From a virus (lineage: Duplodnaviria; Caudoviricetes): a stretch of 64,000 nucleotides of DNA. The position numbers and the translations under genes were made by a program. The notes under the pieces are model-generated. The model searched no databases, was not told the origin of the DNA, and was given only the letters and a program-made list of their open reading frames with translations. Where the stretch lies: IMG/VR virus record IMGVR_UViG_3300037423_000960, positions 9,473 through 73,472 of that record. One strand, given 5' to 3'. Each line of letters starts with the position of its first letter. Positions within the stretch are counted from its first letter, which is position 1. Of this stretch, positions 1 through 64,000 are shown piece after piece.

Positions 1-28
1 TCGAGGGTGTAACGAAAGCTACTCCGTA

Positions 29-832
29 ATGGGAAGACCTCCTGCGAAGACTAGAACTTTCCGCTTCTGTCCTTCTTGCGGGACTGATCTCGAGTCGTTA
101 GAGCCGATACGCTTCAAGGATCTCTACGCGGATCCGTTAGGAGACACTTACTGGAGGGGGCGGGAAGTATCTCTCACTCCGACCGAGCGTATCTTAGTCA
201 ACACTCTTCTGACGGGTCAGCCCTCGGGCGGATACAAGAGAGGACGCGGAGATCGAGGCTTCTTCGTGAACTCGATCGTTCTGTGTGAGAGGGCCGGAAT
301 CCTAGCGGATAGTTTGGCCCCGATGCTTTCTAGAATTCGTGGGAAGTTCAAGCAGGTAGATCCTGACTTTGATCATATAGAGTCGGACTACAAGCACGGA
401 TATCGCTGGTCAGAGATTCACATTAAGCGACAGATAGCTGCCTTCTATCCCAACTTCGTACTGTACGACAATCAGGAACTCATCTGGCGACAGGTCTATC
501 GCGTCCATCTCAGCGCTAAGGAGAGCGAGGTGATGCGAGTTCTGATGGAAGCCAAAGGCGAGCCGAGAAGATGGCAGCAGTTAGATGCCGAGTTAGGTTT
601 CGGAGAAGATAACACGAAGAAATTGGTCTATCTACTTCGTGCCAAGTTCGAGAAGACAGATCCCAGCGCTAAGGCGATACATAGTCATCGAAATGAAGGC
701 TACCGACTAGTCGCTCCTAATTTCCAGCCTGCCTTAACAGCTCGTCAGCACAGCTGCCGCAGAGGACAGCTAGCGCGGAGAAGTCCCACCTTGCAGCGTG
801 AGACCGATGCTGCTAAGGTTGGCAAGCGTTAA
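29..832 (+). CDS. Transcriptional regulator: N-terminal CxxC knuckle plus two tandem OmpR/PhoB-type winged-helix DNA-binding domains
   Basis: FCPSCG, then two Trans_reg_C-like units (VSLTPTERILVNTLL...IESDYKHGYRW; VHLSAKESEVMRVLMEAKGEP...IHSHRNEGYRL); no receiver domain. Confidence 0.7.
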   Translation: MGRPPAKTRTFRFCPSCGTDLESLEPIRFKDLYADPLGDTYWRGREVSLTPTERILVNTLLTGQPSGGYKRGRGDRGFFVNSIVLCERAGILADSLAPMLSRIRGKFKQVDPDFDHIESDYKHGYRWSEIHIKRQIAAFYPNFVLYDNQELIWRQVYRVHLSAKESEVMRVLMEAKGEPRRWQQLDAELGFGEDNTKKLVYLLRAKFEKTDPSAKAIHSHRNEGYRLVAPNFQPALTARQHSCRRGQLARRSPTLQRETDAAKVGKR

Positions 833-842
833 CAAGGCGAGG

Positions 843-1106
843 ATGCCCGTTTACGTGGATCAGGCCGAGAACGGCTTCGGAAGAATGAAGATGTGTCACA
901 TGATAGCTGACACGTTGGAGGAACTTCACGCCATGGCCGAGAGAATCGGCATGAGACGTGAGTGGTTCCAGCCCAAGTCGTTCCCTCACTACGACGTCGC
1001 GAAGGGTAGACGCCAGCAGGCGATCAGTCTCGGAGCTATCGTCTGCGATCGTAGAACCTTCGTAGGGCATCTCAGGAGGATACGAACGAGTGCTAACCTG
1101 GGATAA
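843..1106 (+). CDS. DUF4031-family protein
   Basis: MPVYVD...MCHMIADTLEELHAMAERIGMRREWFQ...HYDV...R..AI..GA pattern; start moved to ATG at 843. Confidence 0.8.
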   Translation: MPVYVDQAENGFGRMKMCHMIADTLEELHAMAERIGMRREWFQPKSFPHYDVAKGRRQQAISLGAIVCDRRTFVGHLRRIRTSANLG

Positions 1107-1452
1107 GCGTAAGCTCAAGAATCCAGAGCCCTGCAAGGAGTGTCCCTTCAGAAAGAAGTCTCTACCTGGATTCCTCGGCGGTCACCCGTTGGAGCCGTAT
1201 CGCCAGCCTCCAAGTGTAGGGATGCCCACGAGTTGCCATTGTACGGATCATGGTGCAGACGACGAGAGGACCGGTTTCTGCGCGGGATCTTTAGCTGTGA
1301 TTGCTAATGATCCCGATGTTCAACCTCTTCTCGAGTATAAGGAAGCCTGCGAAAGAGTCGGCCCACGTGAGGATTGCTTCGACTCTTTAGAAGACTTTGC
1401 ACGATATCACGAAGGTGCCGACGAGTTCGCCGCCCGCTGTAGGAGATTTTAA
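1090..1452 (+). CDS. Cys-rich hypothetical phage protein
   Basis: PCKECPFRK, CHCT and FCAGSL motifs suggest metal binding; overlaps upstream gene end. Confidence 0.6.
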   Translation: MLTWDKRKLKNPEPCKECPFRKKSLPGFLGGHPLEPYRQPPSVGMPTSCHCTDHGADDERTGFCAGSLAVIANDPDVQPLLEYKEACERVGPREDCFDSLEDFARYHEGADEFAARCRRF

Positions 1453-1454
1453 GA

Positions 1455-1721
1455 ATGCGGAGTACTTTCCTAGTTGTCTTGGGACTACTGTCAGGGTATC
1501 CCACAATGGCGGCGGCGGCGCAGGACAGTCTCACTCTTCGTGAGGAATGTACTCGCGATCGCTGCGTCTACTACCACGGCTCCACGAGGGAGTTCTCGGT
1601 AGAGAAGGAGTATCAAACCGATCGTCTCGTGGTACGGAATGGACAGCGAGATATCGTAGCGAAGATTACGAGGCAAGACAATGGAACTGTCAAAGTTGAG
1701 AGAGCTCGTCGGCGACGGTAA
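1455..1721 (+). CDS. Secreted or periplasmic hypothetical protein
   Basis: Signal-peptide-like N-terminus (MRSTFLVVLGLLSGYPTMAAAAQ); starts 2 nt after upstream stop. Confidence 0.55.
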   Translation: MRSTFLVVLGLLSGYPTMAAAAQDSLTLREECTRDRCVYYHGSTREFSVEKEYQTDRLVVRNGQRDIVAKITRQDNGTVKVERARRRR

Positions 1722-1944
1722 GATCGCTGCGGTGACATTCATCAAGCGATCGAATGGGGAGGAGCGAAAGATGCTCTGCCGCACCGGCGTCAAGAAGGGC
1801 GTGACAGGTCGCGGTGCTGCCTACGATCCAGCCACCAAGAATCTGCTGACCGTCTTCGACATGGAGAAGCAGGCGTTCCGCACAATCCCGGCCGAGAATG
1901 TCGTGGAGATCCATGCGCGGAAACATCACTACAACTTCAGGTAG
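1681..1944 (+). CDS. SH3-like beta-barrel (DUF2693/WYL-like) phage protein
   Basis: VTFIKRSNGEERKMLCRTG...LTVFDMEKQAFRTI pattern. Confidence 0.65.
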   Translation: MELSKLRELVGDGKIAAVTFIKRSNGEERKMLCRTGVKKGVTGRGAAYDPATKNLLTVFDMEKQAFRTIPAENVVEIHARKHHYNFR

Positions 1945-2031
1945 GCTGCTGATGCTTGCTCAAGGAGGCGGGGCAGGCTACATAGGGGCTAGGGCGCAAC
2001 CGCGCCCCTCTTGCTGCTTGCCGCACAAGAT

Positions 2032-2075
2032 GAGACCCGCCGACACGGCCCTCGACCTCCTGGTCGGCGGGTCTC
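2032..2075. terminator. 13-bp inverted repeat, probable terminator or structured element
   Basis: GAGACCCGCCGAC (2032-2044) and GTCGGCGGGTCTC (2063-2075), intergenic. Confidence 0.5.
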
Positions 2076-2091
2076 TAAATAGGAAGTTATC

Positions 2092-2388
2092 TTGCGAGCA
2101 ATTCTGATAAACCCCGACTTCTCCAAGATCGACGAGATTGAGGTAACTCTAGAAGGCGAACTTCCCATCTATCAGAGTGAGACCTATGCGCCTCACTGGA
2201 TAGTCTCACAGACCTTACAGGGCCACGTCGGTCTAGTGAGTGAGAATGGAATCGTCGAGAAGAAACGCCTCTGGTATTTTCGCAATGTCCACATCTGGGG
2301 GCCGATGCTGATCGTCGGAGAATCTTCGCAGGGCTACGCAGACGCTTCTGTGAGCGTCGAGAAGGTGCGGGGCCTAGTGCGGCTGTAG
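2092..2388 (+). CDS. Hypothetical protein, last gene of the rightward block
   Basis: 98-aa ORF with AGGAAG upstream; converges on the leftward block. Confidence 0.55.
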   Translation: MRAILINPDFSKIDEIEVTLEGELPIYQSETYAPHWIVSQTLQGHVGLVSENGIVEKKRLWYFRNVHIWGPMLIVGESSQGYADASVSVEKVRGLVRL

Positions 2389-2501
2389 CGGGCGGCGGAC
2401 ACTGCTCGAGAGGCCATTTTACAAGCTCTCTGAGTACGTTAGCGGCAGGGCTGGTGGGCTGGCCCACGGCCAACCGCACCACAGAAACCTCAAAACAACA
2501 T

Positions 2502-3341
2502 CTATTTTGTACGAATCGTCCAACGATCGTCGGCGAGGTTCTCGTCGGCTGCGAAGCGCAGGTCTAGATACCCGTAGCCGCTGTCACCCCACGAACTATC
2601 CCAGCTATTCGCGAAAATGAGCACCTGCTCCGGAATGGCGCTGAGAGGAATACCCGCCGTGACGAATTTATGAGCGGTGTCAGACTCGCGGAACTTTAGA
2701 TCATAGCCACCGTACTGAAGAGCGTGACCACCTTCCATAGTCTCGCCGGCTTCGGGATACGGAATAATGCCAGTGCGATCGGCGAGCGAGGTGAACATAG
2801 AGCTGTAGCACGAGATGCCCATCACGAAACCGTGACCAGAGGCCAGACACGCGATCATCTCCTCGACACTCGGGCCAACGCGAATGTACTGACCGAACTT
2901 CTTGCGAGCGGCGTCCTTATCGGCCTTAGCGGAGGGATCCACGAAAACGTTCTTAGGTTCGTCCGGCCAGAGTTTCTCGGTCGGGACGCCGTAGCTGTTC
3001 ACGACCTTAGCTCCGTCCCGAATGTAGGCACCCGCGTCGATGTCACACTCTCCGTTCAGCCGACGCTCCTCGTAGTAGATTGCGAGAGCCGATTGTTCCA
3101 CCAGTTTTCGCTCACGTTCTGCCTCACGAGCCCACGCCTGACCAGTGCAGCTACCGAATTGTCCCTGATTCTTGATGCGCGGCTTGCGAAAGCGCGGAAC
3201 TTCGAAACGCACAGGCGGAGTCTTGGAGAGTTCCTCCTTGCCATGCGGTGTCATGCTATAGCGATAGTCCCGAAAGTCGGGAAGATCAGGACGCCACCCT
3301 AGACCACGATTTGTCTTGACGTGAAGGATCGGTGCTGTCAT
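2502..3341 (-). CDS. Papain-like C1A cysteine peptidase (xylellain-like)
   Basis: GLGWRPDLPDFRDY N-terminus; catalytic QGQFGSC, GGHA and FANSWDSSWG motifs; start at ATG 3341. Confidence 0.88.
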   Translation of the reverse strand: MTAPILHVKTNRGLGWRPDLPDFRDYRYSMTPHGKEELSKTPPVRFEVPRFRKPRIKNQGQFGSCTGQAWAREAERERKLVEQSALAIYYEERRLNGECDIDAGAYIRDGAKVVNSYGVPTEKLWPDEPKNVFVDPSAKADKDAARKKFGQYIRVGPSVEEMIACLASGHGFVMGISCYSSMFTSLADRTGIIPYPEAGETMEGGHALQYGGYDLKFRESDTAHKFVTAGIPLSAIPEQVLIFANSWDSSWGDSGYGYLDLRFAADENLADDRWTIRTK

Positions 3342-3346
3342 GGAAG

Positions 3347-5335
3347 TTACTCCGCTGCGATGGGTATGTTCTTCTCGACGATCTCGCACATATTGCCGAC
3401 ACAGGCAAACTCGCGAGTTCCTTCTACGGTGTCGACTCCCTTCTCGTAGAGCTCCAGCTTCGTCCAGTCTATGTCGTCTGGAATGGAGCTGGCGAGAATT
3501 TCGTAAACCTTCTTGTCGATGGTCTCGTACGGAAGCTGAGTGTAGACGCTATCGTTCTCAAAGTGTGGGAGGAAGCTGACGCCCGCGAGATGATCGAAGT
3601 TCTTGTAGACCCAACCGCCGACTTCCGGCCACTCTTCTTCACGAACACTGATGGTGCAGCTCACAGCATGCTCGGACCAGTTGAGGTTGTACAGCTTGAC
3701 CAGCTCGAGATGCTCTAGGGCCGTGACCTTGTCGCGAGTAACGGTGGACTCGGCCAGCTTAGTTGGAAAGCTGAACACCGTCATATCCTGCGGCCTACCG
3801 TCGTGAGGCTCGTTAGGAACACCCATGTCGGACATGAAGATCGTAACTGGATCCTTGTTGTCCTGCGAGATTCTTCGGATATAGTGCGGCGCGTGACCCT
3901 GATGGATACCCGATGAACAGAGTACGAGCTGACTGACTGTACCGCTCGGCTTGATCGTAGTCACGGCAACGCTCGGCGAGATACCGATATTCATAGCGTG
4001 GATGCGATTATGCTTGATGGCAGTGGCCTTCATGCGCTGAAGTTCACTAGCTAGCTGAGGAAGACCCTTGTCACCACGCATGAGAGGATTGTCGTAGACG
4101 CCGGTGAGACTCACGCCAAGAAGCCGTTCTTCCTCGGCGTTAACTTTCCATTCGGGCTCAACAAAGCTGAAGCGCGTCTGAGTTGACTGCCACGTACCGA
4201 GAATACTCGCAAGACGAATCTTATCGCGAATCTCTCCGGCGCTGTCCTTTTCGCGAAGTACTACCTCGCTGAGATTGCAGAGGCCGCGCGGACGTAGGAT
4301 GATCTCACCACAGGGATTAGTCCCGAACTCGTATCTATGATCGCGACGCCCAAGATTCTGAATCTTCTCCACAGCGCCGTAGCGATTGTAGATGCCGCGT
4401 TCGCCAGACTTAGAGTTGTAGAGAGCCAACCACTCCTCCATGAATTGACCGACCTCTGGCTTCTCGGTATAGGCGACAGAGTTGTTGGCGAGAGCTAGAT
4501 GCGGCTTGTCTTGGATCCAGCCGCCTGACTTGGCGTCACGCATACGAAGATCGCTCAGATTGCTGAGACTGATCTCCGCGCTGCGGCGAACTCCACCGAC
4601 TACGACGACCTCGCCCGTCTTGGTAGCGATCTCGTGGGCTTCGAGAGAGTTGAGCTTGCGACCAGCAGCACCCCTGAAGATGCGCACGGTAAAGCTGCAC
4701 AAATCTAGCAGTGGGGCAGGCCCGCTTGCGCGCCCTCCGAACGTTCTGAGGCGCTCCCCTGCTTTTCTGACTAGGCTGGTGTTAACCCTTGGCACCCGGC
4801 CCGCGTACAGGTGCTCGATGAGCTCTAAAAACGCCTGAGACCAGCCGAGCTTACTGTCCTGCACTACGATCTCGTCGGCGACGTTGGTGAACTCGTTCGG
4901 AACCTCCGGAAGCTGCTTGATGATCTGTCTCTCCACGGAGAACCCGACGCCAGTTCCACACATCAAGATGTAGAGAATCTCGGCGAAAGCTTTCGGGCGA
5001 TCGATCGGAAGATAGGCGCAGTTGAAGACGCTGATATTCTCACGCCGTGCTGCCTCTCCGGCGGTCATCATCGCTCGCATCGAGGGCATGATCGCTAGAT
5101 TGGAGACAGCATCCATCAGCTCAGAGCGAAGCTCCTGTGGAACCTTGTAGCCGTGATGTTCTTCGAGATCTTGTTCGAAATAATCGAAGTAGCGAGTGAC
5201 GGTTTCGTCCCAGTGCTCTCGCCGACCCTCCTGCTCTAGATATCTCGCGTAGCGCGACTTATGAATGAAATTCTGGTACGGGGTCGGGAGCTGCTTCTGG
5301 AGCATCCGTTGTGTTTCCTCTTGTTTGCTCGCCAA
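3347..5335 (-). CDS. nrdJ: Class II (adenosylcobalamin-dependent) monomeric ribonucleotide reductase
   Basis: FNCAY, VVVGGVRRSAEI, GTNPCGEI, TTIKPSGTVSQL and C-terminal ACVGNMC; no beta-subunit gene. Confidence 0.93.
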   Translation of the reverse strand: MASKQEETQRMLQKQLPTPYQNFIHKSRYARYLEQEGRREHWDETVTRYFDYFEQDLEEHHGYKVPQELRSELMDAVSNLAIMPSMRAMMTAGEAARRENISVFNCAYLPIDRPKAFAEILYILMCGTGVGFSVERQIIKQLPEVPNEFTNVADEIVVQDSKLGWSQAFLELIEHLYAGRVPRVNTSLVRKAGERLRTFGGRASGPAPLLDLCSFTVRIFRGAAGRKLNSLEAHEIATKTGEVVVVGGVRRSAEISLSNLSDLRMRDAKSGGWIQDKPHLALANNSVAYTEKPEVGQFMEEWLALYNSKSGERGIYNRYGAVEKIQNLGRRDHRYEFGTNPCGEIILRPRGLCNLSEVVLREKDSAGEIRDKIRLASILGTWQSTQTRFSFVEPEWKVNAEEERLLGVSLTGVYDNPLMRGDKGLPQLASELQRMKATAIKHNRIHAMNIGISPSVAVTTIKPSGTVSQLVLCSSGIHQGHAPHYIRRISQDNKDPVTIFMSDMGVPNEPHDGRPQDMTVFSFPTKLAESTVTRDKVTALEHLELVKLYNLNWSEHAVSCTISVREEEWPEVGGWVYKNFDHLAGVSFLPHFENDSVYTQLPYETIDKKVYEILASSIPDDIDWTKLELYEKGVDTVEGTREFACVGNMCEIVEKNIPIAAE

Positions 5336-5376
5336 GGGTACCAGCCTAGCCCAAATAACCCTCCAAAGACAAGGGC

Positions 5377-6807
5377 TTATGCGCCGACGAGAGGACGTAC
5401 ACCGCGCCGCCGAGACTTCTCTGCAAAGTGGTTGATAAGCTGCGAGAAAGCGTCCGGAATGTCGTCGTGGACTGCTGCCGGAAAGGTCAGCAACTCTTCC
5501 AAGAACTGAGGAACCCAGTCAGCTCTGCGAGGAATGAGAACACGCTTGGCTTCCATCGCAGGAATTGCCAGCTCAAAGCGCATCTGCTTGTCGCCGAGTT
5601 TCTGCGGCGCTACCGGGACGATGTTCTGACCAGAAGTACGAAGAACCTGAATCAGCGAAGTGCCGGTGCCCTTATTCTCAATGAGGACTAGGTGCGCGCC
5701 CATGTCTGAGTTGAAGCGAGGAACTTCTCGCATCAGTGTATGGAACTCCGCCTGTTTCCGATACATTCCCTTCAGCCAGAAGCGTCGAGTCTTCAGACCC
5801 ATTGCGGCTGCGAGACCTACGGTAAAGTCAGATCGCTCGTTGGCGGTACCAGCGGTGTCCCACGACACGATGTTAAGAAGAGGCTCGTCAGTGGGAAGAC
5901 GATCGTAGTATTCGAACCACTCACTCTTAACCTCACCCGTCTCGGCAGGGCGCGGATGTTGTTGGTACAGAGCATTCCACTCGTCGAGATTTCCGTCGGC
6001 AGACATGCCACCCTTGATCTCGAGTAGCTTGTCCACCGGATACATCTCAGGCCACAGGGCGTCGCCGTACTTACGACCAAGCTGATGCTCGAGTTCCAAC
6101 GTGGGGTCTTCGCAGATGGCCGGAAGGCTGATTAACTCGAACGGCTCGATCTCGCCACGCTCGGACTTCTTGAGAACTTCTCCAGTGAGATCGTCCTCGT
6201 GCCAACGAGTAGCGATAATGACGATGACGCCACCTGGGAGAAGTCGCGGTACCACGTCCACGAAGAACCATTCGGAGATCTTCTTTCTCTCAGTGGCTGA
6301 GTAAGCAACCAGCTTTGACTTGTAAGGGTCGTCCACGAGGATTAGGTTGGCGCGGCGACCGACGACCGTGCCGCCGACACCCGTCGTATAGTACTCGCCT
6401 CCGGCAGTGGTATCCCATCTATCCTTGGCGCGTGTGTCTGGGCTGATCTGTATCTCGAATAAACGGCGATACATCTCATTATTGATCAGGTTACGAACCT
6501 TAGCCCCGATCTCGGCGGCGAATGGCTGAGTGTGAGAAGCTGCGATAATCTTGTCTTGTGGACGATTGCCTAGCCAGAAGGCAGGAAAGTTGTGAGAGGA
6601 ATAGACGGACTTAGCGTGTGCCGGTGGCATCGCGATGATGAGACGTTTCTTGACACCGCGGAGCGCTGCGTCGAGAGCACGACATACGATTAGGTGATGT
6701 GGCGCAGGAGTGTGAATGTTCTCGGTTACGTAGGGAACGAAGTTCTCCATGTGCATCTTCGCCTCCTCTCGGCGAAGTAGCTCACGGATGATTGCTTCTT
6801 CGTTCAC
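5377..6807 (-). CDS. terL: Terminase large subunit
   Basis: IIAMPPAHAKS Walker A variant, LILVDDPYK Walker B, SWDTAG nuclease start and HDDIPDAFSQ end. Confidence 0.93.
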   Translation of the reverse strand: MNEEAIIRELLRREEAKMHMENFVPYVTENIHTPAPHHLIVCRALDAALRGVKKRLIIAMPPAHAKSVYSSHNFPAFWLGNRPQDKIIAASHTQPFAAEIGAKVRNLINNEMYRRLFEIQISPDTRAKDRWDTTAGGEYYTTGVGGTVVGRRANLILVDDPYKSKLVAYSATERKKISEWFFVDVVPRLLPGGVIVIIATRWHEDDLTGEVLKKSERGEIEPFELISLPAICEDPTLELEHQLGRKYGDALWPEMYPVDKLLEIKGGMSADGNLDEWNALYQQHPRPAETGEVKSEWFEYYDRLPTDEPLLNIVSWDTAGTANERSDFTVGLAAAMGLKTRRFWLKGMYRKQAEFHTLMREVPRFNSDMGAHLVLIENKGTGTSLIQVLRTSGQNIVPVAPQKLGDKQMRFELAIPAMEAKRVLIPRRADWVPQFLEELLTFPAAVHDDIPDAFSQLINHFAEKSRRRGVRPLVGA

Positions 6808-7310
6808 TAGATCTCACCATCGCGATCTTCAGCTTCCTGAGCCTCCACGGAGCCGGGAAGTGCCTCCTGTTTCGGAGCGGGGATAACGGCTCCAATCGTA
6901 GAGGCTAGTCGCCTACGAAGCTCGTCTGAAGTCAGTTTCGTAGGGTCGAGCTGCTTGGTGGGATCTGAGTCATCGCCCGCTGGCTTCGGATCATAGTGAC
7001 CCGCCGCCTTACCGAGCTGAGTCTCAGCGGCGAGAGCAACCTTGAAGTTGTCGTCGTCAAAGGCTGCGTTACGAATCTTCTTCAGAAAAGCCATGTGATC
7101 GGCTAGAGAATGCTCAGCAGACGTAGCCCTGTGCAGACGCACAATGTGACCTCGCGTCAGAGGATGCATGATCGCGTTAAGGTCAAAGCTGTCGACGCCG
7201 AGAATTCGCGCAATTCTCAGAGGATCCTTGTCACCCTTGACGTAAGCCTGCGCTAGTTCAAGCGCCTGCTCGTCAGTTAGCGTTGCTGCGGAGAACGCGA
7301 TAGAGTTCAT
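6807..7310 (-). CDS. terS: Probable terminase small subunit
   Basis: Stop overlaps terL start; LKKIRNAAFDDDNFKVALAAETQLGKAAGHY helical motif. Confidence 0.6.
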   Translation of the reverse strand: MNSIAFSAATLTDEQALELAQAYVKGDKDPLRIARILGVDSFDLNAIMHPLTRGHIVRLHRATSAEHSLADHMAFLKKIRNAAFDDDNFKVALAAETQLGKAAGHYDPKPAGDDSDPTKQLDPTKLTSDELRRRLASTIGAVIPAPKQEALPGSVEAQEAEDRDGEI

Positions 7311-7842
7311 AGGTAGCCCTTGCGTCGGCCATTGCGTCGTGCGCTCCAGAGAAACCCTTCGAGTCTACCAAGATCTGGTAGGCCTCTTGAAGAGAGGGCC
7401 ATTTGTAAGTTCCCGGTCGCTTTGGATTCGGCAGCTTGCAGAGCGGTACGGCCTCCTTCATCGTGCAGAAGCGCGGCTTCTTGAGATTGGCTCCCCTACC
7501 GCCTTCACGAAGCGTCGCCGTCATCATCATGTTGACGTCGAAGTCAATGTTGTGACCGACCAGAATGTCGGCCTTACCGGCGAAGCTATCCAAAAGCTGG
7601 CAGGCGCGGATGCGACTGATGCCTACGCGAGCAGTCATAGCGCGGTCGATGCGATGAACCTCGTAGGCCGCGTCGGGGATCTCGATGTCGGAGTGTACGA
7701 AGACGTTGATGGCACTGTAGACACGCTCTTCGTCGCAGAGCATGGCGCATAGCTGAACAACGTCGGGCTGATGCTCGGCTCCTGCCGGAGCGCGATAATC
7801 GTAGATTCCGGTGGTCTCGGTGTCGAAGAGACACGCAAGCAT
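7273..7842 (-). CDS. DEDDh 3'-5' exonuclease (DnaQ-like)
   Basis: FDTETTG, VGHNIDFD, KWPSLQEAY and GAHDAMADARA. Confidence 0.9.
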   Translation of the reverse strand: MLACLFDTETTGIYDYRAPAGAEHQPDVVQLCAMLCDEERVYSAINVFVHSDIEIPDAAYEVHRIDRAMTARVGISRIRACQLLDSFAGKADILVGHNIDFDVNMMMTATLREGGRGANLKKPRFCTMKEAVPLCKLPNPKRPGTYKWPSLQEAYQILVDSKGFSGAHDAMADARATYELYRVLRSNAN

Positions 7843-7881
7843 GGTGCCAACTTTCTAGTCTAACTCAGTCTAGACCAGAGA

Positions 7882-7910
7882 GCTCTAGCTCAGCACAGCT
7901 CAGTTGACAA
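7882..7910 (-). promoter_or_regulatory. Sigma70-like promoter
   Basis: CTTGTCA-N17-TAGAGC upstream of the exonuclease gene. Confidence 0.45.
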
Positions 7911-8171
7911 GTGGAGAATTGGGGAAAGCGAGGGTAACGAACTCTACGTCGCCAGAGCGCAATTCCCGCTGCGCCTCAGTCACCGACGGGACGGTGATAC
8001 CCTCGCGTCTCCCTCAGCAGTCATAAGCCTCGCGGACCTTAGACTAGCCTCGGGAAGAGAATAGGAAGCAGACTACTGTAGTTTCCACCCTAGAGTGGAG
8101 GCTTGTCGCGCGGTCTGCCAGCGCCGCCTAGCTGCTAGGTGCCACGGCCTAGCTCCCGGTGCAAGCGAAGA

Positions 8172-8687
8172 TTAGTCGCTGTGTGCATCCACCAAAGCTT
8201 CGTGCTGCGTGAACTTGTCGTCAGGATAGAAAGCAACCCAATAGTCGTTTTCTCCGGGAGTGAAGAATTCCACAGCAGGAGGATTATCTATCGTCATGCG
8301 CCAGTGTAGCTCACCGGGATGCTCGTAGTCAACTGATGTGTAGGCGTTCTTATTGTAGCCGTCGTAGCTCAGCTGAACTTGTTTGCTCGAACCATAGTCT
8401 TCTACGACGTGGACACGCGCAGGATGGACGTGTGCTGCTTTCTCACACTTGGGTCTGGACTTAGACTTGAGTGCTACGACGTAGAACTTCTGCCCGTCTT
8501 TGAACGAGCGAAGGCTGTGTCCTAACTTCATCTCACCCCACGGACTGTAGCGTGTGAAAAGTTTATCTTCGTCGGCCTTGGCGTAAGCCGCCATGAGATC
8601 GTTCTCGCACACGCAGGACAACTTACTCACACTCCCAGAGCCGAAGTTCAAGACACCATTCAACTGCATCTTCGCGATGACAGGCAT
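8172..8687 (-). CDS. Hypothetical protein with internal duplication
   Basis: 171-aa ORF with GGAG RBS; two similar halves (FTRYSPWGEMKL / YEHPGELHWRMTIDNP). Confidence 0.65.
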   Translation of the reverse strand: MPVIAKMQLNGVLNFGSGSVSKLSCVCENDLMAAYAKADEDKLFTRYSPWGEMKLGHSLRSFKDGQKFYVVALKSKSRPKCEKAAHVHPARVHVVEDYGSSKQVQLSYDGYNKNAYTSVDYEHPGELHWRMTIDNPPAVEFFTPGENDYWVAFYPDDKFTQHEALVDAHSD

Positions 8688-8801
8688 AGTCTATCTCCAT
8701 TGAGATTAATTGTGAGGAATCTCGTCTACGGAACTCGGACGCAGGGGCCGGAATGTTACGTCGGCGCGCTGCTCACGGGTCTGCCCGTCTGGCGAAGTTC
8801 T

Positions 8802-8830
8802 CACTTAGCAGCTCCGAGCCATGTTGACAA
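8802..8830 (-). promoter_or_regulatory. Sigma70-like promoter
   Basis: CTTGTCA-N17-TAAGTG upstream of the gene starting at 8687. Confidence 0.4.
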
Positions 8831-8834
8831 GTGA

Positions 8835-8990
8835 TCACCGAGTGTAACGCAGACCGGCGTCAGTGTCTATACAGCGGAGACACATTCGGCAGTTGATCTC
8901 AGGTTCGCGCGTCTGAAACAACTCGGGATGAGGCTTTCCGCAGCGAGCACGACCATCAGGAAGAATATAGTGAACTCGTGGGTACGTCAT
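8835..8990 (-). CDS. Small His/Cys protein (51 aa), possible zinc finger; not in the ORF track
   Basis: Hand translation MTYPRVHYILPDGRARCGKPHPELFQTREPEINCRMCLRCIDTDAGLRYTR; ATGA coupling to upstream gene. Confidence 0.55.
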   Translation of the reverse strand: MTYPRVHYILPDGRARCGKPHPELFQTREPEINCRMCLRCIDTDAGLRYTR

Positions 8991-9526
8991 ACGTCATGCT
9001 CCCAACCGAGCTCTCCGTAGAACATCGCACGGACATTAGGATCGTGAAGATTGTAGATAGGAATCTTGTGCGCCTCGGCGATACGGAGAGTCTGACCAGT
9101 TCCACCGGAAGCCTTTCCGTCCTTAGTCCAGCAGACTACGAACTTTGACGGAGTGTGACAGTCCGCTCCGAGAACCTGGAAGGTGTTGCGAGTGTGCATC
9201 TTTCTCGCACCCTCGGAGCAGGCCTCCCAGTTCGGATGAAACTTTTCGGCGATGCTACGAGCTTCTCCTAGTGCCAGCTTGGAGTCCGGAATTGTCTGAG
9301 GGCGACGCTCGAATCCGTGCCACGGTACGAAGATCTCCATCTGCACGAGAACTGGAGTACCGTACTCGAAGGCCTGATCTGCTCCCTTAGCTCCTCCGCT
9401 TCGTAGCGTGTAGCCGCGATCAGCTAGCATACGTGCGATGCCACGCATCAGACCGAGGATATTTCCAGGAGTCTCTCTACTACCGATCCCGGCGTAGGCG
9501 GCGTAGTCTTCAACCCTCTCGAACAC
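8987..9526 (-). CDS. SLOG-superfamily (DprA/YspA-like) nucleotide-binding protein
   Basis: YAGIGSRETP, LRSGGAKGADQAFE, RNTFQVLG and GGTGQTLRIA; GTG start with GGAGG RBS. Confidence 0.8.
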   Translation of the reverse strand: MFERVEDYAAYAGIGSRETPGNILGLMRGIARMLADRGYTLRSGGAKGADQAFEYGTPVLVQMEIFVPWHGFERRPQTIPDSKLALGEARSIAEKFHPNWEACSEGARKMHTRNTFQVLGADCHTPSKFVVCWTKDGKASGGTGQTLRIAEAHKIPIYNLHDPNVRAMFYGELGWEHDV

Positions 9527-9863
9527 GTTCGTCGGCCTCCCACATAAGACGTCTCTTGAAGCGCTCCATGTCGTATAGGTGCGACCCTGCGTTGGCTTCA
9601 CTCGTGAAAAACATCTCACGATCTGAGCTTTTCTCCCCGCGCATTCCTATCACGAGTACAGTCTCAAATGGGTCGAGAATGTGCTCTCGTATCGCGCCCA
9701 GGAGTACGTTCTGAACCGGCACAGATTCTTTCGTCTGCATGTCAAGGCGCACGACGCTAGAAGCTGTCTGACGGTTAATGAGATCGTGCAGCACGGCAGC
9801 GTCTTCTTGCGACCAATGGTGCCCGCTAAGATGTTTGACGGCGAGATCAAGTAGAGTGGGCAT
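9510..9863 (-). CDS. Hypothetical protein
   Basis: TAATG coupling with upstream gene. Confidence 0.55.
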   Translation of the reverse strand: MPTLLDLAVKHLSGHHWSQEDAAVLHDLINRQTASSVVRLDMQTKESVPVQNVLLGAIREHILDPFETVLVIGMRGEKSSDREMFFTSEANAGSHLYDMERFKRRLMWEADERVREG

Positions 9864-10060
9864 TAAGATACCTCGTCGGTGCAGATAATGGTGTACCACA
9901 TAGAGTCGCTTGGGGTCACCACTTGAAAAACTGTGTATCCTTGGCTCTCGATATGGTTTAGATATCTTACAAGCGAAGGAGACTCCTTGAAGCCCTCTGG
10001 AGCGTTTTCCTGTGAGCCTGTGTAGCGATAGAGATTGAACTCTGCGAACTTACGATTCAT
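9863..10060 (-). CDS. Hypothetical protein
   Basis: 65-aa ORF tightly packed between helicase and next gene. Confidence 0.5.
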   Translation of the reverse strand: MNRKFAEFNLYRYTGSQENAPEGFKESPSLVRYLNHIESQGYTVFQVVTPSDSMWYTIICTDEVS

Positions 10061-10061
10061 A

Positions 10062-11534
10062 CTACCTCACTAAGTCGCAGTGCTGAGAGGCGCGCGTGAT
10101 GGCCGTGTACAGCCAACGATCATGACCATCTCCGGGCCAGTCGTCGCAGACTATGATTTGCTTCCACTCTGAGCCTTGGGACTGATGACAGGTAATCGCG
10201 TATCCCCACCAGAACTTCCCGAACTGGTCGTCAAGATAATCAGTCTGCGAACGGCCTCCAAAGCCTCTGGTCCACGCATCCACGTTCGTAATGACTCGAC
10301 CGTAAGGGTCCTCAATGTCCATTCGCGTGACGGAACCGTTGCGCGTGAGCTCACTTCTCTTGACGGTGTAGAGCTCACCATTCATTATTCCTCTCTTCTT
10401 GTCGTTGAACACGGCGACAATCTTTTCACCGACTTGAGGATAGGCGGTGTTGAATCCCAGCTTTCCCCTGACGAAGCGGCATAGTCTCTCGCGAGTCTTG
10501 TGAGTGCCACAGATGATTTGATCGATCTCTAGCCACGACGAGTCAGGAAGCGTGTTGCGGCCATGGATGTTCAGGCTCTCGTTACGAGAAATCTGACCTC
10601 CGCTGCGTAACTTCTCACCGGCGAGAGGGATACCAGCGCCGACACCCTTCTGCCGCTCGATGCGAGTTAGAACTGTATGAGGCCTGACGTTGTGCCAGAA
10701 GGGCTTCGCCTTTACGGGCGGGAGCTGGAAGGGGTCGCCAACGAGAATCGTCGGGATACCGAAGGAGATAATATCCTTACCGATAGTCTCGTTGACCATG
10801 GAGGACTCGTCCACCATGATGAGGCTGAACTTCTCCATCAGCTCCTGAGGTTCCTTCTTCCTCACTGGAAGATCCTCGGCCATGAGGTCGCGAATATTCT
10901 GCTTGTGCTGAGACAATTTCTCAGTCTTCACCTTCTCGAAGATCTTCTGTCTCTCGATAGGGTCGCTAGGAAGCTCCAGGCCCTCGAACTTAAGAATCGT
11001 CTCACCACGTTCCTCACAGAACTTACGGAACTCTGTCTCGTCGAAGGCTAGACCATCGCGCTCCAGTAATTCGTCGTACTCCGAGCGAAGATCTTGCCCG
11101 GACTGGACGATGAGGGCCTCGCTGAGTTGATTGAAGCTCTTAGCTTCCTCCCACATCCTGAGGCGTTCTCGCTGAAAGTTGATCTCCTCCGACACCGTGA
11201 TGTAGATCAGCTTATGAATCGTCTGGGTGAACATCCCAGTCTTGTTGGCGAGGACCTTAGCTGCTCGATTAGTCGGAGCACACAGAGCCACGCGAGAGTA
11301 CGGGGTTCTGAGACGTCCTATGAGTATCCTCAGTAGTGTCGTCTTACCCGTTCCGGCATACCCCTGCATCACGTAGGGGGCCTCGTGGGCGCGACCGGAG
11401 TTAAACCAACGAACTGCATCATCGACAGCGGCACGTTGCTGCGGATTCAGATCGTCATAAGTTAACTCAACAGCCGCGCCCACTCGCCCCGCCCCGGAGC
11501 TCTCGTCTGCAACTTCAACCGTCACTGCATTCAC
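10062..11534 (-). CDS. SF1B RecD2/Dda-like 5'-3' DNA helicase
   Basis: QGYAGTGKTT, CAPTNRAA, IMVDESSMV, LVGDPFQLPPV, YAITCHQSQGSEW and WLYTAITRA; GTG start with AGGAG RBS. Confidence 0.9.
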   Translation of the reverse strand: MNAVTVEVADESSGAGRVGAAVELTYDDLNPQQRAAVDDAVRWFNSGRAHEAPYVMQGYAGTGKTTLLRILIGRLRTPYSRVALCAPTNRAAKVLANKTGMFTQTIHKLIYITVSEEINFQRERLRMWEEAKSFNQLSEALIVQSGQDLRSEYDELLERDGLAFDETEFRKFCEERGETILKFEGLELPSDPIERQKIFEKVKTEKLSQHKQNIRDLMAEDLPVRKKEPQELMEKFSLIMVDESSMVNETIGKDIISFGIPTILVGDPFQLPPVKAKPFWHNVRPHTVLTRIERQKGVGAGIPLAGEKLRSGGQISRNESLNIHGRNTLPDSSWLEIDQIICGTHKTRERLCRFVRGKLGFNTAYPQVGEKIVAVFNDKKRGIMNGELYTVKRSELTRNGSVTRMDIEDPYGRVITNVDAWTRGFGGRSQTDYLDDQFGKFWWGYAITCHQSQGSEWKQIIVCDDWPGDGHDRWLYTAITRASQHCDLVR

Positions 11535-11559
11535 GTGGAAATTCTCCTGTGAGGCTAGA

Positions 11560-11802
11560 TTATTCCGGCATAGGCTCGCTACAGCCGGCGACGACGAACT
11601 GAGGATTATGACCCCCGTAGCTGTCGCCGAACTGACCAAGGGCAGTCTTCAGCGCCTCCATACCGGCGCTGAGATTCGCGATATCTCCGAGAGCACCAAC
11701 AGCTCCGGCGAGCGCTGAGTAGGCTTCGTCCAGCGCAGAGCGAGAGATAAGAAACTGTTCGCTCTGCGGCGGATCACCATGGGGCATGTCATCCTCGTCC
11801 AT
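11560..11802 (-). CDS. Hypothetical protein
   Basis: 80-aa ORF with AGGAG RBS. Confidence 0.5.
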   Translation of the reverse strand: MDEDDMPHGDPPQSEQFLISRSALDEAYSALAGAVGALGDIANLSAGMEALKTALGQFGDSYGGHNPQFVVAGCSEPMPE

Positions 11803-11840
11803 TAGGTTTCTCCTTTATGAAGGTCGATGTCGCACTCACG

Positions 11841-12335
11841 CTAGAAGTTCTCCGCCTTCTGTGGCCCATCCTCAGGAACCGTAGGCCAGACGTACGGAAG
11901 ATCAGGCGGCTCGGTCCAGTCGAACTGACCGTAGTGTGTAGGATCCTTCCGTAGAAGGTTGCTGCGATGACTGGCGTGAAAAGCCTCGTCGCCGAGCCAC
12001 GGCGGCATGGAAATACTCCACTCAGCATTACCGATATCGTCTGACAGAAACTCCATCGTGTTGTTGTACCCGCGACGCACCCACTCGTAGATCATGCTCA
12101 TCTGATAGAGAGCTAAGGCATGTTCGTAGCCTCGCCACATCTTCGCGGCAGGATGATTCTTCCATCCTGCTCTAGAATGAACCACCGGAATGATACGTGA
12201 GATTTGACCCCGGAGTACTTCAAAACCGAGAGCAGATAGAAGCTGCTTACACTCTACGCGCTGCTTCCCGAGACGGCGATAGTCTAAGACCTTAGCCGAC
12301 TCAACGAAGCTAGGGTAAGGGAGAAAAGTCTGCAT
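11841..12335 (-). CDS. Pyrimidine-dimer DNA glycosylase/endonuclease V family protein (MSMEG_6728-like)
   Basis: MQTFLPYPSF..SAKVLDYRRLGKQRVE, WKNHPAAKMWRGYE, PPWLGDEAFHASHRSNLLRKDP and YVWP. Confidence 0.88.
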   Translation of the reverse strand: MQTFLPYPSFVESAKVLDYRRLGKQRVECKQLLSALGFEVLRGQISRIIPVVHSRAGWKNHPAAKMWRGYEHALALYQMSMIYEWVRRGYNNTMEFLSDDIGNAEWSISMPPWLGDEAFHASHRSNLLRKDPTHYGQFDWTEPPDLPYVWPTVPEDGPQKAENF

Positions 12336-13170
12336 GAGCCTCCTTGTAGGGTCGCACCCATTCGGGGAACTTCTTAAGCATACTAGCAAAGGTAAGCTCT
12401 TCCAGCAAGCCGCGGACTGCGCCTTCGTCAAACGTACCCATGCGGGTTCTCAGTCCTGGAATCTCGCGGATGTCGCGAAGCTCGATGAGTGCCTTGTTTC
12501 GCAGATAGAGCTCGTCTCCAGAGAAGAAGCGATCCAGGCGTTCCTGCTTCGTAGGACCAACGCTCATGCCCATGAGGTACTTCTTGATCGTGAGCTCTCC
12601 GACACCGTCGATGCCATCAACGCAGTCCACGCCGTCGCCGATAGCGCAGAGTCCCTTTACGAATTCGTCAGGACTACTCCACCCGGTGATCTCTGCAAAG
12701 TTATCCACCGTGACCAGCTTCTTCTCGGCCTTGCGACCTTCCTGCTTGCAGCGATAGTAGATAGAGATTCCAGGTCGCACTAGCTGGAGCCAGTCTTTAT
12801 CGTTACTGACGAGAATGGCGTGGTCCAGAGTGTTTGCCAGCATGGCTCCGATGTCGTCCGCCTCGAAGCCCTCGGCGTGAAGCTGGTCGGCTCCTACAGC
12901 TTCGAGGAAATTCTCGACTTGTTGAAGCATGATGCGTTTAGCGTCATTCATAGACGAGGGGCGATCACCCTTGTAGCCAGGATGAATCGTCGTGCGACGC
13001 TCGCTCCCGCGATCCCAGCATACGAAGATGCCGCGAGGGCCGAACTTCTTCACGGCAGATGTGAGTTGCGTCACGAAGCTGTACGTGTAGCCATTCGTTA
13101 GAAACGCCGCCGGTCCTGCGACGGAGTGAAAAACGGACAGCCCGTCGACTATAAGCGCTGGTCTCTGCAT
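12310..13170 (-). CDS. 5'-3' exonuclease / flap endonuclease (RNase H-like)
   Basis: LIVDG, CWD, R....PGYKGDR, GFEADD and LVSNDKDWLQLV. Confidence 0.88.
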   Translation of the reverse strand: MQRPALIVDGLSVFHSVAGPAAFLTNGYTYSFVTQLTSAVKKFGPRGIFVCWDRGSERRTTIHPGYKGDRPSSMNDAKRIMLQQVENFLEAVGADQLHAEGFEADDIGAMLANTLDHAILVSNDKDWLQLVRPGISIYYRCKQEGRKAEKKLVTVDNFAEITGWSSPDEFVKGLCAIGDGVDCVDGIDGVGELTIKKYLMGMSVGPTKQERLDRFFSGDELYLRNKALIELRDIREIPGLRTRMGTFDEGAVRGLLEELTFASMLKKFPEWVRPYKEAHADFSPLP

Positions 13171-13221
13171 GTTTACATCGTGCCCTTCTGAGTGCTCCTG
13201 TGCTACTACCGCGCCGCCAAC

Positions 13222-13725
13222 CTAGCGCCCGCTGCTACCAAAGCCGCCGGAGCCTCTCTGACTGTCCTCGAGGCTCTTGGACTCTGTGAAGTGGGTGCGT
13301 ACCGTTGGCCGCATTACAGCCTGTGCCACCCGGTCTCCCGGTGCAATGGTTTGGGTGGCCTCGGTGACGTTCATGAGAATCACGCACCACTCTCCGCGAT
13401 AGTCTGCGTCGATCACGCCGGTGAGTACGACCAGACCTTTGAGAGCCATGCCGCTGCGAGACTCGATGCGACAGTGAATGTCCGGGTGCATCTCTGTGGC
13501 GAATCCGAGAGGAATCTTAGCAATGCGCCCAGGACCGAGCACACAACGATAGATCGCCGTAAGATCATATCCAGCAGCACTGAGAGAACCTCGCTGCGGA
13601 ATCTTTGCGTCTGGATGTAGCCGCTGGAACTTCGTCGGATAGCTGGTGAAGTCGCTAGGCACGACATCCAAGTCTACGATGTGCGGCTCAGAATTCCCAG
13701 TATTTTCTCTAGTGCTAGCACCCAT
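13222..13725 (-). CDS. dut: Trimeric dUTPase
   Basis: SAAGYDL, ESRSGMA, GVIDADYRGE, GDRVAQ and RGSGGFGSSG; ATGA coupling to polymerase stop. Confidence 0.95.
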   Translation of the reverse strand: MGASTRENTGNSEPHIVDLDVVPSDFTSYPTKFQRLHPDAKIPQRGSLSAAGYDLTAIYRCVLGPGRIAKIPLGFATEMHPDIHCRIESRSGMALKGLVVLTGVIDADYRGEWCVILMNVTEATQTIAPGDRVAQAVMRPTVRTHFTESKSLEDSQRGSGGFGSSGR

Positions 13726-15791
13726 CACAGTTCTCCCGTCAGAAACTTTTCGTAGTTCTCTGCGCCCTGCTTCTCCATAGAAGCTTCGCCCCAAGTGCGG
13801 CCACTGGCGACGTCGATCTTAATGGGGATGGTTAGCTCCATGGCGCTCTCCATGATCTCCTGAGCCAAGTTCACGGTCTTGACGCTTGCAGAGCTGATGT
13901 CGATCTCGTCGTGAACTGTGCCGTGAGGAAGAATACCTGAGCGGTACATCTCGCGCAGCGCCATCTTTGTCATGTCTGCGGCGCTTCCCTGGATAAGACG
14001 ATTCAGTGCCTTGTTGAGAAACTTGTAAGTACGCCCGTCGTCCTCTTTCGGGAAACGGAATCGTCGTCCCACTGGAGTCTTAATGTAACCCTTCTGCTTG
14101 ACAGCGTTCTGGGCCTTGCGAGCAAGCTGGCGAATGAATGGAGCCTGCTCGTCGAAGACAGCCATCAACTCCTGAGCCTCGGGGCCAGCCTTGAGATATT
14201 TGAACTCCTGATCACCCTTCATGAAGGAAGCCTCGGTGTACGGTAGACCGAGCGATAATGCCAGCTTTCCGCCGCCCATCCCGTAGGCCACGCCCAGATT
14301 GATAATCTTCGCTGGTTTGCGCTTCTTGGGATCCTTCCAGTCCTCCAGGACTGTGGCGACCATCTTGCGGGTTTCGTCGTGCAGGTCGGTACGCGGATTG
14401 GCTCTAAATCGATCAGCCATCTCGCGAGCCTTCATGCAGCCCGTGATCTCGGCAAAGTGAACTGTCAGACGAGGCTCTTGCGAAGAGTAGTCCATCACAT
14501 GGAAGAACTCACCCTCCTCAGGAAGAATCATGCTGCGAACCATTAAGCCTAGCTCAGGATCCTTGTCTGGCGAGGGAAAATTCTGGAAATTCGGCTGAGA
14601 AGAACTGAACCGCCCTGACAGCGCTCCGCGAACACCAGCCTTCAGCTCCTTACCGAGAACTCCTCCGCTGTCGTCGTCACGCTTGAGGGGATTGAAGTTC
14701 GGGAAGATGCGTCCGCCTTCCTGGAGGTAGAGCAGATTGTTCTCGAGAAACGTGGATCTAATGTTGTTCGTCTTGCGGCCGCGAAGAATAGCGTTTGCAA
14801 CTGGATGGGATAGAGATCGTAGCCAGTCTGCCGTGATACTCGGCTGCTCGGTCTTCTCGGTGAGGCCGTACTTAATGCTGAGCTTGTCAAATATTCGCGA
14901 GAGTTCTGCGGCATTGTCCCAGCTTCCTACAGTGATCCCAGTCTTATCCTTGATAAACCGTCTGGCGAGATCTTCTTCGTGAACTAACTTGCGCTGCTGA
15001 ATCTCGATGCCCGGAACGTCGACACGAACTCCGCGCATCCGCATATCTACGAGCATTGGGATAAGATCACACTCGAGCTCGTAGACTTTCTGGAGCTCCT
15101 GTTCCTCCATGATGGGATTGTAGAAGTCCCACAGAAGTCGAGTGATTGCGACGTCCTCACGACCGTAGATACCTACGACGTCGGGATGCACCCTCATGAG
15201 ATGCATCTTGATGTTGTCAGCCTTCGTGTTCTTCACACCGAGTTTCTTAGCTGCCTCAGCTAATGCGCGCTCGTCCTTACCACGTCCCACGAGGTCTTTG
15301 GCTAACCGATCTAGCTGATAGTTCGGACGATGCTCGTCCACGAGCGGAGCCTGAAACGAGACATCCTCTATGCGACCTGAGATCTTAATTCCCTCAGCAC
15401 GAAACCAACCGACGTCGTACTGTGCGTGGAAGAAGATCTTAGGTTGAGAATCGTCCTTCGTCAACTGACTACTCAGCCAGCTCTTCACCTTCACGGGATC
15501 TAGATTTCCCTCAGTGTGCCCGATGGGTAGATACTCGTGGAAGTTTTCAGCGTGAACTGCGATGCCGATTATCTTCCCGCCGTTCTGACCCTCGCGAGAA
15601 TAGGACCAGCCGGAGCCTCTCGTCTTCAGGAGAGGATCGTGAGTTTCTGAGTCTAGGGTAATCGGACCGTGAAGCTCGGGAAGATCCGAGAACATGTCTA
15701 GCATTGACGTTGGCTTTCGCTTACTGCGACTACCCTGTCTAACAGGGCCGTCCAGAAGCTCTTGTATAAAGCTGGTTTGTTCTGTTGACAA
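13725..15791 (-). CDS. polA: Family A DNA polymerase with 3'-5' exonuclease domain
   Basis: LDSETH, GRFSSSQPNFQN, MDYSSQEPRL, KIINLGVAYGMG, LNRLIQGSAAD and VHDEI. Confidence 0.95.
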   Translation of the reverse strand: MSTEQTSFIQELLDGPVRQGSRSKRKPTSMLDMFSDLPELHGPITLDSETHDPLLKTRGSGWSYSREGQNGGKIIGIAVHAENFHEYLPIGHTEGNLDPVKVKSWLSSQLTKDDSQPKIFFHAQYDVGWFRAEGIKISGRIEDVSFQAPLVDEHRPNYQLDRLAKDLVGRGKDERALAEAAKKLGVKNTKADNIKMHLMRVHPDVVGIYGREDVAITRLLWDFYNPIMEEQELQKVYELECDLIPMLVDMRMRGVRVDVPGIEIQQRKLVHEEDLARRFIKDKTGITVGSWDNAAELSRIFDKLSIKYGLTEKTEQPSITADWLRSLSHPVANAILRGRKTNNIRSTFLENNLLYLQEGGRIFPNFNPLKRDDDSGGVLGKELKAGVRGALSGRFSSSQPNFQNFPSPDKDPELGLMVRSMILPEEGEFFHVMDYSSQEPRLTVHFAEITGCMKAREMADRFRANPRTDLHDETRKMVATVLEDWKDPKKRKPAKIINLGVAYGMGGGKLALSLGLPYTEASFMKGDQEFKYLKAGPEAQELMAVFDEQAPFIRQLARKAQNAVKQKGYIKTPVGRRFRFPKEDDGRTYKFLNKALNRLIQGSAADMTKMALREMYRSGILPHGTVHDEIDISSASVKTVNLAQEIMESAMELTIPIKIDVASGRTWGEASMEKQGAENYEKFLTGEL

Positions 15792-15792
15792 G

Positions 15793-16281
15793 CTACGCGG
15801 CCAGTGCCTGAGCTTTCTCGAGAAGCGCGGACATATGCTTCCGCGCTAATTCTATGCCTAGCCGAGAGTCCCAAGTGCAGAGATGTGAGATAGCGAGTTG
15901 CTCGTCGGCGTCCGAGATGCCGTTCTGCTCAAAGAACATCTGGAGATCGCTGTAGGGAGCACGGCCAGTCGGCGCATAGTCGTACTGTACGATACACTCA
16001 AGAATCTTATCGCAGTAGTGGACGCCCTTCTGTAAATCCTCGACTCCGTTCTTCTTCCTCCAGCGTGAGGCATACTTAGAACCGCAGCTCTCGAGATAGC
16101 CGATGCGATTCTTGGCACACAGATCCCAGTGCTGAAACTTCGCACCCTTGTAGTGACTGCCTCCATGCTGGATGTCGTTGGCACTCGGTTGCTTCTTGCT
16201 TCCGGTGGAATGCTCGCAGTAGCCAAGAGTCTGCCCACAGACTGAACAGTTGCCCTCGCGACAGTTGTCGTAGTGTCCCAT
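15793..16281 (-). CDS. DUF3310 (SaV/T7 gp1.7-like) protein, putative nucleotide kinase
   Basis: QHGGSHYKG, QHWD, KYASRWRKKNGVEDLQKGVHY; N-terminal Cys cluster. Confidence 0.75.
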   Translation of the reverse strand: MGHYDNCREGNCSVCGQTLGYCEHSTGSKKQPSANDIQHGGSHYKGAKFQHWDLCAKNRIGYLESCGSKYASRWRKKNGVEDLQKGVHYCDKILECIVQYDYAPTGRAPYSDLQMFFEQNGISDADEQLAISHLCTWDSRLGIELARKHMSALLEKAQALAA

Positions 16282-16835
16282 CAGCTTCTAGCCTTTCTCC
16301 ATTGACCGTCAAGATCTCTGCGCATGTTCGCGATGTTCGTCATGAGCCACGGAGACATAGTGACGAACTCAGCTCTGTAAAGTTCTAGTGTCTGAGTCAT
16401 TTTGTCCCAGGCTCTCTTATAGTAGATCTCCGCGTAGCGATTGCCGAGCATCCTCTCATGGATCATACTGACGCAGAACTCAGCACGATCACACAGTTCG
16501 ACGAGCCCCCACTCAGGATCAGTGAGACCCTCTATCAAAGAGTAGAGAGCTTGAGGTAACGTGGTTCTCATGTGATCACGCTCAAGCTTGTCCATGAGAG
16601 TCTCCAGTACAGGATCGGACCACTTTGTCGGACCCGGCATATCTCCCGTAGCCTTCTCGCCGAAGTCATGGAGCTGAGCGGCTATGATAATCTCTCGCCG
16701 GGCATCAGGCCAGAGCATAAGAAGAAGGAGAACGACTCCCCACGTATGCTCGCTGATATTCTCAGCGTGGATGTTCTCCATCGTGTGCTTTCGCCGAACC
16801 TTTCCGGAGAGCCACGCGTCTACGAAGGAGATCAT
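16281..16835 (-). CDS. HD-domain phosphohydrolase (YfbR-like deoxynucleotidase)
   Basis: VRRKHT, ENISEHTWGV, QLHDFGEKATGDMP and CDRAE. Confidence 0.8.
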   Translation of the reverse strand: MISFVDAWLSGKVRRKHTMENIHAENISEHTWGVVLLLLMLWPDARREIIIAAQLHDFGEKATGDMPGPTKWSDPVLETLMDKLERDHMRTTLPQALYSLIEGLTDPEWGLVELCDRAEFCVSMIHERMLGNRYAEIYYKRAWDKMTQTLELYRAEFVTMSPWLMTNIANMRRDLDGQWRKARS

Positions 16836-17869
16836 CTTGCGAGAGCTTTCCTCTGAGCCTTCACCTGCTTATCCATCAACCAGTTCACGCAGGCCAGTCG
16901 CAAGGATTCTGACTCACACGTTCGCAAGATCTCCATGGCAAGATCTATGCGAACTTCTATAGGAGTATCTATGCCTGTGAGACTCTTCAGCTTGTATATC
17001 CTGTAAGCCTCGCAAATCGGTCTCACTACGCGGCCGAGATAAGAACTCAATTTACCGACGGGAATCTCGCCTCCGTTGACGAATTCTGCTAGAATCTTCA
17101 TATCGAGAGTGAGACCGTGTTCCGTTAGACTGTAGTCTGCCTTCTGAGAGGCGAAGTTCTTAAACTCGTCCATGTGCTCCCAGCAGCGCTGGGAGGTCTC
17201 GTTCTCAAGGTAGAGGTGCATGTTCTTGGAGATCTGGTAGTAGGTGCCGACCTCGAGACCTGCGTGATAGGCGATGTACTCATGCAGAAGTGAGAAGTGA
17301 ACGAGATTACTACCCATAGCTCCGTAGACGAGGTCGTTGCTGCGATTAGTCACCGTCATGTCAAGAAGATAGCCGCCCTCTCTCGGACGGGTGTCGAACA
17401 AGACCTGCTGGTTGCAGGCGAAGTCACGTCCCTGATCCTTCACTAGCTCTTGGGAGTCCCAGATCTGAAGAACGATACGACGATCCTCTGGATTACTTCG
17501 TAGTTTCTGCACAACTCTCGCGAGTTGATCGAAGTGGAAGTGTCTGCGCCAACGGAAGCCGTACGGAGCCGCGAAAGTCACTCCGTCGTCAGAGTAATTC
17601 TTCATGCCGCTGTTGTAGAGATTCAGAGGCGCTACGGTGTCTAGGCCGGCGAACATCCACATCGTCTCGAAGAGATGGAAGAAGTGATTCGCGTCCCGCA
17701 CAGGATGGTCGAGAAGTCTCCTGCGAGGATTGACGTACTCTAGACACACCGGCTTCGGGAACCGAATGACAGGACCGTTACGACTGTCGGTCTTGATTCC
17801 CTCCGACTTGAGAGCTTGCATCACACGACCGAAGCCCTCGTTGGGGCAGTCTATCTCGAAGCTATACAT
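16832..17869 (-). CDS. Thymidylate-synthase homologue, probable dUMP hydroxymethylase
   Basis: DRRIVLQIWD, catalytic FAC and NRSNDLVYGAMGSN (RSND hydroxymethylase-type motif, Asn at the dUMP-specificity position); lies next to a 5-hmdU kinase. Confidence 0.85.
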   Translation of the reverse strand: MYSFEIDCPNEGFGRVMQALKSEGIKTDSRNGPVIRFPKPVCLEYVNPRRRLLDHPVRDANHFFHLFETMWMFAGLDTVAPLNLYNSGMKNYSDDGVTFAAPYGFRWRRHFHFDQLARVVQKLRSNPEDRRIVLQIWDSQELVKDQGRDFACNQQVLFDTRPREGGYLLDMTVTNRSNDLVYGAMGSNLVHFSLLHEYIAYHAGLEVGTYYQISKNMHLYLENETSQRCWEHMDEFKNFASQKADYSLTEHGLTLDMKILAEFVNGGEIPVGKLSSYLGRVVRPICEAYRIYKLKSLTGIDTPIEVRIDLAMEILRTCESESLRLACVNWLMDKQVKAQRKALAR

Positions 17870-18095
17870 TCTCAGTCTCTTCCTGATACATGCCGATGAG
17901 ATTACCGTGTCCGTCTGACTGCCCGTCCAGATGATGGCGACCGCGAGAACACACGACGTAATACCCCTCGCGGTCTCTAAAGACCTTCCGCAGAGAGTTT
18001 TTCTTCATGCAGTCAAAGTCTCCGTCGACGCGGATGTAGGAGCCTGCCTTGATCTCAGCCAGACGGGCGTACCTGCGACCTTGCTTATCTCTCAC
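17862..18095 (-). CDS. Small basic hypothetical protein
   Basis: 77 aa, overlapping both neighbours within the modification cluster. Confidence 0.55.
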   Translation of the reverse strand: MRDKQGRRYARLAEIKAGSYIRVDGDFDCMKKNSLRKVFRDREGYYVVCSRGRHHLDGQSDGHGNLIGMYQEETENV

Positions 18096-18904
18096 GCACC
18101 CCTCCGGAAGCTAGGATTGATGAACTCACGACCGCGGGTTTGGTACGCTTTCTTCCACTGGACGCGCACGTCCTTGCGTGTTCCCGAAAAGCCGCCGCTG
18201 CCCGTCTTGGGTGTCTTTTCTACGACTTTGACGACTTTCGGGTGGAGCTCCGCAAGACGCTCAGCCGCCGCCGCTTGAGTCTCGCTAGTTCGGTAGTGGC
18301 TGAAGCCTCCAGGAGCTCCTGATCCCTTGCACTGATCCCAGGCGGCATCCGTAATGACGGCGTTTTTCTCACCTTTCTCAAAAAGCGAAAGAACGACATG
18401 GTAGTCCTCCATCATGTCAACGTCGTCGTAGCGAATGCCGTAGTGCCGCAGCGCCTCAGGTAAGACGCAGTGGACCGCGTTCATGCGCTCCACAGTGAGC
18501 GTCGTAGCAGGATACGCCCAATTATTTCCCTGCCTAGGCGATAATCCTGAATGGACGTAATCGTTGTGAGCCACGAGAATATGAAGTCTCGAAAAGATAC
18601 GCTCCACGTCGGCACCGGCGGGACGTAGATTGTGCGCGGATGGATCCTTGCGAACGAAAAACGCTAGATCGTCGTCTAGCATGATGACCGGCTCACCCTG
18701 TCTAGCAAGCTCGTCGACAATCCATTGCCGCACCGCAGCCAGCCCTACCGGGGGCCGCGCCACTGCGTTTCGAGAGCGCTCGAGATGCTCGGTGACCTCC
18801 TCCGCGGGGCATACCAGCGTTGTGCATTGCCGCAGAGCCGGCGTCAGGTTGTCCCATGTAAATTGAGCGTTGACACGATCACGCGTCGGGATGAAGATCT
18901 GCAT
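18092..18904 (-). CDS. GT-A-like glycosyltransferase (GREB1/TET-associated GT-like)
   Basis: IFIPTRDR start, VIMLDDDLAF (DxD-type) and MMEDYHVVLSLFEKG. Confidence 0.65.
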   Translation of the reverse strand: MQIFIPTRDRVNAQFTWDNLTPALRQCTTLVCPAEEVTEHLERSRNAVARPPVGLAAVRQWIVDELARQGEPVIMLDDDLAFFVRKDPSAHNLRPAGADVERIFSRLHILVAHNDYVHSGLSPRQGNNWAYPATTLTVERMNAVHCVLPEALRHYGIRYDDVDMMEDYHVVLSLFEKGEKNAVITDAAWDQCKGSGAPGGFSHYRTSETQAAAAERLAELHPKVVKVVEKTPKTGSGGFSGTRKDVRVQWKKAYQTRGREFINPSFRRGA

Positions 18905-19169
18905 TCTTAATTCCTTCTATGCGAGTAATGCCATGACGGTGAAGGACTACGACAACGTCTTCCTCCATGGCGTCTATCTCGATCTCGTAGCCGATCATCT
19001 CCACGTCAAGGCGCAGAATGGGAAATCTCGAGGCTCCCATGGAGAACTCGGCATCCGTGAGATGAAGTTTGTTGACGAATTTACCACTCTCGTCTCTACC
19101 GACGAGAAGCTCCCCGTCCCGTCCCTCGAGATGTATGTCGCGTTGTCCGGGGCCTAATCTGAGCTTCAC
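18879..19169 (-). CDS. Hypothetical acidic beta-rich protein
   Basis: 96-aa ORF between the kinase and GT genes. Confidence 0.5.
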   Translation of the reverse strand: MKLRLGPGQRDIHLEGRDGELLVGRDESGKFVNKLHLTDAEFSMGASRFPILRLDVEMIGYEIEIDAMEEDVVVVLHRHGITRIEGIKNADLHPDA

Positions 19170-19211
19170 ACCTGCCTCCTGCTGAGTAGCTATCTTATAG
19201 CAAGCCGTTTC

Positions 19212-20105
19212 TCAGGGGACTATAGGCTTTGCCTTACGCCAGTCGTAGCCGGAGCGTGGACGACCCTCGCCATTCTTCACACGGAGATACTTGTCCAGTT
19301 CGCACAGAGAGAACTGAACATCGGTGACTCCGTAGTGAACACCAATCTCAGGCATGTAGTCCTTGAACGCACGATCCATGCTGAGACGACCGAGAAGAGC
19401 CTGCATCTTGTGCTGAGCCCTCTGCTGAGGCATCCCGGCCTGCGTCGGACGATCGTGAAGACGATTGAGACCGCGGATAGCTCCGGGGCCAGCCGGTGAC
19501 CACGTCAGCTTGTCGGTAGCATTCTCGAGCACAGGCGTCAGCATCATGTCCAGTGCGATCTCCTTCGCCATGAAGGGACCAATTCCGGGCATTCCCTGCA
19601 AGAGCTCACAGACCTCCTGCCACCGATTCGTGCGCTCAGCCATGCCGATGACAGAGTCCAGACGCATCCGAAACGGAGTGAGAAACTGCGACACGACGAC
19701 GATCTGCTTAGGATCTGTGCTGCCCGCGTTCGTTATGATGTACGCTCCGGTGAAGACTTTCTTCCCGGCAGCGAGACGCTCGCCGGCGCGACGTATGAGA
19801 AAATCTGGGTTCCACTCGTATTGAAAACCAACGTCTTCTAGAAACTCAATGCTGCCGAAGTAACGCGCGATGGCACAGTTGAGTGCCATGACTTGTTTCG
19901 GAACATTTCCACGATTAGGATTATACCAATTCCGGATCAGCCACTGCGTAGTGCGATCGTGCTTGCGGAGAATATTTGTGAACTTGTAGCGCGAGAGAAT
20001 TGGATCTGTGGTCCAGGGACCTGGCTCACCTGCAACTCTCTTCTGCCGGATAGCTTCGCGCTCGTTCAGGTAGTGAACGAAAGTCTCGTAGATCTCTTGG
20101 TTCAT
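19212..20105 (-). CDS. 5-hydroxymethyl-dU DNA kinase (aGPT-Pplase1 / 5-HMUDK family)
   Basis: EREAIRQKR, PWTTDPILSRYKFTNILRKHDRTT, GIGPFMAKEI, GPGAIRGLNRL and DVQFSLCELDKY. Confidence 0.85.
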   Translation of the reverse strand: MNQEIYETFVHYLNEREAIRQKRVAGEPGPWTTDPILSRYKFTNILRKHDRTTQWLIRNWYNPNRGNVPKQVMALNCAIARYFGSIEFLEDVGFQYEWNPDFLIRRAGERLAAGKKVFTGAYIITNAGSTDPKQIVVVSQFLTPFRMRLDSVIGMAERTNRWQEVCELLQGMPGIGPFMAKEIALDMMLTPVLENATDKLTWSPAGPGAIRGLNRLHDRPTQAGMPQQRAQHKMQALLGRLSMDRAFKDYMPEIGVHYGVTDVQFSLCELDKYLRVKNGEGRPRSGYDWRKAKPIVP

Positions 20106-20125
20106 GGCGGCTCTCCGCTGAGGAC

Positions 20126-20161
20126 GAAGAAAAGGGCGGACGCCTCACGACGCCCGCCCTT
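20126..20161 (-). terminator. Rho-independent terminator
   Basis: Minus strand AAGGGCGGGCGTCGTGAGGCGTCCGCCCTT followed by TTCTT. Confidence 0.7.
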
Positions 20162-20185
20162 CTGTAAGGACAGAGGCGTCGAGTA

Positions 20186-20833
20186 TTACTCGACCATGCC
20201 ACCGTCGCTCCCGGTCGCCGCGGTCGGCTCACCGGTGTCCTGCGACTCCGCTTCCTGCAGACGACTGAAGCCAGCCTGCGTCAGGAAGACGTAGATGCTG
20301 TCCTCGCGCGACTCGGTGCGGACGAGACCGTCCTTCTCGAGCTTGTCGATCTGCTTCTCGACCGTCTTGGTCTTCTTCCCGGTCTCCGTGACGAAGTCCT
20401 GGACGGTGATCTGCGTGTTGTCGATGTCGCCGGCGTCCGAGACTTCCCCGCGCTCACGGATGAAGTTCAGCGCGTCGAGCTCCGCCTGCTGAGCCTTGGT
20501 CAGCTTCTTGGGCTTGCTGGCCTTGGCCTTCGGCTCCGGAGCCGCGATCGAGCTGTACTCCTCAGCCTTGTCCGCCTCGTTGACCAGATGACCGTAGCGC
20601 TGAACTGCGTCGCGAACATAGGCACGGATGTACGAGGGTCCGTAGCCCTGCGACTTCTTCGGCGAGAAGTTCTCGAGGAGATGCTTCTCCAGATCGGCGT
20701 AGCTGACGCCGTCGCCGCCGGGAGCGCCGCCGAGTTCGTTCGCTGCCTGACGCATCGCGTCGACGACAGTGCCTGCACGGACAGCCGTGGGACCGACCCA
20801 CAGCTTCTTTTCGGTATCCAATTTCGTAGACAT
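20186..20833 (-). CDS. Probable DNA-binding protein with two winged-helix-like regions and a Lys/Ala linker
   Basis: PEPKAKASKPKKLTKA linker; C-terminal VQDFVTETGKKTKTVEKQIDKLEKDGLVRTESREDSIYVFLT is wHTH-like; host-like codon usage. Confidence 0.55.
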   Translation of the reverse strand: MSTKLDTEKKLWVGPTAVRAGTVVDAMRQAANELGGAPGGDGVSYADLEKHLLENFSPKKSQGYGPSYIRAYVRDAVQRYGHLVNEADKAEEYSSIAAPEPKAKASKPKKLTKAQQAELDALNFIRERGEVSDAGDIDNTQITVQDFVTETGKKTKTVEKQIDKLEKDGLVRTESREDSIYVFLTQAGFSRLQEAESQDTGEPTAATGSDGGMVE

Positions 20834-20861
20834 GACTTCTTGATGCTCCTTCTAGCAGGGA

Positions 20862-21725
20862 CTAGAACGCCTGCTCGTCTCCGGGCTCGTCGTCGGGATG
20901 CTCCATGTCACCCTTGACTTCGCCGGCATCGATCCGCTTACGCAGCTCGCTGGCGGCAGTGAAAATCTCGCGCCCGTTTGCGAGATCCTTCACCTTCGGC
21001 CCCTCCTCGATGAGGAACCCGTACCACGAACCCTTGTCGTTGGACTCTGGAATCGTGGTAATCTTGTACGAGTAGAACCACATCGCAGGACGGAAGAGAG
21101 TCCCGGCCTTGGCGTGGCCTACCGGAAATCGCTCCATGCGATTGTTGATCGTGGTTGCCCACCCGCGACCCTTGCGAGCCTGAACCCCAGAGAAGTTCAG
21201 AACCGCTGCCTCCCATTCCTGCGTCTCCGGATTCACCAGGACGACGAAGTACTGAAGAGCATCGGTGAGCTCATTGCCCTGCTCGTCGTAGCGCTTACCC
21301 TTGTCGTCCGGCGTCGCCGCGTTGAACTTCGAGGGATCGTCACCCATGTCGTAGGCAGGACCGGCGTTATTCGGTCGCCACGCCATGTATCGGTGACTAA
21401 AGCCGACCGGAACGGCGAGAAAACCCGTCTCGCCGTTGATGAGCTTCCGCGTCGCAGAGTTGACGAACATGCCCTGACCGGCGTTAGGAAGAAACTTAGC
21501 GTGACCACGCTGAAGCTCCTTCGAGAGCGCTTGCAGGATGCGGACATACGGGATGAGAAAGTCGGACTGCTGGAAATCGTCCAGACCCGCACCGGCTTCT
21601 GCGAAGAAGTCGTCGTCCGCCGCAACCAAATCGGTTGACTCGTTCTTGGTCGTTGTGAGATTGGTACCGCCAGCCGCAGGTGCCTCACTCTTTTCTTCTT
21701 CAGCTTTCTTCTTTGCTTCGGCCAT
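20862..21725 (-). CDS. Probable single-stranded DNA-binding protein
   Basis: GAGLDDFQQSDFLIPYVRILQALS, NDKGSWYGF and acidic tail ending in F; replication-module context. Confidence 0.65.
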   Translation of the reverse strand: MAEAKKKAEEEKSEAPAAGGTNLTTTKNESTDLVAADDDFFAEAGAGLDDFQQSDFLIPYVRILQALSKELQRGHAKFLPNAGQGMFVNSATRKLINGETGFLAVPVGFSHRYMAWRPNNAGPAYDMGDDPSKFNAATPDDKGKRYDEQGNELTDALQYFVVLVNPETQEWEAAVLNFSGVQARKGRGWATTINNRMERFPVGHAKAGTLFRPAMWFYSYKITTIPESNDKGSWYGFLIEEGPKVKDLANGREIFTAASELRKRIDAGEVKGDMEHPDDEPGDEQAF

Positions 21726-21765
21726 TAGGCTCTCCTCTGTTCACTGGCTTGCCACCAGACGCTTC

Positions 21766-21793
21766 ACTATAAGCGCGTTAACTCACAACGCAA
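21766..21793 (-). promoter_or_regulatory. Sigma70-like promoter
   Basis: CTTGCGT-N16-TATAGT upstream of the SSB gene. Confidence 0.5.
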
Positions 21794-21825
21794 GGGATAT
21801 TTTACTCTAGAATAACTCGGCAGAC

Positions 21826-22392
21826 TTACTTAATGACTGCCTTATCGCCAAACCAGACTCCCCACTTCTCAAGTGGGAGCATGACGCCATTCTGAATCTG
21901 CTCGCGCGCGAATGCCATAAAGGTTTGAGGGTGCACGTCCAGCTTGATGGTAGGGTCGAAGCCCATCTTGGCGAGCGTTTCACGTGCTAACTCGGCCTGC
22001 TTCGTGTCACCCTTGCTGAACTGAAGGGCTAGATTACGCTTGATAATATCGCTATGTCCGTGCGAGTCGAGCCACTCGTAGGCTTGCTCCTTGGACTGTG
22101 GCGGAATTGATCCGACGACGTATTTGGTTGAGACCTTGAGACCCTCCAGCGTAGTGATCTCGCGGACGCCTGCCTGCTTCAGCAACTCGGGCAACTTCTG
22201 TGTCTCTATCTCGACCTTCCGGCGAGTGAGATCTTTGATTTTATTCTGTAGCTCGGCGATGTCTCCCTCGAGAAGACGATACTCTCTCGCGAGATTGGTA
22301 ATATGAGCCTTAAAGCGCTCAGAGCCGGTACTGGTGTCGGCCTCCTCGAAGAAGTCTACGTCACTCTGCTCCGTCTGCGTCTCTTCGACCAT
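21826..22392 (-). CDS. Conserved phage replication-module protein (coiled coil)
   Basis: LPELLKQAG...TLEGLKV, AYEWLDSHGHSDIIK and VHPQTFMAFAREQ. Confidence 0.65.
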   Translation of the reverse strand: MVEETQTEQSDVDFFEEADTSTGSERFKAHITNLAREYRLLEGDIAELQNKIKDLTRRKVEIETQKLPELLKQAGVREITTLEGLKVSTKYVVGSIPPQSKEQAYEWLDSHGHSDIIKRNLALQFSKGDTKQAELARETLAKMGFDPTIKLDVHPQTFMAFAREQIQNGVMLPLEKWGVWFGDKAVIK

Positions 22393-22757
22393 TAGTCTTG
22401 TTCCTCTTCCAGCCTGACTTCTACGGGAGAATAGAAACCCGTTACGGGTTCTCCATGCTTTGTATTGCGGTTTTTCTCAAAGCGCAAGTAGCGGAACTTC
22501 GTGATACCTAGGTCAAGCATCACCATGCCGGTCACAATGGCGCTGAGAGGATCTCCACCCGCCCAGACGATGAAGTCCGTTCGGGGATCAAACTCCGAGA
22601 GTGCTCTCCTGAGACGCTCTATGGAGAGCTCAGGATTAGCCGAGGTCCGATCTCCAGCAGAGAGCACAAAGCGGATCTCGCCATATACGGCGGCGGGGCT
22701 GACGTCGGGCTGAAACCGGACGGCCTGTAGGACAAAGACCTTACTCGTCATCGGCAA
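22392..22757 (-). CDS. Hypothetical protein
   Basis: Translationally coupled; VYGEIRFVL and DFIVWAGGDP. Confidence 0.6.
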   Translation of the reverse strand: MPMTSKVFVLQAVRFQPDVSPAAVYGEIRFVLSAGDRTSANPELSIERLRRALSEFDPRTDFIVWAGGDPLSAIVTGMVMLDLGITKFRYLRFEKNRNTKHGEPVTGFYSPVEVRLEEEQD

Positions 22758-24504
22758 AGAGATCCCTTATGTCAATTAGATTCTCGGCGATCGCGCCCTT
22801 GGACTTGAGTACCTTGTCGATTCTCTCGTCCACCGAGCGCGGGGTGATAAGATAGTGATAGTTCACGGGAAAGTGTTGTCCGATGCGATGGCATCTGTCG
22901 TTGGCTTGCAGTTCGTTCTCAAGGGAGAAGTCTCGGCTGTACCAAATGACCTCGCTGGCGACAGTCAGGTTGAGACCAATACCCCCGGACTTAGGAGTGG
23001 AGAGAAAGACCTTGATATTGTCGTCTGTCTGAAACTTCTTAAGATTCGTCAACTTGTCTTTGGTCCGACCAACGTAGTCTATCCAGGAGATGCCAGCCTC
23101 GGTTAGTGCCTTGCTCAGAAGACGATAGTCACCCTCGAACTTAATCCAGACGATAACCTTCCCGCGAGCTTCCTTGATAATCTCTACGGTGCGCTCCACT
23201 CGACGATTCGGGAACTCCTGATACAGTTCAGGATCAACTATCTTTCCGTTCTCGTCCTTCTTCGCTCTCTTGTGGATGAACCCACCTATGAGTTGCTGAA
23301 GACGAATGAGACGAGTGATGGCGAGACGCGCGGTGAGAATACCGGCGTCAAGGTCGAGGAAGAAGTCCTTCTTCATCTGAGCATATACGCGACTCTGCTC
23401 TTCAGTGAACGGAACTTCTACACGAATGAAGTTCTTGGCAGGAAGATCCAGGCAATCCTCCTTGAGAACTCGGTACGTGTACGAGTCGATCTTGCGTTTA
23501 AGTTCTTCCTCATTTACGTAACCGACGATCTTCTTGTTCTGAAAACCGCCCATGCGACAGAAGTGATTCCGGAAGGCGTAGAAACTGCTGTAGCCCAGGA
23601 TATGAGGGTCCAGGAAGTAGAACTGTGAATAAAGATCCTCCACGCCCTGGGAGATTGGAGTTCCTGTGAGAATGCGTCGATACTTGGCTAGCTTACCTAG
23701 CTTCAGAAGAGTCTTAGTTCTCTTTGAGCTGGAGTCTTTTATGCGGCTACTCTCGTCCACGACCAGCATGGCTCTAGAAGAGAGAAGAAGCTCTTGCAGG
23801 AGCTCCTCACCGCTCTTGTGACTCATCATGTCGATGTGGATTGCAATGATCCTGAGACCATCCTTAAAATACCGCGCTTTGGACAGTCGGAGAGCCTCTT
23901 CATGGGTTGGGGCTGCAACGGTGTACCCGCCCGCCCAAGGCACAGAGGGGCTTAAATGTTCCGGAACTTGTTCGTTTATCCACTGAGCATGGACGCCGTT
24001 GGGGGCGACGATCAATAACGTGTCGATCTTGCCGTTCTCACCACCGTTGAGAAAAATGTCGGCGGCGTCGTCCAACAGGGTCTTGGTCTTTCCGGTGCCC
24101 TGCTCCATGAAGTACCCGAAGGCGATCTTCCCTCTGGCGAGAATGTTAGCCTTGAGTTGATGCTGATAGGGCTTGTGCTTATACGGGAACTCGAAGCCAA
24201 CAGGCTCAATCCACTTTGCGTTACGAGTCTCACGCTCCTGCTCGCGCATACGCCGAAATTGTTCCACCAGTGTAGCAGCGGGGCCGCGCCAAGTGACGCC
24301 CTCTAGACGCGTGTCGAGGAACTCTAGATTGCTCCTCGAAAGCTCAATGAAAGGCTTACCCTGTACGTACCGCTTGCGGCCTGGAAGCTCTGAGAGAGCG
24401 TTAAAGACGTGCGGTGGAACCCGACCGTCTAGCCACGCTTTCTTCTCGTCTGACTCAAAGACAACTTGTATCGTCACCCTATCCCGATGCTTTCTAGCAT
24501 CCAC
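22741..24504 (-). CDS. SNF2-family SF2 helicase
   Basis: MEQGTGKTK, VVDESSRIK, LTGTPI, GGIGLNLT and QANDRCHRIGQ. Confidence 0.92.
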   Translation of the reverse strand: MDARKHRDRVTIQVVFESDEKKAWLDGRVPPHVFNALSELPGRKRYVQGKPFIELSRSNLEFLDTRLEGVTWRGPAATLVEQFRRMREQERETRNAKWIEPVGFEFPYKHKPYQHQLKANILARGKIAFGYFMEQGTGKTKTLLDDAADIFLNGGENGKIDTLLIVAPNGVHAQWINEQVPEHLSPSVPWAGGYTVAAPTHEEALRLSKARYFKDGLRIIAIHIDMMSHKSGEELLQELLLSSRAMLVVDESSRIKDSSSKRTKTLLKLGKLAKYRRILTGTPISQGVEDLYSQFYFLDPHILGYSSFYAFRNHFCRMGGFQNKKIVGYVNEEELKRKIDSYTYRVLKEDCLDLPAKNFIRVEVPFTEEQSRVYAQMKKDFFLDLDAGILTARLAITRLIRLQQLIGGFIHKRAKKDENGKIVDPELYQEFPNRRVERTVEIIKEARGKVIVWIKFEGDYRLLSKALTEAGISWIDYVGRTKDKLTNLKKFQTDDNIKVFLSTPKSGGIGLNLTVASEVIWYSRDFSLENELQANDRCHRIGQHFPVNYHYLITPRSVDERIDKVLKSKGAIAENLIDIRDLFADDE

Positions 24505-25295
24505 GCGACACTGTGCGTATTGTAGGAATCAAAGGAGATTAACCTACCGTCGCTGATGGTGCAGTATAGAATATTCTTTTGAAGTCTTTTCGTATCTTCT
24601 ACGTCCAGGCAGGCGAAGAATTCTCGGGCTGCTCCACGCCAGTAGTTGAAGTCGTAGACGTAGTCGTACATTTCATTCTTACTGAGAAAGTCCAGCTTGA
24701 CGTTCGCCGCCACGATGGGAGGCTGTGGGTCTACGATGAGAGTTCCACGATCAGTACGCTGCCGGACAGAGTTGTCTGCGAACGTAAACTGAGAACCGTA
24801 CTGCCAGCCGGTACTCGGCACGAACTTCGTTCCGACAAACAGACGACCGATACTCGGAAAGAGTCCAGCTACCTGTGAGTTAACGGTGAGGCGCAGATAC
24901 TGATAGGAAACCGGCGTCGCCAGATTCAGCAACGAAGAGTTATGCCGAAGCATATTGATCTTATTCTGCGTAGTCTGACCTGCGACTACGTGAGCCAGAG
25001 CGGTGCTGTTGTAGAGCGTGGCCCATGCAGTTCCGTTCGTACTACCCTCGATGAGAAGCGTTGCCGCGTCTGTAAGGTTCGTGTAGACGAGAGAGACCAT
25101 GTCAAAGGTCACGCTCGCGCCGAAATTCCACGTGATGACGGTGGAAGTCGTCGTCGCAGCGAAAACCTGAGTAGGATCGAACGTCAGGATATTCGCGATC
25201 GGGAAGTTCGGGTCAGCATTCGTCGCCGTGGGAACGGTCGTGACCTTGGCATAATCCGGATGCTGGTCGATCGGAGCTGCGAAAAAGATGCTCAT
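24474..25295 (-). CDS. Tail-tip (distal-tail-like) protein
   Basis: Beta-rich with YLRLTV and IGRLFVG...GWQYG, as in alphaproteobacterial phage tail-tip proteins. Confidence 0.55.
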   Translation of the reverse strand: MSIFFAAPIDQHPDYAKVTTVPTATNADPNFPIANILTFDPTQVFAATTTSTVITWNFGASVTFDMVSLVYTNLTDAATLLIEGSTNGTAWATLYNSTALAHVVAGQTTQNKINMLRHNSSLLNLATPVSYQYLRLTVNSQVAGLFPSIGRLFVGTKFVPSTGWQYGSQFTFADNSVRQRTDRGTLIVDPQPPIVAANVKLDFLSKNEMYDYVYDFNYWRGAAREFFACLDVEDTKRLQKNILYCTISDGRLISFDSYNTHSVAWMLESIGIG

Positions 25296-25661
25296 CTACT
25301 GAGGCCCGAATAAAGTGAGCTCGTCAAACAGAGCGTTGGAGTCTGTGCGAACTCTCTTGATGATGAAGTTCTTTCCGTTGTTGAAGCCGTAGCGCGGATA
25401 TTTGACCGTGATAGTCGTTCCGACCTCGAACGGTGCGTAATTCCTCTTTGCGACGAAGCAAGCCCACGTCCAGCGATCTAACTTTCGTAGGCTCAGAATC
25501 TGGTTGCCGAGCGCTGTAGCATCGGTTACGTTCTGAGTTAAACTGGAATATTCCATCTCCTGCGCGAGAGGATGCTTTGTCTGAACAGACAAATCCTCGA
25601 TCGCCGGAGTTGTGCGAACAGGTTGTTGCGCGAACGCGATGCGGGCTACATCAATCGTCAT
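25296..25661 (-). CDS. Tail-tip/hub small protein
   Basis: FEVGTTITVKYPRYGFNNGKNFII resembles the C-terminal part of tail hub proteins. Confidence 0.5.
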   Translation of the reverse strand: MTIDVARIAFAQQPVRTTPAIEDLSVQTKHPLAQEMEYSSLTQNVTDATALGNQILSLRKLDRWTWACFVAKRNYAPFEVGTTITVKYPRYGFNNGKNFIIKRVRTDSNALFDELTLFGPQ

Positions 25662-25698
25662 TTCAGAGTGATGCCTCCCGCATCGCAGAGATCACAGG

Positions 25699-25941
25699 TT
25701 AACCGTTGAGCCTTCCGATGACCTCGTCCACGTGAGCGTTGATCTTTGCCTCCAACGCATCACGTGTGCTCTGGAGTTCTTCCTGACTCTGACCGGAAGT
25801 TTCCTTCAGGCCGTCAATCAGCTCCAGAAGAGCCTGACCAGCACGGATCGCCGGCGTGATCAAAGGAGTGCCGGTGAACTTCTCGATCGTGGGGGCGAGA
25901 TTCTCGGCAGCAGCAAGAATTTTACGAATGGTCTCTTCCAT
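25699..25941 (-). CDS. Small helical protein in lysis cassette
   Basis: 80 aa, directly downstream of the lipoprotein gene. Confidence 0.5.
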   Translation of the reverse strand: MEETIRKILAAAENLAPTIEKFTGTPLITPAIRAGQALLELIDGLKETSGQSQEELQSTRDALEAKINAHVDEVIGRLNG

Positions 25942-25950
25942 GAGATCCTC

Positions 25951-26313
25951 CTACTTGCCGAGTGATTGCTTAACGAGAGCAATCGCCTCAGTTGCGTGTT
26001 GGAATGCCTCGTTGTACGAGGTGACCGAGCCGGCCTTCTGCGCGGCGGAGGCAGCATTGACCCACTGCTTCGCAAGCGTGAGGCCTCGGGCGACTTCCTT
26101 CGCCTTCGGACTACCCGGCACGATGAGTTTCGCGTCGATAGCCTGATCGGCGAGAGTCGCGAGTGTGTCGAGCGTGAGAAAGGCGTACCGGACTGCTCGA
26201 TCGTCAATGACGGTCTTCTGGAGAGGAGCCGGCGACTCGGGTGTGACCGGCATGACCGTATTGCATCCCGCCAGTCCGAGAGATGCAACTGCGAGTAAGA
26301 GTGTAATTCGCAT
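25951..26313 (-). CDS. Lipoprotein, possible spanin component
   Basis: Signal peptide with lipobox LAG-C (MRITLLLAVASLGLAGC); helical body. Confidence 0.65.
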   Translation of the reverse strand: MRITLLLAVASLGLAGCNTVMPVTPESPAPLQKTVIDDRAVRYAFLTLDTLATLADQAIDAKLIVPGSPKAKEVARGLTLAKQWVNAASAAQKAGSVTSYNEAFQHATEAIALVKQSLGK

Positions 26314-26323
26314 CGTGAGCTCC

Positions 26324-26641
26324 TTACTTGTAGTGGATCTGCGCTACCTCGGCCGGAACCCGATTATCCTGAGCCACGGTGACGACCTGAGCTGCTCGAA
26401 AATGGGTCTTGTAGAGACCATAGAGCAGGGTTCCGATGCCGACGATCGCCGCGGCGAGAGCAGCACCCTCGCTACTCTGGAAGAAGGCGATGAGCCCGAA
26501 TACATCTCGCGACTTCAGCAGCGCCGAGATCGCCGGGTAGATCGTGACGATTACGACCACGTAGCGACCGAGAGCTTTCAGGAGATCTAAGACCGCCTGA
26601 TTTTCCGATACGACGACCGGTTCCGTTGCTTCACCTACCAT
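26324..26641 (-). CDS. Holin-like membrane protein
   Basis: Two hydrophobic segments (YVVVIVTIYPAISALL; AALAAAIVGIGTLLYGLY); lies upstream of the lipoprotein. Confidence 0.6.
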   Translation of the reverse strand: MVGEATEPVVVSENQAVLDLLKALGRYVVVIVTIYPAISALLKSRDVFGLIAFFQSSEGAALAAAIVGIGTLLYGLYKTHFRAAQVVTVAQDNRVPAEVAQIHYK

Positions 26642-26653
26642 GTGCGTTCTCCT

Positions 26654-27106
26654 TTACTTCGACTTCACGACAGGCTCCGGTGTAGCGGCGACGAGACTGT
26701 CACTGCCTGGACCCGGAACATACACTTCCTTAGGCTGAGGATCCTCGTCCTTCGAGGGCCAGGACATCCCAGCCGGGGTCTTCTCCCCGGTGGCGCGGCG
26801 GAGTGCCTCCATGATGCCTCGTCCGCGAGCACCATTTTCGTCCGCGAAGTTGTTGATACGATTATGTGACGCGCATATGGCAAGTTCTGCTCCGAGCGCG
26901 ATGACCTTCTTAGAGAGATCCTTCTGGCGAGCGTAGATAATTTCTGCCGCCTCAGACACCGCGAAGGAAACCGACTTTCCGGGTTCGAGAAGAGACAGAA
27001 TCTCTCCGCGCACGTCCTCCGGGAACTCATCAGGATTAGCGACCACAAAGCGAAAGAGTTCAGTGGCGGCTTCGTCTGGCTGAGTAATGAAACGTGGGCT
27101 AGTCAT
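26654..27106 (-). CDS. Hypothetical protein at head of lysis cassette
   Basis: 150-aa ORF with GGAG RBS and its own promoter. Confidence 0.6.
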   Translation of the reverse strand: MTSPRFITQPDEAATELFRFVVANPDEFPEDVRGEILSLLEPGKSVSFAVSEAAEIIYARQKDLSKKVIALGAELAICASHNRINNFADENGARGRGIMEALRRATGEKTPAGMSWPSKDEDPQPKEVYVPGPGSDSLVAATPEPVVKSK

Positions 27107-27133
27107 TCTTGTCTCCAGGTCTAGAGCTATCGC

Positions 27134-27162
27134 AGCTTACGGGGATATTATTCGTTGGACAA
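27134..27162 (-). promoter_or_regulatory. Sigma70-like promoter
   Basis: CTTGTCC-N17-TAAGCT. Confidence 0.55.
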
Positions 27163-27191
27163 GCGATTTTGCATGAGATACCAGTGCCTTA

Positions 27192-27758
27192 CTAGAGACC
27201 AAGTAGTTGAGCCGGGTCAGGTACTTCCCGAATCTGCTTGATAGTCTCTACGACGTGTCTGATACTCGAGTTGAGTCTACCCTCCTCGGAGATTGGAAGA
27301 ATAGGAATTTTGTCATTCTGCGGGAGATGCTGAAAGGTAGGATCCTCGGGCTTAGAGACAGCGATCGCATTAGGATCCACCGGAACATCCCTCAAAGTCG
27401 GTGGTTCACCTAGCACGGCCAGAAGCATCTCTTTTCGAAACTCGTCGATGCTGTTGATCTGAAGTTGGGCAGGACCTATGCTAGCCGAGCAGCGAGACTC
27501 AATCTGCTTTCCGTCGGGAGAAGTCTGAGTCTCACCGTCAGGTTTGATCCATCTCGCCCACGACTGAAGATGGACCCCAGAGTTATTCTCCATCCACTCT
27601 TCGGCAACCGAGATAGCCACGAGAGTTCCGTCGTCTAGCTTCACGGCCACTTCATCAGGGTACAGACCTGGAGCCAGCTCCTCGTACTGAGGAGTTCCGG
27701 GGATGCTCCACTCTGGATCCCTGAGCGGAGGTTGAGAAGTTGCTTTCACGAAGCTCAT
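27192..27758 (-). CDS. Hypothetical protein, possible tail-fibre chaperone
   Basis: Immediately downstream of the large tail protein. Confidence 0.55.
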   Translation of the reverse strand: MSFVKATSQPPLRDPEWSIPGTPQYEELAPGLYPDEVAVKLDDGTLVAISVAEEWMENNSGVHLQSWARWIKPDGETQTSPDGKQIESRCSASIGPAQLQINSIDEFRKEMLLAVLGEPPTLRDVPVDPNAIAVSKPEDPTFQHLPQNDKIPILPISEEGRLNSSIRHVVETIKQIREVPDPAQLLGL

Positions 27759-27768
27759 CGTACAGTCC

Positions 27769-30700
27769 TTACGGTTTGTCCACGTTATGAGTGAGAATCA
27801 GCTTGCCAGCTTTTCTTCCGGCCGCGAAGGTAGCTCCACCGGCACGAATGTAGCAGACAGGGATGTTACCGGCCTCAGAAGCGCGAGCGACTGACCACTC
27901 GAAGTCGCCTTCGACTAGAGTGGGAAGCTCGTGATCTTTCAGATCTGCCGGGTAGATAGTGTCACCGTTTCTCAGTGTGAGTGGTGTAGACTGGGATAGT
28001 AGCAAGACGCAACCGTTTGCTGTGATGATCTCGTAACCATACTCTATCTGAGTAGAGTTCCCGAGAACCTCTGTCCAACTCTTAGCGCTGTTGCGATCTT
28101 CGCCTAGTGACAGGACATAATCTCCAGCGACGACGTCTTTCGCTCTCTTCAGACCCTCCTGAGTCTCGACCCACGAGTCCTCGTGTACGCAACCGCCTCC
28201 TCCGCCTATGCCGCCGCCGCCTCCTGTCCCCGAAGATGGGAAGAAGACAGAACAGTTACCAAGATAGACGCGAGCGTCGCTCTGATATATTAGGCTCGTA
28301 TCAGTCGTGGCCTTGAGACCACCCGAGGGAGTTCCTCCAGCGTAGTTAGGATCGTCGACATAGAGATAGTAGTTGATGGTCGTATTGCCGGTACCTGTCA
28401 CCCCCACGCTCATTGAGTTGTAGGCGATACTGATGGAGCCGATGTAGCTCGTGCTGGCTCCGATAGTGATAGTGGCAGTAGCAGGAGATCCAGCCGCCGC
28501 CGTGTACGAAACAGCACCTGTGTTCTTGTACCGAAGATTTTGAGAAGCGATTTGAGGAAGCTGCCTCTGATCGCCGACACGAACACCCGTTCCGGGAGTG
28601 CTGAGAAGAAGCGAGGACAGCGTAGCCTCGTCCGTGAACGGAGTGTCACCAGAGATCACAGCGTTGGACGCGAACTTAATTCTCCGCCATCCTATGACTT
28701 GACCAGAAGTAATGTTGACGCTACCGACCTTTGGACGAATTCTCGCGCTCAGGGCACCAGAGGGTGAAGTGTACGCCTGAGTGTACCTTGTCCAGCTAGC
28801 CCCGATCGTAGCTGACATGTTAGCGTCGTTGGAGAGGAAAACAGTACCAGCGGCATCCGAGTACCAAATAACGTCAAAGCCGACCATGCCGGAAGTAGCA
28901 CCCGCGGCATGAACCTCTCCTTGAAGCTGATAGCTAGAAGAGGGCAAGACAGGGATGACGTCTGAGAGAGCTGCTGCGGTCAAACCTGTCTGCGGACCAG
29001 AGATGTAGACATAAGGCGCAATGGAGCCGATTCCGGAGAACGCGAATCCCACAGGCCAGGAGAATCCTAGAGCCTTGTTGGACGCATCACGGAGTTTAAG
29101 ACTTCCGTTGAATAGAAGGTTAGCAGAACCTGTGAACACGTTCTCTGGTGTGCGAGGATCCGTTGCAAACGGTCCTCCACCGAGACCTCCGATTGTGACA
29201 GTGCCGCCGCCAGCACCAGAGAGAACGCCCCCTGCGGAGATGCTGACTGCAGAGTTCTTGACGTTTGCGTCGGACAACGCAGACAGGAAGCTGTCGTAGA
29301 GATTAGTTCCGGCACGAGCACCATACGAAGAGAGAGTCCTCCATACTCCGCCGATGCGAACTTTATGTGCCAGAAGTGCGCTCGAAGTGTCTCCCCAGAT
29401 GTAGCCGTCTTCTACTGCACCAGGATCTGTCGGACTATATAGAGTGCGGTTACGAGTGGCGAAGAGATCTCCCTGGAACCCTAGGCCGCCGATAGTGACT
29501 GAGCCACCACCGGCACCTGAGAGAACACCTGCCGAGGAAATGCTGATGGCCGAGTTCTTAACAGTGGAGTCACTGAGAACAGTGTTGCCGCTGTCACGAA
29601 GATAGGTCCCTCCGAGAAGCAGAGTACTCTGAGTGCCGACAGCACCGCCGCCGAGACCAGAATAGGTGACGGTACCGCCTCCAGCACCAGAGAGAACGCC
29701 TGCGGAAGAGATCGACACAGCCGAGTTTAGAACCTGAGTGTCTGTGACGACAGAGCCGGAGCTGTTCTGAACGGTGGAACCGAGAGTCGGCTGAGTAGTA
29801 GACTGCGAATACGTCAAGTTCGTGTACGAAGCTCCGGCATTAAGTAGGAGAGCTTTCGGGTAGAAGCTCTGCGCCGGGAGTACTCCGGAGATGTACTGAG
29901 TTCTGAAGACACCGTCAGTGTAGACCCGGATGCCAATCTCATCGTACACCAGACTCAAATTCTGGGGAGTGGTACCAATACCGAAGCCGACTGGTCCGGC
30001 GACACTAACTCCATTCTTGTAGATCTGGACCTGCTGATTCAAGGTCGAGCTGTAGGTGTAGACGACTGCGTACAGCATCGTGGCTAGAGTGAAGTTCGTA
30101 GCGTCGTCGTCCAGAGCGAGGATTGTGCTTTTACCATTCACGTTGTACGGAGTACACGAGACGGTCTGCGGTCCAGTGATAACTCGGCCTACGACACCAC
30201 CTGCATAGGCATCACCAGATCCGGCTGGCTTGCTGAGAGTATTGCCGCTCAGTGAGAAAGTCGTACCGATACCAGACCAGAGACCGGTATATCCCATGCC
30301 TCCGAGAGTAGCCGAGCCTCCGCCAGCACCCGAGAGGGAGCCGTCAGGATTAATCGTAATCGCGCTATTGACGATGGTGGAGGAGACCACCACTGAGCCG
30401 CCGTTAGTGAGATTGACACCAACCTGAGCACCGACTGTGGAGACCGTATCACCCCAGGAAGATCCGTTCCAGCGAAGAAGTGCCTGTGTAGTCGGGTTAT
30501 ACCAAAGATCACCTACGGCGAAGGTTCCGGAAGGAGTAGTAGTGCTGACGTAGGTTTTAATCTTCCCGTCCGCCGTTGCCTGAGCTCCAGCCGCAGCAGT
30601 CAAGGCGTCTACGATACGAGTGTCCGAGAACGCCGCCCACGTCGATCCAGTCCAGCGATACGTCTTATTCGCATCGTCAGTGTCGACCCAGACGTCGTTG

Positions 30701-32532
30701 GTCTGCATCCCGGAAGTTGGAGCGGCGGTCTGAAAGAAGAAGGTTGCCCCGCTGGAACTATACGATCCTAGAATCCCCTGCGCGTAAGCATCGTTTCCGT
30801 GCTGAACTACTAGACGCTTGCGCTGCTGAATTCCGTTCGCGTCTGTAGCTTTGACCTCGATCCACTGAACTAACACGGAAGAGGATACGTTAGCGATCGG
30901 TATCGTATTCCCGCCAGTGATTGTGACGTTGTTACCGAGATTGTCTACAGCAGTTATGGTGATGGGTGCCGTGGTGTTCGTGCCTGTAGCAGTCGCCACA
31001 ACAGACTGACCCGCTGGAGAAGGTTGACCGTTGTCGTCAAAGTAGAAACGATCAGCGCTGAGACTCAGATCAATCTTGTTAAGAGGGGAGACTGCATCCT
31101 TTACTACCGTGAAGACCTCGTCCCAAGCAAACTCTCCGATATTCACCCTAAGCACGGCGGAGGCGGGTGAGCTCGGCGGAGCCGTAACCGTGATGTTACC
31201 ACTCTGATCTATTGCAATCCAGGACTCACCATTCGGCACCCGGAAGGTCGCGATGCCAAGATCGTTGACCTCGGTGTTGTTCAGGAAGACATGATATTTA
31301 CCAGCACCCGAATAATCGGGAGTTGCGACAGACGTATCCACATAGAGATACATCTTGTCGAGATAGGCGTTAAGCAACTGCTTCGGAATCGTGAAGTCAG
31401 AAGGCGGCTGGACGGTAGGATTCTGGGCATAGTCGACCTTGACGCGAAACAAAGGCACCGGAGATGGAGCCTTACCAAGACTCATGAGATCTTCCTGTCG
31501 GATGGTCGCGACAGGAGTGCTGAACTTAAAGATTTTGAAGCTGATGAGACCAGATCTTGTGACGTACCAGAAGCCGAAGACAGCGCTGGCGAGGGTCTCC
31601 ATCAGTTCGTCGTACTGAAGCTCGGGTTCTGGAAAATACAGGCCCTCAAAGGCCCACGGAGCATCCGTAGAAGCCTGAGTAAAGGCAGAGACGTCTAGCT
31701 CTCCGCTGCTGAGACCAAGCCGACTAGTGAGGAGTTGCTTCGCTAACTCGGGAATGTTCGTGACTGTTCCGAAAGCTCCCACGGCATCTACTGTGATCGT
31801 ACCAGCCGGTGGAGCTCCGAGCCGAATGAATCCACTAGCCTTGCACGTTCCGTAGTAGCCGGGAGGAATTGTCGCAGCGATCAAAGAAGCATACGAGGCG
31901 TAGTCCTGCTGGAACTTTATCGCGTTTGCACGATCATAGACAGCATCAACCGAAGATAAGACACCGTCGTGAATTTGACCAGTGAGAAGTGCTTGATCAA
32001 CCCAGACCGGAGAGAGATTACGTGCCTTGCCGAAGAGTAGAGGCTTGAATTTGTTCTGAAGGTCAATGCCTCCCTCAGCCCCTCCTGTCCCAGCGTACTT
32101 GTTATTCTGGACGGGCTTAGTCAGCTTGTAGCTATTATCTCTCAGGGTCAGCGTTAGGCTGTTTGTGTCAGTGGTAATCTCTGTCGTGGAGCCTACGAAC
32201 TCTGTAACGAAGGAGGTGTAGGAGGATCCCAACTTCCCACGCTTGATAGTAAGAGGCCGTGCATCCCACGCATAATCAAGAAGATAGTCGAAACGACCAT
32301 CTACGTTGTTGATTGTGGCGGAACCCAGAGAAACACTGGTCTGGCCTGGGACGTTCTCCTCAAAGATAGAGGTCTCGTGTGTGAACGCTTGACTGAGACG
32401 AACGGGATACTTATTCCCGGTGCTCTGGAAGTCGGCCTCAGTGAGAAGACCGTCCGAGAAAAAGACATTCTCAGCTACGCCGCTCGTGTTAAGCGGTTGA
32501 GCCTCGAGAAGATATACAGTCTCACCACTCAT
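27769..32532 (-). CDS. Large tail-tip / central fibre protein (1587 aa) with C-terminal Hint domain
   Basis: Follows tape measure; hub-like N-terminus (KPLLFGKARNLSPV); WVDTDDANKTYRW and LWYNP fibre motifs; GGGG-CVHEDSWV...THN-VDKP end. Confidence 0.8.
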   Translation of the reverse strand: MSGETVYLLEAQPLNTSGVAENVFFSDGLLTEADFQSTGNKYPVRLSQAFTHETSIFEENVPGQTSVSLGSATINNVDGRFDYLLDYAWDARPLTIKRGKLGSSYTSFVTEFVGSTTEITTDTNSLTLTLRDNSYKLTKPVQNNKYAGTGGAEGGIDLQNKFKPLLFGKARNLSPVWVDQALLTGQIHDGVLSSVDAVYDRANAIKFQQDYASYASLIAATIPPGYYGTCKASGFIRLGAPPAGTITVDAVGAFGTVTNIPELAKQLLTSRLGLSSGELDVSAFTQASTDAPWAFEGLYFPEPELQYDELMETLASAVFGFWYVTRSGLISFKIFKFSTPVATIRQEDLMSLGKAPSPVPLFRVKVDYAQNPTVQPPSDFTIPKQLLNAYLDKMYLYVDTSVATPDYSGAGKYHVFLNNTEVNDLGIATFRVPNGESWIAIDQSGNITVTAPPSSPASAVLRVNIGEFAWDEVFTVVKDAVSPLNKIDLSLSADRFYFDDNGQPSPAGQSVVATATGTNTTAPITITAVDNLGNNVTITGGNTIPIANVSSSVLVQWIEVKATDANGIQQRKRLVVQHGNDAYAQGILGSYSSSGATFFFQTAAPTSGMQTNDVWVDTDDANKTYRWTGSTWAAFSDTRIVDALTAAAGAQATADGKIKTYVSTTTPSGTFAVGDLWYNPTTQALLRWNGSSWGDTVSTVGAQVGVNLTNGGSVVVSSTIVNSAITINPDGSLSGAGGGSATLGGMGYTGLWSGIGTTFSLSGNTLSKPAGSGDAYAGGVVGRVITGPQTVSCTPYNVNGKSTILALDDDATNFTLATMLYAVVYTYSSTLNQQVQIYKNGVSVAGPVGFGIGTTPQNLSLVYDEIGIRVYTDGVFRTQYISGVLPAQSFYPKALLLNAGASYTNLTYSQSTTQPTLGSTVQNSSGSVVTDTQVLNSAVSISSAGVLSGAGGGTVTYSGLGGGAVGTQSTLLLGGTYLRDSGNTVLSDSTVKNSAISISSAGVLSGAGGGSVTIGGLGFQGDLFATRNRTLYSPTDPGAVEDGYIWGDTSSALLAHKVRIGGVWRTLSSYGARAGTNLYDSFLSALSDANVKNSAVSISAGGVLSGAGGGTVTIGGLGGGPFATDPRTPENVFTGSANLLFNGSLKLRDASNKALGFSWPVGFAFSGIGSIAPYVYISGPQTGLTAAALSDVIPVLPSSSYQLQGEVHAAGATSGMVGFDVIWYSDAAGTVFLSNDANMSATIGASWTRYTQAYTSPSGALSARIRPKVGSVNITSGQVIGWRRIKFASNAVISGDTPFTDEATLSSLLLSTPGTGVRVGDQRQLPQIASQNLRYKNTGAVSYTAAAGSPATATITIGASTSYIGSISIAYNSMSVGVTGTGNTTINYYLYVDDPNYAGGTPSGGLKATTDTSLIYQSDARVYLGNCSVFFPSSGTGGGGGIGGGGGCVHEDSWVETQEGLKRAKDVVAGDYVLSLGEDRNSAKSWTEVLGNSTQIEYGYEIITANGCVLLLSQSTPLTLRNGDTIYPADLKDHELPTLVEGDFEWSVARASEAGNIPVCYIRAGGATFAAGRKAGKLILTHNVDKP
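27784..28191 (-). other. Hint (intein-like) domain of about 136 aa
   Basis: Begins at Cys after a Gly-rich linker; LLSQSTP block B-like segment; ends ILTHN followed by only 4 residues. Confidence 0.7.
29190..30400 (-). repeat. Four dispersed copies of a ~30-aa repeat in the tail fibre
   Basis: NSA[IV][ST]I[NS]xxG[SV]LSGAGGG[ST][AV]TxxG[ML]G occurs four times; boundaries approximate. Confidence 0.8.
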
Positions 32533-32535
32533 GTT

Positions 32536-35500
32536 CTACAGCATCTTCACGTTGTTGCGATCTACAAGACTCGTGCTCGGGCCGCTCGAGCCATAGACAG
32601 AACTAGTGCCTCCAGTTCCACCCGTACTACCGACGCCGGTGCCACCAGACGTCGGGCCAGTAGGTGTCGTGACCGGAATCTTCTGACCTAGGGCAATAGC
32701 GAGATTATTGATGGCGTCTACGATGTTGACGCTACCCTCCACCACCGCCTGACCGACGATACCCATCGCGTCGATCATCTCCAGCGACTGCTGGTTGATC
32801 TCTTGAACCATGTCGTCCAGCGACGGGAGATCGGGAGCAGTACCGACACCGCCCGGAATTCCAGAGCCACCTGGGGACTCGTAGAGCGCCAGTTGATCTG
32901 TGACTTGCTTGAAGATGTCGAAATAGTCGGTACTAGAGCCGTACATCGTGCGCGCGGCGTCTAGATAATTCTGGGCATACGTCGACAGCTTATCAACGTT
33001 GGAGAAGTCTCCTACGTTGAATTGACCAATTAGACCCGAGTAAAGATCTCGCGAGTTGCCGAGGATTGTTGTCGCATTGAGAGGCGAGCTGGAAGAAGCT
33101 GTCAGCTGATCATATAGATCCTTGGCAGCACTGACGAGACCGTTAGTCGCTGTATCAGCCCACTTCTTAGCGAGATCAGCCCGTTTGCGACCATAATAGT
33201 CTTCGACTGCGTTGAGATCCCCACCGACAGCCATAGCCGTCTGGACTGCGTCGTGGTACTCCTTGACTAGATCATTGTACGCTGCCTGAGCAGGATTCGT
33301 GTAGCCGAGGATGCCCTGATTGATCTGGTAGTTGAAGTCAGACTTCATCTGATCCATCAGACGACCGCGAGCCTTAGAAAGTTTGTCCTCGCTCAAGCCT
33401 AGCGACGCGGCCTGTTGCTTCAGCTTATAGAAGGCCTCGTTAAGATCGCGGATCTTTGTAAGTACGTCAGGAAGAGCGAAGGAACCCTTGACGAACTCGT
33501 CGTAAGCCTGACCAATCTGAAGATCAGACTGAAGCTGATCCATGTTGGAGGCTTTCGTATTTTTAAAGATCGTCTTCAGGGTGTCGGTCAGACCTGTGAT
33601 CATCCCGCGATTAGCTTGGTGGATCAGCGCCCACGCCTGAACCTCAGACTGGTCAGTCGAGCGGAACCAGTCTCTTCCCATGACCCCGGTCGGTTTACCC
33701 TTACTCATGTTGCCGGTCAAGGAGTAGAAGTACTGATCGTTGTTGTTAGGTCCCGGGATCTTCCAGGTAGCCTGACCAAAGGTTCCGAAGTTGCCGGGCT
33801 TTAGCTGAGCCCCGTACTGAAGGGCGAACTGATTGAAGAGCGAAGCTCCTGAACTCGCTGCGCTTTTACCGATCGCAGCGTCTGCGGGACCATACGTTCC
33901 AGTAGCTCCCACGCGAGCTGTTCCGGTGTTGTCCACCCGGACATTACCGAATGAGCTCGGAAGCTTAGGAACTTTCTTAAAGAGACCTATTACGCCGCCG
34001 ATGACTGCGCCGACGGCGGCACCTACCGGGCCTCCGAGGACGAAACCCGCCGCCGCACCGCCCATCGCCCCACTGACGACGTTTCCAGCGCGACCTTTGA
34101 TACCTAGAGCCTTGGTGACACTCTTACCGATTTGGCTGCCGATCTGATAGGCTGCGAAAGCGGTTCCGGCAGCGCCGATGGCACCGCTGATGCCGGCCGA
34201 AGCACCCTTTCCTGTCTTCAGGAAATTACCAAATGCTTTCATACCGTCTTTAGCAGCGCTCAAAGTGTTGGTGATGTTCGTAAACATGCTCAGTTGGCGA
34301 GAGCCGCCCGCTGCCGGGATAGGTGCGTTGGTATCTACGCGAGAACCACCTAGACGAGATCCCGTGACGATAATAGCGTCACCAACAGTAGAACCAGCAC
34401 CAGCACTGTTTGCGACGAGATCGCCGTTTTGATCATAACGTAAGCGACCTCCTGCTACGGTGCCTGGAGGTGAGAGACCGCCGCCGTTGAGGACGTTCCC
34501 CATCACACTATTGACGACGGAGCCTATTAGACCCTGACCACTGGCGTAAGAATTGGTAGTTCCAGTTCCAGGAGTACCGATACCTCCGAAGCCAGCCGTT
34601 GCCTGAGGAGCCAAGACCTGCGACAAGGATTGCTGAAGCCACTGCTTCATCGGATTGTAGAGAACAAAGTCCAGGATGATTTTGCTGAGCTGCTTGAAGA
34701 TATTCTTAAAGATGTCAAGGAAGTTGTTCCCAGCGTCAATCCCATCCCGGAAACCACCCACGATTGCGTCTGCCATATCAGCCGCGGTCTGGTTGGCTTT
34801 CTCGTACTGATCGGTGAGCTGCTTCATTGCGCGAGCCTCGTTCAGAGTCGCGGCTTTTAAGTTGACCTGCTTGCGAAGTTCGTCACCCGTCCAGTCATTG
34901 TCAATCAGCTCCTGACGGTACTGAAGCATCTCCTTGTAGTAGTCAATATCCTCGGACTTCATTCCCGACTTATACATCGGTGAAAGTGCTCTGTCGAGGG
35001 CTTGCTGATTCTCGAAGTCGCGCTGTGCGTTGGTGGCCTCGAGAGACCGCTTTAACTGATCACGTAGCGCGAGTTCTTTCTCAAGCTCAGCTCTCAGCTT
35101 GGGGCGATTTTCTAGGCTCGTCCCCTCGAGCATGTTCTGTATCTCGAGTTGACGATTGGCCGCAGCCATCGTCGTACCCTTGACGTTGAGAAGGTCAATG
35201 TAGCCTTTCTGGGCCTCGTTGTCGGCACGAAGACCTACGATATCGGTAGCAACCTTCTGATCAGCCTTAGCCTCCGCAGAGGCCTTCTGTCGTTGCTCCA
35301 TGTAGCCAATCACAGCTTCCTTGGCCGACTGATATTGTTCTGCGACCGTCTTACCGCTGACGTCGAGGCCTAGCTGGTGGGCAAGCTGCAACACGCCCTT
35401 AATTTTATTCTCAGGACCCTTTATAGCGTCCTCGAAGCTCTTCTCCTGGTCGACGGCTGCGTTATGCGCCGCTGCGCCCGCCTTATCGAAGGAGCCGCTC

Positions 35501-38049
35501 AGAAGGGCCGAAATACTCTCTGAGACTGACTTAGCGCGAGTCTCAAGATCAGTGATGCCGTTCATCGCCTGATCGATAGCGGCATTGATGTCGTCCTGAG
35601 CTTTTTCGGCTGCGGTTTTGCCGTGTTTCTTCTTCTTTCCGGTTTGTGCGGGAGCGCCTCCCATAATTCCGGGAGTACGCTGCGAGTGAAGAATAGTAGC
35701 GTTGCGATCTACATTCTTAGCGAAGTCAGAAAATCTGTTAGTTCCTAGGCGACCTAGCTGAGCGGCATTGTCTAGATAAGCCGACATCTTGCCGGTAATT
35801 TCTTTGAGAGGAGAGTTATCCCCCTCTGCCTTCTGGATCATCTCAAGAACACCGAGGTTCTTGTACATAATGGCAGCTTGATTAGAATTTTGGGGTGCCT
35901 GCAACTCTCCCGTAGGAGTCAGAACATTTCGGAGCGCTCTCGCAGTAGTCGGATCTTTAATGATAGTACCGCCGACCGTGACTCTACCACCCTCAAAGTT
36001 GATCTTGTTGTAATCACTAGCGGGAGCAGAAAATAGGGTGTGGCCTCCCATCGTCCAACCGCTCGGTCGTACGTCAACACCGGAAGAAAGTGTCGCCATA
36101 TTAGCTTGTAGCTTGAGAGAAATAACTTCCCTCAACTTCTGTGCTTGAATGGTGAGAGTTCCGTTAGTAGCCGCTAGCTTCTGCTCCATCACAGTCTCTG
36201 CGTCTGCCGCGATGTTACTCGCGTTAGCGGACTGGCGAACTAGATCATTAGCCTCCTCGATCTTATCATTGAACTGACTGAGAATAACGATCGCTGCCGT
36301 AATGGCTGCTGCAACTGCGATCCATGGATTGGCGAGAAGGAGCGCCCAGAGTGATTTAAAGACTCCTATGACAGAAGTGCCTTGAGTACCGATACTCCCT
36401 AGACCAGCAGCCATCGCTTCCATAGTAGTCATGGAAGGCTTCATCACAGCAGTCAGAGCGCCGACAGCTCCCTGAGCGAGAGTAAGCGTAGAAAGCCATT
36501 TGATTGTGGAGGTTATCGCAGAACCGAGGATTATTGCGCCGACAAGATTAATGTTGTCTCCTAGAAACTTGAAGGCTGAGCCCAGAGCCGACATCGCTGT
36601 TCCGAGAGCCTTCGACTCTAGGAGTTTTCTAAGCGAGTCTGTGATTTTGATTATGCCATCATTCAGACCGCTAGATCCGAGACCGGAAGCAGCCATCGTA
36701 AAAGAATTACGCAGACGATTGAAGGCACCTTCAATCGTGTTAGACATCTTCTCAGCAGAGCCTGCGAATTCTACCTGAAGAGAATTAGCGACATCAATAA
36801 TCGCTCTCTTCATCTTCTCTCCGCTGACGGCACCTTTCTTGAGCGCTTGATCAAGCTCACCCGGCTTGACCATCTTAAGTGCAACAGCAAAACGAGTAAA
36901 CGCACCGGGAAGGCGATCACCTAGCTGACCGCGAAGTTCTTCTGCCTGAATCTTACCTTTGGACATCATCTGTCCAAGGGCGCGAAACACGCCGTCTACG
37001 TCAGCCGTGCTGAGCTGAAGTGCGCGCGCGGCAGTGCTGAAACCGGTGAAAACGTCCTTAGCTTCTGCCATCGTCATGCTGGTTCCCTTGATGGAACCGA
37101 GGAAGAACCCGTATGACTTAGCCGTAGAGACTATTTCTAGTCCTAGTTTGTTAGCGAAACCGATTAGAAAGTCGAACTGATATGCTGCCTCCTTAGCAGA
37201 TCCTGTGGCAGCTTCTAGCTGCGCTTTGATCTGGATGATGTCGTTGATTGCGTTGACAACAACTCGCCCCGCGAGGATACCGCCGAGAGCGTTCCAGGCA
37301 GTCTGTGTCCTGTAGAGAGCCGTTTGTAAAAGACCATTCGTCTTAGCGAGGCTCATGAAGCCCTGCTCAGCCTGCTTAGTATTCGCACGGATGTTGATGC
37401 TGGAGGGTGCAGATCCCTTCAGTGAGTTGAGAGAGCCCCGCGCAGCGTTGGCCGCTAGAGTAATCTTCTCAAGTGCGCGAACCGTCGCAGCCATTCCAGG
37501 TCCAGCTTTGAAGCTGTTTAGGGCTGCCAGGAGACTCATGACGTTGCGGCCAGCCGCAGCGGTAGGACCACGGAAGGCTGAAAGTGCAGCGAGAGTTCCC
37601 GCCAGACCTCGAGGTGAGGAATAGCTACTCGCAAATCTCAGAGCATTAAGTACAGAGAGAGTATTCTTTCCAGCCGTGGCGCTAGGACCACGATAGCCTG
37701 AAATAGCGGCGAGCAATCCGGCGAGGCCGGTGACACGACCGAGATTGAGAGAGCCAACCGACTTGAGACCCTGAAGAAAGATGATCGCGTTACGGACAGC
37801 AGCGTCACTCGGGGCACGGAAGTTACGAAACGCGTCACTCAACGACTTGATGGAGTTAATCGCCGCCTCGCTGACGGGACGAGCGTTCTGCTGCATAGAG
37901 GCGAAGGAAGACGAAGCCTTCTTCGCAGCGGCACTGACGCCACCCTCCATACGATCTGCAGCAGCCTTAATCGCGTCGAAGCTCTTGACGATGCGATCTG
38001 CACCGGCTTCTGCACCACTACCATCAATTTCTAGCTGATAGGTACTCAT
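32536..38049 (-). CDS. Tape measure protein (1837 aa)
   Basis: Tape-measure domain ALGQMMSKGKIQAEELRGQLGDRLPGAF; long helical Ala-rich sequence; follows the chaperone pair. Confidence 0.93.
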   Translation of the reverse strand: MSTYQLEIDGSGAEAGADRIVKSFDAIKAAADRMEGGVSAAAKKASSSFASMQQNARPVSEAAINSIKSLSDAFRNFRAPSDAAVRNAIIFLQGLKSVGSLNLGRVTGLAGLLAAISGYRGPSATAGKNTLSVLNALRFASSYSSPRGLAGTLAALSAFRGPTAAAGRNVMSLLAALNSFKAGPGMAATVRALEKITLAANAARGSLNSLKGSAPSSINIRANTKQAEQGFMSLAKTNGLLQTALYRTQTAWNALGGILAGRVVVNAINDIIQIKAQLEAATGSAKEAAYQFDFLIGFANKLGLEIVSTAKSYGFFLGSIKGTSMTMAEAKDVFTGFSTAARALQLSTADVDGVFRALGQMMSKGKIQAEELRGQLGDRLPGAFTRFAVALKMVKPGELDQALKKGAVSGEKMKRAIIDVANSLQVEFAGSAEKMSNTIEGAFNRLRNSFTMAASGLGSSGLNDGIIKITDSLRKLLESKALGTAMSALGSAFKFLGDNINLVGAIILGSAITSTIKWLSTLTLAQGAVGALTAVMKPSMTTMEAMAAGLGSIGTQGTSVIGVFKSLWALLLANPWIAVAAAITAAIVILSQFNDKIEEANDLVRQSANASNIAADAETVMEQKLAATNGTLTIQAQKLREVISLKLQANMATLSSGVDVRPSGWTMGGHTLFSAPASDYNKINFEGGRVTVGGTIIKDPTTARALRNVLTPTGELQAPQNSNQAAIMYKNLGVLEMIQKAEGDNSPLKEITGKMSAYLDNAAQLGRLGTNRFSDFAKNVDRNATILHSQRTPGIMGGAPAQTGKKKKHGKTAAEKAQDDINAAIDQAMNGITDLETRAKSVSESISALLSGSFDKAGAAAHNAAVDQEKSFEDAIKGPENKIKGVLQLAHQLGLDVSGKTVAEQYQSAKEAVIGYMEQRQKASAEAKADQKVATDIVGLRADNEAQKGYIDLLNVKGTTMAAANRQLEIQNMLEGTSLENRPKLRAELEKELALRDQLKRSLEATNAQRDFENQQALDRALSPMYKSGMKSEDIDYYKEMLQYRQELIDNDWTGDELRKQVNLKAATLNEARAMKQLTDQYEKANQTAADMADAIVGGFRDGIDAGNNFLDIFKNIFKQLSKIILDFVLYNPMKQWLQQSLSQVLAPQATAGFGGIGTPGTGTTNSYASGQGLIGSVVNSVMGNVLNGGGLSPPGTVAGGRLRYDQNGDLVANSAGAGSTVGDAIIVTGSRLGGSRVDTNAPIPAAGGSRQLSMFTNITNTLSAAKDGMKAFGNFLKTGKGASAGISGAIGAAGTAFAAYQIGSQIGKSVTKALGIKGRAGNVVSGAMGGAAAGFVLGGPVGAAVGAVIGGVIGLFKKVPKLPSSFGNVRVDNTGTARVGATGTYGPADAAIGKSAASSGASLFNQFALQYGAQLKPGNFGTFGQATWKIPGPNNNDQYFYSLTGNMSKGKPTGVMGRDWFRSTDQSEVQAWALIHQANRGMITGLTDTLKTIFKNTKASNMDQLQSDLQIGQAYDEFVKGSFALPDVLTKIRDLNEAFYKLKQQAASLGLSEDKLSKARGRLMDQMKSDFNYQINQGILGYTNPAQAAYNDLVKEYHDAVQTAMAVGGDLNAVEDYYGRKRADLAKKWADTATNGLVSAAKDLYDQLTASSSSPLNATTILGNSRDLYSGLIGQFNVGDFSNVDKLSTYAQNYLDAARTMYGSSTDYFDIFKQVTDQLALYESPGGSGIPGGVGTAPDLPSLDDMVQEINQQSLEMIDAMGIVGQAVVEGSVNIVDAINNLAIALGQKIPVTTPTGPTSGGTGVGSTGGTGGTSSVYGSSGPSTSLVDRNNVKML

Positions 38050-38390
38050 TAGCCACCAAGCCTCGCCGGAGGTTGACCCTGAGTATTATCCTTATTCTTC
38101 TGTTTCGTACCCCAGTCCTTCATGAAGACCGCGTCGAGTCGCTGGACGTGGTACATGAAGTCATCTCTGTCGTCTGCGTCGTGAATATCGCGGAAGAGAC
38201 AATAGGCTGTGATGTCGCTGACGGAGATAGGTTGGGGGGAGCCCATGCCGTACTGACGAGAAGTAGATAGACACATAAAACCTTCCCATATCCACTGCAA
38301 GTCCCGGAACATCTCAGGCTTGCTGTTTAGTACGGGGAAGAGCGAGGGGTCCTCACCTCTCGCCAGTATGTCTTCCTCCATCTTTTCCAA
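38049..38390 (-). CDS. Tail assembly chaperone C-terminal part (gpT-like), reached by -1 frameshift
   Basis: WEGFMCLSTSRQYGMGSPQPISVSDITAYC; -1 frame is open from the slippery site. Confidence 0.8.
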   Translation of the reverse strand: MEKMEEDILARGEDPSLFPVLNSKPEMFRDLQWIWEGFMCLSTSRQYGMGSPQPISVSDITAYCLFRDIHDADDRDDFMYHVQRLDAVFMKDWGTKQKNKDNTQGQPPARLGG

Positions 38391-38405
38391 GTCAGGCTTG
38401 GGCTT

Positions 38406-38438
38406 GAGCTCCCACTTGAGGAGCTCCTCTAGTTTTTT
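38406..38438 (-). other. Programmed -1 frameshift signal
   Basis: A AAA AAC heptamer just before the TAG stop, 5-nt spacer, then hairpin GAGCTCC-TCAAGTG-GGAGCTC. Confidence 0.85.
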
Positions 38439-38842
38439 CTAGCGTTCTCCCGCTGTTCCTTCTCGAACGTGGTGCGTTCCATCGCCGCCGTGAGGACGTC
38501 GTCACGGAAGTCCGGAAAGCGCTCGACCATTGCGAGAGCATTCTCTTCGCTGAATGGGAACTCTTCCTTGGGATTGTCTGGGTTCGGAACACCCTCCCAG
38601 CCGACAATGACGGAGCCGGCGACCTGCTTATTCAGGAGCTGCTCCTGAAGAGAGTCGGGCATCTCGCGATTACGAAACTGTGCGATGTAAGGCTTCTCGA
38701 GCTTGCGGCGATACTCGCGCGAAGCCTTGGAGGTGAGCCGACGAACCTGTACCTTGAGACCGTCGCCGAAATCTACCCAGACACCGGACTCTTCGAGACT
38801 CCGGTCCGTGTTGTAGCGATCTAGAAAACCAGCCATGAGCAT
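38429..38842 (-). CDS. Tail assembly chaperone (gpG-like)
   Basis: Between tail tube and tape measure; EESGVWVDFGDG, IVGWEGV and FPDFRDDV. Confidence 0.85.
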   Translation of the reverse strand: MLMAGFLDRYNTDRSLEESGVWVDFGDGLKVQVRRLTSKASREYRRKLEKPYIAQFRNREMPDSLQEQLLNKQVAGSVIVGWEGVPNPDNPKEEFPFSEENALAMVERFPDFRDDVLTAAMERTTFEKEQRENARKN

Positions 38843-38863
38843 TCCTTCTCTTTCAGTCTATCT

Positions 38864-38901
38864 TTAGGTCAGCTCGCTCAGGAGGAGACGAGCTGACCTA
38901 A
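38864..38901. terminator. 13-bp perfect inverted repeat between tail tube and chaperone genes
   Basis: TTAGGTCAGCTCG...CGAGCTGACCTAA; no U-tract, so could be a terminator or a processing/stability hairpin. Confidence 0.5.
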
Positions 38902-38930
38902 ACCTTATGCGCTCCGTGTTCGGTTGACAA
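38902..38930 (-). promoter_or_regulatory. Sigma70-like promoter
   Basis: CTTGTCA-N17-TAAGGT. Confidence 0.55.
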
Positions 38931-38935
38931 GTACC

Positions 38936-40441
38936 TTAGAGACAGTAGTCGAACCGAGACAGAAGGAGAGTATAGTCGCGAGAATTTGCAATGTCACGAA
39001 GCGCCTGGAAGCCAAGCGGCGTCGTGAGATCTGTGTCGATGCCCGGAACTTCCGGGAAACCAGAAGTGTACTTGAGACGAGGAATGTCCCAGACCTCTGC
39101 ACAATTATTGGCGGCGTCACGGAAGGCGATCGTCACGCCCGAAGCCGTGGTGTTCCGCAGCTTGTTGAGAAGCGTCTCGTCACCAAAGTAAGTGGTAAGC
39201 GTCCCGGTGATAGCTGCACGACCTAGACCCAGACCAACCGCCCCGGCCGAACCGATCCCATTGCGAGCACGAAGACCATTGTCGAGCGTGAACGCGAAAC
39301 CGCTGACATAGTTCGGAGCACCCATCGGGGCACCGGCTTCCATGATCATGGGGACGGAATTAGAAGCGTCCAGCACGGAATTCGTGCTGATTGCCTCAGT
39401 CGCAGCACCCGCGTCACGAGTGGCGGACGGAGCAGAGAGATCAGCACCCATCCAGGTCAGAGTCGAGGTCACGACACCGCGAGTTTCTGCCGTGAGGCTG
39501 AAGGCCGAGGGCTGCTGACCAGAGGCGTACGACCAGCGCTGACCAGCCGCGAGGGTGTACTCCTTCTCGACACGATACGTGAACTGCGAAGTTCCCGTGC
39601 GAATAGTGTCACCGTAGTAGACACGAATCGTCTTGCCGGTACCCGTATCGGCCGTGAAGACGCCCTGCGTGATGTCGAAGCTGAGACGATTAGCAGCGAT
39701 GGCGCTGATGCGAGCGAAACCATTGTTCGCCGCAGTGCCGAACGAATAGTTTCCGCCCTCGTTGGAGATCTTCACCCACTGACCAACGATAAGACCGAGC
39801 GTGGTGAAGTTCAGAGTCGTCGAGGTGAGAGCAGATCCGCCGGTGATGGTGGCGACGATGTCTCCGCTAGCACCCTGAAAACCGACGACCTTAGTACGAG
39901 CAGTCGCTGGAGGAGAGGCCTCGACCGTGAAGGTGCCGACGATAGTCGTAGCAGTGTTGCCGGTGATGGGGAAGAGACCGTTATTCGCAGCAACGCCGTA
40001 TCCGGTATTGCGAATAAGCATGTTGGCGACGAAGGCCGTACCAGTCGCGTTATTCTGTGAACCGGCGAGGACCGAACTCGCTGCGAGGGTGATGGCCGTG
40101 GCTGAGACGGACGAGATGCGAGTTGCGCTCGCACCATACTCCCAGTGAGCGCCATTGGCAACCTCGGGAGTGCGAAGCCAGTTGTTGCAGAAGAGACCCT
40201 CGAGGAACACGTCCATGTTCTCGATGGAGTGCTCCATCGCCATGTCGCCACCGGCATCTCGGCCGGTGTTGATGAGGTCGTTGATCTGACGAGTCGGATC
40301 GATCTCCGCCGACACTTCGTTAGTCGGTGTGAAGCTCAACGCATCGGATGTGCGACGCACTTCCTTGTACACGGGATTCGCTGGGGCAACACCGAAGGAA
40401 GTTTCCTTGGCGACCCGGAGTGCGGTCCGATTACTGTCCAT
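38936..40441 (-). CDS. Major tail tube protein
   Basis: MDSNRTALRVAKETSFGVAP, EIDPTRQINDLI and GRAAITGTLTTYF; position; host-like codon usage. Confidence 0.88.
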   Translation of the reverse strand: MDSNRTALRVAKETSFGVAPANPVYKEVRRTSDALSFTPTNEVSAEIDPTRQINDLINTGRDAGGDMAMEHSIENMDVFLEGLFCNNWLRTPEVANGAHWEYGASATRISSVSATAITLAASSVLAGSQNNATGTAFVANMLIRNTGYGVAANNGLFPITGNTATTIVGTFTVEASPPATARTKVVGFQGASGDIVATITGGSALTSTTLNFTTLGLIVGQWVKISNEGGNYSFGTAANNGFARISAIAANRLSFDITQGVFTADTGTGKTIRVYYGDTIRTGTSQFTYRVEKEYTLAAGQRWSYASGQQPSAFSLTAETRGVVTSTLTWMGADLSAPSATRDAGAATEAISTNSVLDASNSVPMIMEAGAPMGAPNYVSGFAFTLDNGLRARNGIGSAGAVGLGLGRAAITGTLTTYFGDETLLNKLRNTTASGVTIAFRDAANNCAEVWDIPRLKYTSGFPEVPGIDTDLTTPLGFQALRDIANSRDYTLLLSRFDYCL

Positions 40442-40498
40442 CAGTAAGGCCTCCTGACTTTGCTATGCCATACCTCCAAACGTGGAGAGATACAAGCG

Positions 40499-40945
40499 TT
40501 ATTTTTCGACTAACTGATCCCGATAAAACGGGGCTTCGAACACGTAGCGATCCCAGTTATCGTCAAGGTTCGCAGCGCGAACTTCGTTTGTTGCGAGAAC
40601 GCGACTGGACGGGGTCTGAAACTTAATTAGCTCACCATCGTCAGTGAGAATCTCCAGCATCTCGTAGGCATCAGCCCACCTATCGGCAAGCTGTCGTGAT
40701 CTCGTAGTGCCTTGATCCTGTGGAGTGTAGATGTCGATCTGCATGGTACCAAGATGTCGCTTGAAGAAAGTGCGACCGACTCCGTGACGAATGACTCCTC
40801 TCTCCACGAGATTGTACACACAGAAGAGGGTAGAAGACGGAGTCTCGAAGGACTGGTTCGGCCACGCGATCTGTTGTCCAACGTCGGGCTCAGCTAGCGT
40901 CTTAAAATGCGCTGCGACGGCTTTGCGTTCAGTTTCCTTCGACAC
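40499..40945 (-). CDS. Tail terminator (DUF4128-like)
   Basis: IAWPNQSF...GTMQIDIYTPQDQG; position. Confidence 0.75.
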   Translation of the reverse strand: MSKETERKAVAAHFKTLAEPDVGQQIAWPNQSFETPSSTLFCVYNLVERGVIRHGVGRTFFKRHLGTMQIDIYTPQDQGTTRSRQLADRWADAYEMLEILTDDGELIKFQTPSSRVLATNEVRAANLDDNWDRYVFEAPFYRDQLVEK

Positions 40946-41456
40946 GCTTGATAAATCCCATCATGGAGTACTGTAGGAGAGTCTCTCCTCGCCTAGTCAT
41001 ACCGCTCGGCGGCGTACGAGACTTGTGATCCGCTGTTGCATAGGTCCCGTACTCGACATCGCTGAAGTGAGCTAGATTGTTGTTGAGGTAGATGCTCTGA
41101 AACGGGTTGGCTCTCACAGAGCTGAGAAGAATCTCGAACTCTTCCTGAACCTTCTGGGCGTTGGCACGGCGTCTAGGCTCGCTTCCGAGAGGAAGATCGC
41201 TGGTCTTACCGGGAAGAGCAGGATCTACGACGGCTCCACGAGTGGACGTGTTCGGCGACCCAAGACTCCAACGAAAGTTAACGAGGGTGCGACCGGTGTA
41301 GACGGGTGTCTCGAGGATGGACTTCTGCATATCGGTAAGGCCGACCGTCAGCCGCGCAACAAGCGTCTCACGTATGTCCCGCACCGCTTCCTTGCCGAGA
41401 TTTGAGAATCCTCGGGGTCTACGAAACTTTGATCTCATCATAGCCTGCGCGGTCAT
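40929..41456 (-). CDS. HK97 gp10-like tail completion/neck protein
   Basis: TPVYTGRTLVNFRWS...IYLNNNLAHFSDVEYG. Confidence 0.75.
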   Translation of the reverse strand: MTAQAMMRSKFRRPRGFSNLGKEAVRDIRETLVARLTVGLTDMQKSILETPVYTGRTLVNFRWSLGSPNTSTRGAVVDPALPGKTSDLPLGSEPRRRANAQKVQEEFEILLSSVRANPFQSIYLNNNLAHFSDVEYGTYATADHKSRTPPSGMTRRGETLLQYSMMGFIKRVEGN

Positions 41457-41824
41457 GCGCGCCTCGCGAAGATGATGTACAATTCAGGAATAGGCTTTGA
41501 CATGAGAACGTTCCAACGCTCGCCAGTCTCCATGACGATAGAGTCATTCTCAGTGGGCGTCAGCTCCCCAAGATCTACCGCAGGAACTAAGAACTTCGAG
41601 TCTAGTACCGAGACCGGCGAAGCTTCTCGCTCCTGCAACGTGATGGCAGAAGGTAGAAAACGAACTCCCGTGAGAGTAGTCGTAGTATCCGACTTCGTGT
41701 CCGTTACAGGATCGTAAGATCCGTTACCGGTCTTACTCGTGTAAGTACCAGTCCTGACTAGCTCCTCCGCGACGGAGAAGGCGGTCTCGACACTACTCGA
41801 GACAATATCTCTGAGGCCCTTCAT
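41453..41824 (-). CDS. Head closure / head-tail joining protein
   Basis: GSYDPVTDT motif; position. Confidence 0.7.
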   Translation of the reverse strand: MKGLRDIVSSSVETAFSVAEELVRTGTYTSKTGNGSYDPVTDTKSDTTTTLTGVRFLPSAITLQEREASPVSVLDSKFLVPAVDLGELTPTENDSIVMETGERWNVLMSKPIPELYIIFARRA

Positions 41825-42352
41825 CTAACCTACTATGACCTTACGTACTCGGGTGCCTAACGTGTATTCTCCGAGGCCGCGCAGCGCCAGCAAAGCGGCG
41901 GCTGGTACGGGCGCGTTTACCCTAGAGCCTCCATTTTGGGCACTGGAAAACTGAATCTCTATGACATCTACTTTGACGCGGTCCACGCCAGTCGAGGAGG
42001 GAGCTGCGAAAGGATCTCCTCGACTGGCGAATACAGCCATCTCAAAAGTTGCGATCTTAACCTTCTTCGGAACCACGCTGTCGGAGATGAGACGCCCCTC
42101 ATCATCTACGACGAGAGAGCGAGGCCAGCCGAGCGCCTGAGTAGAACTCTTGATGACTCCACGCCATCTGATGAGAGTGTCTAGCTGAGCAGTAGCGGCA
42201 ACGAGAAGGTTAGCCCGATCTGGCTCTCCGAGATCAGACCAGTTGTCCGAGTAGAAAGGGTGACTGGCGAAATAGTCATCTGCCTCTGCCTCAGAGACGT
42301 AGGAGTTCGAGTCGGCGAGACCAGAGCCATCCTCCACTACCAGATCGACCAT
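41825..42352 (-). CDS. Head-tail adaptor (DnaT-like domain family)
   Basis: VVEDGSGLADSNSYVSEAEADDYF and QALGWPRS. Confidence 0.8.
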   Translation of the reverse strand: MVDLVVEDGSGLADSNSYVSEAEADDYFASHPFYSDNWSDLGEPDRANLLVAATAQLDTLIRWRGVIKSSTQALGWPRSLVVDDEGRLISDSVVPKKVKIATFEMAVFASRGDPFAAPSSTGVDRVKVDVIEIQFSSAQNGGSRVNAPVPAAALLALRGLGEYTLGTRVRKVIVG

Positions 42353-42370
42353 CTCAAACTCCTTTACACG

Positions 42371-42399
42371 AACATAGCACTAGAGGGGTCTCTTGACTA
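42371..42399 (-). promoter_or_regulatory. Sigma70-like promoter
   Basis: CTAGTCA-N17-TATGTT with AGGAG RBS downstream. Confidence 0.4.
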
Positions 42400-43554
42400 G
42401 CCTACGATGTAGGCGCGGCCGAAGGGCGAAGCCTGTGGTGCGGACGTTGGGACTACTGTACTCACAGCCATTCCTCCCGGCTCGACAAAAGTTCTAACAC
42501 CAGAGATTTCGGACACTAGGTATCCGTCGGGAGTGACGTAGACGCGAGTGACTGGTGTAAGGGTGCCTTCAGTCACGTTAAGGACTGTAACTGTCAGAGT
42601 GGAAATCTTCGGAGAACCCGAAGCACCCGAGAGAGTTTCAGTTACCTGAATATTGTAGCTGGTCGTTGTCTCGTAGTCCAGACCAGCACCGGCTGCGAGA
42701 TACACTCCATAGCTCTGGCCAGAGATTAAGGAGAGAGTAAATCGTCCGCCCGCGCTGTCCGTCAAGGCTAGCGAAGAAGCCGGATCAGTGGACGTTATCG
42801 TACCAACTAGAATTCCTGGCGCTGCTGTCTCTGGAACGCTGCCTCCAGAAGTCCAACCGAGGGTCTGAAGAGCAACCGCAGGAGTCCACTCAAGAATTAT
42901 GAGACCTGCCCGACCCGCGCCTCCAGCATTGCCAGATTTTCTCCCGCCTCCTCCACCTCCTCCGTACAGTCCCGCTGCTCCGCCCGGTCCCTGTGAGGTC
43001 GCCGCGTTACCTCCGCCTCCCGCACCAGCTTGAGCGCTCGTAGAAGTATCTGTCCAGAACGTTCCGTTAGTAGCGGCTGGAACGGTACCGTTGTTTCCTG
43101 TGCCACCTGTAGAAGTGGTCGCTGTCGCACCAGCGCCGGAAGGTCCAGCCGCTCCTCCGCCTCCACCAGAGCCAGAGCCTGCTCCCGAACCACCAGCGTA
43201 AGTTTGATCGCCTATCGAGTTAGCAGTAGTAGCTCCGGTCTGGGAGGCAGTACCAGCCGCGCGTACCGTCGTGTTGGAGGTGACCCAAGTGTGAGCTGTT
43301 CCTCCGGGAACCGTGACTGTCCCACCTACTACACCGATCTGACAGGAGGCCGTTCCTCCAGCAGTGAGAGCAACATTTGCCTTGCGAGCGTAGGCTCCGC
43401 CGCCTCCACCCGCGGCGATCGTTCCAGAACCTGTGCCCGTTCCGGCGCTACCATTCGCACCGGCTCCGATGCAGTGGACGACGTTGTTGGAATTGTTCCA
43501 GTCGTTCGGGACCGAGAACGTAGAACCAGAAGTTATGATCTTAAACTTAGGCAC
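42397..43554 (-). CDS. Gly-rich virion protein with cadherin-like domain
   Basis: CIGAGANG..GGGGGAY Gly-rich domain; VPETAAPGILVG...LDYETTTSYNIQV cadherin motif. Confidence 0.65.
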   Translation of the reverse strand: MPKFKIITSGSTFSVPNDWNNSNNVVHCIGAGANGSAGTGTGSGTIAAGGGGGAYARKANVALTAGGTASCQIGVVGGTVTVPGGTAHTWVTSNTTVRAAGTASQTGATTANSIGDQTYAGGSGAGSGSGGGGGAAGPSGAGATATTSTGGTGNNGTVPAATNGTFWTDTSTSAQAGAGGGGNAATSQGPGGAAGLYGGGGGGGRKSGNAGGAGRAGLIILEWTPAVALQTLGWTSGGSVPETAAPGILVGTITSTDPASSLALTDSAGGRFTLSLISGQSYGVYLAAGAGLDYETTTSYNIQVTETLSGASGSPKISTLTVTVLNVTEGTLTPVTRVYVTPDGYLVSEISGVRTFVEPGGMAVSTVVPTSAPQASPFGRAYIVG

Positions 43555-43563
43555 GATCTTGTC

Positions 43564-44889
43564 CTAAGTAATATCAGCGAGAGGATCTACGTAGACTACT
43601 CCGCTTGACTTCGCATACTTGACCCTCCAGCGAATAAGCCCTGTCATCCAGGGTGTGAACTGAACTACTAGCTTCTGCGCTACGGGAGAAGCCAGACCTG
43701 AAGTATTCCAGGTCGCCGCGTCAGCGTCCTGAGCCGAGACGGTAGCTAGAAGAGACACGGGAGCGTCAGATACGAAATTAGGGATGTATGAGCCACTCGT
43801 ACCAAAGTACTCGGCCTCAACCCAGATGTCATTGTTATTAAGAGTCACACCGTCGGTAAGAACGTGGACGGTGAGAGTCTTTGTAACACCGACATAGTCA
43901 TTCCACACAACCCCGTCGTAAGTCTGAAATGGCCTAGTCGGCGTATTGTACGTCGCACCGGTGATCTTCCAGGAGTAGGGAGTAGTGCCGTCGGAAGCGC
44001 CTCCTGATCTCACTACCGAATTCTCAGTGTCTAGAATGGCACCCTGCTCTTGGAGTCTGCTGCGAACGAAGTTCGTACCCTCGTAACAGTTCAACATCTC
44101 GAATCGCATCGCCGTTGTGTTGACTCCCCAATGCCAGAAGAAAGGGGATGGGAGCTTACAACCATGCAGAAGCGCGCGATAGCCGCTTCCGTTCTGAAAC
44201 ATGGCGCTAGATCCCAGAGGAGTGAAGTCAACCCCGATAAACTCAAGATATGTTTGAGTGAGAGTGGCGAAGAGCATACCCCCGCCACCAATGATAATTC
44301 CACCAGGAAAGAAAGAGACCCCGGGATCGTTCCTAATGCGGAACTTGATAGTCTGTAGAACCCACATCGCGGTAGTCGACTGATCACTAGACACTGAGCA
44401 ATTCAGTAGCTCCAGAATGTAGCCTCCCGGGAAGAATCCGGCGTTAATGGCCGTGTGCTTAAGATTGAATTGACATCTCTCAAAGGTGCGGAATCCCGCT
44501 GCTCCACCTGGAAGCGTTAATCTGGTAGCGACTGCAGATCCAACACCGACGTTGAAGATAATGCCGTAGAAGTAGTTAACCGCTCCGCTAGAACCTACAT
44601 TCACAGTAGCTGTAAGATTAATGACAGCAGTCGTACGAAGATCTGCATCTACAGGCGGGACGCTGCCGCCGCGATCTACGCAGAAGACACGATCAGGGAC
44701 GTTGGCGGTTCCCTTGAAGTCCAGAGAAGTTGCCGGATTATTCTCAACGTGATCGTGAGCAACGAAGTAGGTGTCTCCAGCCGCAGCAGCGGCATTCGCA
44801 GTCGCAGACGTCAGAAGAGTGAAGGCGTTGGTCCAACTCGTCCCGTCACCCGTACCAGTCGCACCACTCCAGACATACCAGTTCGCCAT
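43564..44889 (-). CDS. Virion fibre/appendage protein (beta-helix-like)
   Basis: YVWSGATGTGDGTSWTNAFT...AAAGDTYFV N-terminus typical of beta-helix proteins. Confidence 0.55.
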   Translation of the reverse strand: MANWYVWSGATGTGDGTSWTNAFTLLTSATANAAAAAGDTYFVAHDHVENNPATSLDFKGTANVPDRVFCVDRGGSVPPVDADLRTTAVINLTATVNVGSSGAVNYFYGIIFNVGVGSAVATRLTLPGGAAGFRTFERCQFNLKHTAINAGFFPGGYILELLNCSVSSDQSTTAMWVLQTIKFRIRNDPGVSFFPGGIIIGGGGMLFATLTQTYLEFIGVDFTPLGSSAMFQNGSGYRALLHGCKLPSPFFWHWGVNTTAMRFEMLNCYEGTNFVRSRLQEQGAILDTENSVVRSGGASDGTTPYSWKITGATYNTPTRPFQTYDGVVWNDYVGVTKTLTVHVLTDGVTLNNNDIWVEAEYFGTSGSYIPNFVSDAPVSLLATVSAQDADAATWNTSGLASPVAQKLVVQFTPWMTGLIRWRVKYAKSSGVVYVDPLADIT

Positions 44890-45314
44890 CAGCTAGACCT
44901 CTTGACCCAGAGGGTCACAGTCGCCCGCTTGATGTTTGTAGCGGCCCCTGAGACCACCGCTCGAAGGAGGTCACCCTGCGCCAGCCCTGTGCTGCCCCAA
45001 CCCGTCAGGGACGTGTTCTGAGCCTTCTGAGCGCCGCTCAGACTAGGCTTGGCGGTGCCTGCCACGCTGCTGAACGTGGGAAAACCCGCGTAGGTGCATT
45101 TCTGTACATCGATTGTGATACTTCCAGTCACGTCTCCGACGATGGTCCATCGCTGAATAGTTCCCGCGAACGGGAGATCAGGAAGATCGGCCGCTAGAGC
45201 ATCTGCGATAACCGCACCGCCTCCGTTAAGCTCGAAGACCAGAGCCACGAGATCTCCGGCGAAGGCACTGAAGCTGTCGCTCTGTCTCTGGAGGTCTGGT
45301 CCTACGACCTTCAC
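44889..45314 (-). CDS. Virion accessory protein
   Basis: Beta-sandwich-like sequence; translationally coupled within structural cluster. Confidence 0.55.
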   Translation of the reverse strand: MKVVGPDLQRQSDSFSAFAGDLVALVFELNGGGAVIADALAADLPDLPFAGTIQRWTIVGDVTGSITIDVQKCTYAGFPTFSSVAGTAKPSLSGAQKAQNTSLTGWGSTGLAQGDLLRAVVSGAATNIKRATVTLWVKRSS

Positions 45315-45323
45315 GAGACCTCC

Positions 45324-46412
45324 TTAAGCGATGACGGTGACGCGGTAGGAGTTCGCAGTAGGGGCGACGGCGAAGGTGACCTGCACCGTGTTGACTCCGT
45401 TGGCGACGACGTCTGCAATTACCATCGCGTTCGTCGCCTTCTCCCGAACAGAGACATGGACGTCCTGCGTTCCCAGATTGTGCGTGACGGTTAGCGTCGC
45501 GCTCGTACCGTCACCGATGTCTGCACTGAATTTCCGTGCGACGATGGCGGTGTCGACGGAGACGCCACCAGCCGCGACACTGATGCCACCGCCCGCAGCC
45601 GCCACGACTGTGATAGCATTCCCGCCGAGCGTGATACCGTTACCAGCGGTGTAGGTGACTCCGGCACCACCGAACTGATTGATCGAGAGCGCTGTGGTAC
45701 CGAGGACAATGCCTCCGGTATTCTCGAGACGCCACTGCGTCTTACCGTTCGCAGTACCTTCCTCGACGTACCAGAAGGCGCCCGGAGTCATCTCGTTGTT
45801 GCTGTCTGCGTCCGAGGCACGAGTCCACGCACCAGCCGCAGCGACATAGACGCCGTTTGCCGAGGCAGTGGTCTGATTCTTGGCAAGAATGCGATCGCCG
45901 GCGACGGGAGTGACACCGTCAATCGCACTCAAGCCAGACAGCGTGAGATTCGCCGTCGAGGCCAAACGGACAGAGGCCTTCGCGTCGATACCAGCCGCAG
46001 CGTTGTTCACCTGCGTCTGGACGTACGACATCGTAGCCGCGTCCTGAGGGTTGGTAGGATCCGCGAGATTGGTGATCTTCTTGCTATTCCAGCTCACGTC
46101 AGCCGTGGGGACAGCGAAGCTGCTCAGCGAGTAGCCCTGAACCGTCGTGGCGAGATCACTGATCGTGGTTGAGAGCTGAGTGCCAGTGTGATTGGCGCGA
46201 CTGAGAACTGTGGCGAGCGAGCTACCGCCGAGAAGAGCGGAGTCTGTGGCCTTATTCGTCCACGACGCACCGTCGTACCAACGCGGAGCGCCGAGCGCAG
46301 TGTCGTAGTACATCTGGCCCGCGACAGGAGTTCCCGGAGCAGACGAGAGCGGATGCAGAGCCGCGTTCTGAAGCTGAAGCTTCGAGAGGTCTAGATTGAC
46401 AACCATCTTCAT
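45324..46412 (-). CDS. Head decoration / fibre protein
   Basis: KITNLADPTNPQDAAT, KASVRLASTANLTLSG..IDGV...GDRILAKNQT and THNLGT motifs. Confidence 0.7.
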   Translation of the reverse strand: MKMVVNLDLSKLQLQNAALHPLSSAPGTPVAGQMYYDTALGAPRWYDGASWTNKATDSALLGGSSLATVLSRANHTGTQLSTTISDLATTVQGYSLSSFAVPTADVSWNSKKITNLADPTNPQDAATMSYVQTQVNNAAAGIDAKASVRLASTANLTLSGLSAIDGVTPVAGDRILAKNQTTASANGVYVAAAGAWTRASDADSNNEMTPGAFWYVEEGTANGKTQWRLENTGGIVLGTTALSINQFGGAGVTYTAGNGITLGGNAITVVAAAGGGISVAAGGVSVDTAIVARKFSADIGDGTSATLTVTHNLGTQDVHVSVREKATNAMVIADVVANGVNTVQVTFAVAPTANSYRVTVIA

Positions 46413-46425
46413 GGTCAGTGACTCC

Positions 46426-46779
46426 TCAGTTCAAGTACGCGATGCCTGACATCGGAATGTCAAACTCGAGTCTCAACAAGTTAGGATCCAAGTACGTAGT
46501 CTCAGAGAGAACACTGCGACCGGCATTGTCGACGACAGTGACTGATGGGTAGCGATTCAGGTTGTGCGAGATATTCCAGATCTGATTAGCCGAGGGCTGA
46601 CTGAACTGAAACGTCGTCTGTACACCGTTTCCCTCTGGACCCTGAGGACCGGGAATTCCCGGTACCCCGTCACGCTTCACGACAACGATAGAAGCCTCGA
46701 CCTGATTCACCACAGGGCGATTGTCGCCACGTACAAGGGTGACGATAGACTCTCGACGCAGTATGACTGCGTCTGTCAC
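46426..46779 (-). CDS. Small structural protein with short collagen-like segment
   Basis: GVPGIPGPQGPEG and WNISHNLNRYPSVTVVD. Confidence 0.65.
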   Translation of the reverse strand: MTDAVILRRESIVTLVRGDNRPVVNQVEASIVVVKRDGVPGIPGPQGPEGNGVQTTFQFSQPSANQIWNISHNLNRYPSVTVVDNAGRSVLSETTYLDPNLLRLEFDIPMSGIAYLN

Positions 46780-47105
46780 GATGCCCTCCTGATCTTCCCC
46801 GGCCAGACTTCCACACCGGGAGTAGTCGTCACATCCAGGAGGCTGAACGAAGTCCAGCGAGTAGAGAAGTCGTTACACTCATCTTCTGTGAGCGTCAACA
46901 TCTTCCCGCCCGCGAAGCTCGTGTCTACCTCAAGCATCTTATCGACGCGAGTTCCCGCAACGAACCGTAAAGGAACATTCGTTAGGTCGATGGGATTACC
47001 GTCAGCATCCTGCATCCGCACAGGAATAAGGAGTCCGCCCTTCCTCGGAACGGTGATGTCCCCATTCTGATCTACTGGAGGAGGGATGGTCGGCACGTAT
47101 CTCAA
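46776..47105 (-). CDS. Structural accessory protein (BppU N-terminal-like)
   Basis: DADGNPIDLTN motif. Confidence 0.5.
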   Translation of the reverse strand: MRYVPTIPPPVDQNGDITVPRKGGLLIPVRMQDADGNPIDLTNVPLRFVAGTRVDKMLEVDTSFAGGKMLTLTEDECNDFSTRWTSFSLLDVTTTPGVEVWPGKIRRAS

Positions 47106-47119
47106 ACCCTTCTATGAGA

Positions 47120-47155
47120 AGCGCCCGCCGCAGCGCGACGACTGCGACGGGCGCT
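47120..47155 (-). terminator. Probable terminator of the capsid transcript
   Basis: AGCGCCCG/CGGGCGCT outer stem with CGCAG/CTGCG inner stem; TCTC tail on minus strand. Confidence 0.55.
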
Positions 47156-47181
47156 CATGCTCCGCAGGCTGGCGGAACCGA

Positions 47182-47607
47182 TTACTTCTTGTCGGCGGCG
47201 CCCGACTTGTTGTCTCCGGTCTTGCCTGACTCCGCAGCCTTCTTGTCTTCCGACTGAGCCGCCGAGCCGACGATGCTCTTGTTCGGAACGTTGTCAGCAT
47301 TCTCGCCGGCCTTCTGGGCGGCGTCGGCTTCCTTCGGACTGTCGGCCATCACAACGCGACCGGCGACGCCAGAGATCTCGGCGACGATCTGATCGCTCGG
47401 GATACCCGCCGCCATTCCGGAGCGCAGAGGCGTTGCCGCGATGCGAGCCGCCTCGACGGCACCGTTCTCGACAAGCGTGTACTCACCCGAGTTGATGAGC
47501 TCCTTGGCGTCCACCGGGTAGACGTTCTGGCGACGACCCTTCTCGTCCTCGATGGTCACCAGACCGGGAACCATCGCGGAGGGAATCATATTTTCACGAA
47601 CCGTCAT
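47182..47607 (-). CDS. Head-associated hypothetical protein
   Basis: Host-like codon usage; follows the decoration gene. Confidence 0.65.
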   Translation of the reverse strand: MTVRENMIPSAMVPGLVTIEDEKGRRQNVYPVDAKELINSGEYTLVENGAVEAARIAATPLRSGMAAGIPSDQIVAEISGVAGRVVMADSPKEADAAQKAGENADNVPNKSIVGSAAQSEDKKAAESGKTGDNKSGAADKK

Positions 47608-47634
47608 TTCACTGACTCCTTTCCGCCGCGACCG

Positions 47635-48078
47635 TTACGGGAGCGGGTTCTGGCTGATGAACGCCGAGTAGTTGATGCTCGGGGTCGTACCGCCGAGAAC
47701 TGCGTAGATTCGGGCGTAAGCCTTCGCAGCACCGTCCTCGCCGATGTTGTTGAACGGGACCGATCGCCGGCCGACGCCCTGACTGTCCTCGCCGATGGAC
47801 GAAGGACCCGACTCGATGCGAGCCGCGACCGTGACGTCCGTGGCGAAGGTGGGGTCGGACGAGACCTGAAGGCGGAGATCGGCGCTTTCGTCACCGGTCG
47901 TGGCGTCCAGCGTCGAGATGTCGACCACGAGCGCCGCACTGACGATGCCCGTACCGAGATTCACGACACGCGGTGAGCCGCCGACGGTACCGGCACCCGT
48001 CGAGGTGACAGCACCGGCGTCCTTGAGCTGAAGAGCCGCGTCGAACGTGGCATCCATCTGATTGCGCTTCGTACCCAT
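47635..48078 (-). CDS. Capsid decoration / minor capsid protein (147 aa)
   Basis: True start MGTKRNQMDATFD at 48078 with GAGGAG RBS; directly after the MCP. Confidence 0.7.
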   Translation of the reverse strand: MGTKRNQMDATFDAALQLKDAGAVTSTGAGTVGGSPRVVNLGTGIVSAALVVDISTLDATTGDESADLRLQVSSDPTFATDVTVAARIESGPSSIGEDSQGVGRRSVPFNNIGEDGAAKAYARIYAVLGGTTPSINYSAFISQNPLP

Positions 48079-48103
48079 CTGATGTTCTCCTCTCGGCCTC
48101 CCG

Positions 48104-49060
48104 TTAAGCGACGAGCGCCGCGTTCTTGATGCCGCGGACGCGAACTGCTGCGGAACCGTTGAAGATGCCGAAGCCCGAGTACCACTCGACGCGAGTGCGG
48201 AAGAGCGGGAGCTCCTGCAACTCGCCGAGATCACGAACATCCATTCCGCCGTTCTGGATGCCGCTGACGCCGTCGACGCCCATGCTGAGGACGTACACCG
48301 ACGTGCTGGTGTTCGTGCCGCCGCCCGGACTCGCTTCGTTGAACGCGAGAGGATCGGGGTTGACATTGTCACCGTAGGTCGTCAGCAGCGGCAGACCCGC
48401 GTAAGCCGTGACCGGGCGACCGAAGTCATCCTTCTCCAGGGTGATGGAACCGGCGATGTCCTTGTTGTTCCGGGCATTCTTGAACTTGCGCCGGAGAGTG
48501 CGGCTCATAAGGATATGAGTCGCGTTGGCGACCCGATCGATCGCCTCGTCGAGAAGCTCGAGCGAGAGTGCGTCGCCGCCAGCGGTATTCGAGCCAGCGG
48601 GACCATTCGCACCGGCGTCCATCAGGTTGTAGCCCGTCAGGCGAACCTGGAGGCCGTCGAACTCACGCGGCTGGAGCGTGGTGTCACCCTTGATGAACTT
48701 GGCGGTCCAGGCTTGCGACAGCGCCTTGATCTTCATGTTCTCGTGGGTGGAGCGGACCTGATTGCCCATCGTCTGAATGATAAAGCGGTCCACGTCCAGA
48801 TCGCCACCAGCGATGTAGAGCGTCTCGGTCGCCGGGTTGATGACGCCGACACTCTCCGGATACCCCTCGTTCACGCCGCGGAAGGCGACTCCCGGAAGCT
48901 GCTCCTCGCGATTGTAGGCGAGGGCATTGCCCTGGATGTTCTGGAACGGAAGGACACGGAGGATTTCGGACGTGCGAGCAAACTGTTCGATGACGCCAGC
49001 GCGGACGAGATTACGAGTCTCGAGCTTCGCGGCCTCCACGAGAGTCATGGGCATGGTCAA
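48104..49060 (-). CDS. Major capsid protein (HK97 fold)
   Basis: SEILRVLPFQNIQGNALAYNREEQLPGVAFRGVNEGY, REFDGL and RTRVEWY; strongly host-like codons. Confidence 0.9.
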   Translation of the reverse strand: MTMPMTLVEAAKLETRNLVRAGVIEQFARTSEILRVLPFQNIQGNALAYNREEQLPGVAFRGVNEGYPESVGVINPATETLYIAGGDLDVDRFIIQTMGNQVRSTHENMKIKALSQAWTAKFIKGDTTLQPREFDGLQVRLTGYNLMDAGANGPAGSNTAGGDALSLELLDEAIDRVANATHILMSRTLRRKFKNARNNKDIAGSITLEKDDFGRPVTAYAGLPLLTTYGDNVNPDPLAFNEASPGGGTNTSTSVYVLSMGVDGVSGIQNGGMDVRDLGELQELPLFRTRVEWYSGFGIFNGSAAVRVRGIKNAALVA

Positions 49061-49335
49061 TATCCTCGTCTTTGCTGCGGCTCGGCCGCGGAGGTGGAGC
49101 TCCGTAGGGCTCTACTCACACGTCGATACAAAAGATCTGAGGCCTTGGCAAGCCCCCGCCGCAAAAAACTTTTGGGACTAGCCTAGGAAGCCCTCAGACC
49201 CGCGCTTGAGCGCAGGCGCGCTGCCTTGGCTGTGGCGGGGCGCTGGCTGGCGCGGCGTGTTCTGAGAGCGGTTGCAGAGGGTCAAGACCAGCACTATGAG
49301 AAGTAGGGTGTAGAGTGCGGGAAGCACTCGGCCCA

Positions 49336-49587
49336 CTACGGCTCTGCTCGGTTACGGCGCTCTCGGCGCATGGTGTCCGGTACTAGCTCACCGTCTCGGA
49401 GGAGAAGCCGTGGAGGACGCCGCACTTCGGTCACAGTGACCTCGCGTTTCTCGCAGTGGAGCGTCTCTCCAGGCCTCAGAGTCTTCAGCTTCTTACGTCG
49501 GCCCTCTCGGGTGAGATACGTGATCTGGAGATCACGGTTCCCGTCACGAGGATTTGTAATGTGGAACCCCTCACTGGACACGACCAA
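49336..49587 (-). CDS. Small basic hypothetical protein between scaffold and MCP
   Basis: 83 aa, Arg-rich; TTG start with AGAAGG upstream. Confidence 0.4.
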   Translation of the reverse strand: MVVSSEGFHITNPRDGNRDLQITYLTREGRRKKLKTLRPGETLHCEKREVTVTEVRRPPRLLLRDGELVPDTMRRERRNRAEP

Positions 49588-49638
49588 CGCCTTCTAGGAG
49601 GAGCCGCCCGACGAGGAGCTAGGCGGCTCCCGCAGTCG

Positions 49639-50427
49639 TCACCTACCGTTCATGCCGTGTTCGCGGCCGAAATTCATCTTCTCCTCCGGTGACATGTTGG
49701 CGAGCTGAGCCGGCGTGAGAGATCCAGCGCCTCCATTTCCGCCACCAGCGCCTCCGCCCTGCGCCTGCTTGAAGAAGAACGGCGAGGATTCCTGGAGCTT
49801 CGTGAGCCACTCCAGCGGTTTCATCGGAGTAGCACCGTCGCTGCCATAGACGACGTTTCCGTCGTTGTCCTTCGGGACGAGCTTTCCGTCCTCTACTGAG
49901 AAGACGTCGTACGCCTCGCGGAGAATGTGAGTCGTGGCCTCCGGCAGAGCGCCCGACTTCGGGTTGTTGATGGCCGTCATGACCTCGCGGTCGACGATGG
50001 AGCGATTGAGATTCTTCTTCAGAGTCTCGTTGTCGGACTTGAGAGCGACATTCTCGGTCTTGAGGCCGTTGAGCTGTCCCTCGAAGGTGCGCTTCATCTC
50101 GCCCGTCTTGGCCTCCACGGCCTGAGCGAGAGAAGTATCCTTAACGAGCTTACCGTCAGCGACCTGCTGGTGCGTGTCGCGCAACTCACTGTACTGACTG
50201 ACGAAGTCGTCAATCTTCTCGACGTCCAGACCGACGTCCGTTGTCAGGCGGCCAACGATGCTCGTGAGGTTGTCGCGCTCGCGACTGATCTTGAGATTGT
50301 TCTCGCGAAAATCGTCCAGCTCCTTCTTGGGAACCACGTTCGCGACGAACTTGCCGTCCTTCTCGACTGCGATGGATTTGAGCGCCTCCGGAACTTGATC
50401 CGCGGCTTCGTAAATGAGTTCAGGCAT
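49639..50427 (-). CDS. Capsid scaffolding protein
   Basis: Coiled-coil; ends PFFFKQAQGGGAGG...MSPEEKMNFG; start at ATG 50427 with AGGAG. Confidence 0.8.
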   Translation of the reverse strand: MPELIYEAADQVPEALKSIAVEKDGKFVANVVPKKELDDFRENNLKISRERDNLTSIVGRLTTDVGLDVEKIDDFVSQYSELRDTHQQVADGKLVKDTSLAQAVEAKTGEMKRTFEGQLNGLKTENVALKSDNETLKKNLNRSIVDREVMTAINNPKSGALPEATTHILREAYDVFSVEDGKLVPKDNDGNVVYGSDGATPMKPLEWLTKLQESSPFFFKQAQGGGAGGGNGGAGSLTPAQLANMSPEEKMNFGREHGMNGR

Positions 50428-50492
50428 TTTCAGTCTCCTAGCAAGGTCGACCCCGCCGACCAAGATCACGAACCCCGCCCGTGACGGATCTC

Positions 50493-50522
50493 TCTATAGC
50501 AGGGTGACGCGCGGCATGACAA
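50493..50522 (-). promoter_or_regulatory. Sigma70-like promoter
   Basis: CTTGTCA-N18-TATAGA upstream of the scaffold gene. Confidence 0.55.
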
Positions 50523-50527
50523 GCGCT

Positions 50528-50947
50528 TTATTTGCGCGCGTTTACGTGAGCCACGAAGCGCTGAAGATGCAGCACAGCCTCCTCCTCGAGACAGGCCAGC
50601 ATGTAATCACGCTCGGACAGCTTCTCTCCACGCGCTACTGCGAGCGACCTAGAGGAGTCGCTCATCCAATCCGCCAACCACTCGTGAAACTTGTCGTGAT
50701 CAGCGTTCATCTGCCTGAGTGTGGGATATCCCATCCACTCGGCCAGTGCGCGCTGGTGATCGTAGAACATTGGCTCTAGCTCGCTCACAGGAAAGAACCA
50801 CCGTCCTCCACCCTCGACGTCAGTGACTCCAGCGGTCCAGACATCCTCAGCGTCTAGAGTCAGAGTGAGAACCCTGAACTGCATCCCAGGCCAGTCCGGA
50901 TGCGAGACCCTCTGTCCGTGGGAGAGAGGAAGCCTTACCGAGCGCAC
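50528..50947 (-). CDS. Hypothetical protein
   Basis: 139-aa ORF coupled to upstream stop. Confidence 0.5.
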   Translation of the reverse strand: MRSVRLPLSHGQRVSHPDWPGMQFRVLTLTLDAEDVWTAGVTDVEGGGRWFFPVSELEPMFYDHQRALAEWMGYPTLRQMNADHDKFHEWLADWMSDSSRSLAVARGEKLSERDYMLACLEEEAVLHLQRFVAHVNARK

Positions 50948-51456
50948 TAGCTATCGTCACCAGGATCCGGAGTCTTGTCTAGAAGTACGACCTTGTCGAC
51001 CATGTCGCTCGGAAGATTCACGTCATCGGCTATGATGCGCCCGTCGTGTCCTGAGAGATCGGCCTTCTTCGGGAAGTTCGGATCCGCCGGACCAGAGCTG
51101 AACATGATCTTCGCCTTGGTGAGAATCCAGTCTCCCAGGACGTCGAGCAGAAGGACCGCGGTCCAACCCACGCCGAGACCTACGAAGGCAGAAGTGCTGA
51201 CGCTGAACTTACGATCCCAGATGAGGACGCCTGCGACGAGCATCGCCACTAGGGTAAGCGGAAGCGTTTCGTTCCACTTCTGTGGGCGATTCGTCGCTCG
51301 ATATTCCTTGTTTACGAATACCCATCTCGCCAGCGCTACGCCCAGGAGACCTACGAATAAAGAGATCATTCCGCTCGGCACTCCCTGTCCGGCCGCGACT
51401 ACTCCTGAGGAAGCCGCGACTGCGTGATAGTCGAGATTGGTGCGAGCGGTGACCAT
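50947..51456 (-). CDS. Membrane protein (3 predicted TM segments), holin-like
   Basis: ISLFVGLLGVALARWVFV, LPLTLVAMLVAGVLIW and AFVGLGVGWTAVLLL. Confidence 0.65.
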   Translation of the reverse strand: MVTARTNLDYHAVAASSGVVAAGQGVPSGMISLFVGLLGVALARWVFVNKEYRATNRPQKWNETLPLTLVAMLVAGVLIWDRKFSVSTSAFVGLGVGWTAVLLLDVLGDWILTKAKIMFSSGPADPNFPKKADLSGHDGRIIADDVNLPSDMVDKVVLLDKTPDPGDDS

Positions 51457-51461
51457 CTAGG

Positions 51462-51962
51462 TCACCCGTAGTACGTGATCGCTGCTGCGATTAGAAGAAC
51501 CGCCATCCCGATCTTGAGAGGGCGCTTGAGCTGTTCCTTGGTCGGCCACAGATGAATCGGCGGTGGTCTCTTCTCTAACTGGAAGTGCATCATCGGCATA
51601 CCGAGATAACCAGCGAGCCACGCGAGACTCCACGGGATGAACGAGAACATGTCGAGCCAGTGATCTACCTCGAAGGCCATGAATCTCGCCTGCGGCGAGA
51701 GTGTGCGCCACAACGCGAAGCGGAAGATGTCCGGCCCCACTCTGAGAAGGACACTGATCCCCACGAGCAGAAGAATCACCCTCAGTACCGTGACGGGATG
51801 CTTGATGCCGAAGGGTCTCTCGTACGCACCCCACGCGATGCGCCAGAACCACTCCAGTGTCAGCAGGGTGATCATCAGTAGCGAGAACAGCGTCATCATA
51901 TAGACTAGCGGCTGACCCTCGAAACCGGGCGGAACGTCTGTGACATAGTTCGCAAGCATCAT
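51462..51962 (-). CDS. Membrane protein (about 4 TM segments, 166 aa)
   Basis: True start MMLANY overlaps the portal stop (ATGA); hydrophobic segments. Confidence 0.65.
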   Translation of the reverse strand: MMLANYVTDVPPGFEGQPLVYMMTLFSLLMITLLTLEWFWRIAWGAYERPFGIKHPVTVLRVILLLVGISVLLRVGPDIFRFALWRTLSPQARFMAFEVDHWLDMFSFIPWSLAWLAGYLGMPMMHFQLEKRPPPIHLWPTKEQLKRPLKIGMAVLLIAAAITYYG

Positions 51963-53590
51963 CCCTCCGGCGGAGCGTTGCGTGGAGTCGGTGGCGCGTT
52001 GGCGGGCGACGGCTTCGGCTGCGGCCTCACTCCCGGCTGACTTCCGGCGGGACCGGTGTCCAGACCTCCCGAGGCTGGCGCGGCGGGAGGCTCGTACTGC
52101 TGATCCTTCTGTCCCATGAGCTTCTTGAAGTCCTCGAGCGTGTACTCGATCGGGATGACGCCGACCTCGCGAAGCGCGTAGTACATCACGTCCTCGGGGA
52201 TGTGACCACGCTCGCGCAGAGCCTGGAGTGCTCTCAGCTCGCGACCTGTGAGCTCGGAGCTGACGAACTCCTTGTTGAACTCCACGAGGACGCCGTGATC
52301 CTCTAGATCCGGCACCAGCCCCATGATGTCGCCCATGTACGCGACAGCGGTGGACATGGCGTAGTCGGCGGTGAGCGCGACGTCCATCAGCGTGGCCTCG
52401 TCGCCCGTCTCCATGAGCTGCCACGCCTCGGAGCTGAGCGCTGCTGCGCGACGCGTGGAGCTGATCAGACGCCCGCCCAGCGACTGCATCTGAAGCTGCT
52501 TGGAGTCCACCGCATTCTCGAGGAAGGTGAGCCCGTGACCTGTGAACTCCAACAACCAAGCCTTGGAGTTCTCCTCAAGCTCCCAGACGTTGCTCGGACC
52601 AACCGTGAGAGGACTCGGATCCGACAATCCGTTGGGAAGACCCGGCTCACCTCCTCCAGGACCGGAGGTGACGTAAGTCGGCATCCCCGCGTAGAATCGT
52701 CCGTGCTCCAGGTGCGCGGTGCTCTGGTAGTGCGAGATATTGATGGTGGCGATGTCCTCCAGCGGCGCGGGACCGATCTGATAGGACGTGTTCGTCGCGT
52801 TCACGAATACGAACGGAATGTAGTCGAGCTGCCTTCCGCCGCGAACCGAGATCGGCACCTGCCTGATCATTGGCTTGTCGGGATTAGCGTCGGTGATCGA
52901 GGGGCGAATCTCCGTCTGCGAGTAGACGAGCTTACCGTTCACCTCGTCCAGCCGGAGAACTCTAACCAGGAGCTGAGTCTCGGAGGCGTACTCCGTCGTC
53001 ATCTGCTCCTGCTCGAGCAACACAACGCGATCGACGATCTCCCGATCCTGCCACTCCCGAGTGCGCCACGAGAAGACGTTCTCTGCGAGATAACCGGCGA
53101 GATACGGCGACTGCCAGTTGGAACCCTTGAAGTCCGCCAACACACCGAATCGTCCTGTGAGGAGTACCTCGTGAACGAGGGTCCGGCAGAACTCTGCGAA
53201 GGGCTTGGCGTCCTGCGTGATGCGCCCGAGCTTGATCTTGCTCTTCATCGCGTCTGGGAGAGTGATCTCGACAGGCTTGCGGAAGATCGAGCCCATGAGT
53301 CCGCGATGGGTGCGCCGCACGGCGTTGTAGAAGTAGGCTCTCCGACGATAGACGTCGTACTCGTCGGCCTTGTGAGCGGCTAGCTTTGGGAGGTAGGTCT
53401 CTCTCCCGGCCTTGATGGTAGCCTCGCCGTCGTAGCAGTCCCGGATGGTGGACCACATGTCGAATTTGTTGTAGTAGTCGGCGCTTACCGGAATCTCAAT
53501 GCCGGGAAGAGCGAGCGAGTATGGGATGTGGGGCCTCGGCGTACCGATCCTCTGTGTACGAGCGTAGGCGGAGGTCGCTGGATCTGGCAC
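51959..53590 (-). CDS. Portal protein (DUF4055 / SPP1-like)
   Basis: RDCYDGEATIK...YLP, YRRRAYFYNAVRRT, IPFVFVN and PLEDIATINISHYQSTAHLEHG. Confidence 0.9.
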   Translation of the reverse strand: MPDPATSAYARTQRIGTPRPHIPYSLALPGIEIPVSADYYNKFDMWSTIRDCYDGEATIKAGRETYLPKLAAHKADEYDVYRRRAYFYNAVRRTHRGLMGSIFRKPVEITLPDAMKSKIKLGRITQDAKPFAEFCRTLVHEVLLTGRFGVLADFKGSNWQSPYLAGYLAENVFSWRTREWQDREIVDRVVLLEQEQMTTEYASETQLLVRVLRLDEVNGKLVYSQTEIRPSITDANPDKPMIRQVPISVRGGRQLDYIPFVFVNATNTSYQIGPAPLEDIATINISHYQSTAHLEHGRFYAGMPTYVTSGPGGGEPGLPNGLSDPSPLTVGPSNVWELEENSKAWLLEFTGHGLTFLENAVDSKQLQMQSLGGRLISSTRRAAALSSEAWQLMETGDEATLMDVALTADYAMSTAVAYMGDIMGLVPDLEDHGVLVEFNKEFVSSELTGRELRALQALRERGHIPEDVMYYALREVGVIPIEYTLEDFKKLMGQKDQQYEPPAAPASGGLDTGPAGSQPGVRPQPKPSPANAPPTPRNAPPEG

Positions 53591-53677
53591 GTGGGAGGAT
53601 TCCTGCCGAGTGTATATGTTCGGAGGTGGAGTAGCACGGATGTGGGCGGAGGGACAAGTGACTACTGCGCGGCGGTG

Positions 53678-54253
53678 CTAGGATCCCCAACGATCTGCCA
53701 TCGCCTCTGCGATGCCTGGAAAGAAGCGTGAGCGAATCTTCCAGCGGTCGATAGATTCTGGGGTTGGGTCGCGACCGAGCTCGTCGCGATTGACGTAGGG
53801 TGGAGGGATGTAGCGGGTGTGACGGAGAGGGTTCAGGTTCTTGAGGCGCAGAGTGAATGTCTTGGCGTAGGGCTCGCCGAACTGCCAGGGATGAATCGTC
53901 TGATGATGAGGGATGTTCGTGAATCGTCGTATGACTCCGGGCGGATTCTCTATGCAGATGCGCTGGATGGGAGCGTTCCAGAGGGCGAGGAAGAATTGGA
54001 TGGCGTCGCGGGTCTTGGCGATGCGGGTCGGGTCCTTGAGACGACGATGGTATCCGGCCGAGCAGAGATAGGTGCACGGCGGATGGGCGATCATGAGATC
54101 CCAGGAGTCGTTGAGATGGTTGAGGACGTCGTTCTGGATGTGGGGTCCGGGAGACTCCGTCGGTGACAGGTCACAGCTCCAGGCGTCGTGGCCTCTGGAG
54201 AGGAAGGCGTCGCGAACTATGCCGGAGAACTCACAAGCTACGAGGATTCGCAT
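53678..54253 (-). CDS. Short phage DNA cytosine-methyltransferase-like protein (191 aa)
   Basis: MRILVACEFSG, WSCDL, DLMIAHPPCTYL, ICIENP, QFGEP and RSRFFPGIAEAMA; start at ATG 54253. Confidence 0.7.
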   Translation of the reverse strand: MRILVACEFSGIVRDAFLSRGHDAWSCDLSPTESPGPHIQNDVLNHLNDSWDLMIAHPPCTYLCSAGYHRRLKDPTRIAKTRDAIQFFLALWNAPIQRICIENPPGVIRRFTNIPHHQTIHPWQFGEPYAKTFTLRLKNLNPLRHTRYIPPPYVNRDELGRDPTPESIDRWKIRSRFFPGIAEAMADRWGS

Positions 54254-54363
54254 CCGACAGCGGTAGCACGGCGAGAAGAGACTGACAATATATTTCGAAT
54301 TTTCGAGTCGAGAATTTAAGATTGCGCTCACTGAGGCCCGCGTGGGTGGGCGGGCGTATATGG

Positions 54364-54387
54364 GGCCAAGGTACCATAGCGCCTTGG
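54364..54387 (+). repeat. Left boundary direct repeat and hairpin
   Basis: GGCCAAGGTACCA-TAG-CGCCTTGG; can fold GGCCAAGG/CCTTGGCC. Confidence 0.75.
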
Positions 54388-54426
54388 CCGTAGCCGCCCG
54401 CAAACGCCTGCTAGGGCGCAAAGCAA

Positions 54427-54455
54427 TGCCGCCCGCTACCATGTAGCGGGCGGCA
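54427..54455 (-). terminator. Terminator-like hairpin ending the island operon
   Basis: TGCCGCCCGCTAC-CAT-GTAGCGGGCGGCA (13-bp stem), followed by TTGCTTT on minus strand. Confidence 0.6.
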
Positions 54456-54478
54456 CGTTGGCATGGCTTGGCGCGCGT

Positions 54479-54712
54479 TTAGCGGGCGCGCGGCCAATGC
54501 GGCGCAACGCCGTTAGCAATGCGCGCCCATTGCCGCGCCAAGTAAGCGGCGCGCAGCTTTGGGCTATAATTGGCAAGCTGCGCGGCCATGCTGCGCGCTT
54601 GGCCGTAGCGGCGCGGCGCATAGGGCGCGGGCGCATAGTGCCAAAGGGCGGCGCGCATGTAACTGGCTTGGCGCGGCATGGCGGCGGGTTGGGCTTGGGT
54701 TGGCGTAAACAT
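54479..54712 (-). CDS. Island ORF2: 77-aa basic protein with no Asp or Glu
   Basis: Shares the leader CCTAACGCAAAGG with ORF1 (54723-54735 vs 55313-55325). Confidence 0.55.
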   Translation of the reverse strand: MFTPTQAQPAAMPRQASYMRAALWHYAPAPYAPRRYGQARSMAAQLANYSPKLRAAYLARQWARIANGVAPHWPRAR

Positions 54713-54744
54713 AGGTTTGTTACCTTTGCGTTAGGTGGCGGGTT

Positions 54745-54773
54745 GGCGCGGCGGCAACCATTGCCGCCGCGCC
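54745..54773. other. 13-bp hairpin between the two island ORFs
   Basis: GGCGCGGCGGCAA-CCA-TTGCCGCCGCGCC. Confidence 0.65.
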
Positions 54774-54780
54774 CGTTAGG

Positions 54781-55302
54781 CTAGGCTAGCGCCTTGCTAG
54801 CTAGGCCATGCTGTGGGCGGCAAAGCCCGTTAACGTAACCTTGCGCCCATTTGGCCGCTGTTGCGCTGTTAGGCGTTACGTGCACGCCTAGCGCCTTGGT
54901 TGCGCCCATTGCGGCCATAAGCTGCGGGTTGCCAAGTATGGCGGCAACAATGGCCGCGCCCGTTGCGCTAGTGCCGCCGTTGGCTGCGTTGGCAAGCGCA
55001 ACGGCTGTTAAACCCATAGCCGTTGCTTGGCCGTTGCGCCCAATGCCGCCCGCTACGCCAACAGCCGCCTTGCCTAGCGCCGTTAGCGTAAAGGTAGCGT
55101 TGGCAAAGCTAGGCGTTAGGCTGTTAACAGCCGCGCCGTAGCGCTTGGCGCTAGCTGGCGCATTGCCAAGCTTTGCCGCAACCGCTGGCGCGGCGGCAAT
55201 GCCCGCGCGCCCAATAATAGCGGCGGCGCGCAGCATGGGCGCCACCTTTACGGGCGCGGCATTGTTGGCGGTGTTGGCGGTGTTGTTGTTGTTACGTGCC
55301 AT
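54781..55302 (-). CDS. Island ORF1: 173-aa Ala/Gly/Asn-rich basic protein with no Asp or Glu
   Basis: ATG preceded by AAAGGC instead of the AGGAG used elsewhere; longest ORF in the island. Confidence 0.75.
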   Translation of the reverse strand: MARNNNNTANTANNAAPVKVAPMLRAAAIIGRAGIAAAPAVAAKLGNAPASAKRYGAAVNSLTPSFANATFTLTALGKAAVGVAGGIGRNGQATAMGLTAVALANAANGGTSATGAAIVAAILGNPQLMAAMGATKALGVHVTPNSATAAKWAQGYVNGLCRPQHGLASKALA

Positions 55303-55463
55303 GTTGTGTTTGCCTTTGCGTTAGGCCGCTTGGCGGCATTGCCAGCGGCGGCATTACATATGCGCGCAGCATGGCAACATGGCAACATGGCATTTGCGCC
55401 AGGCGCGCCCGCCAAGGCGCTTTTGCGCCAAACTGAGTGTTTTACGCGCCAAGGCGTTACAGA

Positions 55464-55484
55464 GGCCAAGGTACCACGCCTTGG
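55464..55484 (+). repeat. Right boundary direct repeat and hairpin
   Basis: GGCCAAGGTACCA-CGCCTTGG, exactly 1,100 nt from the left copy. Confidence 0.75.
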
Positions 55485-55627
55485 AGCAGGAGTGTGGAGC
55501 GACACGACCAGATCTTCGTCAAGATCCTGATCGGCGCTACGTTTGTAGCGTGATCTTCGTCCAGATCCAGATCGTGATCCAGATCCCTTATCAGATCCAT
55601 CCCGTCAAACGACGACGTCCGGCGACC

Positions 55628-55909
55628 TCACTGCCGAGGAGGAACGGGGAACTCTGCGATCTCGCTGAGCCGACGAACCTGACGACATTCCATGACGTTC
55701 GGCATCTCGCGCGTGAGCAGCGTGGCGTTGTCGTCTCCGCAGCCGTAGGCAACCCAACGCACGTCGCGATCCTGCGCGACGACCTGAGCGTCGGCGAGCT
55801 CGCTGTTGAGCGGAGCGGGCTGGAGCTGTGAGCCCATGAGGAAGCCAGCCGACAGAGCGACGACGGCGACGAGGCCCAGAAGGCCGGTGCTGTGACGAGT
55901 GACGCGCAT
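55628..55909 (-). CDS. Early gene, exported protein (93 aa)
   Basis: Start MRVTRHSTGLLGLVAVVALSAGF with AAGGAG RBS; signal or TM segment. Confidence 0.6.
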   Translation of the reverse strand: MRVTRHSTGLLGLVAVVALSAGFLMGSQLQPAPLNSELADAQVVAQDRDVRWVAYGCGDDNATLLTREMPNVMECRQVRRLSEIAEFPVPPRQ

Positions 55910-55939
55910 TGCAGATCTCCTTTGCTTGCCTGCAAATGT

Positions 55940-55968
55940 AGTATTCAGTCGTGGCCCTCGCCCGCCAA
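55940..55968 (-). promoter_or_regulatory. Early promoter P1
   Basis: TTGGCG-N17-AATACT. Confidence 0.65.
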
Positions 55969-56211
55969 GCCGGGATTGCTCCACCGGAGGCGTCCGTCGG
56001 CGAGCGTCTCTCTCAGGCGATCTGTGCTCGTGACCATCGTCCTCTCGTTCTGCTCTCGTATGAGGCTCTTCCAGAAGTAGTAGTCGTAGCGATCGCTCTT
56101 ACTCAACTGATAGATGTTCGTGATCGTCCGGCGATAGGGATGCCACTCCTCGCTGAAGCCAATCAGAACGATCTGGCGACCTTCTTCCTGCGACTCTCCT
56201 CTCGTCCTCAC
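55945..56211 (-). CDS. Early hypothetical protein
   Basis: 88 aa, overlapping upstream stop. Confidence 0.5.
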   Translation of the reverse strand: MRTRGESQEEGRQIVLIGFSEEWHPYRRTITNIYQLSKSDRYDYYFWKSLIREQNERTMVTSTDRLRETLADGRLRWSNPGLAGEGHD

Positions 56212-56492
56212 AGCGACGCCCTCCCGTTCTGAAAGGCCTCATAGAGCGAGAGAGCGCGACCGAACTTCTCCTCGTCCGGAAAGCGTCGGAAGGTCCGAAC
56301 CATGACGCTGTGAGGAAAGGCCCAACACTCGGCAGGCTCGTCACCGTAGCGCACGATGATCGTGTCTTCCTCCTCGCCCTCCAGACGTTCGATCCAGACG
56401 TCGTGCGACTTTCCGCCGAGGCTGAAGGTGCCGACGAACTCGTTGTCGTCCTCGTCGTGGCGATGGAACGGATTGGTCTTATGGACTGACAT
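56208..56492 (-). CDS. Early acidic hypothetical protein
   Basis: 94 aa with AGGAG RBS. Confidence 0.65.
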   Translation of the reverse strand: MSVHKTNPFHRHDEDDNEFVGTFSLGGKSHDVWIERLEGEEEDTIIVRYGDEPAECWAFPHSVMVRTFRRFPDEEKFGRALSLYEAFQNGRASL

Positions 56493-56511
56493 TTGGATTA
56501 CTCCTACCGAC

Positions 56512-56856
56512 TCAGCATAGAGTGCTGATATTATCCAGGACGCCGAGGCCGCGAGCGTACACCTTGTCGCGAATGGCGTGAGCGACGATCGCCTTGCGAA
56601 ACCCGCGCTTGGGAAGCTGCGAGAACGGAAGCTCCACCATCACGTGCTCGCCTGTGTGACACAGGATGCCGTGACAGTACGAGACGTCCCACGCCGGGAA
56701 GCCGGGATCACTCAGCAGGCGGAGCCGAGTCACGCGCAGGTGAGGCTCGCTCCAGTCGACGGTGCGCGCACCCGACCACTGAGCGTGATACTCATTGCCC
56801 GAGCCGTACGGAAGACCGTTGGACTCGCCAATGGCGGGGCGATCTACGAGATGCAT
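56512..56856 (-). CDS. Early hypothetical protein (114 aa)
   Basis: Start MHLVDRP with GGAGG RBS; RLRLLSDPGFPAWDVSYCHG. Confidence 0.65.
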   Translation of the reverse strand: MHLVDRPAIGESNGLPYGSGNEYHAQWSGARTVDWSEPHLRVTRLRLLSDPGFPAWDVSYCHGILCHTGEHVMVELPFSQLPKRGFRKAIVAHAIRDKVYARGLGVLDNISTLC

Positions 56857-56885
56857 TGTGACCTCCTTCTGCTGCCTACCCTTGC

Positions 56886-56914
56886 AGTGTACGGTCGCGT
56901 CGCTCGGCGCGCAA
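56886..56914 (-). promoter_or_regulatory. Early promoter P2
   Basis: TTGCGC-N17-TACACT then GCAAGGGTAGGCAG. Confidence 0.7.
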
Positions 56915-57002
56915 ACGCAGACTACTCCGCTTGTCGGGCACGACCTGAGGCCGCTTGCTAGGCGACCGCAGGGACATGGCGACCGGGTTGCGCCGCACGG
57001 CC

Positions 57003-57344
57003 TTACGCCGCGCGGAAGGAGTGCATTTGACACAAGACATAGGAGTCCTCGTCCTTTGAGTAGCCCGCCCAACGCGAGCCGTCGGTGGCGGTGATGGCGA
57101 AGGCGCGATAGTTGCAGAGATCGCCGTAATGACCATACCCGACGAAGGTGCCGAGGAACTCCACCTTGGCGACGACTGGATTTTCCACGGTGGGATGTGG
57201 AACACCCTGTTGATTGTAGAAGTCGTACGCCGGATAGAGGTCGCGCGCGAACCGCTGGCCCTTACGACGAGGGACGAAGCCGCCCTTGGCGAAGACTGAG
57301 TTGCAGTGCGCGACCTGCTCGGGCGTGAGCTCTGCCTTGGACAT
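57003..57344 (-). CDS. Early hypothetical protein
   Basis: 113 aa with AGGAGG RBS. Confidence 0.65.
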   Translation of the reverse strand: MSKAELTPEQVAHCNSVFAKGGFVPRRKGQRFARDLYPAYDFYNQQGVPHPTVENPVVAKVEFLGTFVGYGHYGDLCNYRAFAITATDGSRWAGYSKDEDSYVLCQMHSFRAA

Positions 57345-57373
57345 TTAGACCTCCTACTGCTGCATACCCTTGC

Positions 57374-57402
57374 AGCATACGCTCGGCGAGGTCCGGCGCC
57401 AA
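57374..57402 (-). promoter_or_regulatory. Early promoter P3
   Basis: TTGGCG-N17-TATGCT then GCAAGGGTATGCAG. Confidence 0.7.
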
Positions 57403-57428
57403 GCGTATGCTGCTCCCGTGGACTGATC

Positions 57429-57695
57429 TTACTGCCACACCGGAGGAAAGTCGTCCGGATCGTGGAAGCCCTCGTACGGATCGTAGACTTCGCTGAGCTC
57501 CAGCGAAGCGATCTCCTCCGGCGAGGACGTCAGGTGACGATTGGCTCTGGCGAAGTTCTCCACATCCTCGGCGACGCGACGAGCGAGGATGGCCTGCACC
57601 GCGCGATACTCGTGAGTGACGAAGCGCCGATGGAAGAAGCGGCCATTCTGCTCCTCGAAGACCAAGCCCTCGTCGGTGTTGATGGCGAACTGCAC
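57429..57695 (-). CDS. Early acidic hypothetical protein
   Basis: 88 aa, GTG start with AGGAG RBS. Confidence 0.6.
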   Translation of the reverse strand: MQFAINTDEGLVFEEQNGRFFHRRFVTHEYRAVQAILARRVAEDVENFARANRHLTSSPEEIASLELSEVYDPYEGFHDPDDFPPVWQ

Positions 57696-57729
57696 GGCTT
57701 ATCTCCTGCTACTGCCTGCCTACCCTTGC

Positions 57730-57758
57730 AGTATGCAGTCGCGGCGCTCGCTAGCCAA
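57730..57758 (-). promoter_or_regulatory. Early promoter P4
   Basis: TTGGCT-N17-CATACT then GCAAGGGTAGGCAG. Confidence 0.7.
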
Positions 57759-57798
57759 GCGTGGACTGCTCGGCTAGCGAGTTTGTTGCAGGTGTGGA

Positions 57799-58179
57799 TT
57801 ACTCAGCCTGCCACTGCGCGAGGGGCGTAACGACGAACCCTGGAGCGCTGTTGCCCGCGGAGCCGCCGAGGTAGCACTGATAGAGGATCTCCCCGTCCTC
57901 CACGTCCTCGCGGCGCTCTGCGATCAGGCCGTAGTAGCCGGAACCACCCGCCGCATACGTTAGAGGAATGAGCTCCTCGAGCCGCTGCCTGAAAGGCCAG
58001 TGGATCTCCGGATCGTCGCCGTTCTCGTGATCGCTGAACAGGAACAGCTTGAGATCCGTGGGGCAGTGCTCCAAGATCTTATCCGCGAAGGCGACCATCT
58101 CCTCGCGATTGGTACCGTCCGGATCAAAGTACCCACCACAGAGAAAGTCCTTGAGCTGACTGCGAGCGACTAAGTACAT
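57799..58179 (-). CDS. Early acidic hypothetical protein
   Basis: 126 aa with AGGAG RBS. Confidence 0.65.
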   Translation of the reverse strand: MYLVARSQLKDFLCGGYFDPDGTNREEMVAFADKILEHCPTDLKLFLFSDHENGDDPEIHWPFRQRLEELIPLTYAAGGSGYYGLIAERREDVEDGEILYQCYLGGSAGNSAPGFVVTPLAQWQAE

Positions 58180-58208
58180 GTTGCGACTCCTACTGCCTGC
58201 CTACCCCT

Positions 58209-58237
58209 AGCATACAGTCGCAAAGCTCCGGCCGCTA
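58209..58237 (-). promoter_or_regulatory. Early promoter P5
   Basis: TAGCGG-N17-TATGCT then AGGGGTAGGCAG. Confidence 0.55.
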
Positions 58238-58555
58238 GCGTTGAGTACTCTTTGTCTTCTCGTCGAAGAGCTTAATCACACTTTCGGTTGAGTTAATGCT
58301 CGCTCTCAGATAGACGCGACAGAGAAAGCGCATGATCTGGCGACGATCCTCGCTCATGTTGAGCTGATCCATCGCGGTCTCCATACGACCGACGTACAGA
58401 GGCCACCTATCCTTCTGCTGTACTCCCGCCATAGCATCTTCGTACGGCCCGATGGCGGATCCGCAGACGACTTCTGTCTCCTCGACGAGAGTATCCTCCG
58501 GCGACATAGTCGGGCTGACTCCAACAGCCGCGAGTGCTAGCACAATCCCGATCAT
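58235..58555 (-). CDS. Early exported protein (106 aa)
   Basis: Start MIGIVLALAAVG, signal-like; two Cys. Confidence 0.55.
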   Translation of the reverse strand: MIGIVLALAAVGVSPTMSPEDTLVEETEVVCGSAIGPYEDAMAGVQQKDRWPLYVGRMETAMDQLNMSEDRRQIMRFLCRVYLRASINSTESVIKLFDEKTKSTQR

Positions 58556-58839
58556 CCATCGTCCTCCTCGTTCTTGCCGAACACTTCCACCCACTCCTCG
58601 GGCGTCGCACCAGACATCAGGAACTCGCGCTGGTCGGCGCCGAGGTCGGGGAAAATATCCTGCGCCAGACCCTCGCGGCGATCCCAGCGAGCGAGCTGCC
58701 CACGCGTGATGGGGAGCGTCATCGCGTTCCGCCTCCCGGTGAAGATACTCGTGCGAGAAACGGTCAGGCGACCGTCCTCACCAACGACCTCGCGCTGCGC
58801 GGGGCGCAAGAGACCCATACGTTCGCCAACACTGGTCAT
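58552..58839 (-). CDS. Conserved phage hypothetical protein (95 aa)
   Basis: LAQDIFPDLGADQREFLMSGATPEEW motif; AGGAGG RBS. Confidence 0.7.
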   Translation of the reverse strand: MTSVGERMGLLRPAQREVVGEDGRLTVSRTSIFTGRRNAMTLPITRGQLARWDRREGLAQDIFPDLGADQREFLMSGATPEEWVEVFGKNEEDDG

Positions 58840-58874
58840 GGGGTAGTTCCTCCTTGGTTGCTGCCTACCTTCCG

Positions 58875-58903
58875 AGAGTACAACGCACTTGCTCGCGTAA
58901 CAA
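58875..58903 (-). promoter_or_regulatory. Early promoter P6
   Basis: TTGTTA-N17-TACTCT then CGGAAGGTAGGCAG. Confidence 0.65.
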
Positions 58904-59011
58904 GCGCCTACGTGGTCTGCGGGGAGCCGTCGGGAGAGAGATCCTACGGACTCCCCGCATCCCTGCGTCGAGAGCGTTGCCCAGACTCTCGACTCAAAAC
59001 TATCTGGCGAC

Positions 59012-59230
59012 CTAGCCGATGTTGACGGACAACTTAGCACCAACAAGCACGACGTTCTCCATTGGAACGTGCATGGCGCGAAGCTCTTGCTCAGCGGTAT
59101 CGTGCTTGAAGAAGATTGTTCTCTCGCTGGGACCCTCGAACGCCGGATTGGATCTAACGCCTCCTGCGAGAAACAGCCTTGTTCCGGGGCGCTTCGCCAC
59201 GACAAGGTCTTCACGGTTGATAAGCGCCAT
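59012..59230 (-). CDS. Early hypothetical protein
   Basis: 72 aa with AGGAG RBS. Confidence 0.55.
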   Translation of the reverse strand: MALINREDLVVAKRPGTRLFLAGGVRSNPAFEGPSERTIFFKHDTAEQELRAMHVPMENVVLVGAKLSVNIG

Positions 59231-59285
59231 AGGGATTCTCCTGCTCTAACCCGATACTCCCCTTACGCACCGGATAGTACCGTTA

Positions 59286-59339
59286 TACAATGGGTTAACT
59301 CTCGCCCAAAGCCTCGGCGGCGAGGATTAACCCATTGTA
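59286..59339. terminator. AT-rich long hairpin downstream of the DUF2786 gene
   Basis: TACAATGGGTTAA / TTAACCCATTGTA outer stem with CTCGCC/GGCGAG inner pairing. Confidence 0.5.
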
Positions 59340-59348
59340 ACTCAGGCT

Positions 59349-60074
59349 TTAGCGAAGATGCCCTGCGCTGGAGCTCGTCCCGCCTCCGAGCGGGTTGCTC
59401 AGGTTAACCCGACCGCCAGCCGCGTGACCGTGCTGATAAGCCGTAGGATCCGCCGCCATGTTGCGACCGCTGCGAGCATTGACGAGCTTGATGCCAAGCT
59501 GGCGCTTGAACTCCTCTGTGACGAGCTGGTCCTTGAGAACCATCAGCGCCGTGCCAGTGGCGACACGAGTACGCTCGTCGCGCTCGCGCTTCATCTCAAT
59601 AAGACGATAATACACTCGATTCGCGAAGCCAGCACGGAACGACATGCGCTTCTTCATGGAGTAACCGTGAACCTCCATGTAGTCGGACCAGTCGCGGTCC
59701 ATAGCCTCGGCACAGATCTCGTAGAGATACAGAGCGATCTCCAAGTCGTGCGGAGTGCCGAAGAACACGTACTTCCCGGCGTGGCCGTCGCCCGACTTCG
59801 TGTAGGCGATGATGCCGCAGAAGTGCTTGATGCCAACCACCAGCGTACCCGCGAAGTCGTCAGCCGCGAAGACCTCGTTCTTGCGACACATGGAGGCATC
59901 CTCGCGGACACCGACCTCGTCGATGCTAAGGTCGTACTCCTCGAGCAACTGACCGAGCTTCGCAGCCGCGGACAGCGCCTCCTCCTCGGAGCATCCATTG
60001 TCCTGCGTCTTCTGCTGAAGCGCCTGGATCACACGCTTAATGCGCTGGATCTCCCTCTCTGACCTCTCGCTCAT
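59349..60074 (-). CDS. DUF2786-domain protein
   Basis: IQALQQKTQDNGCSEEEALSAAAKLGQLLEEYDL, FFGTPHD, SFRAGFA and AYQHGHAAG. Confidence 0.85.
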   Translation of the reverse strand: MSERSEREIQRIKRVIQALQQKTQDNGCSEEEALSAAAKLGQLLEEYDLSIDEVGVREDASMCRKNEVFAADDFAGTLVVGIKHFCGIIAYTKSGDGHAGKYVFFGTPHDLEIALYLYEICAEAMDRDWSDYMEVHGYSMKKRMSFRAGFANRVYYRLIEMKRERDERTRVATGTALMVLKDQLVTEEFKRQLGIKLVNARSGRNMAADPTAYQHGHAAGGRVNLSNPLGGGTSSSAGHLR

Positions 60075-60274
60075 GCTCCCAGTCTCCCTCTCTCATGACA
60101 GATGGCGATTACCGCCTCCTCGGTCTCCCGATCTTCCTCGACCCACGCCGAGATCCAGAGCAGCGCCGACACCGTACCGAGAGGATACGGACAACGATGA
60201 AGCTCCAAACCTCTGATGTGCGCCGCGCGACCCTGAGTAGTCGCCATTGGTACGTTCATCTCCGACAACGGCAT
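60071..60274 (-). CDS. Rmf/CrpP-like small protein
   Basis: QGRAAHIRG.....CPYP......LWISAW pattern. Confidence 0.45.
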   Translation of the reverse strand: MPLSEMNVPMATTQGRAAHIRGLELHRCPYPLGTVSALLWISAWVEEDRETEEAVIAICHERGRLGA

Positions 60275-60300
60275 GACAACCTCCTGCTGCCTACCCTTTC

Positions 60301-60329
60301 AGAATACGGTCGTACTTCTCCGCGGGCAA
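60301..60329 (-). promoter_or_regulatory. Early promoter P7
   Basis: TTGCCC-N17-TATTCT then GAAAGGGTAGGCAG. Confidence 0.7.
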
Positions 60330-60340
60330 CTACGGACTGC

Positions 60341-60613
60341 TCAGCGCTGAGCGCTTCTTGGGTCAGTCCAATGAAGGATGCCGACCTTCTCGTGAGGGAA
60401 CGGATCGGGGAAGGACTCATTCCGAGCGCGGCGTAGATAGACCTCGTAGGTCTTCTCGTCCCCGCGATCTTCCATGAGTACCGCCTTGTAGGAGGTCTCG
60501 TCCCACGTGCCGTCGCCGAGCTTCTTGGCGATCGCTCTTCCGGGCGAGGAGTCGAAGCGAACGAACTTGGTCGGCTGACCGTCGACGGTCGACATGAAGC
60601 GCATTGAAGCCAT
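60341..60613 (-). CDS. Early hypothetical protein
   Basis: 90 aa, packed in operon. Confidence 0.55.
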   Translation of the reverse strand: MASMRFMSTVDGQPTKFVRFDSSPGRAIAKKLGDGTWDETSYKAVLMEDRGDEKTYEVYLRRARNESFPDPFPHEKVGILHWTDPRSAQR

Positions 60614-60615
60614 GA

Positions 60616-60828
60616 TTATAGTCCTTCTCTTACGATGAGTGCTGCATACAGCATGACGGTGATTAGGGCGAGCCCTACGCGATATACAGCTCTTATGACT
60701 GCTGTCTCTCCAGCGAAGGAGCCCATTCCCAGCGAAATCGCACTCGCCGTGAACGCGAACAGTAGAGAGATGCTGACGACGGGCGACATCAGCTCAGTCT
60801 CGCTATGCGGCTCTCGAACTCTTTCCAC
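60616..60828 (-). CDS. Small membrane protein (2 TM segments)
   Basis: Two hydrophobic segments. Confidence 0.5.
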   Translation of the reverse strand: MERVREPHSETELMSPVVSISLLFAFTASAISLGMGSFAGETAVIRAVYRVGLALITVMLYAALIVREGL

Positions 60829-61067
60829 GCGTCGGCGAAGCCGTCCACGCCCGAGCTCTCTTCGTCGCTATGATAGGAGCCGTTGTGGCAACCACCCTCG
60901 ATCATGTTCGCCGTCCACACGACGTAGTCCGGACCGCGCTGGCACAGCACGATCGCGTCACGCGGATGACGACACGACTGGAAGAAGTTGACGACCTCGT
61001 AGCCGAGTGACTTTGGGAACGACGGGATCGCGGTTTGGAACGCGTCGCTTAACAGAGCCCTACGCAT
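60789..61067 (-). CDS. Early hypothetical protein
   Basis: 92 aa with AGGAGG RBS; YVVWTANMIEGGCHNGSYH. Confidence 0.65.
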   Translation of the reverse strand: MRRALLSDAFQTAIPSFPKSLGYEVVNFFQSCRHPRDAIVLCQRGPDYVVWTANMIEGGCHNGSYHSDEESSGVDGFADAWKEFESRIARLS

Positions 61068-61470
61068 GGGGATAACCTCCTTTGCCCTACCCCTACACCC
61101 TAGCGCGGGCCTGCTCCAAGCGCCAGCGCCGAGTTATCCACAAACCGAACACCCGTAAAGCACTCCTACAGCGCGGCGGCGGCGCAGGGCTACCGCTTAC
61201 CCTAGGGCCTGCCCCAGACGCGCTCGAGGAGCGCTCGAGGGCGGTCGAGGGCCGTCGCACAACGCGGGCCTAGCGCCCGCCAGCTACCAGCCGCAGATAA
61301 CTCTCTCTCTTCTCTCAAGATCAAGATCCCTTGTCCAGACGTGATCACACTGTGATCACAGACGCAGATCAAAAAGAAAGCCCGCCGCGACTCGGACAAC
61401 ATGGCGAAGCCGAGCCACGACGGGCGACTCCCGGCCGAGCGTAATGCCACGCCCGACCGGGAGGTAGGTG

Positions 61471-62073
61471 TTAGCCGTTGGCCGCGAGCTTGCCCTGCGA
61501 CTCGGCCTTGTTGACGTTGGACTCGCCCTCGGTCACTTCCTCGCGGAGTGCCGGAGCCTGTTTCGTCGGGTGGACGCCGGCGATGTTCTTGGTAATCGCC
61601 GTGTTCAGCCAACCCTCGGCCCAACCGATCGGCGGCAGCGCGCCGCCGGCCGAGTCGCCGCAGTAGTGCGACCGCTTGTTGCCGACCTGCATACGACGCA
61701 GCTTCGTCGCCACGACGTAGGCCGGGATGCCAGTGCGGCCAGCCGCCTGGACGATCTGCTGGATGGTGCCGTACACGGAGCCCTGTTTGAACTCACGCTT
61801 GTTGGTACCAGGGACGAGCATGGCGCGCTCGTGCTTCCAGCCCTTGGCGGTGGGGAGACGCTCGCCGACCGCGGCCGAGTGAACGTTGGCGTACTTCCGC
61901 GGATCCGCCGTAGCGATGCCGCTGAAGTCGTCGAACTCCACGTCGTCACCGATCTTGGTGACCGGCACATCGGCGAACGGGTCAGCCGCGACCGCGGCCT
62001 CCGTCGCGTCGGTGGCGTCGCCCTGCGACTCGGTATTGTCGGCCTCGTGGGCCTTACGCTGTGACTTAGACAT
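61471..62073 (-). CDS. Early protein, acidic N-terminus plus possible winged-helix-like domain
   Basis: 200 aa with AGGAG RBS; strongly host-like codon usage. Confidence 0.75.
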   Translation of the reverse strand: MSKSQRKAHEADNTESQGDATDATEAAVAADPFADVPVTKIGDDVEFDDFSGIATADPRKYANVHSAAVGERLPTAKGWKHERAMLVPGTNKREFKQGSVYGTIQQIVQAAGRTGIPAYVVATKLRRMQVGNKRSHYCGDSAGGALPPIGWAEGWLNTAITKNIAGVHPTKQAPALREEVTEGESNVNKAESQGKLAANG

Positions 62074-62365
62074 AACCTTACACTCCTTGCTGTTGACCGC
62101 CCTTGCCGTGGCGGACCGGCAACCTTGCCAGCAACCCCTATATGCGCCAGCTTCTCTCCGCGGTAAACCCCAAAACGATCCGCGCAGAGCACTTTAGCCA
62201 GAAAACTGCTCCAGACCGTCTTGAGCCTTTACGCGCGTATATAAGGCCAGCTTGAGTCGCTCTCCAGCTCCGGAGAGCAGTCCACACCTCCGGAGAACAA
62301 TCTACACTTGCGCCACGGAGCCTAGCGGGCGCACTATGGGTTAGCAGCAAAGGTGGTCAAGTACG

Positions 62366-62494
62366 ATGTCCAACTATACGAACGTTAAGGTAGGCATAAG
62401 TCTCCTCAAGGACGGCAACCTAAAGGACAACCGACCAGCGTGGTGGGTCATTGCCGTCGCGATCTTCGGCATTATGTTCCTAATCCTGGGCTGA
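62366..62494 (+). CDS. Small membrane protein (42 aa); not in the ORF track
   Basis: Hand translation MSNYTNVKVGISLLKDGNLKDNRPAWWVIAVAIFGIMFLILG; AAGGTGG upstream. Confidence 0.45.
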   Translation: MSNYTNVKVGISLLKDGNLKDNRPAWWVIAVAIFGIMFLILG

Positions 62495-62502
62495 GCTGAG
62501 GC

Positions 62503-62967
62503 ATGGCTCAGGTAGTATCGTTCGCAGAGGAGAGCTGTTGGGACGGCGAGCGATTCAGATCCGTCCGGCGAGAGATAGTCTTCGTCGTGTCAGGCTTCGC
62601 GATAGTCCCAGGACAATCAATCAGGCGAGAATTCCGCGCAGACTTCGGCCTCTGGTACGATCTGGAGGACGAATGGTTGATCGAGATCCTGACGAGGGAG
62701 ATTCCCGAGGTCGACTGGGGCCGCTTCGTCTTCCACAAGAAACTTGATCACTCAGCGATCTTGATAATCGACGGAGAGCAGCTCCCGGGAAAGACCGTGG
62801 GCTCCATCTACCCACGCGGAAGGACCAGACAGAAGTTGTCCGGCGAGATTGCCGGTGGTAACGTAGTGCCTATCAGGAAGGGGTATGAGTATCGTGCCGA
62901 GAGACTCGCTCGAGAAGAAGCAAGAGCGGAGAGAAGACGTCGCGCGACTGATCCAAAAGCCGACTGA
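62503..62967 (+). CDS. Hypothetical protein
   Basis: 154 aa with GAGG RBS. Confidence 0.6.
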   Translation: MAQVVSFAEESCWDGERFRSVRREIVFVVSGFAIVPGQSIRREFRADFGLWYDLEDEWLIEILTREIPEVDWGRFVFHKKLDHSAILIIDGEQLPGKTVGSIYPRGRTRQKLSGEIAGGNVVPIRKGYEYRAERLAREEARAERRRRATDPKAD

Positions 62968-63103
62968 TCTAGCTGAGAACCTTCTGGAAGATCTGGCGAT
63001 GGCCGAGAGTGCCTCCGGCGGTCGGATGGGAGAGATTCGGCTTAGCGACGGCCGATGGGTTCGCGCGACTTGGAACCTCAAGCTAGAGAAACTCGCTAGG
63101 TAG
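62885..63103 (+). CDS. Hypothetical protein
   Basis: 72 aa; overlaps upstream gene, so true start may be later. Confidence 0.4.
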   Translation: MSIVPRDSLEKKQERREDVARLIQKPTDLAENLLEDLAMAESASGGRMGEIRLSDGRWVRATWNLKLEKLAR

Positions 63104-63109
63104 GTCGAG

Positions 63110-63808
63110 ATGGCTTATTTTCACTCGCAATTCGTCCGCTCCAGAGGAGGTCGACGAGGTCGGCTAATGCGGAGAGTGGTTGGAGAGACACTTGAGGAGA
63201 TGTCGAGCGCTGCACGACGTTGGTCCGAGGTAGTCTCGATCAACTGGCCTCGCCGGACGAGGGATGCCTACAGATCCAAGTCTATCCCGACGCTCTACGT
63301 GGAGCATGAGCACGAGAGTGAGATTTTAGAGGCTCTAGACTCCGTCGAGGTCCCAGAGACGTACATCTCGGTCCTTACGATGATGATTCGGGAGCAGTTT
63401 TTCAATGAAAAGTGCGGCGGGCCGACTCCGGAGAGCGCTAAGTTCTTCGAGCAGGAGATACGCGGAAAGACGATTCTACTCCTGAGGGCTGGCGATTGGA
63501 TTGACGAGCCATCAAGTCTCAGTCTCAAAAACTTGAATAGTAGACTCGAAAAATTGGATCTCGGTCGGCGTTCTGATCTAAACTTCAGCTCCAACCCAGT
63601 CCCTATTGACCGAGTGCAGAAATACGATCCGGACTTCAAGAAAGTTGGGAAGAAGGGAAGCCGGTATTCCACGGAATCTGGGATTGAGAACGACACACCC
63701 GACTTTGAGACTCTCTACCGAGATGGATCTACCGAGCAGCGCACAGAAATTCTCGAGAGTAGACCCTGGATGCGCTTCATGCTGATCGAGAAGTACGGCG
63801 AGCCATAA
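63110..63808 (+). CDS. Hypothetical charged protein
   Basis: 232 aa with AGGT RBS. Confidence 0.6.
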   Translation: MAYFHSQFVRSRGGRRGRLMRRVVGETLEEMSSAARRWSEVVSINWPRRTRDAYRSKSIPTLYVEHEHESEILEALDSVEVPETYISVLTMMIREQFFNEKCGGPTPESAKFFEQEIRGKTILLLRAGDWIDEPSSLSLKNLNSRLEKLDLGRRSDLNFSSNPVPIDRVQKYDPDFKKVGKKGSRYSTESGIENDTPDFETLYRDGSTEQRTEILESRPWMRFMLIEKYGEP

Positions 63809-63943
63809 ATGGAATCAACCCCGCCGCATCTCCGGAGAAACGCGACGGGGTCTTTTCCTTGCTGCGATCCCTGGCGACGTGCCAATGGAGCATGTTCGAC
63901 CTTAACCTAACGGCGCTCACCTGACAAGCCTGAAATTAGCTTC

Positions 63944-63995
63944 CAGTAGCGTGGGAGCGGACCTATCGTGCCGGCTCCCACGCTACTGATTTTGT
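63944..63995 (+). terminator. Rho-independent terminator
   Basis: CAGTAGCGTGGGAGC / GCTCCCACGCTACTG 15-bp stem followed by ATTTTGT. Confidence 0.65.
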
Positions 63996-64000
63996 ATCTC

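Follow-up and report, generated by a model that had tools for sequence, protein, structure and literature searches.

The proven 5-hmdU DNA kinases of phages (M6 gp54, PaMx11 gp49, ViI gp67/gp243, phiW-14 gp37, and SP10 gp186) are P-loop proteins (PMC8989533, Table 1). PF18723, formerly aGPT-Pplase1, is an all-helical domain that adjoins, or is fused to, these kinases; in SP10 gp186 it is the C-terminal domain, and gp186 without its C-terminus, i.e., the kinase domain alone, stayed active (PMC8989533). The PaMx11, M6, and Pam3 clusters have PF18723, dUMP hydroxymethylase, HD 5'-deoxynucleotidase, DUF3310, and PolA in the same order as the 64,000-nucleotide stretch of viral DNA analyzed here (the window), and their PF18723 proteins are 31-35% identical to that of the window; Pam3 also shares the upstream gp32-34-like genes. 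These clusters include a P-loop 5-HMUDK, an AADT, and PLP/radical-SAM/FAD tailoring enzymes, all of which the window lacks; in the slot between PF18723 and the TS homolog, a TAGT-type GT-A glycosyltransferase (GT) replaces the kinase, AADT, and tailoring genes.

Closer in content is PhiJL001 (AY576273), a phage of Alphaproteobacteria, in which gp19-gp28 include PF18723 (gp19), a GT 33% identical to that of the window (gp22), TS (gp24), HD (gp25), DUF3310 (gp26), and PolA (gp28), and the complete genome has neither kinase nor AADT. PhiJL001 differs in having an Nmad5 protein (gp23) between GT and TS and a dCMP deaminase, and its sequences are only ~33-36% identical to those of the window; no report on the chemistry of its DNA was found in the literature consulted. 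The gene association is already in the literature, including partner genes of HTVC023P-type pelagiphages, a podovirus lineage with different hosts, for which no product or mechanism was proposed beyond "broadens the functionality" (PMC9599517); no chemical characterization of the product was found there. The base J system (kinetoplastid JBP1/2 and JGT) and phage Tet/5mYOX plus GT-A systems share with the window an R…DDD…EDY motif and TAGT membership (bioRxiv 10.1101/2023.12.21.572611), and the product predicted here is likewise a glycosyl group on a 5-hydroxymethylpyrimidine in DNA; those systems use a Tet/JBP dioxygenase, whereas a pre-replicative route through the TS homolog is predicted for the window. 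T-even glucosylation of hmC follows the same logic, from TS homolog to hydroxymethyl nucleotide, polymerase, and GT acting on DNA, but with cytosine instead of uracil and without the additional PF18723 protein; phrog_842, the family matched by the GT, is named for the T6 beta-glucosyl-HMC alpha-glucosyltransferase.

The source record is linear, 73,472 bp long, and ~68% complete by CheckV, so that genes absent from it are called absent partly on the evidence of relatives. The sequence-only reading had described a tightly coupled gene run, and all nine ORFs are present on the minus strand at the positions it gave; its family assignments hold for eight of the nine (Pfam and PHROG), with no family match for the 96-aa and 77-aa ORFs. 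In order along the run, preceded by the upstream module, the features are:

20186..24504, minus strand: upstream module of a 215-aa winged-helix-like protein, Pam3 gp34-, gp33- (DUF7307), and gp32-like proteins, and an SNF2 helicase
19212..20105, minus strand: PF18723 protein (aGPT-Pplase1 / "HMUDK_hel"), 297 aa (Pfam, 1.3e-45)
18879..19169, minus strand: 96-aa ORF, variable spacer, without Pfam or PHROG match
18092..18904, minus strand: predicted TAGT/JGT-like GT-A DNA glycosyltransferase, 270 aa (PF20691, 46.3 bits against a cut-off of 27.5; phrog_842, 1.6e-40)
17862..18095, minus strand: 77-aa ORF, without significant Pfam or PHROG match
16832..17869, minus strand: TS homolog, predicted dUMP hydroxymethylase, 345 aa (PF00303, 5e-20; phrog_5131, 2.7e-93)
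16281..16835, minus strand: YfbR-like HD-domain 5'-deoxynucleotidase, candidate dTMPase (PF12917, 1.2e-11; phrog_6047, 1.5e-32)
15793..16281, minus strand: DUF3310 protein, candidate dNMP kinase for hmdUMP (PF11753, 1.6e-4, under the gathering score; phrog_5839, 8.6e-28; phrog_236 "nucleotide kinase", 7e-15)
13725..15791, minus strand: family-A DNA polymerase with 3'-5' exonuclease, PolA (PF00476, 4.4e-48)
13222..13794, minus strand: dUTPase (PF00692, 7e-29, residues 63-189 matched)

The locus is an operon for nucleotide metabolism and replication in a tailed phage. Each of the 84 related IMG/VR loci compared, as far as its sequence extends, has PF18723 followed by a variable slot, TS, and PolA, with PolA downstream of TS in every locus reaching that far, and this order is no chance arrangement; the upstream module is also syntenic in relatives, and the HD gene stays beside the TS gene. 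A TAGT-type GT occupies the slot in ~40 of the 84 loci, and the module is seen in independent lineages, namely PhiJL001 (gp19-gp22-gp24), LuckyBarnes (gp41-gp40-gp39-gp38), phiRSL1 (ORF230-237), and the related locus L018, besides those IMG/VR loci. PF18723 is a core partner of the hydroxymethylase across this phage supergroup, regardless of downstream chemistry.

The sequence-only reading had taken the 297-aa ORF for a 5-hmdU DNA kinase, an identity ruled out by its match to PF18723 instead of the P-loop kinase family PF18748, the lack of a Walker A motif in a motif scan, and an all-alpha AF2 model (pLDDT 95.6). The closest structural match of the model is the AADT PaMx11 gp46 (8z2n_B; Z 11.5, rmsd 4.0 over 229 aligned residues), followed by HhH glycosylases (Z 8-10). 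The ORF is a stand-alone PF18723 protein with a helix-hairpin-helix glycosylase-like fold, a paralog of AADTs and no kinase. Judging by sequence, it is the ortholog of PaMx11 gp50 (33% identity), the neighbor of the proven kinase gp49, to which it is unrelated.

No other protein was found to fill the role of a kinase. Profile searches (PF18748, PF18724, and a custom four-kinase profile) recovered kinase and AADT from the positive controls PaMx11 and Pam3 and neither from the record, three relatives (G003, G013, and G015), PhiJL001, LuckyBarnes, or phiRSL1; a motif scan found no kinase P-loop in any protein of the upstream module. G003 (91,890 bp) is complete, as it has direct terminal repeats, and its GT and PF18723 protein are 84 and 80% identical to those of the window; G013 and G015 are 97% complete, and the other three genomes are complete. 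A very divergent kinase may be missed by such searches, as may a host kinase. The absence of AADT, radical-SAM, and PALP-type PLP enzymes noted earlier for the window extends to the whole 73,472-bp record, in which no P-loop kinase or Tet/JBP gene was found either, and no AADT came to light beyond the window in the rest of the record or in complete relatives. The earlier pairing of a GT with a kinase in place of an AADT thus stands as a hypermodification cluster with a GT and without AADT, and falls as regards the kinase.

The TS homolog, the only one in the record, is the predicted source of hmU, since it carries dUMP-hydroxymethylase residues. Aligned to a ThyA structure and MilA and read by published criteria (PMC13326640), it keeps the catalytic Cys, has Asn at the equivalent of N177 (uracil, not cytosine) and Asp at that of D169 (no 5-hydroxycytosine synthase), and is polar (Arg or Asp) at the L143 position. 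No Tet/JBP gene that might be an alternative hydroxymethyl source was found in the record.

The GT has a GT-A fold (AF2 model, pLDDT 94). Invariant positions among 43 homologs are R59, D77-D78-D79, and E166, with D167 and Y168 reaching at least 90% conservation; these residues form the motif found in the base-J glucosyltransferase (bioRxiv 10.1101/2023.12.21.572611). From family and gene context, the GT would act on a hydroxymethylpyrimidine in DNA. More remote homologs adjoin Tet/JBP dioxygenase genes, and a circular 40-kb phage has GT-TS-HD-DUF3310 and no PF18723; a GT of this family can therefore operate without PF18723. Some members of the PHROG family of the GT glycosylate a sugar, not the base.

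The tailed phage, with a genome of ~90 kb, probably replaces T by 5-hydroxymethyluracil and then glycosylates it, giving a base-J-like O-glycosyl-hmdU with no phosphorylation step; this had been the first of the options raised for the locus and remains the best reading. The dUTPase would supply dUMP, which the TS homolog would hydroxymethylate to 5-hmdUMP; the HD 5'-deoxynucleotidase would remove dTMP, the DUF3310 protein, a candidate by its PHROG label, may phosphorylate hmdUMP, and PolA would incorporate hmdU. After replication the single GT would transfer a sugar from a host NDP-sugar to the 5-CH2OH of hmdU in DNA, and the O-glycosyl-hmdU would shield the DNA from host nucleases; neither phosphorylation nor amino-acid transfer would be encoded. 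PF18723 may engage flipped hmU in DNA, presenting it to the tailoring enzyme or processing untailored hmU; should the same hmU residues be its substrate, the finished base might be something other than plain glycosyl-hmU. The cluster is thus a predicted base-J-like pathway with no novel kinase-plus-sugar chemistry.

In a less likely alternative, the PF18723 protein would be the central transferase or lyase, addition of its Cys at C6 would activate hmU or the glycosyl-hmU made by the GT without phosphate, and the packaged base would not be simple O-glycosyl-hmU. The base could then be T at non-target sites or another adduct, with the GT product parallel or intermediate. Across 18 diverse PF18723 members the pair C268-E269 is invariant, as are D50, D186, K272, and R47, and in an alignment the Cys falls on the AADT catalytic Cys, the AADT being the closest fold; the related loci L085 and L103 have PF18723 and TS as a bare pair with the slot empty. 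Moreover, virions of M6, ViI, SP10, and phiW-14 are without hmdU, since an as yet unidentified enzyme converts the residues that escape hypermodification to T (PMC8989533). However, the AADT metal-ligand positions (Glu-Thr; PMC13458397) read Gln-Phe in the PF18723 protein, neither hydroxide nor a glycoside leaves readily, and M6 gp55, presumed from its place beside gp54 to be the PF18723 homolog, was dispensable in the in vitro reconstitution of the glycine adduct (PMC8989533).

It is improbable that hmU is phosphorylated, whether unconventionally by PF18723 or by a kinase that escaped detection or comes from the host, and that the GT then works on the phospho-hmU, forming a sugar-phosphodiester or displacing the phosphate. 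Some GT-A enzymes do move sugars onto phosphate monoesters. PF18723 adjoins a kinase in PaMx11 and Pam3, as well as being fused to one in SP10 gp186; a P-loop HMUDK sits in the slot of the related locus L053, and phosphate-linked sugars are reported on modified T in SP-15, YerA41, and Carin-5 (PMC12686479). Against this stand the all-helical fold without Walker A, a kinase domain that has no need of PF18723 (PMC8989533), searches with positive controls that found no kinase in the record or complete relatives, and the GT homolog in a phage with neither kinase nor PF18723. Pyrophosphorylation of hmdU by 5-HMUDK, assumed in the sequence-only reading, is also outdated, since known kinases yield a monophosphate and 5-PmdU alone was observed (PMC8989533). 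The suggested sugar-phosphate on hmU and 5-pyrophosphomethyl-U donor lose their basis because no kinase was found.

Very improbable is a GT that decorates a polymer on the host surface or a protein of the phage, in the manner of the prophage TarP, leaving phage DNA with plain hmU or T. Its leading Foldseek matches (RmlT, GpgS, TarP, and TarS) include the wall-teichoic-acid glycosyltransferases RmlT, TarP, and TarS as the best solved structures, but TarP also tops the PDB matches of proven phage DNA GT-A enzymes (bioRxiv 10.1101/2023.12.21.572611), the TAGT match is above its cut-off, remote homologs lie beside Tet/JBP genes, and the gene stands between PF18723 and the hydroxymethylase in ~40 loci and four independent lineages. 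That a classical kinase, AADT, and tailoring genes lie in the missing third or so of the genome, as a linear and incomplete record might allow, is just as improbable, given that complete G003, the two 97%-complete relatives, PhiJL001, LuckyBarnes, and phiRSL1 all lack kinase and AADT and that known systems keep these genes directly beside PF18723 and TS.

The 96-aa ORF has no tblastn match beyond its own record, and the PF18723-GT spacer is ~30-890 nt in relatives, where most small ORFs are unlike it; the 77-aa ORF has counterparts of 48% identity in L006-L008 and L015, which are the closest relatives, and none was found in the remaining ones. The dUTPase probably starts further downstream than listed, because the listed ORF overlaps the end of PolA by 70 nt.

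The gene cluster is real. The window covers bases 9473-73472 of a linear IMG/VR record of 73,472 bp (completeness estimate 68%); its terminase, portal-like, capsid, tail tube and long tail genes, together with a replication module, mark it as a tailed phage fragment and not a bacterial chromosome. All of the ORFs named in the sequence-only reading are present on the minus strand where it had placed them. Their families, assigned by Pfam and PHROG scans, are as follows (window coordinates).

19212-20105, minus strand, PF18723 protein of 297 aa (Pfam PF18723 over its entire length, 1.3e-45)
18092-18904, minus strand, TAGT-family glycosyltransferase (GT)
16832-17869, minus strand, thymidylate-synthase (TS) homologue
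16281-16835, minus strand, YfbR-like HD 5'-deoxynucleotidase
15793-16281, minus strand, DUF3310 protein (PHROG label 'nucleotide kinase')
13725-15791, minus strand, PolA
13222-13794, minus strand, dUTPase

As listed, the dUTPase ORF and the end of PolA share 70 nt (13725-13794), and the Pfam match of the dUTPase begins at residue 63; the true start codon is probably further downstream. Two small ORFs of 96 and 77 aa that flank the GT gene match no family in the Pfam and PHROG scans; they were rejected as core parts of the pathway for this lack of a family and for their poor conservation. The 8-kb region has no megablast match among 50,697 phage records. Elsewhere in the window, the replication module includes a 210-aa protein (8987-9619, minus strand) that matches phrog_768, 'DprA-like DNA recombination-mediator protein', at 3.4e-60 and Pfam DNA_processg_A weakly. 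Two adjacent genes downstream of terminase encode a class II-like ribonucleotide reductase with weak RNR matches (3347-5335) and a homologue of papain-family C1 peptidases (2502-3389), both on the minus strand. G+C climbs from about 0.54 to about 0.60-0.63 between 46000 and 62000, over the regions of capsid and portal and of early genes; gene content remains phage-like across this stretch (GP7-type capsid, scaffold, DUF4055 portal-like).

The cluster had been read as pairing a 5-hmdU DNA kinase with a GT that replaces the amino-acid:DNA transferase (AADT; aGPT-Pplase2, PF18724). The GT is present and an AADT is absent, but the kinase half of that reading derives from a misleading domain name. 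The cluster belongs with the known systems of hydroxymethylpyrimidine glycosylation, as a variant that has a conserved PF18723 component, and it probably encodes glycosyl-hmU DNA.

The 297-aa ORF matches PF18723 at 156.4 bits (gathering cut-off 25), with residues 4-279 covering positions 2-277 of the 281 in the profile. Pfam now names this family, formerly aGPT-Pplase1, 'HMUDK_hel: 5-hmdU DNA kinase, helical domain'. The enzymes proven to phosphorylate hmU in DNA, M6 gp54, PaMx11 gp49, ViI gp67 and gp243, phiW-14 gp37, and SP10 gp186 (PMC8989533), are classed as P-loop kinases (PMC8989533, Table 1, section 15); their Pfam family is another one, PF18748. The Pfam name is explained by a fusion of kinase and PF18723 in SP10 gp186, in which the PF18723 match is confined to the C-terminal half; with the C-terminus deleted, the kinase domain alone is still active (PMC8989533, section 15). 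In PaMx11 the gene after the kinase gp49 is gp50, with which the window protein shares 33% identity; to gp49 it is unrelated by sequence. It contains no Walker A motif ([AG]x4GK[ST]), which takes the form NIRGTxGxGK[ST] in an alignment of four verified kinases (A4). The AlphaFold (AF2) model of the protein (pLDDT 95.6) consists of twelve helices with no beta-sheet and does not have the alpha/beta fold of P-loop NTPases. For these reasons the 297-aa ORF is not the 5-hmdU DNA kinase that it had been taken for.

The top structural match of the model is an AADT, PaMx11 gp46 (8z2n_B; Z 11.5, rmsd 4.0, 229 of 288 residues aligned); next come helix-hairpin-helix DNA glycosylases, at Z 8-10. Helical folds inflate Z values, and these matches were weighed together with the sequence evidence; the two combined place the protein in a helix-hairpin-helix glycosylase-like, AADT-related fold. 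A PDB sequence search with the protein returned only noise. Across 18 diverse PF18723 members C268-E269, D50, D186, K272, and R47 are invariant. In a low-identity alignment C268 falls opposite the catalytic Cys of AADTs, and the positions of the AADT metal-ligand Glu-Thr (E-T-x-L-C) hold Gln-Phe in the window protein and Glu-His in PaMx11 gp50 (PMC13458397, section 37). Because the protein lacks a Walker A motif, is all-helical, has an AADT as its closest structural match, and keeps invariant residues with a Cys aligned to the catalytic one, it looks like an enzyme, a transferase paralogue and not a kinase.

Neither a kinase nor an AADT is found elsewhere in the record. The PF18748 profile (P-loop 5-hmdU DNA kinase, HMUDK) has no match at E <= 10 in the whole record and PF18724 has none at E <= 1; PF18724 detects the AADTs of the control phages PaMx11 and Pam3 at 3e-29 and 6e-20, and in both controls kinase and AADT are detected together. 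Searches of the record for verified kinases by tblastn and with the custom profile built from A4 found nothing, while controls were found at about 1e-82. The only AAA_33-like signal in the record is the Walker A of a RecD-like helicase; outside this helicase, [AG]x4GK[ST] is confined to the tail tube protein and to two ORFs, one of 1837 aa (32536-38049) and one of 154 aa that is distant from the cluster. Radical-SAM and PALP models also have no match in the whole record, so that the lack of an AADT, a radical-SAM enzyme or a PALP-type PLP enzyme, earlier noted for the window, extends to all 73,472 bp. Two neighboring ORFs were considered as candidates and rejected: a 215-aa ORF upstream of PF18723, suggested as a kinase by its position, has no P-loop, weak winged-helix matches only, and a BLASTP E value of 57 against PaMx11 gp49; and a DUF7307 ORF, a possible hidden NTPase by a weak ABC_tran match, is without Walker A.

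As the source record is incomplete, related IMG/VR records were searched as well, and kinase and AADT are absent from 19 such records; these include G003 (direct terminal repeats, 91,890 bp), whose GT and PF18723 proteins are 84% and 80% identical to those of the window, and two 97%-complete genomes. The four-kinase profile likewise finds nothing in the related IMG/VR records or in the complete genomes of phages PhiJL001, LuckyBarnes, and phiRSL1.

The supply of hmU is predicted to come from the TS homologue, the only one in the record. HMMER alignments to the ThyA structure 4h0r and to MilA show that the catalytic Cys is kept (motif '…dfaC…'), that the motif 'RSND…G…sN' places an Asn opposite E. 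coli N177, where MilA has Asp, and that Arg or Asp, polar and non-hydrophobic, occupies the L143 position. Asn at the N177 position specifies uracil (PMC13326640, section 24), and by alignment the homologue combines the Cys, the Asn, and the non-hydrophobic residue that characterize dUMP hydroxymethylases. These specificity residues rule out a dCMP hydroxymethylase. A 5-hydroxy-dCMP synthase would have Asn in place of Asp169 and Asp at position 177 (PMC13326640, section 28); the homologue has Asp and Asn at these positions, respectively, and is excluded as a 5-hydroxycytosine synthase because D169 is retained. Together with dUTPase, HD nucleotidase, DUF3310, and PolA, the TS homologue matches the pre-replicative hmdUTP pathway of hmU phages (PMC8989533, introduction). 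The base J pathway, in contrast, needs a Tet/JBP thymidine hydroxylase; neither the record nor any of six relatives has this dioxygenase (PF12851).

The GT is the only PF20691-type (TAGT) gene in the record, matching the profile at 46.3 bits (gathering cut-off 27.5). Its model (pLDDT 94) has a GT-A fold, with Foldseek matches to GT-A enzymes at 1e-5; the best solved structures are RmlT, GpgS, TarP, and TarS, and TarP is likewise reported as the best PDB match of proven phage DNA GT-A enzymes. A PDB sequence search with the GT found nothing. All of 43 homologues keep R59, D77-D78-D79, and E166, and conservation of D167 and Y168 is at least 90%, so the protein carries the R…DDD…EDY/F active-site motif defined for DNA GT-A enzymes and common to the base-J glucosyltransferase (bioRxiv 10.1101/2023.12.21.572611, section 8). 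Gene context, with a hydroxymethylase here and Tet/JBP genes adjoining remote homologues (26-28% identical), suggests that the GT transfers sugar to a 5-hydroxymethylpyrimidine in DNA. Since a circular 40-kb phage has the order GT-TS-HD-DUF3310 without PF18723, the simplest reading would be that the hydroxymethyl group is glycosylated directly, without prior activation.

The module recurs widely. Wherever the sequence reaches far enough, all of the 84 IMG/VR loci closest to the window protein show the order PF18723, slot (the interval up to the TS gene), TS, PolA; the slot varies from 0 to 2.6 kb (loci L034-L118) with variable cargo. TAGT GT-A proteins are found in about 40 of the 84 loci, radical-SAM/SPASM proteins in 24 (sometimes alongside a GT), a protein of 421-450 aa without a Pfam match in 21, and two families of ~340-aa proteins in 18 (10 and 8); an FkbM methyltransferase (Pfam check in one locus) also occurs, and a P-loop HMUDK in one locus only (L053). 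The version in the window, with a GT only, is the simplest. Its two small ORFs are not conserved. In two loci, L085 (8163-9985) and L103, the slot is empty and PF18723 abuts the TS gene; because only primase, helicase, HD protein, and lysozyme lie within 8 kb, with no other modification-like enzyme, PF18723 may act on hmU on its own.

The module is found in independent lineages. PaMx11, Pam3, PhiJL001, and phiRSL1 also share the gene order PF18723, slot, TS, PolA, with the PF18723 gene immediately upstream of the dUMP hydroxymethylase gene. PhiJL001 encodes PF18723 (gp19), a GT annotated in GenBank as glucosyl transferase (gp22), Nmad5 (gp23), and TS (gp24). Brevibacterium phage LuckyBarnes (MF668275.1, gp38-gp41), an actinophage, has TS (517 aa), two adjacent TAGT GTs, and PF18723 consecutively, an independent occurrence in a Gram-positive host. 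Jumbo phage phiRSL1 (NC_010811.2, 163104-171498) has TS, PF18723, a sulfotransferase, two GTs, two nucleotidyltransferases, a third GT, and an APS kinase; all three GTs are TAGT-type, its genome has no P-loop HMUDK or AADT, and the gene set suggests a sulfated oligosaccharide on hmU. Metavirome contigs with ThyS-associated GT-A have been counted (bioRxiv 10.1101/2023.12.21.572611, section 9); the literature searched yielded no report of the nucleoside content of PhiJL001, LuckyBarnes or phiRSL1, or of glycosyl-hmU made by a TS-route phage.

The pathway proposed from these family memberships, motifs, synteny, and the absence of kinase and AADT, all established by sequence analysis, would convert dUMP to hmdUMP and hmdUTP; hmdU would be incorporated into DNA, where the GT would glycosylate it from a host NDP-sugar to give a base-J-like nucleotide. 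PF18723 is core to the related loci, always beside the TS gene whatever the cargo and at times its sole partner. Phage M6 gp55 is presumably a homologue, to judge from its gene position. It could be omitted from AADT reconstitution in vitro (PMC8989533), so PF18723 would be dispensable for AADT activity as well as for kinase activity, for which dispensability in vitro is reported (PMC8989533, section 15). A possible role of PF18723 is to hand flipped hmU to tailoring enzymes, or else to process hmU left untailored; in M6-type phages leftover hmU becomes T through an enzyme yet to be identified (PMC8989533). A more specific and rather improbable proposal is that PF18723 is an enzyme that needs no kinase and attacks hmU in DNA by covalent Cys-C6 chemistry, forming the common core of a large, modular family of phage thymine-modification cassettes with interchangeable tailoring enzymes in the slot (GT-A, radical-SAM/SPASM, methyltransferase, 340- and 440-aa proteins, kinase), and that it works here with a GT to yield a glycosylated thymine derivative without phosphate activation.

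The name 'HMUDK_hel' is an annotation trap: when readers or pipelines take it literally, a non-kinase is labelled as a 5-hmdU DNA kinase. At least 590 IMG/VR contigs and about 158 sequenced phages have a PF18723 protein, and for these the predicted DNA chemistry would be led astray. A simple prediction is hexosyl-5-hmdU made by the TS-homologue route and a JGT-like GT, and PhiJL001, LuckyBarnes, and phiRSL1 are already in culture. Hexosyl-hmU DNA is relevant to evasion of restriction and CRISPR, to failed sequencing, and as a source of DNA glycosyltransferases with which hmU can be mapped; PF18723 is singled out as a conserved, enzyme-like protein.

Three successive genes at 20862-22757 (minus strand) match new Pfam families named after Pam3 gp34, gp33 (DUF7307), and gp32, and their synteny, with that of a SNF2 helicase, is kept across PF18723-carrying phages. 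Outside the window, the record encodes a UDG-superfamily protein (G000:C1:1686-2195, locus L046; PF03167, 2.9e-9) with an endolysin and an ATP-dependent DNA ligase nearby; a UDG-superfamily gene in this phage is consistent with a need to keep uracil in check at elevated dUMP levels.

Follow-up and report, generated by a model that had tools for sequence, protein, structure and literature searches.

A 1.1-kb expression unit without GA or TC in a phage genome with predicted thymidine-modification genes

Here, we describe a 1,102-bp island without GA or TC dinucleotides in a 64,000-nucleotide stretch of DNA (the window; positions 9,473 to 73,472 of IMG/VR record IMGVR_UViG_3300037423_000960) from a virus of the class Caudoviricetes. 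The island holds two small genes and their signals, and predicted thymidine-modification genes lie elsewhere in the window. The features, in window coordinates, are:

16832..17869, minus strand: thymidylate-synthase-fold enzyme, candidate dUMP hydroxymethylase
18092..18904, minus strand: TAGT-like glycosyltransferase (PF20691; phrog_842)
19212..20105, minus strand: PF18723 'HMUDK_hel' protein (profile match, E = 1.3e-45), homologue of M6 gp55
54334..55435, no strand: GA/TC-free island (gap scan; the only one in this genome)
54364..54391, minus strand: hairpin GGCCAAGG...CCTTGGCC, within the island, ~90 nt 3' of ORF2
54479..54712, minus strand: ORF2, 77 aa, Arg-rich, no Asp or Glu
54723..54735, minus strand: leader CCTAACGCAAAGG, identical copy, 5' of ORF2
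54781..55302, minus strand: ORF1, 173 aa, no Asp or Glu, very high pI
55313..55325, minus strand: leader CCTAACGCAAAGG with a GA-free Shine-Dalgarno sequence (AAGG), 5' of ORF1
55357..55385, minus strand: putative promoter-like element (-35 TTGCCA, 17-nt spacer, CATATG)
55464..55484, minus strand: second copy of GGCCAAGGTACCA...CGCCTTGG, on the upstream side, 29 bp outside the island
55511..55608, minus strand: GATC cluster, beginning 76 bp from the island edge
55590-55608, minus strand: unique motif TTGACGGGATGGATCTGAT, within the GATC cluster region

A dinucleotide gap scan of the window bears out the original prediction of a GA/TC-free island, no GA or TC starting on either strand from 54334 to 55434. 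The runner-up GA/TC gap in the window is 54 bp (log10 P = -87.5), and GA/TC is the most frequent dinucleotide class, at 16.7% of positions. This is the single GA/TC-free island in the whole 73.5-kb genome, in which no other dinucleotide class has an outlier gap. G+C content is 65% in the island versus ~60% in the flanks; AA (o/e 1.9), TT (o/e 1.7), GC and TA are enriched within it, and TG/CA is not depleted. The remaining DNA, which had been described as rich in TC/GA, is so in this genome (o/e 1.34), but the description does not extend to other island-bearing genomes, where the value ranges from 0.72 to 1.37. Because GA and TC are absent, the island proteins are without Asp and Glu.

The signals around the two genes keep to the same restriction. 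The -35 hexamer TTGCCA is a GA-free variant of TTGACA, and the Shine-Dalgarno sequence is AAGG instead of GGAG. The promoter-like element did not pass a strict consensus promoter scan; similar elements are found in other lineages at -83 to -99 from the ATG, and the duplication of the leader ahead of each ORF is also found in other lineages. The hairpin, which is not followed by a T-run, is a possible 3' end of the unit, and L057, G017 and G021 have hairpins of their own 3' of the island ORF. With a promoter-like element, two ribosome sites, two genes and a 3' hairpin, the island is a complete, self-contained expression unit. Direct repeats of 13 bp occur at a spacing of 1,100 bp, and the flanking repeat GGCCAAGGTACCA...CGCCTTGG is specific to this genome and not kept in other lineages. 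The GATC cluster (10 GATC per 200 bp) is the densest in the genome, and the motif TTGACGGGATGGATCTGAT is kept in G003, L064 and L070. In the ORF1 clade the island is located immediately upstream of the portal gene.

About 90 homologues of ORF1 (80 + 8), without Asp or Glu, were found, and their alignment shows 22 invariant residues. The islands of these homologues are GA/TC-free at 37-83% protein identity, with bounds unchanged relative to the genes; one of them, a perfect 1,070-bp island, lies in a complete circular assembly (G003). In the distant relatives P0087 and P0088 the ban is loosened about threefold and is not absolute. ORF2 is kept in other lineages at 36-78% identity. An AF2 model of ORF1 (pLDDT 89, pTM 0.83) gave no Foldseek match against PDB and BFVD, and structure comparison (VIA Z <= 4.3) returned winged-helix domains for the most part. 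ORF1 is a real, conserved globular protein, the C-terminal half of which, as modelled, weakly resembles winged-helix domains. Strong purifying selection keeps the double-stranded step 5'-TC-3'/5'-GA-3' out of the island.

It is at the level of DNA, and not of protein or RNA, that the ban operates. When ORF1 and ORF2 are back-translated with the genome's codon usage, 42 (27-59) and 17 (7-30) GA/TC are expected against an observed 0, and the constraint therefore extends to the choice of codons and to their junctions. The ban covers the promoter-like element and continues for at least 18-90 bp on its upstream side, GA and TC are excluded equally strictly on both strands, and in the relaxed ORF1 relatives the two reappear in equal numbers. 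In phages that avoid restriction sites or other short motifs, selection strips a short DNA word from both strands while genes stay intact. In the island, by contrast, the word is a bare dinucleotide, the genome's commonest, its removal is total but within one 1.1-kb unit, the proteins are reshaped, and allowed palindromes are enriched (GCGC at 47/kb vs 5.7/kb; allowed 6-mer palindromes at 22.7/kb vs 5.8/kb). General restriction avoidance, tested as a cause of the ban, does not account for the island. CCGG is depleted inside islands (7 observed vs ~32 expected) and not in the rest of the same genomes (o/e 0.93-1.07), which fits an island that is the only unprotected part of the genome.

The ORF at 19212-20105 had been taken for a 5-hmdU DNA kinase (5-HMUDK). 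The match to PF18723 stands, but the product is a homologue of M6 gp55 (35% identity) and an aG/PT-PPlase-type protein, not a P-loop kinase. The verified P-loop 5-hmdU DNA kinase is M6 gp54, and gp55 was dispensable in the M6 reconstitution (PMC8989533, PMC5889632). Searches of the module and of the genome gave neither a gp54 homologue nor a Walker A motif or PF13671 domain, and a gp51-type amino-acid:DNA transferase was likewise undetectable. The window phage shares with M6 and PhiJL001 the gene order TS-fold gene, PF18723 aG/PT-PPlase gene, HD hydrolase, DUF3310 and polA, but those two phages have no dinucleotide-free island. In Pseudomonas phage M6, Salmonella phage ViI, Delftia phage phiW-14 and Bacillus phage SP10, thymidine is hypermodified via 5-hmdU; just a fraction of T is modified, in contexts inferred to be TG/TC (PMC5889632, PMC8989533, PMC6449724). 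Unlike these four phages, for which no modification-free island is described in the literature searched, the window phage has a TAGT-like glycosyltransferase in place of a detectable P-loop 5-HMUDK or gp51-type transferase. The PF18723-glycosyltransferase-TS module is present in every sufficiently covered ORF1 lineage (G000, G001, G003, G011, and contigs of 89,147 bp and 91,050 bp). The modification genes common to all island genomes are just those for the PF18723 protein and the TS-like enzyme. The glycosyltransferase was rejected as cause of the ban, since its distribution does not follow that of the island: G021, G017 and G024 have an island but no such gene, and genomes without an island do carry it.

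Co-occurrence of islands with the clade of the 19212-20105 protein was surveyed in 33 further PF18723-bearing phage genomes (1.72 Mb) and 19 PF18723-negative control records (0.87 Mb). GA/TC-free islands of 539-844 bp (4.9-11x the chance maximum) are present in 6/33 of the former, a set selected for PF18723, and in 0/19 controls, where the top ratio to the chance maximum is 1.45. Those six genomes (G+C content 36-58%) hold four further cassettes, non-homologous and devoid of Asp and Glu, and in each case GA/TC is the dinucleotide that is absent. The predicted association is thus positive but statistically modest (Fisher p = 0.054 and 0.035; ~0.09 with G017 and G054 taken as one lineage). The other 27 of the 33 are island-less, M6 and PhiJL001 with the same PF18723-GT-TS module among them; consequently, the pathway by itself does not require an island, and a modification-free unit is no general need of PF18723 phages. 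Phages with hmdU-pathway genes account for each of the seven island lineages found, and the GA/TC ban recurs convergently in phages with PF18723 and predicted hydroxymethylase genes.

The ban thus exists, acts on DNA, is conserved and recurs convergently. As its cause we tentatively favor, at somewhat less than an even chance, evasion of the phage's own modification of thymidine in the TC context, by which transcription of the unit would be protected. T would be replaced by 5-hmdU in these phages, and after replication 5-hmdU would be further modified only where C comes next, so that a unit without TC on either strand would stay free of bulky adduct whatever the rest of the genome carries. Conversion of 5-hmdU is known to occur 'in sequence-specific contexts' (PMC8989533), and specificity at the level of TC is documented for related T-modifying enzymes: resistant restriction sites indicate TG/TC contexts (PMC6449724), and a phage T-dioxygenase prefers NTC (PMC13229309). 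E. coli RNA polymerase transcribes hmU templates at ~350%, but phosphorylated or bulky hmU templates poorly (PMC6457204). The T of TC would be the modified site, and a kinase at 19212-20105 would not be the enzyme that sets the context. Besides the 27 island-less PF18723 genomes and the modest association, two observations count against escape from modification. Members of this clade have no detectable P-loop 5-hmdU kinase, and TG/CA is undepleted in the island although both TG and TC are inferred as contexts in M6, ViI and phiW-14.

It is unlikely, though far from negligible, that another agent reads TC/GA in DNA, such as a host defence, toxin or TC-specific nuclease, and that the unit encodes something whose expression has to continue despite damage elsewhere. 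Candidates include DarT-type thymidine ADP-ribosylation at TNTC and DddA-type TC-specific dsDNA cytosine deamination. Such an agent would fit a strand-symmetric ban that includes untranscribed DNA, islands that go with particular cassettes and not with the pathway (most PF18723 phages being without one), and the relaxation in P0087 and P0088, as expected if pressure differs by host. However, hmdU-pathway genes accompany seven of seven island lineages and no control has an island; damage at the ~10,000 remaining sites would kill the phage, so that sparing 1 kb would help only against non-lethal damage; the motifs known for DarT have 4 nt and are not a bare dinucleotide; and no counter-defence domain was recognised in the island proteins.

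The same escape from modification might instead serve terminase, keeping a packaging region (pac/cos, perhaps with a small-terminase-like gene) or the first-entering end near-normal, which we consider improbable. In G017, G054, G055 and G056 the island immediately precedes the large terminase gene in the same orientation, the usual terS/pac slot, and the distance to TerL is 2 kb in G021; in the window's clade, with its island just upstream of portal, TerL is ~48 kb away and has its own 167-aa upstream ORF. An intrinsic terminator separates island ORF and TerL in G017, which makes the unit autonomous and not a terS-terL operon. The island proteins are basic and 148-223 aa long, the C-terminal half of ORF1 is weakly like DNA-binding winged-helix domains, and no small terminase is recognisable in G000, but no likeness in sequence or fold to any terminase small subunit was found. 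A conserved unique motif and the GATC cluster abut the island; known pac sites, however, measure from tens to a few hundred bp and do not take up an entire promoter-to-terminator unit, and all 'terminal repeats' are 114-127-bp assembler overlaps and so no marker of physical genome ends.

Very unlikely is escape at the level of RNA, in which a lack of GA (and UC) would shield the mRNA from a defence or nuclease that targets RNA, for instance CmdT. The CmdTAC system ADP-ribosylates GA dinucleotides in mRNA (PMC11618068), to which GA-free mRNA would be immune, and the sense strand of both genes lacks GA, down to AAGG in place of GGAG. CmdTAC acts on single-stranded RNA, whereas the ban is symmetric on both DNA strands, includes the promoter-like element and DNA upstream of it, and relaxes for GA and TC equally; a strand-specific pattern limited to the transcript would be predicted. 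RNA-level attack was therefore rejected.

There is very little to be said for another target base, either C in TC (C5-methylation, with or without TET and glycosylation) or G in GA (7-deazaguanine). In G000 and G001 a small phrog_757 methyltransferase (PPC/ENP motif) is encoded next to the island on its downstream side, but G003 has no homologue of it despite its perfect island. A TET-associated-type glycosyltransferase is present, but is missing in G021, G017 and G024 as noted, and Tet_JBP was not found in a search whose control gave no match either. Phage CAjan resembles the island phages in that a dinucleotide including GA sets the site of hypermodification, with DpdA-dependent preQ0 insertion at GA and GGC (PMC7544227); DpdA/TGT and QueC, in contrast, are absent in all island genomes tested (5/5 records, with controls matched in 14/14 genomes). 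The neighbouring methyltransferase and deazaguanine insertion are thus largely refuted as causes. An unselected feature (the footprint of a TC-specific deaminase that locally mutated TC to TT and GA to AA, an insert of foreign or synthetic origin, or an artefact of assembly) would suit the enriched AA and TT and the 13-bp direct repeats, but is refuted by recurrence of the island across many independent assemblies (JGI, ENA, Logan, NCBI) at 37-83% identity, with G+C content above that of the flanks, conserved proteins with 22 invariant residues, a confidently modelled ORF1 and a flanking repeat that other lineages do not keep.

Order of entry, and not composition, defines leading early regions read by host RNA polymerase, namely the class I genes of T7 and the first-step-transfer region of T5. 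Like them, the island is small and autonomous, has host-type promoter signals and may have to function ahead of the remaining genome or apart from it, but it stands out by its composition. If the island is an escape from TC-context thymidine modification, transcription would be the process protected: the unit would stay readable to major-groove proteins, host sigma-70 RNA polymerase first, and expression of its two small basic proteins would be possible from incoming DNA that is fully modified, or at a late stage of infection.

In a dinucleotide census, GA/TC is the most frequent strand-symmetric class in the window (16.7% of positions), and no GA or TC starts between positions 54334 and 55434, leaving a gap of 1,102 bp (log10 P = -87.5 at the window's GA/TC frequency). 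The second-largest GA/TC gap in the window is 54 bp, outlier gaps are missing from all other dinucleotide classes, and this is the sole such island in the 73,472-bp IMG/VR record that contains the window (G000), which bears out the GA/TC-free island of the original prediction. Across ~480 kb of unrelated viral DNA, the longest GA/TC gap is 72 bp; a pattern scan with the leader 15-mer yielded chance matches only, which were reused as a control. The island has a GC content of 65%, with AA, TT, GC and TA over-represented, and no description of comparable cassettes was found in the searchable literature.

Parts of the GA/TC-free island (window 54334-55435)
55385-55357, minus strand: promoter-like element TTGCCA-N17-CATATG
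before ORF1, minus strand: 13-mer leader CCTAACGCAAAGG
55302-54781, minus strand: ORF1, 173 aa
before ORF2, minus strand: second copy of the 13-mer leader CCTAACGCAAAGG
54712-54479, minus strand: ORF2, 77 aa
54391-54364, minus strand: hairpin GGCCAAGG/CCTTGGCC

The expression signals are themselves built without GA, with a -35 box of TTGCCA rather than TTGACA and a Shine-Dalgarno sequence of AAGG rather than GGAG, and neither ORF1 nor ORF2 encodes a single Asp or Glu. Back-translated with genome codon usage, the two proteins would carry 42 (27-59) and 17 (7-30) GA/TC, respectively, and none is observed, so the ban acts on nucleotides beyond the missing acidic residues. GA and TC are banned equally strictly on both strands, and the ban takes in the 3' flank as well as the promoter-like element and 18-90 bp or more of the DNA that precedes it. 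Despite a flat codon-position GC signal, ORF1 is a real protein, with homologues in 80 clusters at 52-100% identity plus 8 representatives further away, 22 invariant residues in the alignment and an AlphaFold model of pLDDT 89 and pTM 0.83. It has no match in Pfam, PHROG or NCBIfam and its fold none by Foldseek in PDB or BFVD; the ESM Atlas returned nothing useful, and the C-terminal half gives weak winged-helix-like VIA matches (Z <= 4.3). ORF2 is 36-78% identical across lineages. The cultured-phage collection holds no close DNA relatives of the window and no ORF1 detectable by tblastn, and the portal protein as a single-protein query against IMG/VR found nothing.

The ban is conserved across the clade of phages and loci that carry ORF1, whose members are all metagenomic assemblies of uncultured phages. 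Asp is absent from 80/80 ORF1 homologues and Glu from 78/80, and four relatives at 37-45% identity (P0083-P0086) have neither. Wherever homologue DNA was fetched the island is present with its bounds kept relative to the genes, starting ~110-280 bp upstream of ORF1 and ending ~100-150 bp beyond ORF2, and the missing dinucleotide is GA/TC in every case.

GA/TC-free stretches in other members of the ORF1 clade (G, IMG/VR genome records; L, fetched loci)
G003: 1,070 bp
G001: 682 + 570 bp
G011 / L065: 821 + 393 bp
L071: 1,031 bp
L072: 1,064 bp
L064: 696 bp

P0088 (L066 10001-10486) and P0087 (L070 1004-1465), the remotest ORF1 relatives and both from short contigs, do carry a few acidic residues; in their islands GA/TC depletion is about threefold rather than absolute, with GA and TC returning in equal numbers. 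Outside the island, window positions 55511-55608 hold the genome's densest GATC cluster (10 in 200 bp; Poisson P ~3e-6 per window), which begins 76 bp beyond the upstream end of the island and overlaps a unique motif, TTGACGGGATGGATCTGAT, whose position is conserved in G003, L064 and L070. GATC is ~1.5-1.9x over-represented genome-wide in this clade. Candidate functions for the cluster and motif are a boundary element, a protein-binding array or a packaging/replication signal; a genome-wide promoter class was rejected for TTGACGGGATGGATCTGAT, given its single occurrence in the window.

The ORF at 19212-20105, originally labeled a 5-hmdU DNA kinase, proved to be a different kind of protein.

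Modification genes in the window
16832-21725, minus strand: thymidine-modification module
19212-20105, minus strand: PF18723 'HMUDK_hel' protein (E = 1.3e-45, 156 bits, cut-off 25, residues 4-279 of 297)

A 5-hmdU DNA kinase has a Walker A kinase domain homologous to M6 gp54, ViI gp67, phiW-14 gp37 or the N-terminal part of SP10 gp186. ORF 19212-20105 instead aligns with M6 ORF055 (gp55; 35% identity over 95% of length) and not with the P-loop kinase gp54, and its full-length PF18723 match above the curated cut-off places it in the aG/PT-PPlase family, so an ORF with a Pfam '5-hmdU DNA kinase' name is here a gp55-type protein. The Pfam name derives from SP10 gp186, where the PF18723 domain is fused to a kinase. 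The gene upstream (20186-20833) lacks a Walker A motif and does not resemble gp54, tblastn with M6 gp54 found nothing in G000, G001, G003, G011, G017, G024 or G054-G056, and PF13671 is absent from G000, G003 and G011 (controls matched 14/14). In M6, the verified kinase is the P-loop protein gp54, and gp55 is an aG/PT-PPlase-type paralogue with a DNA-glycosylase-like fold (PMC8989533, PMC5889632), dispensable for N-alpha-glycinylthymidine (N-alpha-GlyT) formation in vitro (PMC8989533). The RefSeq label of M6 gp54 (L100, NC_007809.1 41685-42248), 'terminase small subunit', is likely a propagated mis-annotation.

The clade's gene set comprises a thymidylate-synthase-fold gene (PF00303, E = 5e-20; phrog_5131, E = 3e-93), whose product is a candidate dUMP hydroxymethylase, the gp55-type protein and a TAGT-like glycosyltransferase, with no detectable canonical kinase; neither a P-loop 5-hmdU kinase nor a gp51-type amino-acid:DNA transferase was detected in the module. 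PhiJL001 gp19-gp24 likewise pairs a gp55-type PF18723 protein with a TAGT-like glycosyltransferase. T modification in the clade seems to do without the canonical kinase, and the make-up of the module suggests that glycosylated hmU is made by a non-canonical route.

A block of Pam3gp34-like, wHTH, PF18723, glycosyltransferase and thymidylate-synthase-fold genes is found in every ORF1 lineage with enough sequence, and ORF1 shares contigs of 113,990, 89,147, 91,050 and 91,337 bp with the PF18723 protein (contigs equated by length). Because the ORF1 lineages form one phage clade, probably with an alphaproteobacterial host, this co-occurrence is not independent evidence. The independent test used PF18723-bearing IMG/VR records at 31-80% identity; 31 of them, all outside the ORF1 clade, were fetched in full and joined by the cultured phages M6 and PhiJL001 (33 genomes, 1.72 Mb). 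None of the 33 has an ORF1 homologue, and six have GA/TC-free islands far above the chance maximum.

GA/TC-free islands in PF18723-bearing genomes outside the ORF1 clade
G021: 844 bp, 11x chance maximum
G055: 836 bp, 9.4x chance maximum
G054: 628 bp, 8.2x chance maximum
G056: 732 bp, 8.1x chance maximum
G017: 539 bp, 6.4x chance maximum
G024: 127 + 343 + 277 bp, 4.9x chance maximum

Each of the six islands, in genomes of 36-58% GC, combines a promoter-like element and hairpins or a terminator with a single Asp/Glu-free ORF of 148-223 aa whose product begins MA(K/N) or similar. These proteins represent four families (G017/G054/G056; G055; G021; G024), none of them detectably similar to another or to ORF1 (hhalign probability <1%); the structure model of family B is unusable (pLDDT 39). 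GA/TC-free islands have recurred convergently in phages that carry PF18723 and candidate hydroxymethylase genes. Among 19 PF18723-negative control records (870 kb), the GA/TC gaps reach at most 1.45x the chance maximum. Fisher's exact test gives p = 0.054 (6/33 versus 0/19), p = 0.035 with the ORF1 clade added, and, by our own arithmetic, p ~0.09 if G017 and G054 are treated as a single lineage. The co-occurrence of islands with this protein is positive but statistically modest, and 27/33 PF18723 genomes, including M6 and PhiJL001, have no island. Two further records, G009 and G012, were rejected as PF18723-positive, island-negative cases, being 100%-identical fragments of the G001 phage outside its island.

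Among ten dinucleotide classes in the PF18723 set, only GA/TC and one AA/TT stretch exceed 4.5x the chance maximum. The latter (G059 21853-22262; 410 bp, 5.1x) may be a low-complexity or repeat region, as may GC/GC-free stretches of 346 and 298 bp (G016 12410-12755 and G057 15746-16043; 3.2-3.5x) and one of ~260 bp free of CA/TG plus AA/TT (G033 30685-30964). PhiJL001 (AY576273.1) has a 1,351-bp TA-free stretch in its tape-measure gene (51409-52759; ~2.6x chance maximum), probably compositional, with TA already rare in that genome.

Given published data on TC contexts and on RNA polymerase, the original prediction is the simplest account of the sequence evidence. Thymidine modification by the phage itself would take TC as its context, and the island would be a unit that stays clear of it; we put this close to, but under, an even chance. 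In M6, ViI and phiW-14, the restriction sites that resist cutting indicate TG/TC (PMC6449724), and NTC is preferred by a phage T-dioxygenase (PMC13229309). Transcription by E. coli RNA polymerase reaches up to 350% on hmU templates, ~10% of that level on phosphorylated hmU templates, and hardly occurs on templates with bulky major-groove groups (PMC6457204). The modified site, the enzyme that sets its context and the purpose of the island are inferred, unlike the ban itself, its DNA-level nature, its conservation and its convergent recurrence, which are shown. The only modification genes common to all island genomes are those for the PF18723 protein and the thymidylate-synthase-like protein.

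A different DNA-level agent behind the ban is unlikely. Separately, several particular modification enzymes were considered as the agent. One gene adjoins the island:

53678-54256, minus strand: methyltransferase-like protein, 192 aa, phrog_757, with FSG, PPC and ENP motifs

This protein, apparently without a target-recognition domain and without Pfam, NCBIfam or PDB sequence matches, is encoded in G000 and G001 and not in G003 or G011. It is excluded as the agent because G003, a complete circular assembly (127-bp k-mer overlap), carries a perfect island, and its absence from G003 and G011 also removes a cytosine C5-methyltransferase/TET/glycosyltransferase route; Tet_JBP gave no match, but control genomes were silent too. 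Phage CAjan carries deazaguanine at GA (PMC7544227), whereas G000, G001, G003, G011 and G012 lack DpdA/TGT and QueC (PF01702, PF06508; controls 14/14), which excludes a modification of that type. The glycosyltransferase was rejected since its presence does not follow the islands across genomes.

Somewhat less probable than a different DNA-level agent is that the phage avoids its own TC-context modification for the sake of packaging, through a pac site or a small-terminase-like gene, rather than of transcription. A packaging-related purpose is raised by the position of the island directly upstream of the large terminase gene (TerL) and co-oriented with it in G017, G054, G055 and G056, where a small terminase (TerS) gene would be expected, and 2 kb from TerL in G021. 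The window's clade differs, in that the island precedes the portal gene and TerL lies elsewhere:

5377-7310, minus strand: large terminase gene region, beside a ribonucleotide reductase gene and ~48 kb from the portal
6807-7310, minus strand: 167-aa ORF overlapping the large terminase start, candidate small terminase

Against packaging also stands the intrinsic terminator that separates TerL from the island ORF in G017, and neither sequence nor fold supports a TerS assignment for the island protein (Pfam, PHROG, Foldseek PDB/BFVD; VIA Z <= 4.3). As to genome ends, the IMG/VR 'direct terminal repeats' of G003, G021, G026, G030, G032 and G033 are exact 114-127-bp overlaps, typical assembler k-mers, which mark circular assemblies and not physical ends.

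The remaining explanations take small shares. General restriction-site avoidance was rejected because the island has an excess of those 4- and 6-mer palindromes that remain allowed (GCGC, 47/kb versus 5.7/kb elsewhere; allowed 6-mers, 22.7/kb versus 5.8/kb). Only CCGG is depleted, about fivefold, in the islands of G000 (window 54334-55435), G001, G003 and G011 (7 observed versus ~32 expected), and outside them it occurs at the expected rate (o/e 0.93-1.07). This is the pattern expected if only the island is exposed to a CCGG-reading enzyme, and the loss may hint at restriction avoidance confined to one unprotected stretch, short of proof. CmdT is an mRNA-directed, GA-targeting agent (PMC11618068), and escape from CmdTAC defence would deplete the sense strand of the transcript only, whereas the ban covers both DNA strands, promoter-like DNA and the 3' flank, a pattern that speaks against both an mRNA-directed agent and a protein-level cause. 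Hypermutation or artefact is ruled out by GC content, conservation and recurrence.

Under a modification of thymine in a dinucleotide context, phages would have evolved 'modification-proof' mini-operons repeatedly and independently, as whole promoter-to-terminator units without that dinucleotide, at the price of two banned amino acids. The missing dinucleotide would then disclose, from sequence alone, which context an uncharacterised DNA-modification system recognises, and the genes in the islands, whose small, acid-free basic proteins belong to five unrelated families, may encode factors for start-up from, or packaging of, chemically masked DNA. Taken together these steps form a tentative proposal, which we put somewhat under an even chance. 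ORF1, with 173 aa and ~90 homologues nearly all without Asp or Glu, is an extreme case of a nucleotide ban reshaping a foldable protein. If the proposal is true, the longest dinucleotide-free stretch in a phage genome would predict its hypermodification context without chemistry, a context largely unknown even for studied thymidine-hypermodifying phages. It would also imply a need not described before, to keep some function on ordinary DNA inside a modified genome, for which the five families of small acid-free proteins would be candidates.

Follow-up and report, generated by a model that had tools for sequence, protein, structure and literature searches.

Hypermodification of thymidine in phage DNA is sequence-specific (PMC8989533, PMC5889632), and in M6, ViI, and PhiW-14 it has been inferred to take place at TG/TC (PMC6449724). 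In the Pseudomonas phage iggy, dPreQ0 is found at a strict GA dinucleotide motif (PMC10484667), and in CAjan at GA/GGC (PMC7544227). The locus that we describe here recalls these systems, in which a two-letter DNA context selects the bases to be decorated. What we report is a local island cleared of such a presumed target context, of which we found no description in the literature searched.

The window, by which we mean the whole stretch of 64,000 nucleotides that was analysed, carries at positions 54333..55435 an island of 1102 bp with zero GA or TC, and this island holds an entire two-gene cassette. The purge is strand-symmetric, neither dinucleotide being present on either DNA strand. The longest other GA/TC gap in the 64-kb window is 54 bp, for a chance expectation of about 52 bp. 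GA/TC is otherwise the most frequent dinucleotide step of the window (10,533 occurrences in 64 kb) and is enriched in the genome outside the island, with an observed/expected ratio of 1.35. The phage is present at high depth in soil and rhizosphere samples, and the cassette is bridged without differences by sequencing-run contigs in three samples. The purged zone comprises the predicted transcription unit together with about 50 bp 5' of its -35-like hexamer and about 100 bp 3' of its terminator; in relatives, the purged DNA 5' of the hexamer spans 22 to about 250 bp. The A+T content is 35% in the island versus 44% elsewhere, and a relic of C-to-T hypermutation was rejected on this ground.

Selection that strips short DNA words read by an enzyme is familiar from restriction-site avoidance. 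However, the classical form is genome-wide, statistical, and aimed at palindromes of 4-6 bp, whereas the present ban covers only 1.1 kb, is directed at a dinucleotide, admits practically no exception, and alters the composition of the proteins. The signature of palindrome avoidance, a genome-wide depletion of 4-6-bp words, was not seen: GATC occurs at 7.3 per kb genome-wide, and many 4-6-bp palindromes are retained in the island, among them GGCC, GCGC, CATG, AGCT, CTAG, and GGTACC. Another point of comparison is provided by ACA-less messages, which escape the MazF endoribonuclease through a constraint on one RNA strand and one word. In both cases an entire coding unit avoids a short word and codon choice pays for it, but the present cassette is purged on both strands and in non-transcribed DNA. 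By analogy, one may also think of the unmethylated CpG islands of vertebrate promoters, which are likewise short, promoter-holding stretches spared a DNA mark found throughout the remaining genome. There, the target dinucleotide is kept and shielded from the enzyme, whereas the present island deletes its presumed target altogether.

The cassette reads on the minus strand in the order promoter-like element, AAGG, ORF1, hairpin, AAGG, ORF2, and a hairpin with a T-rich tail, an order common to all related loci. The putative promoter, TTGCCA-N17-CATATG (55357..55385, minus strand), may be the GA/TC-free counterpart of the TTGTCA-N17-TA sites that precede other operons of this phage, and relatives carry at the same place TTGC[CA]A-N17 followed by an A/T-rich hexamer. 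A strict sigma-70 consensus scan of the cassette called no promoter. Upstream of each gene, on the minus strand, lies one copy of the 13-mer CCTAACGCAAAGG with an AAAGG Shine-Dalgarno-like core (55313..55325 before ORF1 and 54723..54735 before ORF2), each separated from the ATG by a 10-nt A/C-rich spacer. The preliminary description had reported this identical leader and its spacer, which are indeed there; the exact 13-mer is nevertheless specific to this phage, as relatives keep only an (A)AAGG core placed 8-11 nt before the ATG. The identity of the two copies is unremarkable, since the restricted vocabulary of the island also yields further exact repeats, one 16-mer and one 12-mer. The accompanying statement that AGGAG precedes nearly every other gene was too strong: 25 of the 55 crudely called starts have GGAG or GAGG in front of them, a lower bound because the starts are unrefined.

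Both 13-bp hairpins described earlier, between the genes and at the end of the unit, have perfect stems. The inter-cistronic hairpin (54745..54773, minus strand; 3-nt loop) is replaced in each lineage by that lineage's own perfect palindrome, with compensatory changes in 5 of the 11 consensus pairs. The terminator-like element (54415..54455, minus strand) consists of a stem-loop at 54427-54455, also with a 3-nt loop, and a T-rich tail; relatives have a hairpin followed by TTTGC(T)TTG after ORF2. A terminator consensus scan did not call this post-ORF2 hairpin because its T run is interrupted. Beyond it, a conserved, GA/TC-free post-terminator tail (54333..54414, minus strand) contains a GGTACC hairpin conserved in relatives (54364-54389) and ends exactly at the island edge, GCC|TCAGT. 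Relatives keep ATGGTACC, CCATATAC, and the ...CGGGCC|TCAGT boundary in this tail. An upstream twin of the GGTACC hairpin lies just outside the island (55464..55484), at a distance of 1100 nt from its downstream counterpart, and has no evident equivalent in relatives.

ORF1 (54781..55302, minus strand) encodes a protein of 173 aa with a pI of 11.75 and ORF2 (54479..54712, minus strand) an Arg/Tyr/Pro-rich, predicted helical protein of 77 aa with a pI of 11.66. As first noted, neither contains a single Asp or Glu. We found 80 homologues of ORF1 at 52-83% identity (0 D and 2 E in 13.4k residues) and 51 of ORF2 at 44-84% identity (0 D/E in 3969 residues), so that the absence of acidic residues, which the preliminary description had proposed to check in homologues, extends to both families: of about 17,400 residues in all, none is Asp and 2 are Glu. 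The dN/dS ratio is 0.08-0.56 for ORF1 and 0.15-0.56 for ORF2, and variation is concentrated at third codon positions (128 of 139 variable versus 78 and 81 in ORF1, 57 of 77 versus 32 and 30 in ORF2). Because of these homologues, of dN/dS below 1 with a third-position excess, and of a confident ORF1 model, ORF1 and ORF2 are, by comparison with relatives, real, conserved, co-oriented genes in what is probably one small transcription unit. A loss of reading-frame conservation had been named beforehand, together with a lack of transcription or translation, as the outcome that would speak against the genes, and both frames are conserved.

The AlphaFold2 model of ORF1 (pLDDT 89.9, pTM 0.83, from 27 sequences) predicts a compact, confident fold of a new family, while that of ORF2 has low confidence (pLDDT 58). 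The suggested structural search thus produced a usable model for ORF1 and an empty Foldseek result, with nothing found for the ORF1 model in PDB and BFVD. Searches of PHROGs, Pfam, NCBIfam, and PDB sequence profiles gave zero matches for either protein, and in the ESM Atlas ORF1 found only unnamed viral clusters and ORF2 nothing. No paralogue of either is present in the phage's own 73-kb record. For residues ~90-173 of ORF1, the best structural matches are nearly all winged-helix domains, at weak scores (Z 3.0-4.3). The products had been supposed to be basic and to bind DNA. Their basicity is plain, and DNA binding is hinted at by these winged-helix-like matches of the ORF1 C-terminus. Since this half of the compact predicted fold looks winged-helix-like, our best guess is that ORF1, which stands at the head of the structural-gene block, binds nucleic acid or acts as a regulator.

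Distant homologues of ORF1 (hhalign probability 99.7%) have 5-17 D/E each and presumably occur outside GA/TC-free islands; the acid-free state of ORF1 therefore looks derived. Among these D/E-bearing relatives, P0144 and P0145 gave no match in PHROGs, Pfam, or NCBIfam, and P0140 and P0141 none in PHROGs or Pfam. Locus searches of viral contigs with all four returned no match. GenBank phages had no tblastn match to ORF1, P0140, or P0145, and at the DNA level nothing in them matched the island or the 10 kb around it.

Eight related loci, seven of them clearly differing in sequence, could be compared (L004, L006, L011, L012, L014, L016, L017, and L018). In each, the island measures 1.03-1.45 kb and contains 0-1 GA/TC. 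L016 and L017 carry a divergent ORF2 homologue, and in L014 a 200-bp insertion adds a third small gene, also with 0 GA/TC. Synonymous sites are near saturation among relatives (dS about 1), and still no GA/TC has arisen. The circular assembly G003 has exactly one island, for GA/TC only. Across the loci compared, the ban is thus family-wide, and the conserved frames, gene order, and near-absence of GA/TC provide good comparative support for the initial view that the cassette is a self-contained expression unit shaped in evolution by a dinucleotide ban.

The constraint works at the DNA level. The exclusion of GAN codons and the restriction of Ser to AGY, both pointed out earlier, are borne out by the codon count: Ser is encoded by AGC/AGT only, and there are zero NTC, NGA, or TCN codons in the two genes. 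Written in the codon usage of the phage, the same proteins would be expected to contain about 42 and 17 GA/TC (about 59 in total), and 2000 codon-usage simulations reached minima of 30 and 6; none is seen. The promoter region, the spacers, and about 100 bp of post-terminator DNA are likewise purged. These simulations, the purged non-coding DNA, and the distant homologues bearing D/E place the ban on DNA, from which the loss of Asp/Glu, the AGY-only Ser, and the lack of NTC and NGA codons follow, as do the replacement of GGAG by AAGG and of TTGTCA by TTGCCA. The missing Asp/Glu are a by-product of this DNA ban and not of selection on the proteins.

As to its cause, we favour, with a probability of about one half, the idea that the cassette evades the phage's own thymidine hypermodification, with the T in TC as the target. 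The phage encodes a cluster made up of a thymidylate-synthase homologue, an HD nucleotidase, an aGPT-Pplase1/HMUDK_hel protein, a TAGT glycosyltransferase, and a Pam3 gp34-like protein. The thymidylate-synthase homologue (window 16832-17869), a candidate dUMP hydroxymethylase, matches PF00303, has 38% identity to M6 gp58, and is also found in G001 and G003. The HMUDK_hel protein (window 19212-20105; aGPT-Pplase1 / amino-acid:DNA-transferase type) matches PF18723 (1.3e-45) and has 35% identity to M6 ORF055; it and TAGT also occur in G001 and G003, the other two large contigs with an island. The co-occurrence of island and modification cluster was observed in three large contigs only, from related lineages. 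The phage thus shares with M6 relatives of the thymidylate-synthase homologue, the HD nucleotidase, and aGPT-Pplase1, but it has a TAGT-type glycosyltransferase in place of a homologue of the gp54 DNA kinase. Indeed, a tblastn search with M6 gp54 (E below 1e-3) for a P-loop 5-hmdU DNA kinase found none in G000, G003, G001, or PhiJL001, where the present genome, G000, is about 68% complete and G003 assembles as a circle.

Under thymidine hypermodification, T would be swapped for 5-hydroxymethyl-U, which would then be decorated in a sequence context, here presumably the T in 5'-TC-3'. A cassette without TC on either strand would remain undecorated, and its promoter, genes, and flanking protein-binding sites would be readable alike, whatever the modification state elsewhere. 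In the text of PMC11550810 that cites Raindlova 2016, bulky major-groove groups are said to block bacterial RNA polymerase at promoters. A bolder version, which we regard as unlikely, is that the cassette is a modification-blind bootstrap unit, the sole transcription unit on a fully decorated genome that the unmodified host RNA polymerase reads normally, and that its winged-helix-like product redirects transcription to TTGTCA promoters with a decorated key thymine. Elongating bacterial RNA polymerase is not known to be halted in general by bulky modifications, and this counts against a TC-modification reading because the coding regions are clean as well as the promoter.

Other modifications were considered as well. 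Deazaguanine modification was rejected, since TGT/DpdA (PF01702) is absent from G000, G003, and G001 and QueC from G000, while the positive controls matched; the lack of DpdA also sets this phage apart from iggy and CAjan. No N6/N4 or Dam-type methyltransferases were found. A small DNA methyltransferase-like gene (53678..54256, minus strand; phrog_757, 5.7e-49) neighbours the cassette but lies outside it and has its own TTGTCA-N17-TAC site at 54288; it had no Pfam or NCBIfam match. It was rejected as the cause of the ban because the circular relative G003 lacks it and keeps the island. PhiJL001, which has a similar kinase-less cluster, and the first 50 kb of M6 contain no dinucleotide-free island, so that T hypermodification is not accompanied by such an island as a rule. 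Five further HMUDK_hel contigs are without an ORF1 homologue, but these are 33-81% fragments in which the relevant region is, by an estimate from gene layout, not clearly covered.

The absence of an island beside the PhiJL001 cluster loosens the tie to the modification genes and leaves room for a GA/TC-directed enzyme other than the phage modification system. This could be a nuclease of host or phage origin, a nickase, or a TC-specific dsDNA deaminase, and the cassette genes would stay intact and expressible while other DNA is attacked. A strand-symmetric, dinucleotide-level, and strongly selected ban would suit any enzyme that reads GA/TC in duplex DNA. Yet the remaining genome, all essential genes included, is enriched in GA/TC, and the phage would be destroyed anyway; no candidate enzyme was found either. 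We hold this explanation to be possible, though unlikely.

Alternatively, the stretch may be primarily a cis-acting DNA element that has to stay unmodified over about 1 kb, for packaging, replication, partition, or coating by protein, in which the two genes are adapted passengers. The island overshoots the transcription unit on both sides, has a sharp conserved boundary beside the conserved GGTACC hairpin, in all cases immediately precedes the portal and structural block, and adjoins the densest GATC repeat cluster of the genome (10 in 200 bp). On the other hand, its limits follow the promoter-to-terminator unit in every lineage and its length varies with gene content, L014 having gained a gene inside it, and its sequence is poorly conserved outside the coding frames. 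The large terminase, moreover, is 48 kb away (TerL, window 5377-6807) with its own candidate small subunit, an unassigned 167-aa gene, directly upstream. Such an element seems to us unlikely. As for ORF1 itself being a terminase small subunit, its place before the portal gene is the one feature that would fit, and PHROGs and Pfam gave it no match.

The purged stretch largely coincides with one transcription unit, and a transcript without GA and UC might evade an endoribonuclease during infection, as ACA-less messages do with MazF. This constraint on RNA is improbable: it would require two words, GA and UC, to be banned on one RNA, and in all lineages the purge takes in the -35/-10 region, 22 bp or more before it, and about 100 bp past the terminator hairpin, all of which should be untranscribed. 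Selection at the protein level against acidic residues (favouring, for instance, extreme basicity or resistance to proteases), with the loss of GA as its consequence, would agree with the high pI of both proteins (about 11.7), but it is very improbable given that TC is banned as strictly as GA, that non-coding DNA is purged, that Ser is restricted to AGY and genome-favoured NTC codons go unused, and that the same proteins would contain some 59 GA/TC in the codon usage of the genome. Finally, since TGA can occur on neither strand, long frames abound in such GC-rich DNA without TGA and TCA, several overlapping ORFs of 60-108 aa being present in other frames, but that ORF1 and ORF2 are chance frames of this kind can be dismissed, as theirs alone are conserved in relatives, with dN/dS below 1 and a third-position excess, and ORF1 has a model of pLDDT 90 and distant homologues that presumably lie outside such islands.

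A constraint of DNA chemistry, the banning of one dinucleotide step, can therefore override protein composition. Two protein families, represented by 131 database sequences, manage to evolve and fold on 18 kinds of amino acid, where distant relatives make normal use of acidic residues, and these natural acid-free folded proteins offer material for protein-design studies. The finding also makes testable the effect of hypermodified bases on transcription and protein-DNA recognition in the phage's own life cycle. If the link with thymidine hypermodification is true, such islands would let one read from sequence alone the context in which a phage's modification enzyme acts, and would point to those few genes or sites that need to remain without the mark. 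If the bootstrap version were also true, a missing DNA mark would be a regulatory signal in a virus.

Both ORF1 and ORF2 lie inside an island of 1102 bp (54333-55435) in which a dinucleotide count finds no GA or TC on either strand. GA/TC is the commonest dinucleotide step in the window, with 10,533 occurrences, and the second-longest gap free of it is 54 bp, which is about the chance expectation. The preliminary description is confirmed and extended. Besides the coding frames, the purged stretch takes in the promoter-like region and a minimum of 22 bp before it, the spacer between the cistrons, and about 100 bp past the terminator hairpin, where it stops at a GCC|TCAGT junction that is sharply conserved in the relatives. 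The viral contig holding the window is 73.5 kb long (IMG/VR; completeness estimate 68%), and contigs from three separate soil or rhizosphere runs bridge the cassette (the two genes with their promoter-like, leader and hairpin parts) without differences, which rules out an artefact of assembly. Several metagenomes from soil and rhizosphere contain the phage in abundance, with a contig word depth of about 195-370 over 53800-56000 (runs X1, X2, X6, X9), and diverged relatives of the cassette occur in the same samples.

ORF1 (54781-55302, minus strand, 173 aa) and ORF2 (54479-54712, minus strand, 77 aa) exist as previously described, with no Asp or Glu and with AGY as their only serine codons. Database homologues number 80 for ORF1 (52-83% identity) and 51 for ORF2 (44-84%). 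We recovered the DNA of eight related loci (L004, L006, L011, L012, L014, L016, L017, L018); since L014 and L004 share about 95% identity, and L016 and L017 are close to each other, these represent about six clearly distinct lineages beside the window. Both frames are conserved in these relatives: codon alignments give dN/dS of 0.08-0.56, with variable columns in excess at third positions (128 of 139 in ORF1, against 78 first and 81 second; 57 of 77 in ORF2, against 32 and 30). On comparative grounds, we therefore regard ORF1 and ORF2 as genes. The place of ORF2 is taken in L016 and L017 by a divergent homologue of it. The L014 cassette has a third small gene (L014:1195-1462), acquired between ORF1 and ORF2 and with its own AAGG leader, which encodes an Arg-rich, acid-free protein of 56 aa; the corresponding 200-bp insertion relative to L004 contains zero GA/TC.

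On the minus strand, the order is promoter-like element, AAAGG, ORF1, hairpin, AAAGG, ORF2, hairpin with a T-rich tail, and finally a conserved stretch that includes a GGTACC hairpin. The promoter-like element (55385-55357) reads TTGCCA-N17-CATATG, and relatives have TTGC[CA]A-N17 with an A/T-rich hexamer in the corresponding position; scanning for the strict consensus gave no promoter. Sites of the form TTGTCA-N17-TA precede other phage operons, including one site directly downstream of the island before a methyltransferase-like gene, and the island element looks like this architecture with TC removed. Both ORFs are preceded by the 13-mer CCTAACGCAAAGG and a 10-nt A/C-rich spacer leading to ATG, as first noticed. 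Other exact repeats of 12-16 nt arise from the restricted vocabulary of the island, and relatives share only the (A)AAGG core; little weight therefore attaches to the 13-mer being identical, and more to where it lies. The same vocabulary may simply account for the exact 16-mer CAATGCCGCCCGCTAC, found at 54424-54439, within an arm of the terminator hairpin, and at 55041-55056, within ORF1. The contrast drawn with an AGGAG before nearly every other gene seems overstated, as GGAG or GAGG was seen before 25 of 55 crudely called starts, a lower bound. The hairpins after ORF1 (I11) and ORF2 (I9) were correctly seen, and their 13-bp stems are perfect; the inter-cistronic one differs in sequence between lineages yet is a perfect palindrome in every one, with compensatory changes in 5 of 11 consensus pairs. 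Overall, the interpretation first offered, a self-contained expression unit with basic and possibly DNA-binding products, is partly supported.

The ban is family-wide. The 80 ORF1 homologues contain no Asp and two Glu in 13,452 residues, and the 51 ORF2 homologues contain neither in 3,969. Every related locus has an island of 1.03-1.45 kb with 0-1 GA/TC; the three tolerated TC steps all fall at codon junctions within ORF1. Phage codon usage favours TTC, ATC, GTC, and CTC, and under it the same proteins would be expected to contain about 42 (ORF1) and 17 (ORF2) GA/TC, yet none is observed. Synonymous sites are near saturation (dS about 1) and GA/TC has not returned, indicating that selection against the step is ongoing. 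Distant ORF1 homologues (hhalign probability 99.7%) emerged from a profile search of 1.8 billion representatives, and some of them (P0140, P0141, P0144, P0145, P0146) carry 5-17 Asp/Glu; the fold itself thus does not demand freedom from acidic residues. From these comparisons, the ORF1 family is judged not intrinsically acid-free, and the acid-free state a derived adaptation of the island-bearing lineages. Codon choice, purged non-coding DNA, ongoing selection, and the acid-bearing homologues together argue that the constraint is placed on DNA. They lead us to reject chance ORFs, and also selection on the proteins, given that synonymous codons and non-coding DNA are purged and distant homologues carry acids. 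The papers searched contain no account of a local, near-absolute dinucleotide ban yielding acid-free protein families.

Both proteins are very basic (pI about 11.7), as predicted, and have no match among sequence families or PDB sequences. An AlphaFold2 model of ORF1 built from the alignment is confident (pLDDT 89.9, pTM 0.83), and Foldseek against the PDB and BFVD found nothing; the ORF2 prediction has three helices at low confidence. Exhaustive structural comparison of roughly residues 90-173 of ORF1 gave weak matches only (Z 3.0-4.3), nearly all to winged-helix DNA-binding domains (MCM, PriA, ORC/Cdc6, DpnI, MecI, and linker-histone types), a weak hint that ORF1 may bind nucleic acid, as had been suggested. 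The cassette always precedes the block of portal and structural genes, a position that would suit a regulator. The large terminase gene (5377-6807, minus strand) is separated by 48 kb from the portal gene and is surrounded by genes of replication and nucleotide metabolism (ribonucleotide reductase, polymerase exonuclease subunit), with an unassigned 167-aa gene just upstream; a role as small terminase subunit is possible but has no positive support. Directly upstream of the island is the densest GATC cluster of the genome (55479-55680; 10 in 200 bp, GATCTGGA-type repeats), which may represent an array of iterons or operators, or else the end of a small ORF rich in Asp and Leu. In L006, L011, and L018, GATC-rich repeats of a similar kind lie beside the island.

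Among the genes of the phage is a set for thymidine modification: a thymidylate-synthase homologue, a YfbR-like HD nucleotidase, an HMUDK_hel/aGPT-Pplase1 protein, a TAGT glycosyltransferase, and a Pam3 gp34-like protein. The other two large island-bearing contigs, G001 and G003, also carry HMUDK_hel and TAGT, and in G003, which assembles as a circle of about 91.8 kb, the only dinucleotide-free island is the single one that lacks GA/TC. Published work shows that the hypermodification of thymidine depends on sequence (PMC8989533, PMC5889632), and the restriction sites that proved resistant in M6, ViI, and PhiW-14 implicated TG or TC (PMC6449724). Bulky groups in the major groove stop bacterial RNA polymerase at promoters, according to a passage of PMC11550810 citing Raindlova 2016. 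We favour, at roughly even odds, the reading that a putative TC-directed thymine decoration by the phage itself is kept off the cassette: the phage would decorate T in TC, and a cassette without TC on either strand would escape. As the cause of the ban this is plausible but unproven, and the purging of coding DNA, rather than of the promoter alone, speaks against it. A possible variant is a cis-acting site with passenger genes. A nuclease or deaminase reading GA/TC would fit the strand symmetry, but would not explain the enrichment of GA/TC in the rest of the genome (observed/expected 1.35), and the island is richer in GC, not AT, as opposed to what a deaminase would leave. Phage iggy provides a precedent for a strict GA motif in its dPreQ0 modification (97% of sites; PMC10484667); no DpdA or QueC was found here, nor any N6/N4 or Dam-type methyltransferase. 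The neighbouring methyltransferase-like gene (53678-54256, minus strand; 192 aa, FSG and PPC motifs) matches phrog_757 and no Pfam or NCBIfam entry, and its product seems to have no target-recognition domain; the gene occurs in both G001 and G005, and was rejected as the cause because the circular, island-bearing G003 lacks it. A ban at the RNA level is disfavoured, since presumably non-transcribed DNA, in the promoter-like region and past the terminator, is purged too.

The gene set does not match the known pathway in its canonical form, which also speaks against the decoration reading: the phage shares an aGPT-Pplase1-type gene with M6 (35% identity to ORF055), but a search for the M6 gp54 kinase detected no homologue in it. 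The first 50 kb of M6 contain no island. A similar kinase-less gene set (gp19, aGPT-Pplase1-like; gp22, glucosyl transferase; gp24, dUMP hydroxymethylase-like) is found in PhiJL001 (AY576273), a cultured phage of Alphaproteobacteria, which, in contrast to the island-bearing phages, has no dinucleotide-free island. The lack of an island in PhiJL001 and in the first 50 kb of M6 counts against the decoration reading, and PhiJL001 makes a useful experimental comparison.
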